IMG/VR virus record: IMGVR_UViG_3300012271_000011
Coordinates: 6,933 to 70,932 of that record
DNA length: 64,000 bases
Direction: 5' to 3' (one strand)
Source: a virus
Below the pieces are notes generated by a model. The model saw only the letters and a list, made by a program, of their open reading frames with translations, ran no database searches and was not told where the DNA came from. The position numbers and the translations under genes were made by a program. Of the stretch, positions 1 to 64,000 are shown one piece after another; positions within the stretch are counted from its first letter, which is position 1, and each line of letters begins with the position of its first letter.

Positions 1-136
1 GTCTTTTAATCTTTTTTAAATATAGCTCTACGCCTTTTTCTACTATGTTCTTCATTGTAATACCCGTATCTTTAGATGCTTCTTTTAACACCTTATGAAC
101 TTCTCTATCTATGAGAACACTCTTTTCATCAGTCAT
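1..136 (-). CDS. Partial small protein, possibly ribbon-helix-helix DNA-binding (runs off window)
   Basis: ATG at 136 with AGGTG RBS and an upstream sigma70 promoter; MTDEKSVLIDREVHKVLKEASKDTGITMKNIVEKGVELYL has an RHH-like pattern. Confidence 0.5.
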   Translation of the reverse strand, partial: MTDEKSVLIDREVHKVLKEASKDTGITMKNIVEKGVELYLKKIKR

Positions 137-166
137 AAATTTTTCACCTTCTTATGATTTCTATAT

Positions 167-196
167 TATTATATATGAAGTTATACTTTTTGTCAA
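167..196 (-). promoter_or_regulatory. Sigma70-type promoter TTGACA-17-TATAAT
   Basis: Minus strand reads ttgaca aaaagtataacttcata tataat. Confidence 0.7.
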
Positions 197-276
197 TAGG
201 ACTATATTATTCTATAGAGCGTTGAATCCTATCTAGTATAGATAATAATAGAAAAACAATAGGAGGTTTTTTTAAA

Positions 277-1056
277 ATGATTAGAAGAAAACTTTATACG
301 GATGTAATTCCGTTTCCAGCTGAGAAAACAGCTGGTGCTACTACTATCTCTAGTGATGAGCTTTATCCCTTTGAAGGAAGCGCGCCTGGAGAAATTGATC
401 TTCAACTTACTGCTGATGATGATAGTAAAATTACTGATACTCTATCAGTAGATCTAAAAGTAAGTTATGATGCAGGAACATCCTGGCTATCTGCTGTGAC
501 TTATTCAGACCTAGAAAATGGAAGTGGTGATCCAATTTCTGCTTTTAAAAATGGTGCTCTTGCTTATGCTCCTCGTGTAAGACTTGATGGAGTATTTGAT
601 GGAACAGGTGCTCTTGCTGATGGGCACGGTATCGCCGTTCATGCTAATCTTCTTGAAGGTTCTGAATTATATCGCCATGAAGTTGATGCTGATGTTCTTA
701 CTATTGATACACTTGCTGCTAGCGATTCAGTTACTAGTGATGTTGTTCAGGTAGACAATTCAATTGCTGAACCTATTCACAAAGTTATTGTTATATCTTA
801 TGTAGGTGATGCTTCTACTGTTACTGATGATATTACTTGGGTTCTTCAAAGCTCATTTGATGGTAATGACTGGTGGGATGTATCTTCAACTGCTGAAACT
901 AATATTGCCAATGGTTCTGGTTCAACATTCACTGAAGTAGAAGAAACAGATGGTCTAGGAGACTATTTCCGTATCGTAGCTACTGCTGATAGTAGTGCTG
1001 GTGCTATTGCTGCTGATAATGGCATTCAATTTAATGTTGTTACTCTTTTCGGTTAA
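277..1056 (+). CDS. Putative virion structural/decoration protein with two related beta domains
   Basis: Strong AGGAGG RBS; acidic, G/S/T/D-rich; internal repeat LKVSYDAGTSW / LQSSFDGNDW. Confidence 0.55.
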   Translation: MIRRKLYTDVIPFPAEKTAGATTISSDELYPFEGSAPGEIDLQLTADDDSKITDTLSVDLKVSYDAGTSWLSAVTYSDLENGSGDPISAFKNGALAYAPRVRLDGVFDGTGALADGHGIAVHANLLEGSELYRHEVDADVLTIDTLAASDSVTSDVVQVDNSIAEPIHKVIVISYVGDASTVTDDITWVLQSSFDGNDWWDVSSTAETNIANGSGSTFTEVEETDGLGDYFRIVATADSSAGAIAADNGIQFNVVTLFG

Positions 1057-1071
1057 GTTAAACACTAACTA

Positions 1072-1100
1072 AATAAGCTCCTCTTTTGAGGGGCTATTTT
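1072..1100 (+). terminator. Intrinsic terminator between convergent genes
   Basis: agctcctc-tttt-gagggct hairpin followed by a T tract. Confidence 0.6.
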
Positions 1101-2057
1101 TTATATAGGACTTCTTCTTGGAAGAAAAAAAGTCTTTATTCTCCCATCATACAATTCACATTCATCTAAAGAAATATTAAATTTTCCACTATCCTTAGAA
1201 TAATCATTAAAGTCTTTTTTTGATGGAATATTATAAATGTAAATATTTATATCTAAAGAAGGTGGACGATAAAACATTAAAGTATTTATATTCTTATAAA
1301 CACTTCTAACTCCAGCCTCATCATTATCAGGAACAAATATTATATTCTTAGGAGCACGTTCTAAGATTTTAGATGCTTGAGTAATACTCAAACTATTTGT
1401 TAACATTGCTGTTCCAACTTGACTTCTCAAAGACATAGCATCAAATACACCTTCAAAAATAAATATATTTCCCTTATAGGGTATATTATCATAATTAAAT
1501 ACAAAATTATTTCCATCTATACCCTTTGGGTTATTGTATCTTAAAGATGTTTTCTCCAAAGATCGTGTTATAAAATATACTATTTTATCATCTTCATAAA
1601 AAGGAATAAATATTGAAAAACCATATCTGCCTTTAGGATTATAAACATAGCCTAATTGATAAATAGCATCCTCCGACAAAGCCCTTTCTTCTTTCAAATA
1701 TTTAAAAGCTTTACCTGCTATAAGTCCGGAATTTTTTTCTTGAAAGAAAGTCAAACCTTCTGGAAGTTCAATCTCCTCACTGGTTTCTACTACCTCCTTC
1801 CTAAAATCACTTTTCCCTATTTCTTTTACTATATCTTTCTTATATAAACCTTCTTGTTTTATAAAATTAAATATATTTTCTGAGTAGCCACATTTATCTC
1901 TTCGTGAACAAACAAGTAAAGGACTAGTTTTATAATTGAAAGCTTCCCTATGACCACAAGATGGACAATTAAATCTAAAATATGCTCCTTTATCTTCAGG
2001 TTCTAATCCAGCATGTTCTAATACATTTTTAACTAAAGACTCTGATACTTTTTTCAT
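1101..2057 (-). CDS. DNA primase (T4 gp61-like; Zn ribbon plus TOPRIM)
   Basis: CPSC...C...C N-terminal motif; FIFEGVFDAM and VPDND TOPRIM motifs; KDFND. Confidence 0.85.
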   Translation of the reverse strand: MKKVSESLVKNVLEHAGLEPEDKGAYFRFNCPSCGHREAFNYKTSPLLVCSRRDKCGYSENIFNFIKQEGLYKKDIVKEIGKSDFRKEVVETSEEIELPEGLTFFQEKNSGLIAGKAFKYLKEERALSEDAIYQLGYVYNPKGRYGFSIFIPFYEDDKIVYFITRSLEKTSLRYNNPKGIDGNNFVFNYDNIPYKGNIFIFEGVFDAMSLRSQVGTAMLTNSLSITQASKILERAPKNIIFVPDNDEAGVRSVYKNINTLMFYRPPSLDINIYIYNIPSKKDFNDYSKDSGKFNISLDECELYDGRIKTFFLPRRSPI

Positions 2058-2063
2058 AAATTT

Positions 2064-3311
2064 CTAGGCACAGGAAACCACGTGGGCTTGCCCCGTGGAG
2101 GAATGTGCCATCCCCCTTTCTGTTAGTGTTGTAGTTCTTGCTTTCAATCTTACACAATCCTTCTTTACATTGACAGACGAACTAATCACTTTGCCATCCA
2201 AGCCTGATATAGCAAAAAATCCCGTACTACGTTTTCCTTTGATAAAGCCAGTTCCTTTCGGTGTTTTAATATGGTCAAATTTTCTCAAACCAAACAGCTT
2301 CCCTGTTGGTATCCTTTTTTCACTTCTACTGCCTTTAGTTTGTTGATAATCACCCTTAGAAACGTGCTTTTTAAAGCAGATTGAGGATAATAGATTAACA
2401 ATTTCACCTTCTGTACAACAGATAGCGACGGCATCGTAGTAATGTGTTTTTGGCAACTGCAAAATCTGCTCCCGCTTAAATTTTGTATCGTATCCGAAGC
2501 TTTCTTCAAAATCACCAAACTCTTTTTTCAATTGAGATTTAACTATCCCTATTTCAGTAGCATGTTTGGTTTTACTTCTTGTACCTTTAATTTCAAACTC
2601 GCCCCCGTGTAGTTTGTCGTGGCATGGCCCACACAATGTAATCAGATTACTTGAGGTGTCTGTCCCACCATTACTCCGAAATACAATATGGTGCACATGA
2701 AGTTCAGTATTTTTAGCTTTACACTTCTGACACTGATATCCATCACGATGTAAGATGTAAGCCCTAACGTTGTAAAAACCCTTCTTATCCCCTTTTTGAT
2801 AATCTTTAACATTGGAATTGCTAATCTTGTGAATGTCAAAACTTGCAGTCTCAACTTTCCATTTACTGACAGGCAAGACAGACCCAACAAACTTTTTCTC
2901 TCTTAAATGAGAATCAATTTTTGACCTGATACTTGGAGCTAATCTGCCGTTTTCTCTCATAGAAGCACGATTTTGCCACCTTGGCGGTCGATATCTTGTT
3001 TTCCTACCTCGTCTGTTTCTTCTGTACATTTTTCTTTGTTCCATTTTTTTAGAAACGTTCTGCCTTATCTGTACATCAGACTGATATACGACTTGTCCAT
3101 TGGTAATTGCAGCACAGCCAACTGTTTTACTCCCTGTGTCCATTCCTGCAACTATTGCTTGTAAATTTTCCTCGCAATCTCACAAAAGTTTGATTGTGAA
3201 TGGTGTTCTTTTAACACACTTTGCCTTACCCGCCTTTAATAAATGTTTAGCTTTAGCAGGTGAGCAAGGCATCAAGGGATTCCCGTTTTTATTTATCACA
3301 TACACACACAT
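2064..3311 (-). pseudogene. iscB: IscB RNA-guided nuclease with an in-frame TGA at codon 44
   Basis: MCVYVINKNGNPLMP (PLMP domain) is in frame with ORF 2064..3143: RuvC-I GMDTGSK, R-rich bridge RRNRRGRKTRYR, HNH CQKC..HVHHIVFRSNGG..NLITLC..CH, RuvC-III THYYDA. TGA at 3180-3182 in FTIKLL*DCEE. Confidence 0.85.
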
Positions 3312-3596
3312 GGCTTTAACCCTCCCTGTGTATTAGGATTATGCGTATTATTGGCATTGGAGTTACTAATAAATCCGTCTTCTTCTCGCGGGGATATTTC
3401 AGAGTTTGACGATACAGACACCGTTCCTACCATCATAGAACTTTTAATCTGAATCCGAAGAGGTTCAGGCTGAAGCGGCACCCAAACGTTCCTAGTTTTC
3501 TGAATATCGTTTACAAACATTTTTAATCTCCTATTAGTCCGCTGGTAACCTTGTGGCTCTTTTCAAAGCCACGGGACTTGGCCCGTGGTAGGTTAC
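3312..3596 (-). ncRNA. omegaRNA scaffold of IscB (guide would be flanking DNA about 3597-3616)
   Basis: About 285-nt structured leader starting gtaacctaccacggg directly upstream of iscB, the established IscB locus layout. Confidence 0.7.
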
Positions 3597-3608
3597 ATTA
3601 ACCCTATA

Positions 3609-4019
3609 TTAACCCTGCCTAAAAAATTTACAAGTCTTTAATTTATGAGATAAAGTTTTCTGCTTATATTCACAATAAATAAAAGGTGAGTTTTTTGAAC
3701 ATTCTTTGCATTGCTGCCTAAACTTACAAAAATCACAACCTGGATACTTTGGAATTTCATAAGCAACTACAAAGTATGAGTTACTTGGTTTTTCAAATTC
3801 TTCCGTAATCTCATACTCTAAAATGATTCTATCTTTTTCTTCTCTTCTTTGAATAAAATATAAACTTAATGCTTTTTCTTTAATTTTTGCTTCAAAGATT
3901 TCATGTATTTTATACCTTTCATCCAAAAGACACTTAGACATTTTTTTATCGTATATAAAATGCTGAAAAATTTTATTACTTCTTTTATAAAATCTCTCTG
4001 ATATTAATATTTCTGTCAT
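3609..4019 (-). CDS. Hypothetical protein with Cys-rich C-terminus
   Basis: 136-aa ORF; CDFC..C..C..C..C; sigma70 promoter immediately upstream. Confidence 0.6.
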   Translation of the reverse strand: MTEILISERFYKRSNKIFQHFIYDKKMSKCLLDERYKIHEIFEAKIKEKALSLYFIQRREEKDRIILEYEITEEFEKPSNSYFVVAYEIPKYPGCDFCKFRQQCKECSKNSPFIYCEYKQKTLSHKLKTCKFFRQG

Positions 4020-4246
4020 AATATTATTATGACAAATATATTATTTTTTGTCAATCTTTTGACTTAGCTATATACGAAAAAGATAACACATATTCAATCT
4101 CTTCATAAACGCTTAGCAGGAAACCATCAATCTCAGATACATCATTAATAATATTTTCAAAATGATCTTCTGCTGATAATTTCAATTCCTTTTTTCTTTC
4201 ATCAATTTTAACTCTAATCTCCTTTAATGCTAAAAAAAGCAGGAAT

Positions 4247-4402
4247 TCACTCCTGCCTTATAATGCCATCTTTCTCTACTTCTTGTAAGTATTCATCATC
4301 GTATTTTTCAAATAAAGTTACTAACTTTTCTAATAAGTCTATTTGTTTCTCAAGAAGTTTGTTTATTTTTATTGTCTCTGTTAGTATTCTTTCGTCTTCC
4401 AT
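4247..4402 (-). CDS. Small hypothetical protein (51 aa, not in ORF track)
   Basis: GAGGAG RBS, ATG at 4402, MEDERILTETIKINKLLEKQIDLL..., TGA at 4247. Confidence 0.5.
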   Translation of the reverse strand: MEDERILTETIKINKLLEKQIDLLEKLVTLFEKYDDEYLQEVEKDGIIRQE

Positions 4403-4419
4403 AAATCTCCTCTAACAAC

Positions 4420-4893
4420 TCATAACTCGCTTAGTGAATCTGATAGTTCTCTTGTTATTTGCTTTACATCTTGATATAGCTGCTCTCTTCTTTGAGGTTT
4501 ATTCTGATAAGCATTAGTCATTGAATAAAGTTCTTTCATTTTACCTTGAAGCACATCCATCATACCAAATGCCCTATACATCTTTCTCTTATCTTCATAA
4601 GCAACCTCGTCAGTAGTAGGCTGCTCTTTCTCTCTTTCCTGTCTCTTCCTTATTTCTGCCTGTATATCACTCTGAGGGCTTTCAGGTGGGACAGAGGACA
4701 TATCTGTAGTAGAAGGTTCATCTATTTCACTTCTTCTTATCTCTGCTCCACATGGGCCTTTTCCAGGCCCACTTCCATCACCTGCTCCTAACCCACCTCT
4801 TCTAGTAAGGTTTGATACTACGACATCTAGTCCATTACCTTGATTGCCATAATACCACTCAAGAAGTTCTTTATTATTTTCATCATTTTTCAT
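4420..4893 (-). CDS. Hypothetical, probably late protein
   Basis: 157-aa ORF with GAGG RBS; GTAAAGTTAA motif at 4912-4921. Confidence 0.6.
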   Translation of the reverse strand: MKNDENNKELLEWYYGNQGNGLDVVVSNLTRRGGLGAGDGSGPGKGPCGAEIRRSEIDEPSTTDMSSVPPESPQSDIQAEIRKRQEREKEQPTTDEVAYEDKRKMYRAFGMMDVLQGKMKELYSMTNAYQNKPQRREQLYQDVKQITRELSDSLSEL

Positions 4894-4935
4894 ATTTTTC
4901 CTCTCTTCTGATTAACTTTACAGAAGAGAAGAGTA

Positions 4936-5178
4936 TTAGTTCTCAATAAGCTCCATCAACTCATAAATTTGTTCAAGCTCATCTTCACCTTTTTCATACT
5001 TCTTTTTCATATATGAAAAAATCTTGGCGATAATCCCTTTCTTAACTTCAAGAATTGCTGCTGCCTCATTCTTTAAGTCTTTCTGTTGCTGAGCAAGCTC
5101 CTTCTTTTGATCCTCTAAATCAAGAAAGCTTGAAAAAATTCCTTTTAATTGGCTTTTTTTCTCTTCATCTAATACCAT
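4936..5178 (-). CDS. T4 DsbA/GapR-like dsDNA-binding protein
   Basis: 80-aa coiled coil LEDQKKEL..KDLKNEAAAILEVKKGII pattern. Confidence 0.5.
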   Translation of the reverse strand: MVLDEEKKSQLKGIFSSFLDLEDQKKELAQQQKDLKNEAAAILEVKKGIIAKIFSYMKKKYEKGEDELEQIYELMELIEN

Positions 5179-5181
5179 ATA

Positions 5182-5421
5182 CTACTGCTCCTTTGCTGCT
5201 TGTGTTTCTGAAAAAACTTGATTGCTAAATCTAATTAAATCTTTATTATACTCATTCTTTTTATAAGGTTCTTGAAAAAGCATATGCTTTAAATGATTTA
5301 AAATAGTGACACTTCCATTTCTGTTTTGGAAAGCTTTCGTTCCTCCGCCTTCTCTTTTACGAAGAATAAGTTTGTGTCTATCTGGATATTTTTTCTTCCA
5401 GCTTATCTTTCTTTTACCCAT
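5182..5421 (-). CDS. Hypothetical basic protein
   Basis: ORF with AGGAG RBS in a tight operon. Confidence 0.6.
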   Translation of the reverse strand: MGKRKISWKKKYPDRHKLILRKREGGGTKAFQNRNGSVTILNHLKHMLFQEPYKKNEYNKDLIRFSNQVFSETQAAKEQ

Positions 5422-5423
5422 AT

Positions 5424-5738
5424 TTACTCCTTGTAATATTTTATAGCTCTATCTCTCATTTTCTTGATTACTTTAAAAACAAGATGGCCTTTATATTTTT
5501 CCGGTCTTCTAGTTTTTTCAATAACATAATCAATATATTCATCATAGGTTATCTTTATATTGAGTCTTTCTACAAGAACATTTTTACGTGCTCTCTCAAA
5601 TGCAATTTCTTTTCCTCTTGTTTTATCAAACTTATCCTTAGTATGACAAATACTCCATCCAATCCTATCCTTATCAATTGCTACTACACAACCAAAAGGA
5701 ATTCCTTCTTCGTCTCTAACATACTCTATTAGATCCAT
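5424..5738 (-). CDS. Conserved phage hypothetical protein
   Basis: GWSICHTKDKFDKTRGKEIAFERA motif familiar from phage proteins; AGGAG RBS. Confidence 0.65.
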   Translation of the reverse strand: MDLIEYVRDEEGIPFGCVVAIDKDRIGWSICHTKDKFDKTRGKEIAFERARKNVLVERLNIKITYDEYIDYVIEKTRRPEKYKGHLVFKVIKKMRDRAIKYYKE

Positions 5739-5920
5739 ACTCTACTCCTTTTATTTTTTTTAACCTCTCCCCAATTCAAACGGTCTAACCCATTTTCAAT
5801 CTTTGGTATTACTATTTTATCAATATTATATTGTTTTGTCAACTCTGAGGATATGCAGTGAGCTGGAGTATATTGACTAAAGTCTGCTGAGAATAAATCT
5901 CCATGTTTTTTCTATAATCC

Positions 5921-6217
5921 TCATATAGTTGCCTTAATGTAAAGAATAAACTCAGAAATACTATCTATATAATATTCTATAGAATTTACCTCTACTATTT
6001 TAGGCTTATCTCCAAATTCACATTCATAAATAAACCAATCAATATCTTCTGCATATTTATTTAAAATAAGTTTTAATAACTCAACATTCTTATTAAATAA
6101 ATCAATAAGAATTTTAGAAAGTTTACCCTCAACATCTAAACCAACATTAGCTGAGAGGGTTATTATTTTTTCATCTATTTCTTTAAGAAATCTTAATTCT
6201 TCTTTTAAATCAATCAT
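5921..6217 (-). CDS. Hypothetical protein
   Basis: 98-aa ORF starting at ATGA directly after an IscB end scar. Confidence 0.6.
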   Translation of the reverse strand: MIDLKEELRFLKEIDEKIITLSANVGLDVEGKLSKILIDLFNKNVELLKLILNKYAEDIDWFIYECEFGDKPKIVEVNSIEYYIDSISEFILYIKATI

Positions 6218-6420
6218 AATTTTCTAGGCACCTTTCTCCTTTCTACTTTCTACTAGAGTTGTAGTTATTATATACACATACATGGCTGTGAACTACCACC
6301 ACCTATAGAGGTAGATGACTTCTTGGTCAATACTACTCTGTAGCAAGTTTACCCAAGCTATCAAGGTCGAATCGACCTCTTTTTTAAAAGAACCACGAGA
6401 CAAGTCCCGTGGTAGGTTAT
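6218..6420 (-). mobile_element. Internally deleted IscB element (MITE) with a nested second IS605-type end
   Basis: Both ends match the 2058-3596 element (tttctaggcac; ccacgagacaagtcccgtggtaggtta); remnant of the iscB start (agccATGtatgtg); 6289-6378 matches 35694-35768. Confidence 0.8.
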
Positions 6421-7445
6421 ATATCTAACATCTTACTTTCTTTACTATCAAGTATTTTACTCCCCTCAATCTTTTCAGAAAAATGAGTTGCTTTCTCAAT
6501 AGCACTATCTCTTAGTTTTTGAATTTTTTTCATATACCTATCAATACTAAGACCAGAGGCAATAGTAATATATACTCTATCTTCTGCTTCTACTTCTTCA
6601 GCATTAGTAAAGTTTAAAGATGCTCTTAAGATACCAGGAATCATACGGGCATTTTTAGCTCTTCCAGAAAGTTTTGAGACTACTTGTGTGAGTGTTCCTT
6701 GATATTCATCAAGTTTTTCATGCTCTTGAATCTTATTATCAATAAACATGGCAACAAGACAATTCTTAGTATCCTTATCAAGCTTTCCATATTCAAACTT
6801 AGGAAGCTTTTCTTCTAAAAATGAATCTGATAAATCTACAAATCCTCCGCCAAACACTACACTATCAAGCTCTGATTGGTCAAGAGTCATTGGGGAGTAA
6901 TTGTCTGTGTTATATTTTCTTAATATATTAAGAATATAATCTAACCTCTTTACAATATAATGATTTATCTGAGACCAATCATTACTGAACTTTTTTATAA
7001 GTTTTTGATTATCAAACAATAAAACAGATATTTTTGAGATTAAAGGCATAATAGAGTTAATGCAGTTAACTGCATTTGCAAGAGGTGGATTATTCTCTTT
7101 TGAATAAGGAATAATTCCTACTATTAATACTTTATTATTATTCTCAAGTAATACTTTTGATAATGGAACTAATGAACTACTTCCAGAACCGCCTCCTAAA
7201 CTTGAGAAAATAACTACCTTGTCATTTTTAACATTCTCCAAGCTAGCTCTTACGGTTTCAAAGTTTTCTTTCCAAATTTTAGCTCCCTTATGAAAACGCT
7301 TTGAAGCACCTTCGTTAGATATCACTACTACATTGGAATGTGGGAAGTTATTTGTATCTTCATGAGCGGTAGAAAAGATAAGTGCCCTACTATCAAGCTT
7401 AGAGGCAAGTTTACCTCCTGTGTTTCCACTTCCAATAACTATCAT
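6417..7445 (-). CDS. Tubulin/FtsZ-family GTPase (PhuZ/TubZ-like)
   Basis: VIGSGNTGGKLA and SLGGGSGS tubulin signature, FDNQKL, LDQSEL. Confidence 0.8.
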   Translation of the reverse strand: MIVIGSGNTGGKLASKLDSRALIFSTAHEDTNNFPHSNVVVISNEGASKRFHKGAKIWKENFETVRASLENVKNDKVVIFSSLGGGSGSSSLVPLSKVLLENNNKVLIVGIIPYSKENNPPLANAVNCINSIMPLISKISVLLFDNQKLIKKFSNDWSQINHYIVKRLDYILNILRKYNTDNYSPMTLDQSELDSVVFGGGFVDLSDSFLEEKLPKFEYGKLDKDTKNCLVAMFIDNKIQEHEKLDEYQGTLTQVVSKLSGRAKNARMIPGILRASLNFTNAEEVEAEDRVYITIASGLSIDRYMKKIQKLRDSAIEKATHFSEKIEGSKILDSKESKMLDI

Positions 7446-7532
7446 ATATTCTCCTTAATCCAAATTTCTGGGACTCTAATTACATAGTCCCCGTATTCAA
7501 TAAAAGCATATGGGCTTTCTTTTTGCAAAAAC

Positions 7533-7572
7533 TCGTAAAAAACCACTTCTCTTTAGAGGAGTGAATGAATAC
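7533..7572 (+). repeat. IS605-type end hairpin scar
   Basis: tcgtaaaaaaccacttctctttagaggagtgaatgaatac resembles the 28851 and 46026 copies. Confidence 0.5.
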
Positions 7573-7629
7573 CATTATAAAACTAAATAATGGGTAGTTT
7601 TTACGTAAGATAATCGCAACATCTTACTT

Positions 7630-7866
7630 TTAAGATTTAAGTCTTGCTTTTAGTTCTTTTTGTTTTGCTGAAGCAGCTCTTACTTTCTTGTCCAAATCTT
7701 TTTCAAGAAGAGAGTTTATTTTATTTTGATATTTTTCTTCAAGTTGATCTTGGGGTGTTTCATCTGAAACCTCTCTTTCTATATGTAATACACTCTCACA
7801 TTTAATGGGCGAATACGGCTCATTCATAAGAGTCATTGACATACTTCCACCAACAGTTATTTTCAT
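7630..7866 (-). CDS. Hypothetical protein
   Basis: Likely start at MKITVGG (ATGA overlap with the upstream stop, AGGAG RBS) within track ORF 7630..7902. Confidence 0.6.
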   Translation of the reverse strand: MKITVGGSMSMTLMNEPYSPIKCESVLHIEREVSDETPQDQLEEKYQNKINSLLEKDLDKKVRAASAKQKELKARLKS

Positions 7867-8708
7867 AACATTCTCCTTATGTCTTCTTTTAAGTCTTGCC
7901 ATCTACTAATAAGATCAGGCAGTTTATTATCCCAATAATATAATTCTACTTGATCGGGATTAAATTCATTATATTCTAATTCTTTTTCTTTGTCAACAAT
8001 CTCTTTATGAATATCATTTGGAAATTGCCTTAAATCAATAATTTTCAATAGTCTTTTATAGACTTCTTTATTATTAGACTTAGTCATTATCTCATTCCAC
8101 TTGTTTGAATCATCAATCATCTTCTCAAGTGTTTTTGGTCCAACTCTATAAAGACCACCTATTCCATCACTTGCGTCACCGATAATAGCTTTTTCCATAA
8201 GAATGTTTTCATTCTGTTTTTGTATTCTTCTTCGTATAGGGTCATAAACTGTTACATTATCTTGATAGTTAAGTATTTGAGTAAGGTCTTTATCAGAGGA
8301 TATAATAAGGATATTATCATTAGTATTTGCTGCAGCAAGAGCATAAATCACATCATCTGCTTCAGCCATTTCATGAGAGATTTGTTTTACAGGATAAAAC
8401 TCAAGACCTTCTTTTACTTTATAAAGATTATTAAAAAGAACTTTAAATTCTTCTTCATCTTTTTTACCATCACGATTTCTCTTATAATCTGGAAAGATAC
8501 CTCTTCTCCAATTAAGAGATTTTTTACCTTCCCAACAAATAATAAGCTTCCCAGAATTTGAAATCATATAGTTCAACTTATTAAAAAAGTTGTGTAAGAA
8601 GAAAGAGAAGTTATCATCTGTTAAAACTTCTCCACTATCATGTAATTTTTTACGAGTGACGTGGAACTCTACAAAAATAATATTCATCATATCTACTAAA
8701 TTCATCAA
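7863..8708 (-). CDS. 5'-3' exonuclease / T4 RNase H-like (FEN family)
   Basis: DYKRNR, EADDVI, SSDKDLTQ, GDASDGIGG..VGPKT. Confidence 0.9.
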   Translation of the reverse strand: MMNLVDMMNIIFVEFHVTRKKLHDSGEVLTDDNFSFFLHNFFNKLNYMISNSGKLIICWEGKKSLNWRRGIFPDYKRNRDGKKDEEEFKVLFNNLYKVKEGLEFYPVKQISHEMAEADDVIYALAAANTNDNILIISSDKDLTQILNYQDNVTVYDPIRRRIQKQNENILMEKAIIGDASDGIGGLYRVGPKTLEKMIDDSNKWNEIMTKSNNKEVYKRLLKIIDLRQFPNDIHKEIVDKEKELEYNEFNPDQVELYYWDNKLPDLISRWQDLKEDIRRML

Positions 8709-9445
8709 TAACTCCTCATATAATCTTCTAAATCTTCAATTGTATTTTCTTTAAATGCTGTATCCATTGATTCCTTAAATGCTTGTTTTAATTTATAAAC
8801 ATCTTTGAATACTTCAACAGACCACTTAAGAGATTCTAAATGCTCTAAAGTCTCTAATATTGCTTCAGCGTATACTCTTATCTCATATTGAGCATGAGTG
8901 TCTAATCTTAATTCAAGAAAATGTAAAAGATTTCTTAAATCTGCTCTAAAAAAGAATTCTGTATATTGACCAACAGGCATCACAGTTCTTGCTTGTTCTC
9001 TTGCAACATTTTTACCTATAAGAGAACGATACATTGTATTACTTTTTTCATAAATACTATTAATATAGTCATTAAAATATTGCTGACTCTCTACAACTCC
9101 GTCTGAAGATTGTTTATTTTTTGAAGACTGTTCTCTCCAAACCTCTGGATAAAAACATTCAAATTTAAAATCTTTATATCTTGCTGATATTTCATTAAAG
9201 CTAAATGCTCTATGACGAAAAAATTGTCTACCAACAAAAATAGGCATTTTTACATGAAAATGGAAAGTGACAAACTCAAAAGGACTCATATGTTCATTAC
9301 GATATAGATAACGTATGAGTTCTCTATCTTTCTTATCTCCTTTTACAGCTTCATTTCCAGTAGAAGTTCTAGCTGCTCTAAGAATGGAATAATCATTTCC
9401 TAAATAATCTACTAACTCAATAAATCCATCGTTTAATAATCTCAT
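8705..9445 (-). CDS. thyX: Flavin-dependent thymidylate synthase
   Basis: HMSPFE, RHRAFSFNEISARY, AREQARTVMP, HAQYEIR; probable start ATG at 9445, the upstream in-frame 19 aa being IS scar. Confidence 0.92.
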   Translation of the reverse strand: MRLLNDGFIELVDYLGNDYSILRAARTSTGNEAVKGDKKDRELIRYLYRNEHMSPFEFVTFHFHVKMPIFVGRQFFRHRAFSFNEISARYKDFKFECFYPEVWREQSSKNKQSSDGVVESQQYFNDYINSIYEKSNTMYRSLIGKNVAREQARTVMPVGQYTEFFFRADLRNLLHFLELRLDTHAQYEIRVYAEAILETLEHLESLKWSVEVFKDVYKLKQAFKESMDTAFKENTIEDLEDYMRSY

Positions 9446-9611
9446 AAATTTGTGACAGGAAACCACTATGCCTAAAGGTGTCGTGAAAGAATGCTTACGC
9501 ACTCTAATTTCCTGTTTACCTCCTTTAATTTTTTAATATAAGTAGTAGTTCACAATACATACTCTCAAATTCTATTCAAGAACTACCCTTTAGGGTAGTT
9601 GGTTAGTTGAC
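9446..9611 (-). mobile_element. Collapsed IscB-type element
   Basis: Minus strand starts gtcaactaaccaactaccctaaagggtagtt and ends ggtttcctgtcacaaattt|ATGA; encodes HSFTTPLGIVVSC, similar to the IscB tail HSSTGQAHVVSC. Confidence 0.75.
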
Positions 9612-10195
9612 TCTACTAACTCGTCTCCTAATATTTTTTTCATTTTGTCTTTCAATTTTTTATTATCAAGAACAGCTCTTCTTTTAGCTATGAGTTCTTG
9701 ATTATTCATTATATTTTCTTTTTCTTCTTTTGTCAAGTCTTGAAATGTTTTTATTATTGCTAAAAAATATTTAGAATACTTACCTCTAAACAAGAACATC
9801 TTATTTTTCTTGTCATTAAAAAAAGCCTCAACATTGAGGCTTTCGTATTTATTCTTTATAGACCACTTCTGGATCTCTTGTAGGGTAGCTTTTATTGATA
9901 ATGCTATAGAGGCTTCATTCTTCTCTCTTGTATGAATAGCTCCTTTATAGTCTTCATATAGCTTCTTAGATGAAAGATGGAATGGCATTATTTTACCATC
10001 TAATTCATTAAAGCAAAACTTTACATATTTATATGCATCCCAATCCTCATCATCACCAAACTTACCAATAATTCCTTGAAATATTTTCCACCATTTAGTG
10101 TTTCTCACATTTGAGAGTTTAAATAAAGGGTATAGAGCTGTCCTTCTATATTCTCTACTAAAAGCATCAGCTAAAGAAAAAACTTTATCCTCCAT
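9590..10195 (-). CDS. Hypothetical protein (replication region)
   Basis: 201-aa ORF; last codons supplied by the IS scar. Confidence 0.65.
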   Translation of the reverse strand: MEDKVFSLADAFSREYRRTALYPLFKLSNVRNTKWWKIFQGIIGKFGDDEDWDAYKYVKFCFNELDGKIMPFHLSSKKLYEDYKGAIHTREKNEASIALSIKATLQEIQKWSIKNKYESLNVEAFFNDKKNKMFLFRGKYSKYFLAIIKTFQDLTKEEKENIMNNQELIAKRRAVLDNKKLKDKMKKILGDELVESTNQLP

Positions 10196-10436
10196 CTCTT
10201 AAATCCCATCCTAAATTAAGTAGTTTGTTTATTTCTTCTTGTGTTATTGCTTGGTGCTCTAACAAGTATTGAACAAACTTTTTCCAATCAATATTTATAT
10301 TTTTTATTAAGCAACCTATTACTTTTTCATCATTTAAAGGACATTCTAAAAAAGTAGGTTTTACCACTTTATTAAATTTTTCCTTCATGAACCAGGGGAT
10401 ATTTTTATACGCACATGTTTCACAAAAATAGTTCAA
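10185..10436 (-). CDS. Hypothetical Cys-containing protein
   Basis: TTG start with GGAGG RBS; CETC..C..C. Confidence 0.55.
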   Translation of the reverse strand: MNYFCETCAYKNIPWFMKEKFNKVVKPTFLECPLNDEKVIGCLIKNINIDWKKFVQYLLEHQAITQEEINKLLNLGWDLRDGG

Positions 10437-10473
10437 TAAATTCCTCCGAGTTTTTAATTGTTATATCTTTTTG

Positions 10474-10860
10474 TCAAATATAGCTATCATCATCTACATA
10501 CCCTGAGGTATCATCTTCAGTAGTAGTAGTATCAGCAGAGGTATCATCTTCAGTAGTAGTATCAGCAGAGATATCATCTTCAGTAGTGGTATCGTCTTCC
10601 TTAACAAACCCATCATCTAATTGTTCATCTTCATTATACAATTGATCAGTATTTTTGCTTTCTATAGGTGATACTTGTACCTGTATTACTTTTTTTTCAT
10701 TTTGTTCTTCTGTCACATTTGGCTTTTCACTAAAATCATTCATATTATAATATTTAGTTTCACCCTTAAGGTTAAAACATTGAACTACATCACCATGAAC
10801 TGAAAAGGGAAAGACATAATGACCTTTCTTTGTATATTGATATTCATTTAATTTAAGCAT
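10474..10860 (-). CDS. Hypothetical protein with acidic repeat tail
   Basis: 128-aa ORF; DTTTEDD repeats. Confidence 0.6.
   Translation of the reverse strand: MLKLNEYQYTKKGHYVFPFSVHGDVVQCFNLKGETKYYNMNDFSEKPNVTEEQNEKKVIQVQVSPIESKNTDQLYNEDEQLDDGFVKEDDTTTEDDISADTTTEDDTSADTTTTEDDTSGYVDDDSYI
10504..10598. repeat. 30-bp coding tandem repeat, about 3 copies
   Basis: gtatcatcttcagtagtagtatcagcagag unit. Confidence 0.85.
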
Positions 10861-10873
10861 TTTTCAAACTCTC

Positions 10874-12022
10874 TTATTCTTTATTCTTATTAAAAATTTC
10901 TTCATACGCTTTTCCTGTAAATTCTATAGAAAACATTTTTTGTTCTTTAGTGTTTTCGCCTTCAGCATTTACCATAACACCAATAGATTTTTTAGCTCTT
11001 TTTAGAGAGAAACTTTTAAAGTTTTTGTCTTCTAAATAAAACACTAAGAGTTTATTAGTGGCTGATTTAACATAGATGACAGGAACCGTGAATGCATATT
11101 CTATATTAGCAGCTCTTGTTAAGTTTTTAAAATCCTCTCTATTTATTTTAAGAGAATCTCCACCTATTTTTAGGTTTATAATTTTTTCTGTTAAAGACTC
11201 TCCTAATATATTAAAGAATTTTTTTGGGGTAGTTTGAGATGCTACTACTCTAGAACTTTTATCTCCTTTCATTTCAATAAATACTTTATTAAAACTTCCC
11301 CTTACTCCTACTTCATCTAAAACTTTCTTTATGTCCTTCTCCCCATCATACTCACCTTTTTTAGAAAAAGTATATTCATAATCAGGAAACGTACCAGGCC
11401 CATGAGGTTCAAGAATTAAATTACCTCTTTTCAAACCTTTAATAAAAGTTATATCCATCCCACTTATTTTTTTTTCAGTGTTTAATTTCCAACTTTTTGT
11501 TTTTAAAATATCTTCACTTAAATGTTTTTTCAATTCATCTGTAATAGCATAGAATAGAGCCTTGTCACTTGTTTCAAAGATCCTATTTAAAACAAACTTA
11601 TTAAAAACTTTATCTACTGCGTTATTTATTATTTCTTTAGTTTCAAATTTATCATTCTTCAAAGAAGAAAATTTTACTTTACTCTTATTGCTTACTAAGA
11701 AATCTATAATATTATTTTTTTCTTCTTTTTTTATTTCTCTTACTGATGGTCTTTTGAACTTAACAACTCCTCTCCAAGCTTTATTAAGAATAGATAACCT
11801 CATAGAAGTTCTTGCTTCTTCTAAAGTATTAGACTTGTCTTCTATAGTTGACATTACCAATCTTTGATTTGGTCTTTTTTGACTAAAATAACTATTTATT
11901 ATTTCATTAAATTCTTTAGTAAAAGTTTCTAAATTACTTCTTAACTCTTCTTCAAAGTTATTTTCATCATAAACTAACACTTTTTCTTTAGTCTTTTCAT
12001 TTAATACACTTCTAAGTTTCAT
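10874..12022 (-). CDS. Putative late/virion protein with possible PD-(D/E)xK nuclease core
   Basis: MKLRSVLNE leader; late motif at 12046-12055; GTFPDY...FIEMKG. Confidence 0.5.
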   Translation of the reverse strand: MKLRSVLNEKTKEKVLVYDENNFEEELRSNLETFTKEFNEIINSYFSQKRPNQRLVMSTIEDKSNTLEEARTSMRLSILNKAWRGVVKFKRPSVREIKKEEKNNIIDFLVSNKSKVKFSSLKNDKFETKEIINNAVDKVFNKFVLNRIFETSDKALFYAITDELKKHLSEDILKTKSWKLNTEKKISGMDITFIKGLKRGNLILEPHGPGTFPDYEYTFSKKGEYDGEKDIKKVLDEVGVRGSFNKVFIEMKGDKSSRVVASQTTPKKFFNILGESLTEKIINLKIGGDSLKINREDFKNLTRAANIEYAFTVPVIYVKSATNKLLVFYLEDKNFKSFSLKRAKKSIGVMVNAEGENTKEQKMFSIEFTGKAYEEIFNKNKE

Positions 12023-12051
12023 TTATATCTCCAAAATCTTTTATATTAACT

Positions 12052-13014
12052 TTACTGCTTTCTTATGTGTATAAGATATTCTATAGTTCCTCCGTCCTTA
12101 TTACTTCTATTATTATCTGCTTTATATCTTTTATAATCAAAATAATAAATATCTCTAATATCTTTTAAGCTTAATACCTCTTTGGCCAAAAGTCCTTCAT
12201 TATTATATGATATAAATATATCCTTAAAATTAGCGTGTTCTAAGATATCTATTAACATTTCATAAGCACTATCTTTATAACACATTTTGGATTTTTTATA
12301 ATCTTTAGGCAAACCTGTTACCTCAGTAAGCTTTGAACCTTCTAAGCTATATTTTGCTATAGTATTAAGTAAATGATAATTAGAGCCATATTGTCTTCTA
12401 TTATATGGTGGGTCTAAATATAATACATCACCACTTATTTCTTTTATTAAGTTTTGAGCATCTTCGTTATAAATATCATTTTCTTGTCCAGGAACCACTT
12501 CCATATATTCAGGCTTTAATTCTATTTCTTTTTTAGCACTATCTTTTAAAGATTTAAAAAAAGCTGCATATATACCCGCTGTGTTTTGAATCCTATCAAC
12601 TGCTTCTAATAAAGATGTTAATAGAAAAAAATAATAGTCACTATCATCTTTAAACTTTTCTATATACTGTCTTATTGCATCTATTTTTTGACCATTATGA
12701 TCAGAAAAATATAGTCTATTTGCTGGAGAGCAATAGTTATTATATATTAATCCTTTTATTGGTTCTAAAGAATTTATTTGTGGAAAAGCATCATCAAATT
12801 GAGTAATATTATTCTCTACATAATGTTTATTTAATATATAAGCATAATACTCAAAATCATTTGATATTACTTTATTAAAATAAGGTTTCATGTTTGCTCC
12901 AACATATCCTGTCCCAGCAAATAAATCACAAAAACTTCCAAACTCTAATGATTGTTCTAATACTACACTTTTTATTTCATCAAATAGTTTTGCTTTTCTT
13001 CCTATGTAATTCAA
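12052..13014 (-). CDS. DNA N6-adenine methyltransferase (D12/alpha class)
   Basis: MNYIGRK, DLFAGTG, YLDPPYN, ISYNNEG. Confidence 0.92.
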   Translation of the reverse strand: MNYIGRKAKLFDEIKSVVLEQSLEFGSFCDLFAGTGYVGANMKPYFNKVISNDFEYYAYILNKHYVENNITQFDDAFPQINSLEPIKGLIYNNYCSPANRLYFSDHNGQKIDAIRQYIEKFKDDSDYYFFLLTSLLEAVDRIQNTAGIYAAFFKSLKDSAKKEIELKPEYMEVVPGQENDIYNEDAQNLIKEISGDVLYLDPPYNRRQYGSNYHLLNTIAKYSLEGSKLTEVTGLPKDYKKSKMCYKDSAYEMLIDILEHANFKDIFISYNNEGLLAKEVLSLKDIRDIYYFDYKRYKADNNRSNKDGGTIEYLIHIRKQ

Positions 13015-15041
13015 AGTTGTTTTATCATCCTTCTCATTTTGTTTGGGTTGTCAACCCAACCATTTTGTCCAAAAAGGATACCTCCTTTGTTGTCTTGATA
13101 CATATTCATTAAATACATTTCATCTTCTTCTAAAAGATTTCCAATGATCTTCCAATAAGAAGCAAATACTGGAATAGATTTTGCTTTTCCTTGAACATCT
13201 TCAATATTAAGAAATGCCATTTCATTACCATTTCTGTCAATTATTTTTCTTATATTATTTATTACTACTGGAACTTTTCTTGATATTCTAGTTACCTCAT
13301 CAAAGCTAAAGTTTATTAAACTTTTGTTTCTCATTTCTATAAAAGCATCTTTCATCTTATCATCAAATACAGAAGCAAAGAAATTTCCACCAAAATATTC
13401 TTTTTCATAATTCCTAAGATCAACTAAACTTGTTTCAATACCTGGAAGTTGCTTTACAGCACCCTCAGCTTCTTGCCATTTTATTTTAAGCTTTTCTACT
13501 ACTTTAATAGACTTTTTCTTTTCCCAAAACATAGTAAGAATTTGAAGCATTAATTTTCTATTAGGATTCTCAAAATCAAAAGCACCTACAGAAACTAAGG
13601 CTTTAATGCCACCAATCTTTAAAAGTCTTCCATCAACTTTAGTTATTAAATCAAATAAACTATCAACAGGCCTAATGTCAATTATATGCTCAGCCGCTCT
13701 TTTACTTACTTGTTTTATATTTGATAAACCTAATATAAGTTTATCTTCGTTTAATGGAGTAACATCTATTAAAGACTTATTAACATCAGGAGGTAATATT
13801 TCAAATTTTTGCCCCCTCACGGAAGAAAAAATATCTGCTAAATTACTTCCTTTATTTATCTCATACTCAAGCTCTGCTGCTAAAAAATATTTTTTGAAAT
13901 AGTATGAAAGATATAAAGTCATTACAGCAATATAACTATAAGCTGATGCATGAGAGTTTTTAGCAACTATGTTATTAACAGCTAATGTATGATAAGGTGT
14001 TGCCATCTCTACGTTATAAACATTCTCCGCTTCATTTTCTTCTATTGATACTATTTTCTGTAAAGAAGTTTTCTTACCTTTTTGATTCTTTATAGTTTTT
14101 TCATACCCTTCATTATAAAATAAACTATCACCTTCTTTTAGGTCATTATCTATATTTTTATAGATAATATTACCCTCTATTTTAACAGGAAAGTTGTGGT
14201 TGGAGGTTACATCTAAACTAGATCCATTTTCTAATACTATTTTATATGTTTTCCTAAATCCAGCATAAGTTATATTTATTATATCATTTATAATTAACTT
14301 TTCTTCCTCATTTAATGAGAACGCTTTTCCAAAACCTTTATATTTATATTTTTCATGTGTATGAGAATGATTATTATCTTTTGCCCACTTAATATCATTT
14401 TTTGTCTTATACATTTCTTCTATAGTAGGAGACCACTTATTAGTATTATCCCTAGTTATTTTAGACTTACCAGAGAAACATAAATTAAAACTGTATGAAC
14501 TCATTTTTAAAAGATCATCAGCTATATTCTTTGCTTCTATTTCACTTAACCCAGTTTCAATGGCACCTTTAGAAAACTTCTTTACAATTTTATCCCACTT
14601 TTTTATATCCTCTGAATCTCTTTCTGTCTTACTGAGACGTTTCATAAGTTTTCTTACATTATCAGTTTCCTCAAGAGATAATCCACCTATCTTATTAAAG
14701 ATAGACATTACTTGCTCTTGATATAAAACGACTGAGTTACTTATCTCAAGTAGTTCGGAAATAGGTTCTGGATATTTTCTTATCCCTTCATCCCTACCTC
14801 TAATATAATCCTCAACAAATGAGGATGTGCCAGGACGAGCTAAGGCATTAATAGCATTTATATCATCAAAGGAACGGGGTTTTATTTGTTTTACCATTGG
14901 AGCCGCCGTTCCACCGTTTAATTGAAATATACCAATCGTATTAGAGTCATTAACCTCATTATAAATATTTTCATCTTTTAGGTCAATGTGATATAAAAAC
15001 TCTCGTGCTTTATCTTTGCTTATTTCTTTTATTATTTTCAT
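13011..15041 (-). CDS. dnaE: DNA polymerase III alpha, C-terminal part, with intein
   Basis: GIFQL, ALARPG, VLYQEQVM, YSFNL/SHASAY, ILPPDVNKS, LGLSNIKQV, OB fold EMAFLNIED. Confidence 0.9.
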   Translation of the reverse strand: MKIIKEISKDKAREFLYHIDLKDENIYNEVNDSNTIGIFQLNGGTAAPMVKQIKPRSFDDINAINALARPGTSSFVEDYIRGRDEGIRKYPEPISELLEISNSVVLYQEQVMSIFNKIGGLSLEETDNVRKLMKRLSKTERDSEDIKKWDKIVKKFSKGAIETGLSEIEAKNIADDLLKMSSYSFNLCFSGKSKITRDNTNKWSPTIEEMYKTKNDIKWAKDNNHSHTHEKYKYKGFGKAFSLNEEEKLIINDIINITYAGFRKTYKIVLENGSSLDVTSNHNFPVKIEGNIIYKNIDNDLKEGDSLFYNEGYEKTIKNQKGKKTSLQKIVSIEENEAENVYNVEMATPYHTLAVNNIVAKNSHASAYSYIAVMTLYLSYYFKKYFLAAELEYEINKGSNLADIFSSVRGQKFEILPPDVNKSLIDVTPLNEDKLILGLSNIKQVSKRAAEHIIDIRPVDSLFDLITKVDGRLLKIGGIKALVSVGAFDFENPNRKLMLQILTMFWEKKKSIKVVEKLKIKWQEAEGAVKQLPGIETSLVDLRNYEKEYFGGNFFASVFDDKMKDAFIEMRNKSLINFSFDEVTRISRKVPVVINNIRKIIDRNGNEMAFLNIEDVQGKAKSIPVFASYWKIIGNLLEEDEMYLMNMYQDNKGGILFGQNGWVDNPNKMRRMIKQL
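13956..14480 (-). other. Mini-intein (175 aa) in DnaE
   Basis: FNL|CFSGKSKI...VTSNHNF...VYNVEM..HTLAVNNIVAKN|SH; no endonuclease domain; Lys at the penultimate position instead of His. Confidence 0.85.
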
Positions 15042-15097
15042 ATTTTTTTATTATATCACTTTTTAATATTTTAGTCAAGATTCTCTTTGTTTTTTTC

Positions 15098-15140
15098 GTG
15101 AACTATCACCACTTATAGAGGATTGGGGAATTCCACCCTT
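15098..15140. repeat. Degenerate IS605-type end scar
   Basis: gtgaactatcaccacttatagagg matches the starts of the 6289 and 35694 copies. Confidence 0.55.
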
Positions 15141-15157
15141 TCTGTTAAAACCAAACA

Positions 15158-15544
15158 TTACGCTCCCACTTCAGCATATCTATTTCCTACATTTGTGTCA
15201 AAATCAATACATGAACTTAAGTTATTATTATCTAAGTCATCATAAGAAGAGAAAGTAGCTATTCTTTTTCTATTCCTTTCTTTTCTTAAGATCTCTAATA
15301 TACGAAAATTGGAATTTGTCCATATAAATGAAAAGATATTATCATTAGGATTTATTTTATTTCTTAATACTTTTTTATATAAATTCTCAAGACATTCTTG
15401 AGTCATATCTTGTCTATAATGCTCATCATAAATCTTAAACTTTTGAATAAGTAAAAATTCGGAAATTGTTTGTGCTTGTTTAAACACATAATTTAAATCT
15501 CCTTCTTTATACTTAGTTTTTAGTTCTTCCTTATTTATTTCCAT
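15158..15544 (-). CDS. Short sigma-factor-like protein (region 2 only; gp55-like candidate)
   Basis: DMTQECLENLYKK..INPNDNIFSFIWTNSNFRILEILRKE resembles sigma region 2. Confidence 0.55.
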   Translation of the reverse strand: MEINKEELKTKYKEGDLNYVFKQAQTISEFLLIQKFKIYDEHYRQDMTQECLENLYKKVLRNKINPNDNIFSFIWTNSNFRILEILRKERNRKRIATFSSYDDLDNNNLSSCIDFDTNVGNRYAEVGA

Positions 15545-15728
15545 TCATCTCTCCCATAGCCTCAGAAAGATTTACAAGTTGTTGTTGTAATCTGCCGAAA
15601 TGAAAGGCAGCTAAATCTTTTCTAAACTCATCCTCTTCTTTTTGAAACTCTTCTTCCATAGAGTTTATAGTTACTTCTATTTCACTCATTAGCTTTCTTG
15701 ATTCTTTTTTTAGCTCATTTTTAGACAT
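15531..15728 (-). CDS. Hypothetical coiled-coil protein
   Basis: Overlapping small ORF in operon; start uncertain (15728 or 15734). Confidence 0.55.
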   Translation of the reverse strand: MSKNELKKESRKLMSEIEVTINSMEEEFQKEEDEFRKDLAAFHFGRLQQQLVNLSEAMGEMNGNK

Positions 15729-16113
15729 CGGCATGAATTTTACTCTCCATATAATCTTTATAAATTTTTTTATTAAATAATGCTTGAAGATAAGGAAGAT
15801 CTTTTTTGTCTTTAGAGGACTTACATTCTTCTAAGACTTTTTTAATCTCTTCAATATCAGGTCTATCTTCTGTAGGAGCCCCAACTTTATCATTCTTATC
15901 TAAAGTATTGTTAGTGACATCTTCACCTCTGCTAAATATTATCTCATCTATAAGAGTTTCTGAAAAAGTCATAGCAGATAAAAATATTTTAAAAGCATTA
16001 AGCACCTCTTCAATATCATAATTATGTCCTTGCTGAAAGCTAATCATAGTATCATGATAATATTGTCTATCCCTTTCTGGCAAATCGCTTGTATCAAATT
16101 CAAATTTAATCAT
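15721..16113 (-). CDS. Hypothetical protein
   Basis: GGAGG RBS; sigma70 promoter at about 16137-16165. Confidence 0.65.
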   Translation of the reverse strand: MIKFEFDTSDLPERDRQYYHDTMISFQQGHNYDIEEVLNAFKIFLSAMTFSETLIDEIIFSRGEDVTNNTLDKNDKVGAPTEDRPDIEEIKKVLEECKSSKDKKDLPYLQALFNKKIYKDYMESKIHADV

Positions 16114-16168
16114 TTTTTCCTCCGTTAGTTTTATACATAGTAAAGTTTTTGTATCTTTTTGTCAAGTG

Positions 16169-18307
16169 TTAAACTGCCTCTAAAATATCATCAATATAGG
16201 ATTGTGGAACTATTTTCTTTAATCCATCATCATCTTCAATAAGATATATCTTCTCATCAATCTTATCTAAAGTATTGTTAATGACATCAAGGGTGGTTAA
16301 GCCTAATACATCAAATTTTATTATTCCCAATTCATCTAAAACAGAATCTTGATTACTTTCAGGAAAAGCACTTACAATCTCACCGCTTACTTTCTCTATT
16401 GGCATTAACTCATTAACAGGACGATCTAAGATAATAATACCACCAGCATGTTTTGATAACTGTCTTACTTTACCATCAAAATGTCTAACTAAATCAATTA
16501 TTTTTTTATTCTGTTCATAAAATTTGTATTGCTTTGTATGAGTTGCTTTAATCATTTCTATATTCTCATCCAAAGAAAGTTGAAAATCAAAGATCTTTGA
16601 AAACTCATTTGATGCTTTATAATCAATTTTATATATTCTAAGTAAATCTTTCAATGCTGATTTAAGACCCATCTTAGAATAAGTTCCTACCTGAAAAACT
16701 CTGTCTTCTCCATACTTTTCTTTTAGGTGTTCTATTAAGTGATCACGAGCGGAAGGAGAGAGGTCTGAGTCAACATCAATACCCCCACTAGCTCCATTTC
16801 TCACTTGTGCCTTAGTAAGTTTTTGTTCATAAGTATTTGTAAAACCTAGTAAGAATGGAATAAGAAAATTACCCTTTACCTCATTCTCTTGAAAAGCTTT
16901 ATATAGATCAATTCCGTTCTTATAAAAATTCTTAGCAAATAAATATTCCCATTTAAAATCTCTTTTATACTCTGGATACTCTTCTAGTTTATCTTCACAC
17001 ATTTTCTTCAAATCAGTCATTTTTGTTTCCATCTCTTTTGTGTGAACTTCATCACCAAAATAATCTGGTATCATATCAGGGCTTCTTTGATCTGATAAAA
17101 ATCTTTCAAATAACAACCCAAACTCAATAGGATCAAGACGAGTAATATTAAGAGAATAAAGAACTAATGAACCAGCACCTGAACCCCTTCCTACACCAAC
17201 TGTATAACCTGAATCTGTTACAAATTCAAGCATATCCTCAAGAATAAGTATATATGAAGAAAACCCTTTTCTTATTAAAACCTCTAATTCATGATTTAAT
17301 CTTTTTTTATATTCTTCTGTAGGATTACCACCAAACTTTTCTTCTAAACCTCTCTTGGCTTTTTTTATTAAAGCCTCATCATCATTTTCTGTAACAGAAG
17401 GAAGATATATTTTTCTTCTCTCTGGTATTTCATAATTACACATATCAGCTATTTTTATACTATTATTAGCCCATTCAATAACATCATTAGGATTATAGTT
17501 ATATCCAAAATCTTTATTAAACTTTAAATAATCCTCTTCGTCATGATAATAAAGATTCTTACTTTCAATTTCAAAATTTAAATTATCAATAGTAGCTTTA
17601 TCTCTAATAGCTATTGAAAGAGTTTGAAGATTGTCTTGTCCAGGCTCTAAATAATGAACATCGCCTGTTACTACTATAGGAATATTAAACTCTTTTGCCC
17701 ATTTAATCATATAATCATTAATAGTTTTTTGTCCCTCTGGAGCCTCATCCATTTCATAATTAATTTCATTAAACTGAACTTCAGTATAAAAGTTCTCACC
17801 AAAATGCTTTACATATTTTTGGAATAATTCGTATGCCTTATCTATCTCTCCTGCTCTTATAAATCTTCCCCATTTGCTTTGCATGCACCCACTACCAACA
17901 ATTATACCTTCAGAATTTTCAAATAATTCTTCTTCAGTTATTCTATTAGTATAATAAAAATGTTCTTCATCTTTCATTGAAAGATAGTTTAACTTTAAGA
18001 TATTCTTATAGCCTATCTCATTTTTAGCAAGTAAAATAAGATGAGAGTTTTTACCTCTCACTCTCTTCTTTTTCTCATTATATTCTACAAGCTCATCATT
18101 GATATAAGCCTCTACACCAAGAATAGGTTTTATGCCATATTCTTTACAAGCTTCTTGATGATGATATATACCCGTAAGCTTTCCATGATCGGTAATAGCA
18201 AGTGCTTTATGCCCTAATTTATATGCTTTCTCCGCATATTGTTTAGATGAGCCTATTGCATCTAACCTTGAACCTAAATGACTATGTAAATGAAGTTGAG
18301 CAAACAT
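16169..18307 (-). CDS. dnaE: DNA polymerase III alpha, N-terminal part (PHP plus palm)
   Basis: LHLHSH, AITDHG, GVEAY, GDVHY, GRGSGAGSL, FERFL, DVDSD, KHAGG, KFDVLGL. Confidence 0.92.
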   Translation of the reverse strand: MFAQLHLHSHLGSRLDAIGSSKQYAEKAYKLGHKALAITDHGKLTGIYHHQEACKEYGIKPILGVEAYINDELVEYNEKKKRVRGKNSHLILLAKNEIGYKNILKLNYLSMKDEEHFYYTNRITEEELFENSEGIIVGSGCMQSKWGRFIRAGEIDKAYELFQKYVKHFGENFYTEVQFNEINYEMDEAPEGQKTINDYMIKWAKEFNIPIVVTGDVHYLEPGQDNLQTLSIAIRDKATIDNLNFEIESKNLYYHDEEDYLKFNKDFGYNYNPNDVIEWANNSIKIADMCNYEIPERRKIYLPSVTENDDEALIKKAKRGLEEKFGGNPTEEYKKRLNHELEVLIRKGFSSYILILEDMLEFVTDSGYTVGVGRGSGAGSLVLYSLNITRLDPIEFGLLFERFLSDQRSPDMIPDYFGDEVHTKEMETKMTDLKKMCEDKLEEYPEYKRDFKWEYLFAKNFYKNGIDLYKAFQENEVKGNFLIPFLLGFTNTYEQKLTKAQVRNGASGGIDVDSDLSPSARDHLIEHLKEKYGEDRVFQVGTYSKMGLKSALKDLLRIYKIDYKASNEFSKIFDFQLSLDENIEMIKATHTKQYKFYEQNKKIIDLVRHFDGKVRQLSKHAGGIIILDRPVNELMPIEKVSGEIVSAFPESNQDSVLDELGIIKFDVLGLTTLDVINNTLDKIDEKIYLIEDDDGLKKIVPQSYIDDILEAV

Positions 18308-18320
18308 TTTTTCTCCTTAT

Positions 18321-20069
18321 TTATCTATTTAAAATATAGACTTTATTCCCACAATCCCATATTCTATTATAGTTATTATATAACATATTTTCATATTCTG
18401 TCAAGTTATCATCATAATTTTCAAAAATATTTTTAAGCTTATGTTTTTGATATTTATTTCTACTTTCCAAATTAAGATTATTTTTCTTGAAATAAAAATA
18501 ATTTGGTTTACTAGTTTTTAAATACTCAAACCCATTACTTTCATACACATTACCATTAAAATAGCGCTTATCAGAATATGTTATAATATTTCCATTATAA
18601 TTATTTAGAAAATATTTCAACAACTTAGAAAAACCACCTATTACTTTAGTGTTTTTCTTACTAGCTGATCTTAATAATTCCCAATTATATCTTTTGTTAA
18701 ATCTTGGCTTACCAAAAGTTACTACAGATACTAAAATACCATTATAATATAATCCATATTGCAACGAAGAGCCTATATCTCCTTGTAAATGATTAGCATT
18801 AAGGAATTCCCTTCTCTCTTTAATACTAACAGGTTTGATAACAGTTTTTCTAGCATAAATTACTTCATTATATATATTCAGCCTAGAAAGAAGTATGCTA
18901 CTCACTATATCTTTTTTATTAATCCATTCATTCTCAAATACATGTATTAAATCATATCCCTTTTCTTTAGCTAATTTTTGCTTATTTAAATGGTAATTTT
19001 TATGTTTTCCATTTATTTCACTATGCCAATATAAACCATTAAACTCAATAGCTATTTTTCTTTCTGGTATAAGTATATCAATTTCGTATGGCTTTATTAT
19101 TTTTCTGTTATGAGATTCTACATAAATATATTGACTTATGAAATCTCTCAACTCAACTTCCGAAACAGACTCGTTAGTTGGAAAACATTTTTGACATCTT
19201 GGTATTTTACCAGCGTAAATATTATCATAAAAAATATTATTACATTTTTTACACTTCCATTTATAGTCTATTACACTTCCTTTTTCCTTAACTCCATAAT
19301 ATTCATTAATATCAAATAAAGGCTCCACAAGATTGTCAAAAGAAAAAACCTTTAAATTTTTAAAAAACCTTTCTTTTGATTTATTATGATTTCCTTTGAG
19401 AAAAATGCTACTTTGAAAATAATACTCAACACCATATTTTTCCAAGTTTGTTTGTTTTATTTTTTCTTTAACATCTTTACTCTGCCCTGGATACTCAACA
19501 CCATATTTTTCCAAGTTTGTTTGTTTTATTTTTTCTTTAATTTGCTTTGACCCAAAGGGATTTTCAACACCATACTTTTTTAAATTTGTTTGTTTTGCCT
19601 TTTCTTTAACTGATTCTAATTTTCTAGGACTGTCAACACCATATTTTTCTATATTGTTGTTTTTTCTTTTTTCCAAAATCTCTTTACTTTGTGTTGAAGT
19701 TTCAACACCATACTTTTCTAAATTTGTTTGTTTTGCCTTTTCCTTAACTGATTCTAAAGAAGAAGGGCTTGAGACTCCATACTTATATATATTGTTGTTT
19801 TTTCTTTTTTCCAAAATCTCTTTACTTTGTGTTGAAACTTCAACACCATACTTTTCTAAATTCGTTTGCTTCCTTTGACAAACCCCACAAACAAGGTTAT
19901 TATTTTTTAAATTTCCTTTGCGTTTACTTGCCTCTTTACCACAAATATCACATATAAAAGTAATATTGTATGTTTTTGGAACTAACTCCAAATTAAATAA
20001 GCCATCTTCTATAAACAGACTTATATTTACTTCTTTTTTGTCTAGTGTTGATATTTTTACTATATTCAT
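18321..20069 (-). CDS. Free-standing putative homing endonuclease with TNLEKYGV repeats and PD-(D/E)xK domain
   Basis: Zn motifs, about 7 KYGV repeats, EIDILIP..IAIEFNGLYWH, C-terminal RIWDCG; start ATG 20069 or GTG 20087. Confidence 0.75.
   Translation of the reverse strand: MNIVKISTLDKKEVNISLFIEDGLFNLELVPKTYNITFICDICGKEASKRKGNLKNNNLVCGVCQRKQTNLEKYGVEVSTQSKEILEKRKNNNIYKYGVSSPSSLESVKEKAKQTNLEKYGVETSTQSKEILEKRKNNNIEKYGVDSPRKLESVKEKAKQTNLKKYGVENPFGSKQIKEKIKQTNLEKYGVEYPGQSKDVKEKIKQTNLEKYGVEYYFQSSIFLKGNHNKSKERFFKNLKVFSFDNLVEPLFDINEYYGVKEKGSVIDYKWKCKKCNNIFYDNIYAGKIPRCQKCFPTNESVSEVELRDFISQYIYVESHNRKIIKPYEIDILIPERKIAIEFNGLYWHSEINGKHKNYHLNKQKLAKEKGYDLIHVFENEWINKKDIVSSILLSRLNIYNEVIYARKTVIKPVSIKERREFLNANHLQGDIGSSLQYGLYYNGILVSVVTFGKPRFNKRYNWELLRSASKKNTKVIGGFSKLLKYFLNNYNGNIITYSDKRYFNGNVYESNGFEYLKTSKPNYFYFKKNNLNLESRNKYQKHKLKNIFENYDDNLTEYENMLYNNYNRIWDCGNKVYILNR
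19420..19870. repeat. Coding repeats (KQTNLEKYGV units)
   Basis: Repeated tcaacaccatatttttccaagtttgtttg blocks. Confidence 0.85.
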
Positions 20070-20082
20070 AATGTTACTTTTA

Positions 20083-20143
20083 CACAAAACCCCTACTTTC
20101 TAAATGGCTATGTAAATGAAGTTGAACAAACATTTTTTCTCCT
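20083..20143 (-). repeat. Duplicate of the dnaE RBS and first 14 codons
   Basis: Encodes MFVQLHLHSHLESRGFV* versus dnaE MFAQLHLHSHLGSR; nucleotide match to about 18266-18318. Confidence 0.85.
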
Positions 20144-20217
20144 CTTATAATGTTCTATTTTAAGAATACCATATACCTTCTTTTTTGTCAACGGTAATGT
20201 AAAGTTAAAGTAAAATA

Positions 20218-21642
20218 ATGACTGGAGTAAATATGAAATCTTTAAGAAAATATCTTCAAGAACAATCTATAGATTATAATCTACAAAATATACAATCTAT
20301 TGTCAAGCAAAATACTGCTTCCGCAAAAAGTCTTTTAAATTCTTTATCAAAAGAAGAGCTTAATGACTTTATTGAACAAATAAACAAAACTGAAAACTAT
20401 AAGCAGTTTCTTGATAGTAAAAAAGATAGGGACTTAGCTGTAGCAACTTATATTGTAAAAGAAAAAGACCCTGATTTTGCTGAAAAAATAGGGCTAAGCA
20501 TTGAAAATCCTGAAACTTTTAATAAAACTATTAAAGATGATATTATTTCTCCTACAAGAAAAAGAGCTAATGAACAAGAAATTAACTCTCCTAAAGTCAA
20601 ATCCAATACAGGTGAAGAAGCAGATACTGAAGCAGAAGAAGATGATGAAAAAGGCTCTAAAACAAAAGAAGATGGTGCTGATGATGAAAAAGGCTCTAAA
20701 ACAAAAGAAGATGATGCTGATGTAAGAGAGCCTGAAGCAGAAGAAAATGGTGCTGATGATGAAAAAGGCTCTAAAACAAAAGAAGAAAGAAAGGCTCGTA
20801 TTGAAAAAGGCGTAAAGCGTGATGTTGAAAAAGGCGCTGAGTCTAGTAAAAACTATAACTATAAAAAAACTATTGATAAACTTAAAGAAACCCAAGAAGA
20901 AGCATTATCTAAATTAGGAGATTTAGAGAAAAATGCTGAAAACAAGAAAGATGTAAATAAACAAAAATCAGTAGTTCAAAGTAAGGTAGATAAGCTTATT
21001 AAAAGAGTTCAAAAAGCAGAAGAAGGTCTTATTACTAACCCAGAGCTTAAAGCAAAACAAGCACTTACTGAACTTGAAACTGTAACTAAAAATGCTGTAT
21101 TAAAAGCACAAAGAGCACAACTATCAGGTAAAGTTGGCAGAACAGCAAAAAAGATTGAAGGAATAGCTGGAAGAGCTAAGAGAGGAGTTAAAGGAGCTTC
21201 TGAAAAAATAAAGGGTAGTGCTACTTATAAACAAACTAAAGAAGTTGGAAGAGTTGCTGGTAAAAAAATTAAGGATGTTCAACAACAAGTTCAAAGTAAC
21301 GCTCGTGCTAATTTTATAGCTAAACAACTTAATTATGGAGATGCTCGTAAATGGATTACAGCAACTGATAATAAAACTAAAGAAGAGATTTATCAAAAAG
21401 CTTTAAAGAAAAGTAGAGACACAAGACAGAAAAAGTCTGCTGTAGCTGGTTCTAGATCTAAAGGTAATACAGTTAAGATGGCTGGACAACAACAGAAGAA
21501 AAGCTCAATTCCAAACCAAAAGAAAACACAAAGAGCTCAACAAAGAGCCATTGATGCTATGAATCAAAGAAAGCGAGATGAGATTATGCCTAAAATCGAC
21601 TCACCAACAGCTTCAGGATCTCCTATAAAGAAAACTAGCTAA
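20218..21642 (+). CDS. Putative internal head protein (K/E-rich, repeats)
   Basis: Late motif 20199-20208; MKSLRKYLQE leader; DDEKGSKTKE x3. Confidence 0.55.
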   Translation: MTGVNMKSLRKYLQEQSIDYNLQNIQSIVKQNTASAKSLLNSLSKEELNDFIEQINKTENYKQFLDSKKDRDLAVATYIVKEKDPDFAEKIGLSIENPETFNKTIKDDIISPTRKRANEQEINSPKVKSNTGEEADTEAEEDDEKGSKTKEDGADDEKGSKTKEDDADVREPEAEENGADDEKGSKTKEERKARIEKGVKRDVEKGAESSKNYNYKKTIDKLKETQEEALSKLGDLEKNAENKKDVNKQKSVVQSKVDKLIKRVQKAEEGLITNPELKAKQALTELETVTKNAVLKAQRAQLSGKVGRTAKKIEGIAGRAKRGVKGASEKIKGSATYKQTKEVGRVAGKKIKDVQQQVQSNARANFIAKQLNYGDARKWITATDNKTKEEIYQKALKKSRDTRQKKSAVAGSRSKGNTVKMAGQQQKKSSIPNQKKTQRAQQRAIDAMNQRKRDEIMPKIDSPTASGSPIKKTS

Positions 21643-21971
21643 CCCTCATCGGGTAGCCAGCTCATATCTTCATCTATTTCCATCATACCAATAATGGTAT
21701 CTAAATCTAAATAACTAGAACCATTAGTTAAAATACCCGCCATTGTATATTTTGTATATACCTCATCTATTAATTTTTGGTCTTCATATCGTATAGCCCT
21801 TTTATATTTTAACCATATACCTCTCATGGTATAAAAATAACTACTTACAAATACCTCACTCCCTCCATCTAAAAATATTATTCCTTTACTACCTTCATCT
21901 ATTTCTCTATCGTTTGCTTGTTTTATTATTTCTTTTATAACTTGTTGAATTTCACTGTTGTTTTCACTCAT
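21639..21971 (-). CDS. Hypothetical protein
   Basis: Likely start MSENNS overlapping the end of the gp46-like gene. Confidence 0.55.
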   Translation of the reverse strand: MSENNSEIQQVIKEIIKQANDREIDEGSKGIIFLDGGSEVFVSSYFYTMRGIWLKYKRAIRYEDQKLIDEVYTKYTMAGILTNGSSYLDLDTIIGMMEIDEDMSWLPDEG

Positions 21972-24114
21972 ATGCCAACCTACTAAAGCCATCTTCCTTG
22001 TAAACTCTTATTTTATTATTAAAGCTTTCTTTATATTCTCCTCTATGAGATATAACCATAATTGAATTTGATTTTGACTTTTCCTGGATAATATTAAGTA
22101 TAGCATTTATACCATTCTCATCCAAGTTCCTATCAAGTATTTCATCAAATACAAGAAATCTCATATCAGAAGAAAAGAAATTTTTAACTAACATATAAAG
22201 AGAAAATGCTATTGCTACATCAAGTAGTGTTTTCTCTCCAGAAGAAAAAGATTGAAAACTAATCTCTTCTTTATCCTCTATTATAGATTCTTTTAAGTTC
22301 TTATCAAAATTAACATTGATAGGTCTATCAAAAAACAATGGAATATACTTGTTAATATTTGCATTAAATAAATCAATCATTTTAGATATAACATATTTCT
22401 TTATACCATAATCTTTATTAGAAAACATCTTTAAGAGGTAATCATAATAATAAATTTCATTGCCTTTGTCTTCTAAGGTTTTATTTTCTTTTTCTCCTCT
22501 CTTCTCTAATGTCTTTATCTTCTTTGCAAGTTTTTCTATATACTCTTTATCATATGTATTCTTTGCCTTTTCACTTATTGTTGAAAGCTCTTTATTTACC
22601 TCTTCTTTTCTATTTTTATTATTTTCAACAATAGAAGATATATTATCTAGAAAATCTTCAGAGTATTTACTTGGTATATTCTCTTCAAGAAACTCTGCCT
22701 TCTTTTCTTTTATTCTTTTATCAAGATCTTCTATTGCCTCGTTAAGAAAAATAACTTCTTTACTCAAACCAGCTTCTTTTACTCTAAGTTCGGATAATGA
22801 GGATTTATGTTCTTCAAGTTCTTCTTTTGTATAATCTGATTTTACATTATACATATTAGTTTTTAAATCTTCTATCCTAGTATCAAGATCATTATTCTTA
22901 TTATTTATTCTCTCTTTTTCTTTTTCAAGTTCTTCTTTCTTTTTAAACTTATCTGTAATTTTAGATTCTAAATCATCATGTATTTTAGTCTTAGCTTCAT
23001 CATTAAGTGATTGTCCACAAGTATAACAAACCTTATCAGAAGTAGTTTCCATTGCACTTCTAAAAGACTCTATTTCTTTATTAATACTTGTTATTTGACT
23101 TATTACAGATTGAATATCCTCTCTTTGTTGATATAAAGAATCTATCTTATCTTGAGCTTTTTCATCTTCGTTTGATTTCTTTATTTTCTCTATTTCTGCA
23201 TCAAAATCTACTTTCTCTATTCCCTTTATTTTCTCTTTTGCTCTATTATATTCAGTATTCTTATTAGAGAATAAATCATCCTTTTCTTTCTTTTGTTGTT
23301 CAAGAGTATTGATTGATTCTTTAATAGAATTATTATATTCCTTCACTTTATTATGTTCAGTAATAAGCTCTTTTTCTTTTTCAATATCAATATCTTTATA
23401 TTCTTTAATTTCTTTTTTTAATTTTATTTGCTCTTCTTCAAGCTTAGCTTTTTTCTCTTTTAGTCCCTCAAGAATATTTTTTGCGTTTTGCTTATATTCA
23501 TTAATGTTTTCTTGAATGGTATTAACACCGTATTCAATTTTTCCGATCTCTTCTTTTACATGTTGATATTCTTCTTCTATAGGTTTCTTTAATTTTTTAG
23601 TAGCATCAGCCCATTTTCTAAATTGCTTTAAGTCTAAAACACTTTCAATAATATCAAGCCTTCTACCTTCAGAGACTCTAAGGAATGATGTATAAATTTC
23701 ACTTGAAAACATAACTGAATTAATCATTGCTTTATGGTTAATTCCAACAATTTCATCAATAAGAGCTTGGGCATCTTTCTTCTTATTTGGTGAAATATTC
23801 TTGTGGTTTTTAAAAATAAGAAGATTATCTTTATTCACATCATGATTGCGATAACGAATAACAGAATAAATATCTTCTTTTATAAAAAAATCAAACTCTA
23901 CCTTACAATTCTTTTTTATTTTTCTATTGATAACTTCATCTTGATTTACAAGAGATTGTCCATACAAACACCAAATAATAGCATCTACAAAAGTAGTCTT
24001 TCCTGCGCCTATGTTTCCATAGATGAGTTTTACACTATTTCCACTCAAATCAAGAGTTGTTTGTTCATCACCATATGATTTATAGTTTTTTATTGATACA
24101 CTAGCTGGATTCAT
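21964..24114 (-). CDS. SbcC/Rad50-like ATPase (T4 gp46-like)
   Basis: GNIGAGKTT, CYTCGQ zinc hook, FSSGEK, FDEILD, VISH. Confidence 0.92.
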   Translation of the reverse strand: MNPASVSIKNYKSYGDEQTTLDLSGNSVKLIYGNIGAGKTTFVDAIIWCLYGQSLVNQDEVINRKIKKNCKVEFDFFIKEDIYSVIRYRNHDVNKDNLLIFKNHKNISPNKKKDAQALIDEIVGINHKAMINSVMFSSEIYTSFLRVSEGRRLDIIESVLDLKQFRKWADATKKLKKPIEEEYQHVKEEIGKIEYGVNTIQENINEYKQNAKNILEGLKEKKAKLEEEQIKLKKEIKEYKDIDIEKEKELITEHNKVKEYNNSIKESINTLEQQKKEKDDLFSNKNTEYNRAKEKIKGIEKVDFDAEIEKIKKSNEDEKAQDKIDSLYQQREDIQSVISQITSINKEIESFRSAMETTSDKVCYTCGQSLNDEAKTKIHDDLESKITDKFKKKEELEKEKERINNKNNDLDTRIEDLKTNMYNVKSDYTKEELEEHKSSLSELRVKEAGLSKEVIFLNEAIEDLDKRIKEKKAEFLEENIPSKYSEDFLDNISSIVENNKNRKEEVNKELSTISEKAKNTYDKEYIEKLAKKIKTLEKRGEKENKTLEDKGNEIYYYDYLLKMFSNKDYGIKKYVISKMIDLFNANINKYIPLFFDRPINVNFDKNLKESIIEDKEEISFQSFSSGEKTLLDVAIAFSLYMLVKNFFSSDMRFLVFDEILDRNLDENGINAILNIIQEKSKSNSIMVISHRGEYKESFNNKIRVYKEDGFSRLAYE

Positions 24115-24195
24115 AATTTTCTAGGCACAGGAAATCACGAAGCTTACTTCGTGGAGAAATATGCCCTTCTCCTTTCTATTAGAATTGTAATTTTT
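24115..24195 (-). mobile_element. IscB 3'-end scar
   Basis: ccacgaagtaagcttcgtgatttcctgtgcctagaaaatt|ATGA, homologous to 2058-2135. Confidence 0.8.
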
Positions 24196-24196
24196 A

Positions 24197-25165
24197 TCAT
24201 GCTTTCTCTAATACTTTATCAAATACTGAAAGTAATTTTTCAGTATTTATATCCTCTATAGAAGAAATAAATTCTTTTGTTATTTCCTCTAAATCATCAC
24301 TATGAGTTACATTCTCAATTTGAAAATCTTCCTCTTCTTTTAAGAATATGGGAATAATATCAATAGCACCATATTCATATAACACATATTTTAGCTTTGC
24401 AAAATCTTGTATTTTCTCATCTATATATACTACTACAAAATTTCCCTTTATATCAAGTGATTTCAAATATTTTATATCTTTAGAATATATTTCTACAAAC
24501 TTTGGTGCTTCATCATATTCAACAAACTCCCATTTCTCAGCTTTTGTGTCTAAGGTAATAAAACCTTTTTGCTGATTTATTTCACCACGAGATAATTGAT
24601 TAGGAGAGCCTATATAGATTACATTTTTAATATGCTGATGCCGATGAAAATGTCCAGTAAAAACATGGTCAAATTCTTCAAACTTTTCAAATGGAAATGC
24701 GTGTTTTTCTGTAACATGAAAAGCATTGTCAAAACTAAAGTTTGCTATTGAAACATGAGTAAACAAATAACTACCATTTTTTGGTATTTTACTTTCGTCT
24801 TTAGTGTATGGTAAAAAATCAAACACCTCATCATTAAATTCTAACTGGGTATATTCTTTTATCACCTCACCAATAGGAGAAAAAGTATCCACTATAGTAT
24901 CATAGTCAATATTATATACATCATGATTGCCTACTAAAAAGATAAACTTTATTCCATTATTCTTCATATGTAATAGTTTCATAAACAATGGTACAAAAGC
25001 ATCATTTCTAATGTTTGAGCTTTTATGAAAAATATCTCCTAATACAAAAATATAATCCATATCATTTTCATGATAGTATTGTTCTAAATAATCCAAATAA
25101 TCAACTATTAATTGAGACTGTAATCCTTTCTTTGTATGCCAATCAGATGTAAGTAATATTTTCAA
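24197..25165 (-). CDS. SbcD/Mre11-like nuclease (T4 gp47-like)
   Basis: SDWH, LGDIFH, GNHD, GHFH, YIGSP. Confidence 0.92.
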   Translation of the reverse strand: MKILLTSDWHTKKGLQSQLIVDYLDYLEQYYHENDMDYIFVLGDIFHKSSNIRNDAFVPLFMKLLHMKNNGIKFIFLVGNHDVYNIDYDTIVDTFSPIGEVIKEYTQLEFNDEVFDFLPYTKDESKIPKNGSYLFTHVSIANFSFDNAFHVTEKHAFPFEKFEEFDHVFTGHFHRHQHIKNVIYIGSPNQLSRGEINQQKGFITLDTKAEKWEFVEYDEAPKFVEIYSKDIKYLKSLDIKGNFVVVYIDEKIQDFAKLKYVLYEYGAIDIIPIFLKEEEDFQIENVTHSDDLEEITKEFISSIEDINTEKLLSVFDKVLEKA

Positions 25166-25194
25166 AATATAGACTCTCCTTTTCTTTTAACATA

Positions 25195-25252
25195 TTTTCT
25201 GGCAAGAAGTCCCCTTCCTCAAAGCCGATAGGCTTAGGTGGGGGTTATTGAC
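25195..25252 (+). repeat. IS605-type end hairpin scar
   Basis: ttctggcaagaagtccccttcc...ttaggtgggggttattgac; related to 28761-28806 in inverse orientation. Confidence 0.7.
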
Positions 25253-26388
25253 ATAAATAGTATTTTTATAATAACACCAGATAATAATCCAAAAAATGGA
25301 TTGAATCTAGCACTTACTAATACTGTAGCTCCTATTATCATTCCCCAAGGGGTGAAACCAAATGGGCCACCGGCAACTTCGGGTATTGTAACTATTGCAT
25401 TAAAAATATTTGTAGAGAATGTTACAAATACACCAAGCACAAAAAGGAAACCAGCAATAGTTGATTTATGAACAAATTTTCCTATTTTAGGTAGGAATTT
25501 TAAAAGTAATATTACTGCCATTATACCCATCATAATAACAGATGCTAAAACAGGATGGGGTGCAGTTGCAGTTCCAGATATAATAGCTTCTACTGGACCA
25601 CCTCCAAATAATGAAGAACCAATATCAGCAAGACTGGAATAAATTGCTAAATGGTCAATATTAGTATTAACACCTGCAATGCTACCAGTTATTTTTCCAA
25701 AAGAAATATTAGCACCAATGTTAAGACAAGCTATAGATAAAGCACCAATTAGAACTCTTTTATTTTCCCAAAATCTCCAAATAATATTACCAAATTGAAA
25801 TTTTTCATTTGCGAGAAGAATGTTTTCTTCTTCTATTTTATAAGAAAATTTTTCTTTTAGCAAATTTTTAATATAACTAATTTTAAGTATGTTAAAAATA
25901 GCAATAGATACAAAAATAGAAATTATTATTGTATTTGCTAAATCTTTAGTAATAAACCATACTATTAAAGCAGTTATCATTGAAGAGGAACCTACTATCT
26001 TTTCTGATTGCCATAAATTTATAGCTACATAAGCAAGCATGATTCCAACTCCAGCCATCATACTAAAAACAATAATAGGACCAATCCAATCTATAATAGC
26101 TTCATTTAAACCTAATATAGATGGTATCAAAAGAAATATAGCACCCCAAAAAATAAGACTAAGCCTTTCTTTTATGTTGCTACCCATTGTTCCTGCAAGT
26201 GTAATAGTTTCAGCTTGAAAGGATATTGTTGCCACAGAATTAAATGCCAACGCCCCTCCCATACCTATCACAAAAGCAATTGCAGTCGGTAAAGCAGCAA
26301 AACCATAAGTTAAAGCTAATAAACCTTGAGGAATACCATTTAATACTACTGCAAGTGCAGCTAGTATATCGGTAAGTAAACCTTCCAT
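25234..26388 (-). CDS. NCS2-like nucleobase permease
   Basis: Many TM segments; SFQAETI, GGGPVEAIISGTA; adjacent to a PRTase. Confidence 0.8.
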   Translation of the reverse strand: MEGLLTDILAALAVVLNGIPQGLLALTYGFAALPTAIAFVIGMGGALAFNSVATISFQAETITLAGTMGSNIKERLSLIFWGAIFLLIPSILGLNEAIIDWIGPIIVFSMMAGVGIMLAYVAINLWQSEKIVGSSSMITALIVWFITKDLANTIIISIFVSIAIFNILKISYIKNLLKEKFSYKIEEENILLANEKFQFGNIIWRFWENKRVLIGALSIACLNIGANISFGKITGSIAGVNTNIDHLAIYSSLADIGSSLFGGGPVEAIISGTATAPHPVLASVIMMGIMAVILLLKFLPKIGKFVHKSTIAGFLFVLGVFVTFSTNIFNAIVTIPEVAGGPFGFTPWGMIIGATVLVSARFNPFFGLLSGVIIKILFMSITPT

Positions 26389-26408
26389 ACATTACTCCTT
26401 AAAAAATT

Positions 26409-26942
26409 TTATTTATACCATAAAGGTAATTTTTCTATATAAAATAAATCATCAAATTGTTTATCCCCTTCTAATAATATAGCTCCTTTCCATACTATAA
26501 TGCTTCCAACTTCATTTAGTAAATCTTCTACAGTTTCTAAAGAACCTCCTGTAGAAACTACATCGTCTATTATAGCTATTCTTTTTCCTTTTATCCTTTC
26601 AGTATCTTTTCCATCTATAATAAGATGTTGATTCTCTATTGTAGTAATAGATTTGACTTCTTTACTTATAGGGTTATTCATATATCCTTTTATGGATTTT
26701 CTTAATACTATATAATCAACTTTTTTTCTTGCAGCTATTGCATGAGCTAAGGGAATTGATTTAGCTTCTGGGCATACTATATAATCAACATCTGGTATTT
26801 CTTTAGCCATAAGAGAAGCTGTTTTTTCTATTAACTCGGTATCACCTAATATAACAAAACTTGCAATAGTTAAGTTATCATTAATTTTTATTTTAGGCAA
26901 GTCTCTTTCAAGACCTGCTACTCTTAATTTATATATATTCAT
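26409..26942 (-). CDS. Purine (adenine/xanthine-type) phosphoribosyltransferase
   Basis: PEAKSI, LRKS, IIDDVVSTGGS PRPP-binding motif. Confidence 0.88.
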   Translation of the reverse strand: MNIYKLRVAGLERDLPKIKINDNLTIASFVILGDTELIEKTASLMAKEIPDVDYIVCPEAKSIPLAHAIAARKKVDYIVLRKSIKGYMNNPISKEVKSITTIENQHLIIDGKDTERIKGKRIAIIDDVVSTGGSLETVEDLLNEVGSIIVWKGAILLEGDKQFDDLFYIEKLPLWYK

Positions 26943-27032
26943 TTATTTTTAATCCTTTGGCATTATATTAATGGTCAGCTCTTGCAGATGGTATTCCATC
27001 AATCTCATAGTATAAGAAAGTATAGCATTTTA

Positions 27033-27230
27033 TTATTTCTTCTTTTTTTTCACTACCCATTGAAAGTTGTCTATTCCTATTGAGTAATTTTTCTCAAAAT
27101 CTTCTCTTGAAAAAATAAACCTTACACCATTACTTAATATTATTTCTATTTTTTTGTCAAGATTCTTAAAATTAACATCAAATATACCTTTTTTACTTGC
27201 TTGCTTATATACTTGTTCATAATGAAACAT
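27033..27230 (-). CDS. Hypothetical protein
   Basis: 65-aa ORF on the operon strand. Confidence 0.5.
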   Translation of the reverse strand: MFHYEQVYKQASKKGIFDVNFKNLDKKIEIILSNGVRFIFSREDFEKNYSIGIDNFQWVVKKKKK

Positions 27231-27250
27231 TATTTACTCTTTTATTTATA

Positions 27251-27294
27251 AACTGTGCGTAAAACCCGTACCCTTTAAGGATAGAGGTGTTCAC
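27251..27294 (+). repeat. IS605-type mini scar (TTATA|..CTGTGCGTAAAAC..TTCAC family)
   Basis: Matches 37963-38002 (inverse) and 46024-46072. Confidence 0.7.
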
Positions 27295-27807
27295 CTAACT
27301 CTCCTCAAAATAAATAAGACCAATTGGAACTATATCAAACAAATTATATTCTTTTATTAAATTCATATATACTTTATCTGACTTTCTCATGATCTGATTT
27401 TTTTGTAAAGGTCTTAAGTTCTTTAAGTTCCAACATTTTTTAAATTCACCATATGTAGAAAAGCTGTATGCTCTTACTGGTATAATTTTATCAAGCCACC
27501 AATATGAACCATAATTATTCCAATTCATATTTTCATCAAATTGTTTTTCTAAATGATGCTGCAATTCACTTAATGTAAAACCAACGAGTTTTTCCCATCT
27601 TCTACCATGCTTATTTTTTTTAAGAGATATATAAATTGAATGCTTAAGATTTCTATCAAACCTTTTCCTCTCTTTAGTTAAATGAATTCTTTTTGAATTG
27701 CTTCTACACTTCTTACATATATTTTTATATCCATCTTTATTTTTTGAGTCTTTATGGAAATACTTTAGATCCAATACCCCCTTGCATTTTCTACATTGTT
27801 TGTTCAT
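27295..27807 (-). CDS. HNH-like endonuclease, possibly degenerate
   Basis: CRKC...CKKC; LEKQFDENMNWNNYG..WWLDKIIP..NLRPL, with DHIIP changed to DKIIP. Confidence 0.65.
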   Translation of the reverse strand: MNKQCRKCKGVLDLKYFHKDSKNKDGYKNICKKCRSNSKRIHLTKERKRFDRNLKHSIYISLKKNKHGRRWEKLVGFTLSELQHHLEKQFDENMNWNNYGSYWWLDKIIPVRAYSFSTYGEFKKCWNLKNLRPLQKNQIMRKSDKVYMNLIKEYNLFDIVPIGLIYFEES

Positions 27808-27854
27808 AAGCGCTTAACAGGAAACCACTATGCGTTTAGGTGGGGGTTATTAAC
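27808..27854 (-). mobile_element. 47-bp collapsed IscB-type element with both ends fused
   Basis: gttaataacccccacctaaacgcatagtggtttcctgttaagcgctt|ATGA. Confidence 0.7.
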
Positions 27855-28115
27855 AACATCATCATAGAATTGATTAAAATATATTGACAACTCTGTTAAT
27901 TCTTCTTGACTTGCTCTATAAAAAATAGCCTCCATCTCTCTCATCACTCCATTAAAATCTTCTTTTAAATCCTTAAAGGTAACTACTGTAGCTTCGTTTA
28001 CAGTATAATAAATTTCACAAAGTTGTCTATCTTTTTCTTTAAATTCATTTGTTGCCCAAAACATATACCACGAACTGTTTAGCCATCTTGAATATGACAC
28101 TTGCTTACTCCTCAA
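27828..28115 (-). CDS. Hypothetical protein
   Basis: SYSRW..S.WY phage motif; start uncertain; C-terminus from the IS scar. Confidence 0.55.
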   Translation of the reverse strand: MRSKQVSYSRWLNSSWYMFWATNEFKEKDRQLCEIYYTVNEATVVTFKDLKEDFNGVMREMEAIFYRASQEELTELSIYFNQFYDDVVNNPHLNA

Positions 28116-28220
28116 AATATTTTATTTACCGACAAATTTCCGTATGTCTTATATATGAGTTATTAAACTTATTAATAATAATATAAAGTTAATATAAATT
28201 GTAAATAAGGAGAAAACAAT

Positions 28221-28760
28221 ATGGCTTTATTTCTAACTTCAAGTCAAAGTTCTACTCTTGAACCTTTGAGAAGTAATCGTTGGATTATGCAGTTTACAAC
28301 TGTTCCTGGTGCGGCAAACAATGATGCAAATGAAAGACTTGCTTTTATGGCACATTCAGCCTCACGTCCTACCCTTACATTTGAAGAAACAGAACACCAA
28401 AGGCTTAATGAGAAATTTTACACTGCTGGTAAACCAGAGTGGAGTAATCTGTCTGTTGAGTTCTATGATTTCATTCAAGGTGAAAAATCTGTTTCTCATA
28501 TTCTTTGGGAATGGGCTAATCAGATTTATAATCCTGTAACTGGACAAATGTATTTTAAGTCACAGTATCAAACTTCAGCTACTTTAGCTATGTTAGATCC
28601 TGCTGGTGGTATTGTACAGGTCTGGAATTTATTTTACCTTTTTCCCACTGAAATTAACTGGAATGAGGTATCATCGGACAGTTCGGATATAATGAATGTA
28701 TCTGCTACTTTTAGGTATGATTACGCTATTAAAGGTGTAGATGTAGATACTTCACCGTAA
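28221..28760 (+). CDS. Tail tube protein (T4 gp19-like)
   Basis: EPLRSNRWIM, AGKPEW, YNPVTG, LDPAG..WNL..FPT, TFRYDYA; late motif and RBS upstream. Confidence 0.8.
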   Translation: MALFLTSSQSSTLEPLRSNRWIMQFTTVPGAANNDANERLAFMAHSASRPTLTFEETEHQRLNEKFYTAGKPEWSNLSVEFYDFIQGEKSVSHILWEWANQIYNPVTGQMYFKSQYQTSATLAMLDPAGGIVQVWNLFYLFPTEINWNEVSSDSSDIMNVSATFRYDYAIKGVDVDTSP

Positions 28761-28806
28761 GTCAACTACTTTTGAGTTTTCAGCTCAGGGGTTTTCTTGC
28801 CAGAAA
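28761..28806 (-). repeat. IS605-type end scar
   Basis: Minus strand ttctggcaagaaaacccctgagctgaaaactcaaaagtagttgac. Confidence 0.6.
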
Positions 28807-28812
28807 CTTAAT

Positions 28813-28842
28813 AAAAAGCAGCCAATATTGGCTGCTTTTTTT
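28813..28842. terminator. Bidirectional intrinsic terminator
   Basis: aaaaagcagccaatattggctgcttttttt palindrome with flanking A and T tracts. Confidence 0.8.
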
Positions 28843-28850
28843 ATCGAATT

Positions 28851-28891
28851 GGGCGTAAAACCACCACCCCTTTAGAGTAGGGGTAATTCAC
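28851..28891 (+). repeat. IS605-type end scar
   Basis: gggcgtaaaaccaccacccctttagagtaggggtaattcac. Confidence 0.65.
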
Positions 28892-28924
28892 CCTCATTAT
28901 TAACTCCTATGAGGTTGTCTTTAC

Positions 28925-29001
28925 AAAAAAAAAGGCCCCAAGTTTGCAAATCTTGGAGCCTGCTGAAGATATATGTGAATCACCGGACCAGTGCTACACC
29001 A
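28925..29001 (-). ncRNA. Candidate small late RNA (about 75 nt)
   Basis: GTAAAGTTAA at 29011-29002, no usable ORF, ends in ggctccaagatttgcaaacttggggcc followed by T9. Confidence 0.4.
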
Positions 29002-29034
29002 TTAACTTTACACCAACCTATAATAAACTATAGG

Positions 29035-29202
29035 TTACATAAGTTCTTTTGGTTTCCTAGCAGTATTTCCAGTCCTGGTGCAATAAGCAAGATGCCTCAT
29101 CTTACCATTCTCAAACCTAGTTTTCATTTTAATGTCGCCTCCCCATCTTGAGATAAGAGTTTGTGCTCCTCGTCTATGAGCATTTTTACTAATCTTGGGC
29201 AT
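29035..29202 (-). CDS. Small basic protein (55 aa, not in ORF track)
   Basis: AGGAGG RBS; MPKISKNAHRRGAQTLISRWGGDIKMK...; hairpin after the stop. Confidence 0.65.
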   Translation of the reverse strand: MPKISKNAHRRGAQTLISRWGGDIKMKTRFENGKMRHLAYCTRTGNTARKPKELM

Positions 29203-29214
29203 AAAAGCCTCCTT

Positions 29215-29463
29215 TTACTTTAGCTTGAAAGGAACAAAAAAGTTATTAAACCATTTTAAATCTTTAAAAACATAATAATCCTTATCAATATTTAAATGTT
29301 TTTCAATAGATGTGAGTAAGATTTCATAATCTAAATTCTTTAGGTTTGAAGATAAACGAATTTTATAAGAGTAACCTTTATCTTCTACTGTTGCCTTACT
29401 GAATCCATAATATTTGAGTCTTCTAAGAAACTCTTCTGCTGAAGTAATTTTAGTCTTTAACAT
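29215..29463 (-). CDS. Hypothetical protein
   Basis: ORF with GGAAGG RBS before MLKTK. Confidence 0.55.
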   Translation of the reverse strand: MLKTKITSAEEFLRRLKYYGFSKATVEDKGYSYKIRLSSNLKNLDYEILLTSIEKHLNIDKDYYVFKDLKWFNNFFVPFKLK

Positions 29464-29524
29464 TGTTCCTTCCAAAAATAAAACTGCCCCTTTTTACAGG
29501 GGCAGAGGGTTTAGAATAGATACA

Positions 29525-29995
29525 CTATTCTATGTCTACAGATCGTGCCTTCTCAGGTTCTTTTGAAGGTATTTCAACTGATAACAAGCCGTCTTTAAAA
29601 AATGCTTTTACATTATCAACATCATACTTATCGTGAGGAACGTAATATTTGTTTCTTGCTGAGGATCTTTTGATCCCTCTATTAAGATAACGCATATCCT
29701 TTTCCTCATCTTTCTTTATTGGGGTGATAGTTAATACCATCCAATCTCCTTGAAATGAAATCTCAATCTCATTCCTTACATAACCGGCCAGAGCAAACTC
29801 AAAATAGATATTTTTATCTCTATCTATTTTCCAGTCGGTGGGTGGAAAATTTGGAACACTTAAATTCCAACTCTCTTTCTTTCTTTGTCCATGGCCGTGG
29901 CCGTGGCCTTGTTCCATGAATGCCTCAAAACCATTCATGGCATCATTGAAGACACTTTCTAGGTCTTCCATGTCTAATACTGTTCTTGGTCCCAT
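29525..29995 (-). CDS. Small heat-shock protein (Hsp20)
   Basis: FPP, FALAGY, RGI, AFFKDGLLSVEIP; AGGAGG RBS before ATG 29995. Confidence 0.88.
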   Translation of the reverse strand: MGPRTVLDMEDLESVFNDAMNGFEAFMEQGHGHGHGQRKKESWNLSVPNFPPTDWKIDRDKNIYFEFALAGYVRNEIEISFQGDWMVLTITPIKKDEEKDMRYLNRGIKRSSARNKYYVPHDKYDVDNVKAFFKDGLLSVEIPSKEPEKARSVDIE

Positions 29996-30150
29996 ATGGC
30001 AACCTCCTAAAATATATTTTTGCTTCCTCTTATGAGGCAAGCAATGCTCCTTCACAAGGAGTTACTTTTATTATACACAACTTACATTTTTTTGTCAAGT
30101 CTATGTTTATATTTACGAGTTTATAAAACCAGTATAGTTTTTTACAACTC

Positions 30151-30966
30151 CTAATAAAACTTCTTCTTAATAAACTTCTTCCATTTCTTTCTATCAAATT
30201 CTTTTTCTTTTATATTATCTTTTACCTTTGTAGAAAATTTATATTTTTCTGTTCTATTTTGTAGTTTATTTAAGCTATCTTTTTTTGTCAATTCTGAAAC
30301 AGCATAAAGTAAAGCTATTACCCATTTACTCTCAAGTTGTGCTTCAATCTGATTCCATCTAAAGTCATAAGACCATTCAAACATGTTAGTAAGTCTTTGT
30401 CTTATTTTTCTTTGAATGCTTTTAGGGAAAATATCTCCAAGTAATCTACCTTCTCTTCTTTTACTATCCATAAACCATTGCCTTATTTTTCTTATTACAA
30501 ATCCACTCCAAGGCTCCCCTAAAGCATCTTCCATAATCATTCTTGGTGGAGCTTGCTTTAATTTAAAGTTCATTTTAAAACTACCGAATTTTTTCTTTCC
30601 TCTCATTCTATTAGTAGCCTCATCTAACCACTTATCTGTTTTTAAATGAAAGGTAGCTTTAGTATGATCAAAATCATTTAGTTCCATATATCTTTGGTCA
30701 TAAGAGGTAATATTATCAAATATAGCTTTTTTTAAAGAAGTATTATCTATATCTCTTAGATTAAGATTATCTGAAGGGTTCTCCATTCTCTGTTTAGAGT
30801 TAATATTAACTAAGTATTCTACCTTATAAGTGGAGCCGATATCCTTACTTCTTAAAAATTGTAATGACACCTCATTTTTAGAGATTTTTAACTTATTAGT
30901 ATTATTTGCAATAGTTCTTATTTCGTTAATAGAGGTTTCTCTAAACGGTGACGTATTTACAAGCAT
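30151..30966 (-). CDS. Hypothetical late protein
   Basis: Third gene of a coupled operon under the late motif. Confidence 0.6.
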   Translation of the reverse strand: MLVNTSPFRETSINEIRTIANNTNKLKISKNEVSLQFLRSKDIGSTYKVEYLVNINSKQRMENPSDNLNLRDIDNTSLKKAIFDNITSYDQRYMELNDFDHTKATFHLKTDKWLDEATNRMRGKKKFGSFKMNFKLKQAPPRMIMEDALGEPWSGFVIRKIRQWFMDSKRREGRLLGDIFPKSIQRKIRQRLTNMFEWSYDFRWNQIEAQLESKWVIALLYAVSELTKKDSLNKLQNRTEKYKFSTKVKDNIKEKEFDRKKWKKFIKKKFY

Positions 30967-31286
30967 CAGACCAACCTTTTTCTTTTAATGTAATCAGAAA
31001 AACTCTCTCCTGCTTTTAACTTTTCACTTTTAGTTTCTGGAATTTTTAAGTTAATAAGTGAGTTTTGTTCAAATCTTCTTTCCATGTCTTTTTCTGCTTT
31101 TGTCTTTGCGACAGTGTAATTCTCTGTCCTTTTTCCTATAGCATTCTTCTTCATACTTTTAGGAGTATCAAGACCGCCTTTCTGGTAGTTTCTACTAAGA
31201 TTATTATTCCAAAAAGCTTTCCTGCTTTTTACATAATCCTCATCGCCTTCTCCAGTAATACTCTCTATTATTTTCTTAAGCCTCAT
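30966..31286 (-). CDS. Hypothetical late protein
   Basis: Start MRLKKIIES at 31286 with AGGAG RBS. Confidence 0.6.
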   Translation of the reverse strand: MRLKKIIESITGEGDEDYVKSRKAFWNNNLSRNYQKGGLDTPKSMKKNAIGKRTENYTVAKTKAEKDMERRFEQNSLINLKIPETKSEKLKAGESFSDYIKRKRLV

Positions 31287-32643
31287 CTTTCTCTCCTTCA
31301 AAAGATTTTTGAACTTCTTCCTTTGATTTAAATAAATTCTTAGCATCTTCTAATTCTGATAATTTTAATGTTTGTAAAAGTTTATATTGATTTAACTTTT
31401 TATAATCTTCACTACTTAACTTTTCTTTTAAGCTTGCTTTAAAATTATCTATTGCTTTTTCAATATTTCTTCTTGCTTCTTTTACATCTTCAGATTCTTT
31501 TCTTCTCTCTGACTTTCCTTCAAAATCTTTTTCTTTTACCCTAAGATAATAATTACTCATATCTCCGGAAAGCTCAGGGGCATTTTTAGCTCTTCCCCAT
31601 ATCTTACTCTCATTATCAGTAAAACGAATATCTTTCTTCATTTTATCAATATTGTTATTATGTTTTTTAATACCTTTTTTCTTCTCTTCTATCATTTCAT
31701 TAAGCATCTGATTATACATATTTTTAAATGCATTACCTTCTGCCTGAGTTAACTTTCTTCTTATATTCTCTTGGAAAATGTAAGTATTTATAGCATTATC
31801 AAGAGAAGCATCATACTCATCTGGATCGTATTTTCCAGTGAGTTTATTAATATACCCTTTAAAACTATCTATTGCTTGTTTTGTGTTATCTGATTTTAGA
31901 TCTCCCATAGTTCTCTTAAAAGCAGAATCTATTTGATTTTTATATTCTCTTACTTTTTCAATTGAAACACCTTCTGGATATTTAGCTTTACTTATATATC
32001 TTTTCACAAAGGTATCCATCTTTTTATTTATTTTTGCTTTTTCATCTGATGTGAGTTCTTTCTGTGAAGAGAGCATTCTTTTTATTTCAAAAAGACTTTT
32101 AAGTTGGTTTTCAAGATTATCTACAGTTCTAAGCTCACTTTGTAAATCCTCCCCATAACTTTTTCTATCTTCTATTTTATTTTTACCAGATTCCTTAGCT
32201 CTTTCCCATTCCTTTTTAGATATACCCACTACTTCTTTTCCGGTAGTAGTTTGAGCTTCTCTCATTTTTCTCTTTATTAAGTTATAAGGGGCAAGCACTT
32301 CTCTTCTAAAATCTGTTATCTCTTTTATGAGTTTTTTTCCATATTTATTATATAAGTCAGCCAAAAAGCTTTTCTGTTCCCTGGTGAGCTTATATACATC
32401 CTCTCCGGTCGTTTTTCCGGCTGTTGCTCTTGTTTTTTCTTTAAATTTTTCTCCTGAAGCTTTTACTTCAGAAGACTTTTTACTTTTTTTCTCTTTTGCG
32501 GGAGCTTTAAATTTATCTAAAGCTTTCTTCTTAAAAGCTGTCAATGCTATTAAAGAAGGAATTTGTATAGCTTCATCTAAATGAACCGTTTCGCTTTCTG
32601 CTGAGAATACATTTATTAATAAATCGTCAAAGTTATTAGGCAT
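31276..32643 (-). CDS. Putative internal virion protein (helical, K/E-rich)
   Basis: Late motif at 32667-32676; AGGTGG RBS. Confidence 0.55.
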   Translation of the reverse strand: MPNNFDDLLINVFSAESETVHLDEAIQIPSLIALTAFKKKALDKFKAPAKEKKSKKSSEVKASGEKFKEKTRATAGKTTGEDVYKLTREQKSFLADLYNKYGKKLIKEITDFRREVLAPYNLIKRKMREAQTTTGKEVVGISKKEWERAKESGKNKIEDRKSYGEDLQSELRTVDNLENQLKSLFEIKRMLSSQKELTSDEKAKINKKMDTFVKRYISKAKYPEGVSIEKVREYKNQIDSAFKRTMGDLKSDNTKQAIDSFKGYINKLTGKYDPDEYDASLDNAINTYIFQENIRRKLTQAEGNAFKNMYNQMLNEMIEEKKKGIKKHNNNIDKMKKDIRFTDNESKIWGRAKNAPELSGDMSNYYLRVKEKDFEGKSERRKESEDVKEARRNIEKAIDNFKASLKEKLSSEDYKKLNQYKLLQTLKLSELEDAKNLFKSKEEVQKSFEGEKDEA

Positions 32644-32672
32644 TAATATCCACCTTTATTTTTATATTAACT

Positions 32673-34031
32673 TTACTTTTTCGGTAGGAGGACTTCAAAA
32701 CCTTCTTTTTTATAAATTTTAGCTCTTTCCTTTGAATGTCTTAAGGTAAACTTATTTCCTCTATCAATAAAGTCATATACATCAACATTAAACTTTCCAG
32801 CCTCTTTATCTGTTCTTAACCCTCTTCCTAACCTCTGAACAGTCTCTATTTTACTTTTCCCGCCAGAGGCAATTACAAGTAGGCGAATAGCATCAATAGA
32901 AATACCTTCATTGAAAATAGATGTTGCTATAATTACTTTTAAGTCTCCATTTTCAAAACTATCTATTGCCTCTTGTCTCTCATTTGAGCTGTTCTTACCA
33001 CTTAAAAATAAAGAATCTGATAGTATCTCTTCTAATAATTCTCCATGAATAATATGCTTTACTAATATTAAAGTTGAAGTATTATATTCATCTACTAATC
33101 CTTTAATTATATTATTTCTATCTTCATTCTCTGCTATACACATTTTATAAGCAGTTGTCCAATCAGGAGTTGGTCTTCCATCTGATTCTGTAAAACGGAT
33201 AGTTGGTTTTGCTAAAACCTTCTTTTCCATTAATAGTTTTGAATCTATTTCATATATAGTATTTCCTAGATATTGTCTTATCTTAGCCCACTTAAAGTGA
33301 TCTCCTGAATTAGGAGTAGCTGAAAATCCATATCTTAAAGGGAAGTTTGTATTATATAAAAAATCTTGAAATGTGTCGGCAGAGCTTTTATGACATTCAT
33401 CAATTATTAAACATTTAAATTTTGTAAGGGATGGAAGCTTTCTTATTGATTGGATTGTAGAGACAACAACATCTCCATCTTCAACCTTTTTTCCATGAGC
33501 AATACCTACATTCTTTATTCCGGCTTCTATAATTCTCTTTCTTGTTTGTTCCACAAGAGAAACTTTATCCATTACAACAATAGTTTTTAGTTTTGAGGTT
33601 TTAATAAATGCAATAAAAATTTCGGTTTTACCTGAACTAGTTGGAGCTTTTATTATACCAGTGTTAGTTTTTAACATAGCAGCTAAAGCATCTTCCTGAT
33701 GCTCTGTTTCTGTGAAATGTTCTGGAAAATATTGACGGGTGTTTGTTATTTTAGATTGAAAAGAAAAACGGGTTCTCTTATCTTCTATATTCTCTATATT
33801 ACAGTTTTCTTTTGCAAACAATAAAAACTCTTTAAGAAAACCAGAAAATAAAAACCCATATTCTTTCGTAAACTTTATAAAAGGGACTTTTTTTATTTTG
33901 CGAGAATCAAATTTTCCACCTGCGAAAACATTTGATTTATCATCATAAGTAAAGCGTCTCTTTAGAGACGCTTGTTCTTTTTTTGTAGCTTCTTTTACAA
34001 CTATAAACTTATCATTAATATAAATTTTCAT
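32673..34031 (-). CDS. SF2 DNA helicase (UvsW-like)
   Basis: PTSSGKT, DECH, SATP, EGISI, QRLGRGLR. Confidence 0.9.
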   Translation of the reverse strand: MKIYINDKFIVVKEATKKEQASLKRRFTYDDKSNVFAGGKFDSRKIKKVPFIKFTKEYGFLFSGFLKEFLLFAKENCNIENIEDKRTRFSFQSKITNTRQYFPEHFTETEHQEDALAAMLKTNTGIIKAPTSSGKTEIFIAFIKTSKLKTIVVMDKVSLVEQTRKRIIEAGIKNVGIAHGKKVEDGDVVVSTIQSIRKLPSLTKFKCLIIDECHKSSADTFQDFLYNTNFPLRYGFSATPNSGDHFKWAKIRQYLGNTIYEIDSKLLMEKKVLAKPTIRFTESDGRPTPDWTTAYKMCIAENEDRNNIIKGLVDEYNTSTLILVKHIIHGELLEEILSDSLFLSGKNSSNERQEAIDSFENGDLKVIIATSIFNEGISIDAIRLLVIASGGKSKIETVQRLGRGLRTDKEAGKFNVDVYDFIDRGNKFTLRHSKERAKIYKKEGFEVLLPKK

Positions 34032-34066
34032 GTATTTAATATATGATATTTATATTTTTTTGTCAA

Positions 34067-34369
34067 TTATTCATATGTTGCCATAATACTTGACTCTTTT
34101 GTTAATGCATACATATATTCATCATCATCTTGAAGGCCTTTCATATCATATTCATTAAAGATAACTTTATCTCCAACTTTTACACCTTTTACATCTGGAC
34201 CAAGTTCATGTATTACAAAGTCATATTTTCCAGGTGAAACTCCTTTAGTGCTGCTATCTTCTTCCTGATAAGGAAGAACTATTCCACTTTTTGTTTTCTT
34301 CTCGCCTTCATCTCCTTTCTTACTAAAATAAATAAGAACATACTCACCTTTTGGATGAAATTTTTTCAT
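34067..34369 (-). CDS. GroES-like co-chaperonin
   Basis: HPKGEYVLI, KTKSGIVLP, GPDVKGVKVGDKVIF. Confidence 0.85.
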   Translation of the reverse strand: MKKFHPKGEYVLIYFSKKGDEGEKKTKSGIVLPYQEEDSSTKGVSPGKYDFVIHELGPDVKGVKVGDKVIFNEYDMKGLQDDDEYMYALTKESSIMATYE

Positions 34370-34400
34370 ATCAGCTTCTCTCCTTTATTATATTTATGAT

Positions 34401-35675
34401 TTAACTTTCTAAGTCTCTAATCATTTCTTTTTTCATATCAGCTTCATCTTCAATATTATAATCCTCATCATCATCAACATCATTTACTTCTTCAATATCA
34501 TTAGCTTGAAATTTCTCTCTCATCTTTTTCATTTCTATTTCTTTCTTTTCTAAAAGATCCTGTAATTTTAGAATATATTCATTTTCTTTTTTTGCTATCA
34601 TTGGAATGAAGTTTTTTTTCATAAACTTATTCTCTCCAAATAACCCAGGTAATGAATACCAAGCTCCGCCTGCTTTCTCAATAACACCAAAATCTTTACA
34701 AAGATTAAATAGTCCAGAAAGTCTAACAGGCCCATGTCCCATATCAAGTAGAAATGGTATTGTTCTCATTTCAGTCCCAAAACGAGATTTTACCATCTTT
34801 GCTTTAATAGGTTTCATTGTTCTACCAATGGCAGTTCTAATACTAGCTTTTTCATCTTCAAGTTCTTTTGATGACATATCATCATTTTCGGCACTATTTC
34901 TTAAGTCCACTGTAATAGATGGATTATACATTGCTGCCTCTCCGCCATTTGCCACATACCTTCCAGATCCATCTAATACTTGATAAACTTTATTTGTAAA
35001 TACAAAAGAAATATTGCTTCTCTCAAATTCTACACTAAAATTTCTAAAAAAGTTATTTATATCTTGAACTCTACGACCTACATCAAGTGTTCCAGATAAA
35101 CCTCTTACTGATTGAACATTAGCTAAACTATCTAATACAATAAGAACTTTAGAATTTATTTTATTAAATACAAAAGTATTTATAAGTCTCTGTATTTTAG
35201 AAGTTAACCCTTCCACATAAATATACTTATCTGTTTCAAGTTTAGTTGAAGGTAAATCAGAATCTTTTATTTCTTCAACCTTTCCAGTTTTCTTTATTAT
35301 TCTATAACTAGTAAAAGTCTTTGAACCAAATCTTCTAACCTTACTGGGATTTACTCCAGCAAAATCAATAAGCTCTTTAGAGTTACCACCACCCTCAGTA
35401 TCTATTAAAATAATCATATCAAGTTTGGGATCTCTCATGGCTGTAGCTGCAAGTAATGATTTACCTACTCCGCTTGTTCCTTGAAATGCTACAACTCTTC
35501 CAAGAGGAATTCCACCTAATAGGTTTTTACTCATTGTATAGTTTAATGAATATATACCCGTATCAAACCAATCTTTTATTTTTGTATCTTCTTTTGATAG
35601 ATCTTTCATGTCTCCAAACTCTTTGGAAATAATCTTATCAAGTTCAGAAAAATTTTTATTTTGTATTTCTGCCAT
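34401..35675 (-). CDS. RecA/UvsX-like recombinase
   Basis: GGIPLGR, GTSGVGKS, IDTEG, LDSLA, KSRF, GGAWY. Confidence 0.9.
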   Translation of the reverse strand: MAEIQNKNFSELDKIISKEFGDMKDLSKEDTKIKDWFDTGIYSLNYTMSKNLLGGIPLGRVVAFQGTSGVGKSLLAATAMRDPKLDMIILIDTEGGGNSKELIDFAGVNPSKVRRFGSKTFTSYRIIKKTGKVEEIKDSDLPSTKLETDKYIYVEGLTSKIQRLINTFVFNKINSKVLIVLDSLANVQSVRGLSGTLDVGRRVQDINNFFRNFSVEFERSNISFVFTNKVYQVLDGSGRYVANGGEAAMYNPSITVDLRNSAENDDMSSKELEDEKASIRTAIGRTMKPIKAKMVKSRFGTEMRTIPFLLDMGHGPVRLSGLFNLCKDFGVIEKAGGAWYSLPGLFGENKFMKKNFIPMIAKKENEYILKLQDLLEKKEIEMKKMREKFQANDIEEVNDVDDDEDYNIEDEADMKKEMIRDLES

Positions 35676-35693
35676 CTTCTTCTCCTAAGTTGC

Positions 35694-35768
35694 GTGAACT
35701 ACCACCACCTCTATAGGTGGATAACTTCTTGGTCAATACTACTACTGTAGCAAGTTCGAACCGACCTC
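35694..35768. repeat. IS605/TnpB-type end remnant (second copy of 6289-6378)
   Basis: gtgaactaccaccacct..acttcttggtcaatactact..gtagcaagtt..cgacctct. Confidence 0.8.
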
Positions 35769-35811
35769 TCTAACAATATATCTTTTATTACATTGCTAGT
35801 CTTTTTAAATG

Positions 35812-35839
35812 AAAAACCCTCTATTATAGAGGGTTTTTT
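35812..35839 (-). terminator. Terminator after SSB
   Basis: aaaaaccctctattatagagggttttt. Confidence 0.75.
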
Positions 35840-35841
35840 AC

Positions 35842-36696
35842 TTAGTCCGTAAACTCACTTAAGATATCATCAATATCTTCATCAGTGGCCTCAGCCTCTT
35901 TATCCTGATAATCCTCAGTCATTGGACTATCTTCAGCAGGCTCTTCTTTTTTAGTAGCTGGTTTACTTGCAACTTTATTTTTTGGTGTATCACTCTCAAG
36001 CCCAAGATACTCATTAAGAGCTTCTGTCATTTCTTCTTTCCCTCTAAATTCAAGTAAAGAGTTATATTTCATTTGAGAAGCTTTTTCAAAGGCTACAAGC
36101 AATTTTTCTTTATCATCAAAGACAGGTTTGTTGTTTGCGGCTGGAGTAGAAGTAGAATACTCGGAATTTCTACCTGTTCCAGTTTTTACAAGATTAAAGT
36201 CTCGTCCGATTTTTGGATCAATAATATTACCGAAATCACTTTCAACAATAATATGATATAGCTTCTTCCAAACAGTAGGACCATACTCATAAAACTCAGG
36301 TTGTTCTGGCTGATCTTTATCTCTTACTATAACACGAGAGAGATAACGTTGTTTTGCCTTAATTTGTCCAGCAAGCTTCCATTCATCACTATCTCTTTCG
36401 GAAGTGCTATAAAGTTTTTTAGTATAAGAGCAAATTGGGCAACGCTCGGCTTCATGATAATTTCCATTTACGTCTTCAAAAGATTGATTGAGGCATTCAA
36501 ACGGAATCCCACCAATGAAGTGAATCTTGTGAGAAAAGTAAAACTTTGTTTCTTCAAGTTTTTTCATGGGAGGGAGAAAGCGAATAGAGAAAGTCCCTTC
36601 TTCTTTTGATTTTGGACCCCAGAACTTTTTGTTTCCGCCCTGCTTGTCCTTGTTCATCTCGTTAATCATAGCTTGTTTTTCTTGTTCGTTCATCAC
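35842..36696 (-). CDS. Single-stranded DNA-binding protein (T4 gp32-like)
   Basis: IRFLPP, H..C..CPIC, DPKIGRDFNL, acidic tail. Confidence 0.88.
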   Translation of the reverse strand: MMNEQEKQAMINEMNKDKQGGNKKFWGPKSKEEGTFSIRFLPPMKKLEETKFYFSHKIHFIGGIPFECLNQSFEDVNGNYHEAERCPICSYTKKLYSTSERDSDEWKLAGQIKAKQRYLSRVIVRDKDQPEQPEFYEYGPTVWKKLYHIIVESDFGNIIDPKIGRDFNLVKTGTGRNSEYSTSTPAANNKPVFDDKEKLLVAFEKASQMKYNSLLEFRGKEEMTEALNEYLGLESDTPKNKVASKPATKKEEPAEDSPMTEDYQDKEAEATDEDIDDILSEFTD

Positions 36697-36816
36697 GAAT
36701 CTCCTTTTTGTCCTTCGCCATTTAAACCAATACGGGTCATAACAGGCATAAGGTTCTTTAAAATAATTTTGTTAATGCTCCCCATTACATGAGGATATGT
36801 TTACATTATATATGTA

Positions 36817-37194
36817 TTATTCTTTCTTGTCAAGAAATATTTTCATCAGATCTAATCTTTTTTTTATTTCTTGATCTGCTTTAATTAAATCCTCTTCTAC
36901 AAGAACTTCACTTGCCATATTTTCCCAAGTTTCTTTTGTTTTGTCAAGCTCTTCAAAAGTATATTCCTTACCTTTTAACTTTACTAATTCTTCATCAACT
37001 AAATGTTTTGAATTCTTATGAAAGACTATATTTATAATAGTTCCTACATAATTACCCCAAATAAAATCATAATAGTCCCTCTCAGAAAAACCATCTTCAG
37101 AAAAGGTTTGTTTTATTTCTTGTAAAGTAGTATCCACGTCAAACCTATATGTCTCATTATCATTAAACAATAATGTTCCTTTTTTTATGATCAT
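36817..37194 (-). CDS. Hypothetical protein
   Basis: AGGAG RBS; 125 aa. Confidence 0.65.
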   Translation of the reverse strand: MIIKKGTLLFNDNETYRFDVDTTLQEIKQTFSEDGFSERDYYDFIWGNYVGTIINIVFHKNSKHLVDEELVKLKGKEYTFEELDKTKETWENMASEVLVEEDLIKADQEIKKRLDLMKIFLDKKE

Positions 37195-37261
37195 TTATTT
37201 CTCCTTTAATTTATATCAGTAAAGTTAATATAAAAATAGTTTCTTGTCAAGGAGAAAAAAG

Positions 37262-37966
37262 ATGATAAAAGCTTATATAGCGATTGAACTTAGTAATGGG
37301 AATACAATTAAATATGTTCGTGATGTAGTAACAGATAGTGCTGGAGTTGATAATTATTATTATAAATATAAAGGGCCTGGTTATCAAGAACTTGGTTTAG
37401 ATCAAGTATCAAGTTATGATAATAGTGGATTAAAAGAAAATACTGCTTATTACTTTATTGTTAGTATTAATGGAGCTGCTCAAGCAGAATACTCTATTAC
37501 CACCGGAACAAGAACCACATTTGGTGATATTGTTAATCTAATGAATAATCAAATATCAGCTGATGGTGCTAAGTTTGAAATTAGAAGAACTGGAGATATT
37601 AGATGTTATTCACTCTCTAGTGCAGCAAGCACATCAATAGAGCTTTCTGTTGGAGCAACTGGAACGGATTTATTTACATCTCTTAAAGGATTTTCTTCTT
37701 TTGATACTGCTACCCCTGGTGAACAATATGCTGATTTAACTACAGAGGGAAAAATCAAAAGTGATTATGATAGCTTAGTAACTTCATTAACAGGATCTAC
37801 TGCTCCATATGAACTATTATCATTTCCTGAAAGTGCTGGGCCCACTACAGAGTTAATAAGAAAAAGCCATACTAATAGTAATGGAGAATTAGGAGAGATT
37901 CACTTGTCTATACCAGTTGGACAAATAGTTTTAATTGAAGTGATTGAAGGTGAAGAAGTAGAGTGA
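37262..37966 (+). CDS. Putative virion protein sharing a module with the baseplate wedge
   Basis: Late motif 37219-37228; AGGAG RBS before ATG 37262; GYQELGL..YYF..EYSITTG module. Confidence 0.6.
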   Translation: MIKAYIAIELSNGNTIKYVRDVVTDSAGVDNYYYKYKGPGYQELGLDQVSSYDNSGLKENTAYYFIVSINGAAQAEYSITTGTRTTFGDIVNLMNNQISADGAKFEIRRTGDIRCYSLSSAASTSIELSVGATGTDLFTSLKGFSSFDTATPGEQYADLTTEGKIKSDYDSLVTSLTGSTAPYELLSFPESAGPTTELIRKSHTNSNGELGEIHLSIPVGQIVLIEVIEGEEVE

Positions 37967-38002
37967 ACTATCCCTTTAGAATAGTGTTTTACGCACAGCC
38001 TA
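37963..38002 (-). repeat. IS605-type mini scar
   Basis: Minus strand tataggctgtgcgtaaaacactattctaaagggatagttcac. Confidence 0.7.
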
Positions 38003-38007
38003 TAAAA

Positions 38008-38035
38008 GAAAAGCACCTCATATGAGGTGCTTTTT
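38008..38035. terminator. Bidirectional terminator
   Basis: aaaagcacctcatatgaggtgcttttt. Confidence 0.8.
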
Positions 38036-46207: not shown

Positions 46208-47896
46208 ATGGCAATACAAGACAAATCAATATATCCAACAACTTTTTTCAATATTCCTCATCCAGCTTCTCCTGTAGTCTCTATTCAATTTAGAACAAAA
46301 ACAGCACAAGGAAAAAGTATTGATGATCCATCCCTATGGGAAGAGATAACATTTGACCCTAATAACTTTTTCAGTGAAATGTCTATTGAAGATGAGAGTG
46401 GATATCCTAAATTATCTTTAACTTTAGTAGACCAAAATTATACTTATTTAGAAAACACTATAGTAAAAACTATGGTCGCTCAAAGACTATCAAATAAATT
46501 AGTAGAGAAACCAAATATATCAAAAGATGATACTGGGTATTTTGAATTTTTTGTTGATAAAAAGAAATCAGCAAATATAAGAGTGAGAATAGGATATTCA
46601 GAGCAGAATTTAAATTCTTATATTTCAGATCCAGATTTTGAAGGAAAAGAATATTCATCAAGGGCAAATAGTAATAGACCAGTAATAAGAAGTCCTTGGA
46701 TTTATTTTATGATTACTGGTCTTGATATGAATATAATTGATAATGGTCTTCAAGTCACAATAGAAGGAAGAGACTCTATTGGTAGCTTTTTTGATAAAGC
46801 TGTTATGATACAAAAATTTGCAAAACTAAAAGGAACTCCAAAAAATATAATAAATAGAATAGGAGATCAAATAAAAGCATCTTCTAAAAAAGCCTCTGAG
46901 TCTGGAAGTGAGACAATTTGCATTGAAATTGTAGATGAACCACTTATGTATGTTAATCGTGATGGTGGTAAAGAAATTGATATAATGCTTGGTGGTAAAC
47001 CGGTAGTAAGAGAGCTTAGAGATGGAACACGACAAGTAGAGACTCAGTATAAAAAGGTAAAACAATTATTTCGTGAGATATGCTCAAAAATATCTCCTGT
47101 AATGTATAGAGAAGATGGAAGTAAAATACCTATTTCCTCTGATGGTAGTGCGGATGGAACAGAGGTAAATAGTAAATCCTCTGAGATGAGAGAAAGCTAT
47201 CCATATACTTTTTCTTTTGTTCGTAAGAATGATAAAGATGTAATACAATTTTATTATAAAGATCCAAGGAATGGTTTAAGACAACAACCTAATATAAGAA
47301 CATATATATGGGGTGAGCATGGACAATCAATTGTTCAAAACGTAGATGTAACTGTATCGCAAGCCTTTAGTTATTTAAATCTTCCAATAATGAGTTTTGG
47401 GGAAGATGGAACAAAAGAGGTTTATATATCAAAAGCAAAAGATCCAAAAGAAGATGATAATATAAGTGAATTTGATTCTTCATTGGGTGGTATTGAGGAT
47501 GTGTCAAATGCTTTAAATAATGCAGACTTTGATTTCACTTTTACCTCCGAGGTAATAAATACCTCTGAATACGAAACAAATACAGATACAATAACCTCTT
47601 CTATGGCAGCTAAAAGAATGATGAGGTCATTTAATTCAAACATAAATGAAACAATAGCCGAAGGTAACATTACTTTGCAAGGAGATCCATTTTATTTCTT
47701 TGATGATAAAGTAAAACCTTTTCAATATATTATTAATTTAGTAATAAAAAGACCGAACTACATAGATAAAAATGGTGATTATGTTGAAGGTGGAAAAAGT
47801 TACTTATCTGGTTTATATAGAATAAAAAAAATAACTCATGCTATATCAGCAGGTTCTTATACTACTAATCTTGAAGTTATAAAGACCCCCTTTTAA
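46208..47896 (+). CDS. Baseplate hub-like protein (gp27/gpD type)
   Basis: IRVRIGYS; ITLQGDP..YLSGLYRIKKITHAISAGSYTTNLE C-terminus; start ATG 46208. Confidence 0.65.
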   Translation: MAIQDKSIYPTTFFNIPHPASPVVSIQFRTKTAQGKSIDDPSLWEEITFDPNNFFSEMSIEDESGYPKLSLTLVDQNYTYLENTIVKTMVAQRLSNKLVEKPNISKDDTGYFEFFVDKKKSANIRVRIGYSEQNLNSYISDPDFEGKEYSSRANSNRPVIRSPWIYFMITGLDMNIIDNGLQVTIEGRDSIGSFFDKAVMIQKFAKLKGTPKNIINRIGDQIKASSKKASESGSETICIEIVDEPLMYVNRDGGKEIDIMLGGKPVVRELRDGTRQVETQYKKVKQLFREICSKISPVMYREDGSKIPISSDGSADGTEVNSKSSEMRESYPYTFSFVRKNDKDVIQFYYKDPRNGLRQQPNIRTYIWGEHGQSIVQNVDVTVSQAFSYLNLPIMSFGEDGTKEVYISKAKDPKEDDNISEFDSSLGGIEDVSNALNNADFDFTFTSEVINTSEYETNTDTITSSMAAKRMMRSFNSNINETIAEGNITLQGDPFYFFDDKVKPFQYIINLVIKRPNYIDKNGDYVEGGKSYLSGLYRIKKITHAISAGSYTTNLEVIKTPF

Positions 47897-47906
47897 GGAA
47901 TAATAC

Positions 47907-50900
47907 ATGGCAAGCAATACAATAGATTTACATCTTAATATACAAAACGCATTAAAGCAAAACCTCCAAGAAAATAAAAAAGAAATGTCTTCTTTTAATG
48001 ATAAACTATCTAAATCTGAAGGCTTGTCTGAAAAACTAAGTAGCAAGATGGGTTCCGTTGGAGATAAGGTTAAAACCTCTGTTCAAAGTATGAGCAGATT
48101 TGGTTTAACACTTCAAAGAATAATTCCTGCCTTTAGTGTTATTTTCGGTGGTGGTTTTATCGTTGATACTGTAAAAGAGGTGATGGATTTAAATCAAGCA
48201 ATGATGGACACTGCTCATCAAATGGGTATGAGTGCTCAAGGCGTAAAGCAATTAGAAGATGCTGTTTCAGGAACAATGGATGAACCAATACATAAAAACA
48301 TTCAAGCATCTGTTAATACCACTGGAATAAAAGAAGATTTACAAACTGCTATTTCAGAGCCAATACATAAAAACATTCAAGCATCTGTTAATACCACTGG
48401 AATAAAAGAAGATTTACAAACTGCTTTAGTTGATGCTACTGAAATGGGTGCTGAAAAAAGCAAGGATATTCTTACTTCTAAAATGGAACAAGGTTTTAAA
48501 AAAACCGTAAGAAGTTTAGAAAATGCAGTTTATGGTGTTGTTCAAGCTACTGGTCTTGCTACAGATAAAGCACAAGAGTTAGTCACTGGTCTTGCTCAAC
48601 TTCATGTTGGAATTGAAAGTATTGAAGCTTTAGCTACGGCCTCAGCTAGGTTCTCAGAGATAACTGGCGTGTCGACCGATGCTACTACAAGATTATCTGG
48701 TGAATTAATGAGAACTGGTAGACTCGGAGAAGAGGCCACACAACAAATATTATTTGGAATGGCATCTGTTCAAAGAGCTGTTGGAATGAGTACAGCAGAG
48801 ATGCAACAACTTACTGAGACAATACAAGAGACTACGAAATTACTTAATCAAATGAGTAAATCTGCTGGAGAAATAGAACAGTTTAATAAAGGTGTTGTTC
48901 AGTTATCTGGTGCATTCGCTTCAGCTGGTATAGAGGCAGGTGAGGCAAGTAAGTTTGTTAATGAACTTCTTGATCCATCTCAAGTAGAAGAGAATGCTTT
49001 TCTTTATTCTAAGCTTGGTATTTCAATGGAAGATGCTTTTTCTGGTAATGTATCACCTCAGAAACTTATTCCTAGATTTAAAGAACTTGGTCAAGAACTT
49101 AAAAATATGAGTGGGCCAGCTGCTGCTTCTATGGCTAAGAGCTTAGGAATGCCTTTAGCCACATTGCGTCAAATGGGCGAGATAGATATGAGTCAGCAGA
49201 GAGAAATGATGAAAATGATGAGTGAAGAAGGCAAGTCTATGGAAGAGGCTATGGCCTCTATGCAGAATGAACAGGAAGGAGCTGGCCGTAGTTTTGAAGA
49301 CAGTATTAATAAACTTAAAGGTTCTATTCAACCTCTTATTAGTAAATTCCTTATTCCCTTTATAAATAAATTTGCTAATATGATTGAACATATTAATATT
49401 GAAGGAATAGTAGAAACACTTTCCTCTGTTTTTGGCACAGTTATGAAAACAATTAAAAGATTCTCATTTTTCTTAAAACCTGCTACATTTGTCGCTGGGG
49501 CTATTGCTTTAATGGTAATAATAAAGAAAATAAGAAAGAAGTTTTATACGATGGCAACTGGAGTAAAAAAAGATTTACAAACTGCTTTAGTTGGTGCTAC
49601 TGAAATAGGTGCTGAAAAAAGCAAAGGTGTTTTTACTTCTAAAATGGAACAAGGTTTTAAAGAAACTAGAAGAGGTTTAGAAAATGCTGTTTCAGGAACA
49701 ATGGATGAACATACTGAAACAATATATAAAAATATTCAAGCATCTGTTAATGCCACTGGAACTTTAAGAAAAGAGAAGATAGCAGAATATAGAGCAAGTC
49801 AACAAAATGTAGAAGCCGAAAGATCTCAATATCAAACTCGTATTGATTATTTAGATGCTCAAAGAAAAAGTGGTGAACTTACTGCTCGTCAAACAAGAGA
49901 ATTTGGAATACTTACGAAATGGCAGAAAGATTTAAATAAAGATGCTCAAACCTTTAATAATAGAAGACTTGAAGCAAACTCTCGCTTGAGAAGGCAACAA
50001 GAAAACCAAATGAAATTCCTCTCTGATGAGCAACTTAGAAATTACAAAAGAGAGATGGAACAAAATAAAGCCATTGCCGAACAACAGGCTGCAGCAGCTA
50101 CAGAGAGAATGCAAGATTTAAATACTCAAAATAAGAGAATTGAAGATAGACTTGCTGATATGAAAACTCAGGGTAAGTATACAGCTCAAGATCTTGAAGA
50201 GATTGAAAAACTTAATAGTTGGTTAAAAAATAATAATGTTCAAATTGAACAAGCAAAACAAGAACGATTAGAGAGTGTAAAAGCTGCAACTGAGCAAAGA
50301 AAACAAGAGAGACAAATAAATCAGATTTATCAAAAAAGAACTGGTATGGATCTTGATGTTGGAGAAGGTGCTACAGAGGCAAAAGTTACAAGAGGAGTTT
50401 TTCAAAAGGTTGGAGATCGTATTAAAGCTGCAGGTAGAAGCATGGGTTCTTCTGTATATAAGGGTTTTGCAAAGGTTCAAAATAAGTTTGCTGAGACAAG
50501 AGAAAAAATAGCTGATGTATTTGCTCCAAGAAATCTTAAAAAAACTTTAGGTAAGGCTATGAAAGCTGGAGGAAGTGGTGTAGCAAAAGGTATGAAAGGT
50601 CTTGGTAAGGGCATGTTAAAACTGACTGGACCAATGGTTGTTCTAGGAATGGTAATGGCACTATTAAGACCAGCAATTGAAGCATTGCAACCTGTAATAC
50701 AAGCAATACAAGAAGTTCTTATGGGAGCTATTGGTAAAATATTTAAAGCTTTGATGCCAGCCATTCTTAAAATACTTTCTGCTCTTATTCCTGTATTAGC
50801 AGCTTTAGTAAATACTCTATTACCTCCACTACTTTATGTTCTTGGAACTCTTGTAAAGATTATCGGTTTTGTTATCACAGCAATACAAAAAATGATTGAA

Positions 50901-51479
50901 GGAATAAGCAAGCTTCCATTTGTAGGAGATAAACTTGATGGTGTTATTTCTACAATGGGAGAAATTTCAGGAAGTATTGGCGGTGCTGGTCAAGCACTTC
51001 AAGATGTTGGTAAAAAATACATGGATCCAAAAAATAAACTTATTGATGATGATACGGTAGCTGGACTTCAAGACTCTATCGATAGCACTGGTGATAAGAT
51101 AGCGAATGGAGAAATAACTCTTAAACCAAGTAAAACTGCTGGAGCAGGAGGTGGAGCGGCAACATCAACATCAACATCAACTACTACTTGGACTCCTGCT
51201 ATGTTATCTGCTGGAAAAAAGGGAATATCAGTAGAAGAGCATGCCAAAAGAACAACTAAGACAGCTGAACAAAAGCAAGCTCAAGCTCAAGCTGAAACAG
51301 CAGAGGCAACAAAGGAAACAGCAAAGGCAACAAAGGAAACAAATGAAGAGCTTGCTAAGGTACTTGAAGAGTATACAAAAGCGAAACAAGAACAAAGATC
51401 AAAAAGAAATACTGAAAAAGCAAAAAATAATCTTGAAGGAGCATCATCAATCTTAGGCGTTAGAGGAGGGAGTTGGTGA
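47907..51479 (+). CDS. Tape measure protein
   Basis: 1190 aa, helical, A/G/M-rich, hydrophobic repeats; position in the tail module. Confidence 0.8.
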   Translation: MASNTIDLHLNIQNALKQNLQENKKEMSSFNDKLSKSEGLSEKLSSKMGSVGDKVKTSVQSMSRFGLTLQRIIPAFSVIFGGGFIVDTVKEVMDLNQAMMDTAHQMGMSAQGVKQLEDAVSGTMDEPIHKNIQASVNTTGIKEDLQTAISEPIHKNIQASVNTTGIKEDLQTALVDATEMGAEKSKDILTSKMEQGFKKTVRSLENAVYGVVQATGLATDKAQELVTGLAQLHVGIESIEALATASARFSEITGVSTDATTRLSGELMRTGRLGEEATQQILFGMASVQRAVGMSTAEMQQLTETIQETTKLLNQMSKSAGEIEQFNKGVVQLSGAFASAGIEAGEASKFVNELLDPSQVEENAFLYSKLGISMEDAFSGNVSPQKLIPRFKELGQELKNMSGPAAASMAKSLGMPLATLRQMGEIDMSQQREMMKMMSEEGKSMEEAMASMQNEQEGAGRSFEDSINKLKGSIQPLISKFLIPFINKFANMIEHINIEGIVETLSSVFGTVMKTIKRFSFFLKPATFVAGAIALMVIIKKIRKKFYTMATGVKKDLQTALVGATEIGAEKSKGVFTSKMEQGFKETRRGLENAVSGTMDEHTETIYKNIQASVNATGTLRKEKIAEYRASQQNVEAERSQYQTRIDYLDAQRKSGELTARQTREFGILTKWQKDLNKDAQTFNNRRLEANSRLRRQQENQMKFLSDEQLRNYKREMEQNKAIAEQQAAAATERMQDLNTQNKRIEDRLADMKTQGKYTAQDLEEIEKLNSWLKNNNVQIEQAKQERLESVKAATEQRKQERQINQIYQKRTGMDLDVGEGATEAKVTRGVFQKVGDRIKAAGRSMGSSVYKGFAKVQNKFAETREKIADVFAPRNLKKTLGKAMKAGGSGVAKGMKGLGKGMLKLTGPMVVLGMVMALLRPAIEALQPVIQAIQEVLMGAIGKIFKALMPAILKILSALIPVLAALVNTLLPPLLYVLGTLVKIIGFVITAIQKMIEGISKLPFVGDKLDGVISTMGEISGSIGGAGQALQDVGKKYMDPKNKLIDDDTVAGLQDSIDSTGDKIANGEITLKPSKTAGAGGGAATSTSTSTTTWTPAMLSAGKKGISVEEHAKRTTKTAEQKQAQAQAETAEATKETAKATKETNEELAKVLEEYTKAKQEQRSKRNTEKAKNNLEGASSILGVRGGSW
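48285..48426. repeat. 75-bp tandem duplication in TMP; related block at about 49556-49761
   Basis: EPIHKNIQASVNTTGIKEDLQTA twice; DLQTALV.ATE.GAEKSK..TSKMEQGFK recurs. Confidence 0.85.
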
Positions 51480-51760
51480 TTACGATAAGCACAGATTTTG
51501 AGGATGCAAAAGAAGAATTTATAAGATTTATACGAGCTATAGAGTTTAAGTTTGATATTAAGGACAAGGATGACTTTGAAAATGAATTGTTAAAGTTAAT
51601 AAGAGAAGGTAGCAATGAAAAAATTGGTATTGATGTTGATGAGTTTGAAAACTCATTTTTTGAAGTAATAAGAAAACATTCTTCTTTATCCCTTGAAGAT
51701 AATATTAAAAAAATTAAAGAAGAGTTTGAAATAATAAAGGAAGAGTCTAATGGAACCTAA
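51473..51760 (+). CDS. Hypothetical protein
   Basis: GGAGG RBS; overlaps both neighbours. Confidence 0.55.
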   Translation: MVITISTDFEDAKEEFIRFIRAIEFKFDIKDKDDFENELLKLIREGSNEKIGIDVDEFENSFFEVIRKHSSLSLEDNIKKIKEEFEIIKEESNGT

Positions 51761-53627
51761 GAGAATAGATATAGAGTCACTAAATAGCCGTTTAATAGGT
51801 ACTATAAAAGAAGGCTCTGAAGAGACTCCTATTTATACAGACTCTAAAAATACTTTTGATAATAATCAGCCAAAAGAATATAATGAAAATACTGGAAATT
51901 ATGAAAAAGAAAAAGAAAAAAATCCTCAAGCAATTGATATTTATAATAATCAGGCAAGTAACAATTATAACTTACAAGTTGACTTAGATGCTACTGATTT
52001 AAGAAACAAAATACAAGGTGATGATAAAACTATTGATATATTTTTAAGAAATTTATTTCCAGTTGTTGGAATAAATATTTTAAGAAGTATTGAAAATGCT
52101 GGAAACACAGAACCAAAGCTTGGAGGAACTCTTAGTTTAGTATCAGGAGCTTTTAATGCTATTGTTCAATCAAGATACTTAACCCCTTCAGAACTTGTAA
52201 TATATCTGGGAAGTAACTTTTATACCTTACATTTTGTAAGAGGAATAACAATTAAAAAATTTACAGGTTTTTTTGGTTCATCTTGGACAGGATATCCTGA
52301 TCTTACATTTGGAAGAAATTATATAGATATTCTTCCTTCTCTAAGTGATGTATTAGGAGATATAGAAGATGTTATATCTCCCCAAAAGCTTTTAAAAAGA
52401 GAAGACAATAAAGAAATAGAAGATGCAAAGGAAAGAACCTCTCCTTTATATGCTGGTATAATTGGGCAAGGTGGTTCTTTTTATCGTCAAGTATTAGGTT
52501 CTGATCCTTTATCTAAAGGTAATAGAAGAGTCTTTACTCCAATAACATCAAACATATTTACTTATAAAAATCTTATTCAAACCTCAGCAGGCAAATGGAT
52601 AGATGGTGGAATACTTACTAGTAACGTTGGAAGAAGAGGTGATCATGATACTAACTCTGAACATTATATATTAAATAATAAAGTAAACAATCTTCAATAT
52701 AAAGATCTTGAAAGTAGAGACGGAAAATGGGCTGAAAGTAATAATAGAGCTGATTGGGATAGAAAACCAAAGAAGCATACAGTAGAACCAGCTGAGTATT
52801 TAATAAATGAAAAAGTAACAAATATTAGTTTACCTAATGATGAGAATGGTGGAGTAAATGATATAGAAAACTATAGGCCAGATTTATGGTCAATAGGTTA
52901 TATACTTGTGATGCCACAAACAAGAGATGGAAGTTTTTCTAATTATAAAATACCATTTGAGTTTAATCCATCTATTTCAACTGGAGGAGTTTCTACACAA
53001 TATAATGCACAAACTATTCTTTCAAGAATTGGTGCTTTACAAACATTCTCTCACGTGGAATTATCAACAGTAGATATCTCAACAAAATATTATGCTCTTA
53101 AAGATCAAGAACAAGATGGCGATAATAGAGGAAGTGTTGGTCATGGTTGGATGGATATTTTTACTTTAAATTTTTTACAAGGTATTCAAAGTGGATATGA
53201 GGCATTAAGTTATCCATTCTTTCCTTCTAATGAACAACAAAATATAGAGAAAGGTTTTAAGTATGTAAAACCACCGCTTATTAAAGTTGTTATTGGAGAG
53301 GCAGGAGAGGGAGAAGAGGCTCCCTATAGTAATCTTCTCACTTACCCACAAAATATAGCAGGAGATAATACAGAAATACTTGCTTCCTCTAAAGAAAAAA
53401 TACTATATAAAACTTTTATTGTTTCTTCTGTAAATATTGAAAAAAATTTAGAAGAAACTCCTCTTTATATAAAAAATAAAAAAATAAAAGATGCTTTTGG
53501 ATTTACTGTAAGTCTTTCACTTGTAGAGATAACTAAAAGCTATATGGATGTTATGCCAAATTATGAAAATTATTTTAATCATTTTGAATCAATGATTAAT
53601 AACGAAGATCTCATAGATAATGGATAG
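51750..53627 (+). CDS. Tail/baseplate protein (tube-initiator-like C-terminus)
   Basis: IPFEFNPSIS, VKPPLIKVVIG, VSLSLVEI; context. Confidence 0.55.
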   Translation: MEPKRIDIESLNSRLIGTIKEGSEETPIYTDSKNTFDNNQPKEYNENTGNYEKEKEKNPQAIDIYNNQASNNYNLQVDLDATDLRNKIQGDDKTIDIFLRNLFPVVGINILRSIENAGNTEPKLGGTLSLVSGAFNAIVQSRYLTPSELVIYLGSNFYTLHFVRGITIKKFTGFFGSSWTGYPDLTFGRNYIDILPSLSDVLGDIEDVISPQKLLKREDNKEIEDAKERTSPLYAGIIGQGGSFYRQVLGSDPLSKGNRRVFTPITSNIFTYKNLIQTSAGKWIDGGILTSNVGRRGDHDTNSEHYILNNKVNNLQYKDLESRDGKWAESNNRADWDRKPKKHTVEPAEYLINEKVTNISLPNDENGGVNDIENYRPDLWSIGYILVMPQTRDGSFSNYKIPFEFNPSISTGGVSTQYNAQTILSRIGALQTFSHVELSTVDISTKYYALKDQEQDGDNRGSVGHGWMDIFTLNFLQGIQSGYEALSYPFFPSNEQQNIEKGFKYVKPPLIKVVIGEAGEGEEAPYSNLLTYPQNIAGDNTEILASSKEKILYKTFIVSSVNIEKNLEETPLYIKNKKIKDAFGFTVSLSLVEITKSYMDVMPNYENYFNHFESMINNEDLIDNG

Positions 53628-53632
53628 AGGAT

Positions 53633-53929
53633 ATGATAAGCAGATATAAATTTTATGACAATGTATACAATGATGATATAAACCATTCTCAAAAAGGACT
53701 TGTTCGTGATAATATCAAAGAGCTTTTTAAAAGTAATGATGATGTTATGTATAAAATTCCTAAAAAAGAACAGTATCGCCCTGATTTGATATCTCAAAGA
53801 TTTTATGGAGAGCCTAAACTTTATTGGGTTCTTGTTTTCGTAAATGACTTTGGAAATAGCCCTGAAGATTTTGATGAAGGAGCTGTGATTAGAATACCTT
53901 ATTATAATAAAGTGATAGAGTTAATATGA
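53633..53929 (+). CDS. LysM-like baseplate protein (gp53-like)
   Basis: YRPDLISQRFYGEPKLYWVL..IRIP. Confidence 0.8.
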   Translation: MISRYKFYDNVYNDDINHSQKGLVRDNIKELFKSNDDVMYKIPKKEQYRPDLISQRFYGEPKLYWVLVFVNDFGNSPEDFDEGAVIRIPYYNKVIELI

Positions 53930-54909
53930 TGTTATATGAAGCTTTGGTGATAGACAATAAAAATTTTTACTCAAATGGAAAAATAAAAGTTCGTATTCCA
54001 AATTTCTACCATCGTAATATGAATTGGGATTTAGCTGGTGAATATCCAGATTTGTTGGAAGAGGCGGAGATAAAAGGAGATGCTGAATATTCTAATGACT
54101 TTGAAGCTTCAGTCTATTCTCCTTATGGCGGAGGAAGAAATTTCGGAGTTTTCTTTTTACCTCAAATAAACCAAAAAGGTTTGGTAATGCCAATAGGTCA
54201 AGGAACAAATAGATTTGTTTGGCTTGGCAGTTTTTTTGAAGCTTATAGGACTGATAACTTTGATGTAGAATATGTAAATATTCCCTCTGATGATATAGAG
54301 CAATCTGATGGTTCTACAGCTGGCGAGCAAACTATGGATGCTGAAAGTTCAGCAGATGCATTAAAAAAGAATTTTGTTGCTCGCTTTAAAACAACAAATG
54401 CTGATAGTCAAGAGGATCTTGATTGGCAGCAAAGACCAACTAGTAATATCATAACAGTAGGTGATAAAGAATCAAAGGTTACTCATTATGCAAAAGAAGA
54501 GAAATTCTCTGCTTCAATGAATTTAACAGAAGAAGGATTTAATATTGAAGTTGATAATGAGGGAAATCTTAATACTTTTAAAATAAAGAATACTGATGAT
54601 GGAATAAGTCTTTATTTTGAAGATACTGAAGGTAATAAGATGAATTTTAATAAAAACACTGGGTTTGAAGTAGAATCAGTAAAAGATGCTACCTTTAAAA
54701 CAGAAGGTAAATTAAAATTCAATGGAGCAGGAGATCAAGGAGTATTATATTCTTTCTTGAAAAAAATAATAGATGCTTTTGAAAAACATATTCATCAAAC
54801 TCCATCTGGCCCATCAGCTACTCCTTTAAATGCAGACCAATCTCCCATAACAAGTAAAACTACAGCAGCAAAAAATGATATGAAGTCTGAAAGTCTGGAG
54901 CTGGACTAA
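53926..54909 (+). CDS. Baseplate spike (gp5/VgrG-like OB fold)
   Basis: GKIKVRIP, GVFFLPQ, WLGS, C-terminal HIH. Confidence 0.7.
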   Translation: MMLYEALVIDNKNFYSNGKIKVRIPNFYHRNMNWDLAGEYPDLLEEAEIKGDAEYSNDFEASVYSPYGGGRNFGVFFLPQINQKGLVMPIGQGTNRFVWLGSFFEAYRTDNFDVEYVNIPSDDIEQSDGSTAGEQTMDAESSADALKKNFVARFKTTNADSQEDLDWQQRPTSNIITVGDKESKVTHYAKEEKFSASMNLTEEGFNIEVDNEGNLNTFKIKNTDDGISLYFEDTEGNKMNFNKNTGFEVESVKDATFKTEGKLKFNGAGDQGVLYSFLKKIIDAFEKHIHQTPSGPSATPLNADQSPITSKTTAAKNDMKSESLELD

Positions 54910-55337
54910 TGCCTATTGCTGCATCATTGCCTACCTTACAGGCACAGATTATAAATGCATTTAATTTAGGTCCAGCTGCTCAACCAGATTTGGTTGGTAC
55001 TCTTATTACACAAGCAGTAGCTACATCTTGTGTAACAGGTTTATTACCATCAGCTCCATCTCCTATTCCATTAACACCATCTGGTTTTTCTAATGGGTTA
55101 AGTCAGATTAAAAGTGCGTTTAATCAAGGAGCTGAGGCACAACCTAATTTAGTAGCACAAAAAATAGCGCAGGGTGTATCAGTTATTGCTCCTATTGCAC
55201 CTGCTTCAGGAGTAAGCGCTTTACAAAGTCAGATTAATAATGCATTTAATTTAGGCGCAGCTGCTCAACCAAATTTAGTTGCTACGATGATATCACAAGC
55301 TATTATTCAATATTATATTGCAGGAGGAATAATTTGA
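54909..55337 (+). CDS. Hypothetical tail-region protein with three internal repeats
   Basis: LQ.QI..AFN.G..AQP.LV three times. Confidence 0.65.
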   Translation: MPIAASLPTLQAQIINAFNLGPAAQPDLVGTLITQAVATSCVTGLLPSAPSPIPLTPSGFSNGLSQIKSAFNQGAEAQPNLVAQKIAQGVSVIAPIAPASGVSALQSQINNAFNLGAAAQPNLVATMISQAIIQYYIAGGII

Positions 55338-57274
55338 CTTATTCGGAAAAAGTAACACAAACAAGAGAAGATAGAAGTTTATCAATAAACCAAAAAGTAT
55401 CAACTCAATTAGCTAAAATAGAAGCAATTGATGAAGATGATTTTAATAATAGTTATCTTTGGGGTGATGGAATAAATATTGGTATTCAACAATTAATAAA
55501 ATATTATTACATAGAAAAAAATAAAGAAGTTGGAAGAACTTTTTCTTCACCATCTTTGTCTAATTATACAGAAATTAATTGGGAAGCTATTTTAAAAAAT
55601 GCTATTACAGTTGGTGGAGATGGTAGTAGTGGGTTCTACCCTGATTTAGATAGCAATGGAATAGCAGATAAAAATATGAACATGGGAACTCCTTATTTAA
55701 ATGATAATGGAGATAATGGAGAAACTAGTGAAGGTTTATTACTTGATATTGTTATTTTAGATGGAGATATAGGTCAAGATGCAACTACTACCGGAACTTA
55801 TACAGGGCCAGGCGGGTTCCTCATTCAATCAACAGCACAAACAGAGGCAGAAGAATATTTATATGGAGCTGATTTAACAGAAGATACTTCAGATGATAAT
55901 CTTGATAGAATAGGAGCAACTTTAAGAGGTAGAAGAACTCGTGATGTTGAAATAGTAATAACAGGAATGGGTCCATATAATTATGAGATTGGTGATGGTA
56001 ATATTGATGAACCTACTTTTTTTGCTGATACAGCAGATGTTAATGGTTATGGCGGGAATGAAAAAACAACTTTTCTAAACTCTTTATCTACTTTTATAAC
56101 AAATCTAGAAGATTATAGAGATAATGCTCTAATACCTTTAAGAGATGAGCTTGATAATATTTTTGATAGTGGAGTAAATACTCTTTTCACTGATACTGAT
56201 ATGATAAATGATGTTACAGATGATAGTGCAAATCTAGATACTTTAATAAGTTTATTAAATACTTATATTGGTGTAAATACTGATGTTGCCACTGATGGAA
56301 GTTTATATGGATATCAAAGCTTTTTCTCTTCTGCTTTAGGTGATGAAGTAAACTTTGATACATACTTAACAGAATTAGAAACTTTAAATAATAATATAGA
56401 TACAGATATAACTAACAGGACAAATAATTTAATAAATACTTATGTAGGTGATACATATCAAGACAAAATGAAGAAGTGGAGAACATTTTGGATTAAAGAA
56501 AGAATTAATAAACCACAAGCTTCTTTAATTTCTGTAGAAGGTGCTGATAAAGCAATTTCAGATGCGATAAAGTCAATTGAAAATGTAAATGATACTTTAA
56601 AGACTTTATTTAGTGATACAGATCTCGATAGACAACAATGGATCCCAACTCCTAAAATATATTCTGCATTTTATAATCCTATTATTGATAATGAAACTGG
56701 AGAGATATTAATAAGAAGAGTTGGACTTATATATGGTGGACAACAACATGCAACAAAATATGAGGTGTATCGTGATTTGCTTGAAAATATTACTTTAAGT
56801 AATGATGAATGGTCAAGCTCTTTAATAATAAAAGAAATAACTGGTTTAAATAGTCAAGGAACGGTTAAACTTCAATATGAAGATTTTGATGTAGAGCTTG
56901 ATAAATCATACGTATATAGAGTAAGAGTTTATGATGATACAAATGATAGCGGATATGCTTTCTCTGGTTCTTTACAAAGTAAAATCTATGATGATGATAA
57001 CACAATATCATATTCCTTTCAGGAAACTGAACAAATAATATTTGATGGAAATCAAATAGAAGCAAGTAAAATAGATATTACAAAAGATAATAATTTTTCT
57101 TTAGGAGCAAGAGCAATATTGTTAAGCTCTTCTGAATATAATGATAACATTTATACTATTGCAAAATTGAAAGAAAATATAGATGATGTGAGTATATGGG
57201 TTTATCCTGCTTTACAGACAGAAGAAGATGGTAATATTTATTATTTTACAAACTTAGCTATAGTTAGTCAGTAA
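55334..57274 (+). CDS. Putative baseplate-associated structural protein
   Basis: Acidic; FN3-like YEVYR..YVYRVRVYD segment. Confidence 0.55.
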   Translation: MTYSEKVTQTREDRSLSINQKVSTQLAKIEAIDEDDFNNSYLWGDGINIGIQQLIKYYYIEKNKEVGRTFSSPSLSNYTEINWEAILKNAITVGGDGSSGFYPDLDSNGIADKNMNMGTPYLNDNGDNGETSEGLLLDIVILDGDIGQDATTTGTYTGPGGFLIQSTAQTEAEEYLYGADLTEDTSDDNLDRIGATLRGRRTRDVEIVITGMGPYNYEIGDGNIDEPTFFADTADVNGYGGNEKTTFLNSLSTFITNLEDYRDNALIPLRDELDNIFDSGVNTLFTDTDMINDVTDDSANLDTLISLLNTYIGVNTDVATDGSLYGYQSFFSSALGDEVNFDTYLTELETLNNNIDTDITNRTNNLINTYVGDTYQDKMKKWRTFWIKERINKPQASLISVEGADKAISDAIKSIENVNDTLKTLFSDTDLDRQQWIPTPKIYSAFYNPIIDNETGEILIRRVGLIYGGQQHATKYEVYRDLLENITLSNDEWSSSLIIKEITGLNSQGTVKLQYEDFDVELDKSYVYRVRVYDDTNDSGYAFSGSLQSKIYDDDNTISYSFQETEQIIFDGNQIEASKIDITKDNNFSLGARAILLSSSEYNDNIYTIAKLKENIDDVSIWVYPALQTEEDGNIYYFTNLAIVSQ

Positions 57275-57302
57275 GGAAGTTTTTCGTAAAGGTAATATTA
57301 CT

Positions 57303-64000: not shown

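Follow-up and report, generated by a model that had tools for sequence, protein, structure and literature searches.

A recently mobile IscB transposon and its short relatives next to ATGA gene starts in a salt-lake phage

The window, a 64,000-nucleotide stretch of a 70.9-kb virus record, carries at 2058–3596 an IS200/IS605-superfamily IscB (ISC) transposon, which is non-autonomous, was mobile recently, and in this salt-lake phage stops directly 5′ of the ATGA that opens the primase gene. We consider it likely that the window holds one full, recently mobile ISC transposon together with about a dozen short relatives belonging to at least two lineages, and that these elements arrived and shrank by the route proposed below. 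The boundaries of the full element were set by an empty-allele joint, and its parts are as follows.

2058..3596, minus strand: full non-autonomous ISC/IscB element, 1,539 bp, ends GTAACCTACC...CCTAGAAATTT
2054..2057, minus strand: ATGA target and putative TAM, the primase start codon plus A
2064..3311, minus strand: iscB, 415 codons, interrupted in frame by TGA at codon 44 (3180–3182)
2078..2098, minus strand: left-end subterminal hairpin, DNA fold −12.3 kcal/mol, z −2.63
3377..3596, minus strand: candidate omegaRNA scaffold (HEARO, RF02033; cmscan)
3569..3588, minus strand: right-end subterminal hairpin CCACGGGccaagtCCCGTGG, DNA fold −8.0 kcal/mol, z −2.57

The iscB product matched the RRXRR (PF14239, 2.9e-59, residues 3–174) and HNH (PF01844, 1.9e-11) domains of Pfam, and its TAG stop sits 6 nt upstream of the primase ATG. 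Codon 44 encodes Trp in relatives; it is TGG in the copy carried by a near-identical phage contig (L134), where the frame is open for 415 aa, and a contig of run X24 shows T>C at 3180, within the codon-44 TGA. The candidate omegaRNA aligned with the whole RF02033 model (1–211 of 211) at 78.1 bits (E 1.3e-15) and gave no match at the Rfam gathering threshold, a score of 83; its guide would be the ~16 nt above 3596. Imperfect subterminal hairpins lie at both ends on the same strand, the left one within an imperfect palindrome, GGCACA...TGTGCC, and terminal inverted repeats are lacking. No match to the Y1 transposase (PF01797) was found in the 70.9-kb record, which is itself ~30% complete; a helper enzyme may lie elsewhere in the phage or in its host.

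Recent mobility is indicated by allele comparisons at two sites, where empty alleles rejoined exactly as predicted. At the first, contigs of other metagenome runs (X2, X18, and X22) joined 2057 to 3597 and thereby skipped 1,539 nt, giving a precise empty allele (the X2 contig, 6,935 bp long, had 0–1 other letters); this joint was not seen in run X24. At the second, L134 was 99.8–99.9% identical to this genome across ~7.5 kb of flanks and carried the element at a site that is empty here (...GGAAAATT|ATGACAAG, a TTATGA stop/start overlap). The window copy differed from the L134 copy at 8 of 1,539 positions and was 99.4–99.5% identical to the copy in L012/L134. In both empty-site comparisons the 4-nt target adjoined the element without target-site duplication. 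Where the broken window copy is the occupied allele, its flank matched the empty alleles perfectly. Upstream of the second junction, L134 and this genome showed 12 mismatches; three of them fell 1, 5, and 12 nt away from it, the others were scattered across ~5,900 nt, and the first 1,490 nt downstream had none; no further allele of this site was found to serve as an outgroup.

The original prediction had named six minus-strand sites with an IscB 3′-end motif followed by ATGA, and all six were present as described. The motif occurs as GGTTTCCTG at 2079, 4125, 9464, and 27826, as GATTTCCTG at 24136, and as TGCCTAGAAA at 2070, 6230, and 24127 (all on the minus strand), and at all six sites ATGA follows 8–19 nt further on. 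A peptide-deformylase-like ORF beyond the window also contains GGTTTCCTG (window position −236), which was rejected as a chance match. The measured sizes at the six sites were 1,539, 203, 166, ~81, 47, and 20 bp. Relatives in this stretch number more than had been listed, with about a dozen short ones:

4107..4126, minus strand: left-end tail remnant, 20 nt, TGGTTTCCTGCTAAGCGTTT, followed by an ATGA whose frame is just 12 codons long
6218..6420, minus strand: lineage-1 derivative, 203 bp; right end with hairpin, a ~110-nt module, iscB remnants, left-end tail
9446..9611, minus strand: lineage-2 two-ended derivative, 166 bp; GTCAACTAACC with hairpin ... GCATAGTGGTTTCCTGTCACAAATTT
24115..24195, minus strand: left-end-only remnant, ~81 bp, 80% identical to 2053–2133
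25194..25252, minus strand: single-hairpin element, 59 nt, GTCAATAACCCCCACC...GCCAGAAAAT, then ATGT
27247..27295, minus strand: lineage-2 solo (hairpin plus GGTTTTACGCACAGTTT), then ATAA
27808..27854, minus strand: single-hairpin solo, 47 nt; right-end start GTTAATAACC, degenerate hairpin, left-end tail
28843..28891, minus strand: lineage-2 solo, then ATAA
37968..38006, plus strand: probable lineage-2 solo, a weak nhmmer match (E 0.0045) just past a plus-strand gene
39265..39531, plus strand: internal fragment without ends; omegaRNA 3′ part and iscB codons 1–59
46025..46072, minus strand: lineage-2 solo, then ATAA

The six sites had been read as a single decay series, which is right only in part. 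They fall into two or more ISC lineages that differ in their hairpins. Three remnants, at 24115, 6218, and 4107, lack parts needed for transposition and must therefore have been trimmed where they lie. The one at 24115 retains the hairpin and the final ~26 codons of iscB and adjoins the Rad50-like ATGA. The 203-bp copy keeps traces of the opening and closing codons of iscB and has lost the left-end hairpin; because it also holds a module unrelated to omegaRNA, which recurs at 35694–35809 and at window −2600..−2487, it is not a simple deletion product. Its TAGAAAG copy number at 6238 differs between runs. The 20-nt tail is close in sequence to 27805–27826 and to the left ends of Methanosarcina copies. 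The internal fragment at 39265–39531 is 96% identical to 3139–3407 and has the same TGA at codon 44. No empty, fuller, or shorter allele was found at 4107, 6218–6420, or 9446–9611, the short copies compared among the contigs of X2, X18, X22, and X24, so collapse in place was not directly observed there.

The two-ended minis (47–166 bp) share a recurring plan of right end, hairpin, and left end. In lineage-2 solos, the 5′ half matched omegaRNA starts and the 3′ half matched left ends of full IscB elements (nhmmer), and the solos in L092, L127, and L145 read GTAACCTACC-hairpin-GTGGTTTCCTGTGCCTAATTTTT|ATGA. Minis have no coding capacity, their ends resemble those of the coding IS, and several copies stand in different contexts. 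One hairpin-to-hairpin deletion or PATE-like mobility could explain this architecture equally well.

At five of the six sites the ATG opens the downstream ORF, as originally claimed (that at 4106 opens only 12 codons), with the following domain positions: the zinc ribbon of the primase begins at residue 28 and its Toprim domain spans 199–286, the Thy1 domain of ThyX begins at residue 10, AAA_23 of the Rad50-like protein begins at residue 5, and PHROG matches of the endonuclease VII/HNH-like ORF start at residues 1–3; the remaining ATG opens a 98-aa ORF. ThyX could be longer by 19 residues if it started at the in-frame GTG at 9502. In the 70.9-kb record, 30 of 557 minus-strand ATGA sequences are called gene starts, and at least five of six falling on such starts has P ~2.6e-6. 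Removing 6218–6420 or 9446–9611 restores an xxA TGA stop/start overlap, again as foreseen, whereas removal of 27808–27854 leaves the downstream ATG in the same reading frame as the upstream ORF.

The same flank was found across the family. We examined 45 distinct sites of relatives, 39 of which had a recognizable 3′ end; a script scored their flanks as 34 ATGA, 2 ATGG, 2 ATGT, and 1 ATGC, and both ATGT entries (L052 and L059) proved to be ATGA on direct reading. A pattern scan of IMG/VR gave ATGA after 12 of 12 family matches. The claim that ATGA directly follows the IscB 3′ end thus holds beyond this phage, and ATGA, NTGA, or TTCAT had already been published as a target or TAM. From these flanks, ATGA would also be the TAM of window-type IscB. 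The target ATG opened an ORF of at least 60 codons in 24 of 39 relatives versus 308 of 1,731 control ATGA sites of the same loci (17.8%; binomial P 1.5e-9). Insertions are thus enriched at gene starts, in line with the proposal that ATGA favors survival at gene junctions; for the minis compared, the four runs showed no empty or fuller allele.

Several features suit the element to operon junctions. It is co-oriented with the genes between which it sits, and its first bases (G/A-TAA-CC or GTCAA(C)TAACC) would be able to close an upstream reading frame; among the short copies, the stop of the upstream ORF falls within the element at 6420 (the TAA at 6417–6419 is the stop of a tubulin-like gene), at 9611 (20 nt inside), at 25252, and at 27854 (a TAG, in the element preceding the endonuclease VII-like ATGA). 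With junctions read by eye, the iscB stop lay 4–6 nt before the target ATG in 20 of 33 loci and on the TGA of ATGA in 7 of 33, so downstream translation could be coupled. ATGA would be the commonest combination of start codon and next base in this AT-rich phage as well as a stop/start overlap, and insertions within genes would be lost, hence the survivors at gene starts. The operon fit is a tendency rather than a rule, since 15 of 39 relatives' sites open no long ORF and a long co-oriented ORF ends within −40..+60 nt of the right end in only 7 of the 19 relatives with a placeable right end.

We propose that a Y1 enzyme (TnpA) supplied in trans would insert the single-stranded element directly 5′ of ATGA without target duplication, as is usual in the family, with mostly ATAA as the target of lineage 2. 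Deletion between the two near-identical subterminal hairpins would then yield solos of 47–59 nt consisting of the right-end start, one hairpin, and the left-end tail. Further internal or one-sided deletions presumably occur as well, and pieces without a hairpin or an end (24115, 6218, 4107, and 39265) would be frozen in place.

A competing account, possible though on balance doubtful, is that the two-ended minis (27808–27854, 9446–9611, 25194–25252, and the ATAA solos) are PATE/REP-like units that move via TnpA in trans, were never full elements at these places, and have their target preference in common with IscB-bearing parents. One 52-nt solo has identical copies in this genome (window −3801) and in L013 whose flanks differ on either side, yet independent hairpin-to-hairpin deletions of identical parents would also give identical solos. 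The 59-nt element, absent from the original list, has a 95.5% copy outside the window and so occupies two places in this genome. Among at least 118 loci listed by a further IMG/VR scan were 11 duplicates, 55 unrelated or chance matches, and 52 lineage-2-type single-hairpin elements; tblastn matched IscB in 1 of the 118 listed. PATEs related to an IscB element have been reported (10.1101/2023.03.14.532601). On the other side, the three lineage-1 solos have three hairpin variants, each matching variants among full elements. The right-end hairpin of 9446–9611 folds; its degenerate left-end hairpin and the hairpins of 27808 and 27295 now fold no better than shuffled sequences, which argues against mini mobility. 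The usual TnpA substrate also has two hairpins (IS608), not one.

The operon fit admits a further, rather unlikely reading, in which the lineage has come to rely on ATG plus A, the start codon and next base, for both TAM and target, its ends imitate a gene junction, and resistance arises in the flank. A target unable to mutate its ATGA away would have to become resistant in the guide-matching flank, and ends that mimic a junction, through the right-end stop and the iscB stop at the target, would allow a low-cost ride inside phage operons. The one informative pair fits the flank-resistance idea: opposite the intact copy of L134, the empty allele differs at positions 1, 5, and 12 from the junction in a flank that is otherwise ~99.9% identical.

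Less probable still is that spread or retention proceeds mainly by homing, that is, by IscB-guided cleavage of empty alleles followed by repair through recombination in co-infection, with ATGA kept as the TAM. The geometry fits, with the guide region equal to the upstream flank and ATGA after the element; occupied and empty alleles co-circulate; and the mismatches cluster just upstream of the L134 junction, with the adjacent downstream side clean. However, the cluster comes from one pair only and lacks an outgroup that would show its direction, the iscB of the window is broken, and the unrelated upstream flanks of the two 99.5% identical copies mean that a move between them needs transposition. 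Finally, it is very improbable that GGTTTCCTG...ATGA is a phage translation or transcription signal unrelated to transposons: the motif stands ahead of start codons, and the genes behind it lack a Shine–Dalgarno sequence at normal spacing, whereas 59 of 76 genes score at least 5, but IscB elements of unrelated phages, of bacteria, and of Methanosarcina have the motif as their 3′ end, it is joined in minis to omegaRNA-type 5′ ends, and the empty allele of three runs has the primase without it, which already contradicts this reading.

Several known systems are close to this element. For ISC transposons, N|ATGA is the published insertion site (Kapitonov, Makarova and Koonin 2016, PMC4810608), and the insertion upstream of ATGA seen here is a natural example of a known transposon family, not a new system. 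Like ISC1-1_MA, ISC2-1_HM, and ISC2-1_MS, the element encodes IscB alone, begins with 5′-GT(C)A, and has subterminal hairpins, no target duplication, ATGA just downstream, and ends supported by empty-site comparisons. Unlike those elements, its host is a phage, two sites are polymorphic in natural populations, and the target ATG is mostly a start codon, a term with no occurrence in the main text of PMC4810608. GstIscB has the TAM TTCAT, an omegaRNA bounded by the right end, PATEs, and co-orientation with the upstream gene (Meers 2023, 10.1101/2023.03.14.532601). ISGst5 of Geobacillus stearothermophilus is comparable in that TTCAT on the transposase strand is ATGAA in the IscB orientation, and in its right-end-bounded omegaRNA, PATE-like relatives, and upstream-gene orientation bias; its cleavage, excision, and TAM were assayed, whereas the TAM here derives from flanks, and the part of that report consulted holds neither a phage setting nor a start-codon reading.

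The solos resemble PATEs and REP elements of the IS200/IS605 superfamily in being short, non-coding, hairpin-bearing, target-specific, multi-copy, and presumably dependent on a Y1 enzyme in trans, and differ in having one hairpin between the first ~12 nt of omegaRNA and the last ~20–27 nt of the IscB left end. Among OMEGA nucleases of the IsrB/IscB type with NTGA or NTG TAMs, the TAM of IsrB is NTGA and lies 3′ of the target, and DtIsrB cuts ATGA substrates (Hirano et al. 2022, PMC9581776); IsrB, which lacks HNH, is a different protein from the one here, with its flank-derived putative TAM. Free-standing homing endonuclease genes such as Seg/Mob of T4 also lie between conserved phage genes (review PMC13565253), as selfish nuclease genes whose presence varies among close relatives; here, by contrast, recognition would be RNA-guided with a 4-nt motif, and the element bears transposon ends and leaves minis with hairpins behind.

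The intact 415-aa enzyme of the L134 type, whose TAM is likely ATGA, is an ordinary new candidate for genome editing. For annotation, the elements account for several unusual protein termini in this phage, as well as for short hairpins between genes and absent ribosome-binding sites. Together, the two polymorphic sites with exact empty alleles make a viral IscB transposon visible at the level of natural populations, and the intact copy, broken copy, and set of remnants illustrate how such elements shrink. The start-codon excess and the end of iscB at the target ATG hint at why the family so often uses ATGA-type TAMs, and provide a testable reason why ATGA-targeting elements may be tolerated in tightly packed genomes.

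The full element, the 1,539-bp IscB (ISC) transposon that lies directly before the primase gene, has the following layout.

3596-2058, minus strand: full element, in the order GTAACCTACC, hairpin, predicted omegaRNA, iscB, second hairpin, CCTGTGCCTAGAAATTT, followed by the primase ATGA

The Rfam model HEARO aligned over its whole length at 3596-3377 with 78.1 bits (E 1.3e-15); as this score is just below the curated gathering score of 83, the search gave no match at the gathering threshold. Both end hairpins of the element fold well as DNA. The iscB frame has 415 codons with RRXRR and HNH domains and contains a single in-frame TGA, at codon 44, where relatives have Trp. Decoding of TGA as Trp was ruled out because TGA is the stop of 21 of the 76 long ORFs in the phage and 194 TGG codons are present, indicating that the iscB of the window was broken by a TGG-to-TGA change. 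A search of the 70.9-kb record (~30% complete) for a Y1 transposase found none. The omegaRNA region also encloses the whole of a 74-codon ORF (3296-3520, minus strand), which has a good Shine-Dalgarno sequence. IscB-like proteins with 26-40% identity occur in deposited phages in INPHARED, Staphylococcus myoviruses, Clostridium phage c-st and a Nodularia phage included; the records call them HNH endonuclease or hypothetical protein.

The window corresponds to bases 6933-70932 of the 70.9-kb IMG/VR record, for which completeness is estimated at ~30%. Its G+C content is ~30%, nearly all genes up to ~36 kb are carried by the minus strand, and the genes named include those for primase, ThyX, a tubulin-like protein, and Mre11- and Rad50-like proteins. 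In 24 public DNA runs with salt-lake or lake-water metagenome labels, 77-97% of sampled words of window 1000-10900 were present. An INPHARED megablast found no near relative of the window, the IMG/VR relatives of ThyX showed at most 48% identity and no neighbouring genes in common, and a search with the Rad50-like protein gave no relative; a metagenome scan with the tubulin-like protein returned a single relative (62%), whose 1.4-kb contig does not include the junction.

An empty allele of the full element was found in contigs from three metagenome runs (X2, X18 and X22), in which 2057 was joined straight to 3597 (one ambiguous base), so that 1,539 nt are skipped. In X2, the contig spans 998-2057 and 3597-9471 with 0-1 differences. 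The empty site of the full element thus rejoins at the junction that had been predicted. The joint was not seen in contigs from a further run, X24. Outside the window, this genome is 99.8-99.9% identical to a phage contig, L012/L134, whose copy of the element has 8 differences in 1,539 nt, an intact iscB, and another insertion site than in the window. The insertion site of L134 reads ...GGAAAATT|ATGACAAG in this genome, a TTATGA stop/start overlap, and is empty. The presence of near-identical copies at two sites in near-identical phages indicates a recent move between two ATGA sites within one phage population. A scan for further alleles of the L134 site returned L134 alone, and L018 and L021, two records of equal length, proved to come from separate phages with nothing but the element in common (80%).

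The upstream flank of L134 differs from this genome at 12 of 5,980 nt, and three of these mismatches lie 1, 5 and 12 nt from the junction, where the omegaRNA guide is predicted to pair; downstream of the junction, the two sequences agree throughout the first 1,490 nt. In this one pair of sequences, which has no outgroup, the cluster could reflect escape from cutting, co-conversion or chance history.

At 4107, 6218-6420 and 9446-9611, no joint across the short copies was detected in the X2, X18, X22 and X24 contigs; the contig data say that the copies are present there, and no more. Joints from 2072 to 3496 (12 letters between), 3551 to 6287, 3555 to 6382, 6389 to 9442 and 6419 to 18375 were set aside, as they have short sides and look like cross-mapping of other short copies. 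A 582-aa ORF is flanked by a 44-nt repeat (18274-18317 vs 20100-20143, 95%) and contains tandem repeats of ~69-138 nt (19422-19868); several contig joints fall in this region.

The target was surveyed at 45 distinct sites of relatives in phage contigs, bacteria and Methanosarcina, with L028 left out as a duplicate of L015. At 39 sites a recognisable 3' end was followed by ATGN; no such end with ATG could be recognised in L048, L049, L050, L062, L063 and L065, and in L062-L065 the element end adjoins CTGA. A scripted count over the 39 sites gave 34 ATGA, 2 ATGG, 2 ATGT and 1 ATGC; both ATGT calls, from L052 and L059, are pattern mis-assignments, and direct reading gives ATGA. The ATG opens an ORF of at least 60 codons at 24 of the 39 sites vs 308 of 1,731 control ATGA sites in the same loci; L052, L059 and L064, mis-assigned by pattern, are non-starts whichever way they are counted. 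Plain N-termini among the opened ORFs include an SSB-like one (L023) and a Rossmann GxGxxG motif (L053). An IMG/VR scan with the left-end 15-mer yielded 61 stretches, 49 of them unrelated chance contexts, and all 12 real ones continued with ATGA. The ATGA flank across the family, together with the excess of ORF starts, bears out the original prediction that these elements land at ATGA junctions. A sixth GGTTTCCTG, outside the window, was rejected as an element end, as it lies inside a coding region.

Of 33 loci whose junctions were read by eye, 20 have the iscB stop 4-6 nt ahead of the target ATG and 7 have it on the TGA of ATGA. The latter arrangement, seen in L053, L054, L055, L056, L057 (Methanosarcina), L025 and L051, is a classic ATGA overlap of the transposon gene with the downstream gene. 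A 2009 paper on HEARO reportedly named the integration site as ATGA or GTGA. Targeting of ATGA is not new, since earlier papers describe the ISC target N|ATGA (PMC4810608), the IscB TAM TTCAT, that is, ATGAA (10.1101/2023.03.14.532601), and the IsrB TAM NTGA (PMC9581776). In the passages of the literature searched, no interpretation of IscB targets as start codons, or in a phage setting, was found; gene contexts of ATGA sites may appear in the supplementary figures of PMC4810608.

The short copies had been read as one decay series, which proved too simple, since at least two lineages are represented. The hairpin of lineage 1, CCACGGGG..CCCCGTGG, is that of the full element. Lineage 2 has the hairpin CTACCCTAAAGGGTAG; its members include 9446-9611 and 27808-27854, with more copies outside the window. 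Further short copies are as follows.

6218-6420, minus strand: 203-bp lineage-1 copy; right end and hairpin, foreign module of ~110 nt, remnants of the first and last iscB codons, left-end tail without hairpin
24115-24195, minus strand: ~81-bp lineage-1 copy; left end only, 80% identical to the left end of the full element
39265-39531, plus strand: lineage-1 fragment without ends; omegaRNA 3' part and iscB codons 1-59
27295, 28891, 46072 and 37968 (the last on the plus strand and a probable member): lineage-2 copies additional to those first listed; ends GGTTTTACGCxCAxxTT|ATAA
25194-25252, minus strand: 59-nt element of a third form

In nhmmer comparisons, the lineage-2 solos (single-hairpin copies) resembled omegaRNA starts in their 5' half and, in their 3' half, left ends of full IscB elements of ~45% identity, and lineage-1 solos of exactly the same build are present in three other phage contigs. 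An Rfam search of 5900-9700 found no HEARO, suggesting that the short copies there retain too little omegaRNA to score. The fragment at 39265-39531 lies between divergent genes, right after a TTGACA...TATGTAAT-like promoter, and has the TGA at codon 44 in common with the full copy despite only 96% identity. A ~60-110-nt module, GAGGTCGGTTCGA...TTGCTACAGTAGTAGTATTGACCAAGAAG...GGTGGTGGTAGTTCAC, occurs at 6288-6367, 35694-35809 and -2600 to -2487 (before the window start); two large genes have it upstream, at 92-94%, and it also lies inside the 203-bp derivative. A role as leader, promoter or RNA is possible. At 4019-4062 (minus strand), TTGACA, a 17-nt gap and CATAAT are followed only 6-7 nt beyond by ATGACA, an arrangement that resembles a promoter from which the 136-aa ORF 3609-4019 would be transcribed as a leaderless mRNA.

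The two hairpins of a full relative are, in most cases, direct repeats of one identical 20-nt sequence, and one hairpin-to-hairpin deletion in a full element would yield a solo. Alternatively, the solos may travel as PATE-like units: an identical 52-nt solo was found in two unrelated contexts, and a separate IMG/VR scan gave at least 52 single-hairpin elements of this type, with an IscB match in only 1 of 118 loci among the matches listed. Both routes fit these observations. The IscB-less elements, from many phage contigs (L151-L268), are built as GTC GCTTACATCC or GTGAACTACC, hairpin, GGTTTTACGC...|ATAAA; among the matches listed, 43 could be scored for the orientation of the upstream gene, which shares the strand of the element in 20 and has the other strand in 6. 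Collapse in place accounts for some sites, if not for all in one series: the pieces at 24115, 6218 (no left-end hairpin) and 4107 are without parts that the transposase needs and were therefore trimmed in place. A TAGAAAG unit at 6238, inside the 203-bp derivative, is present twice here, three times in X24 and four times in X18, indicating that in-place change continues. From reading of the sequence, the boundary at 24195 may have arisen through microhomology (GAAAGCA).

The upstream ORF stops within the insert at 6420, 9611, 25252 (by eye, ATA TGT TAA) and 27854. Excision of 6218-6420 or 9446-9611 restores an xxA TGA overlap, as had been claimed, and excision of 27808-27854 would produce an in-frame fusion of two ORFs. 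Without this 47-nt solo (27808-28100 region), a 90-aa upstream ORF would be in frame with an endonuclease VII-like ORF; insertion of the solo at an internal ATGA may have divided a single gene. The genes after inserts lack the normally spaced Shine-Dalgarno sequence present in 59 of the 76 genes, and it is plausible that their translation is coupled to iscB or the upstream ORF. An in-frame GTG at 9502 (minus strand), preceded by AAGGAGG, could lengthen ThyX by 19 residues (9446-9502), which would derive from the C-terminal coding part of an IscB left end (VVSC motif). The system is a further member of the known ISC/IscB kind, with the original observation of IscB ends at ATGA gene junctions confirmed.
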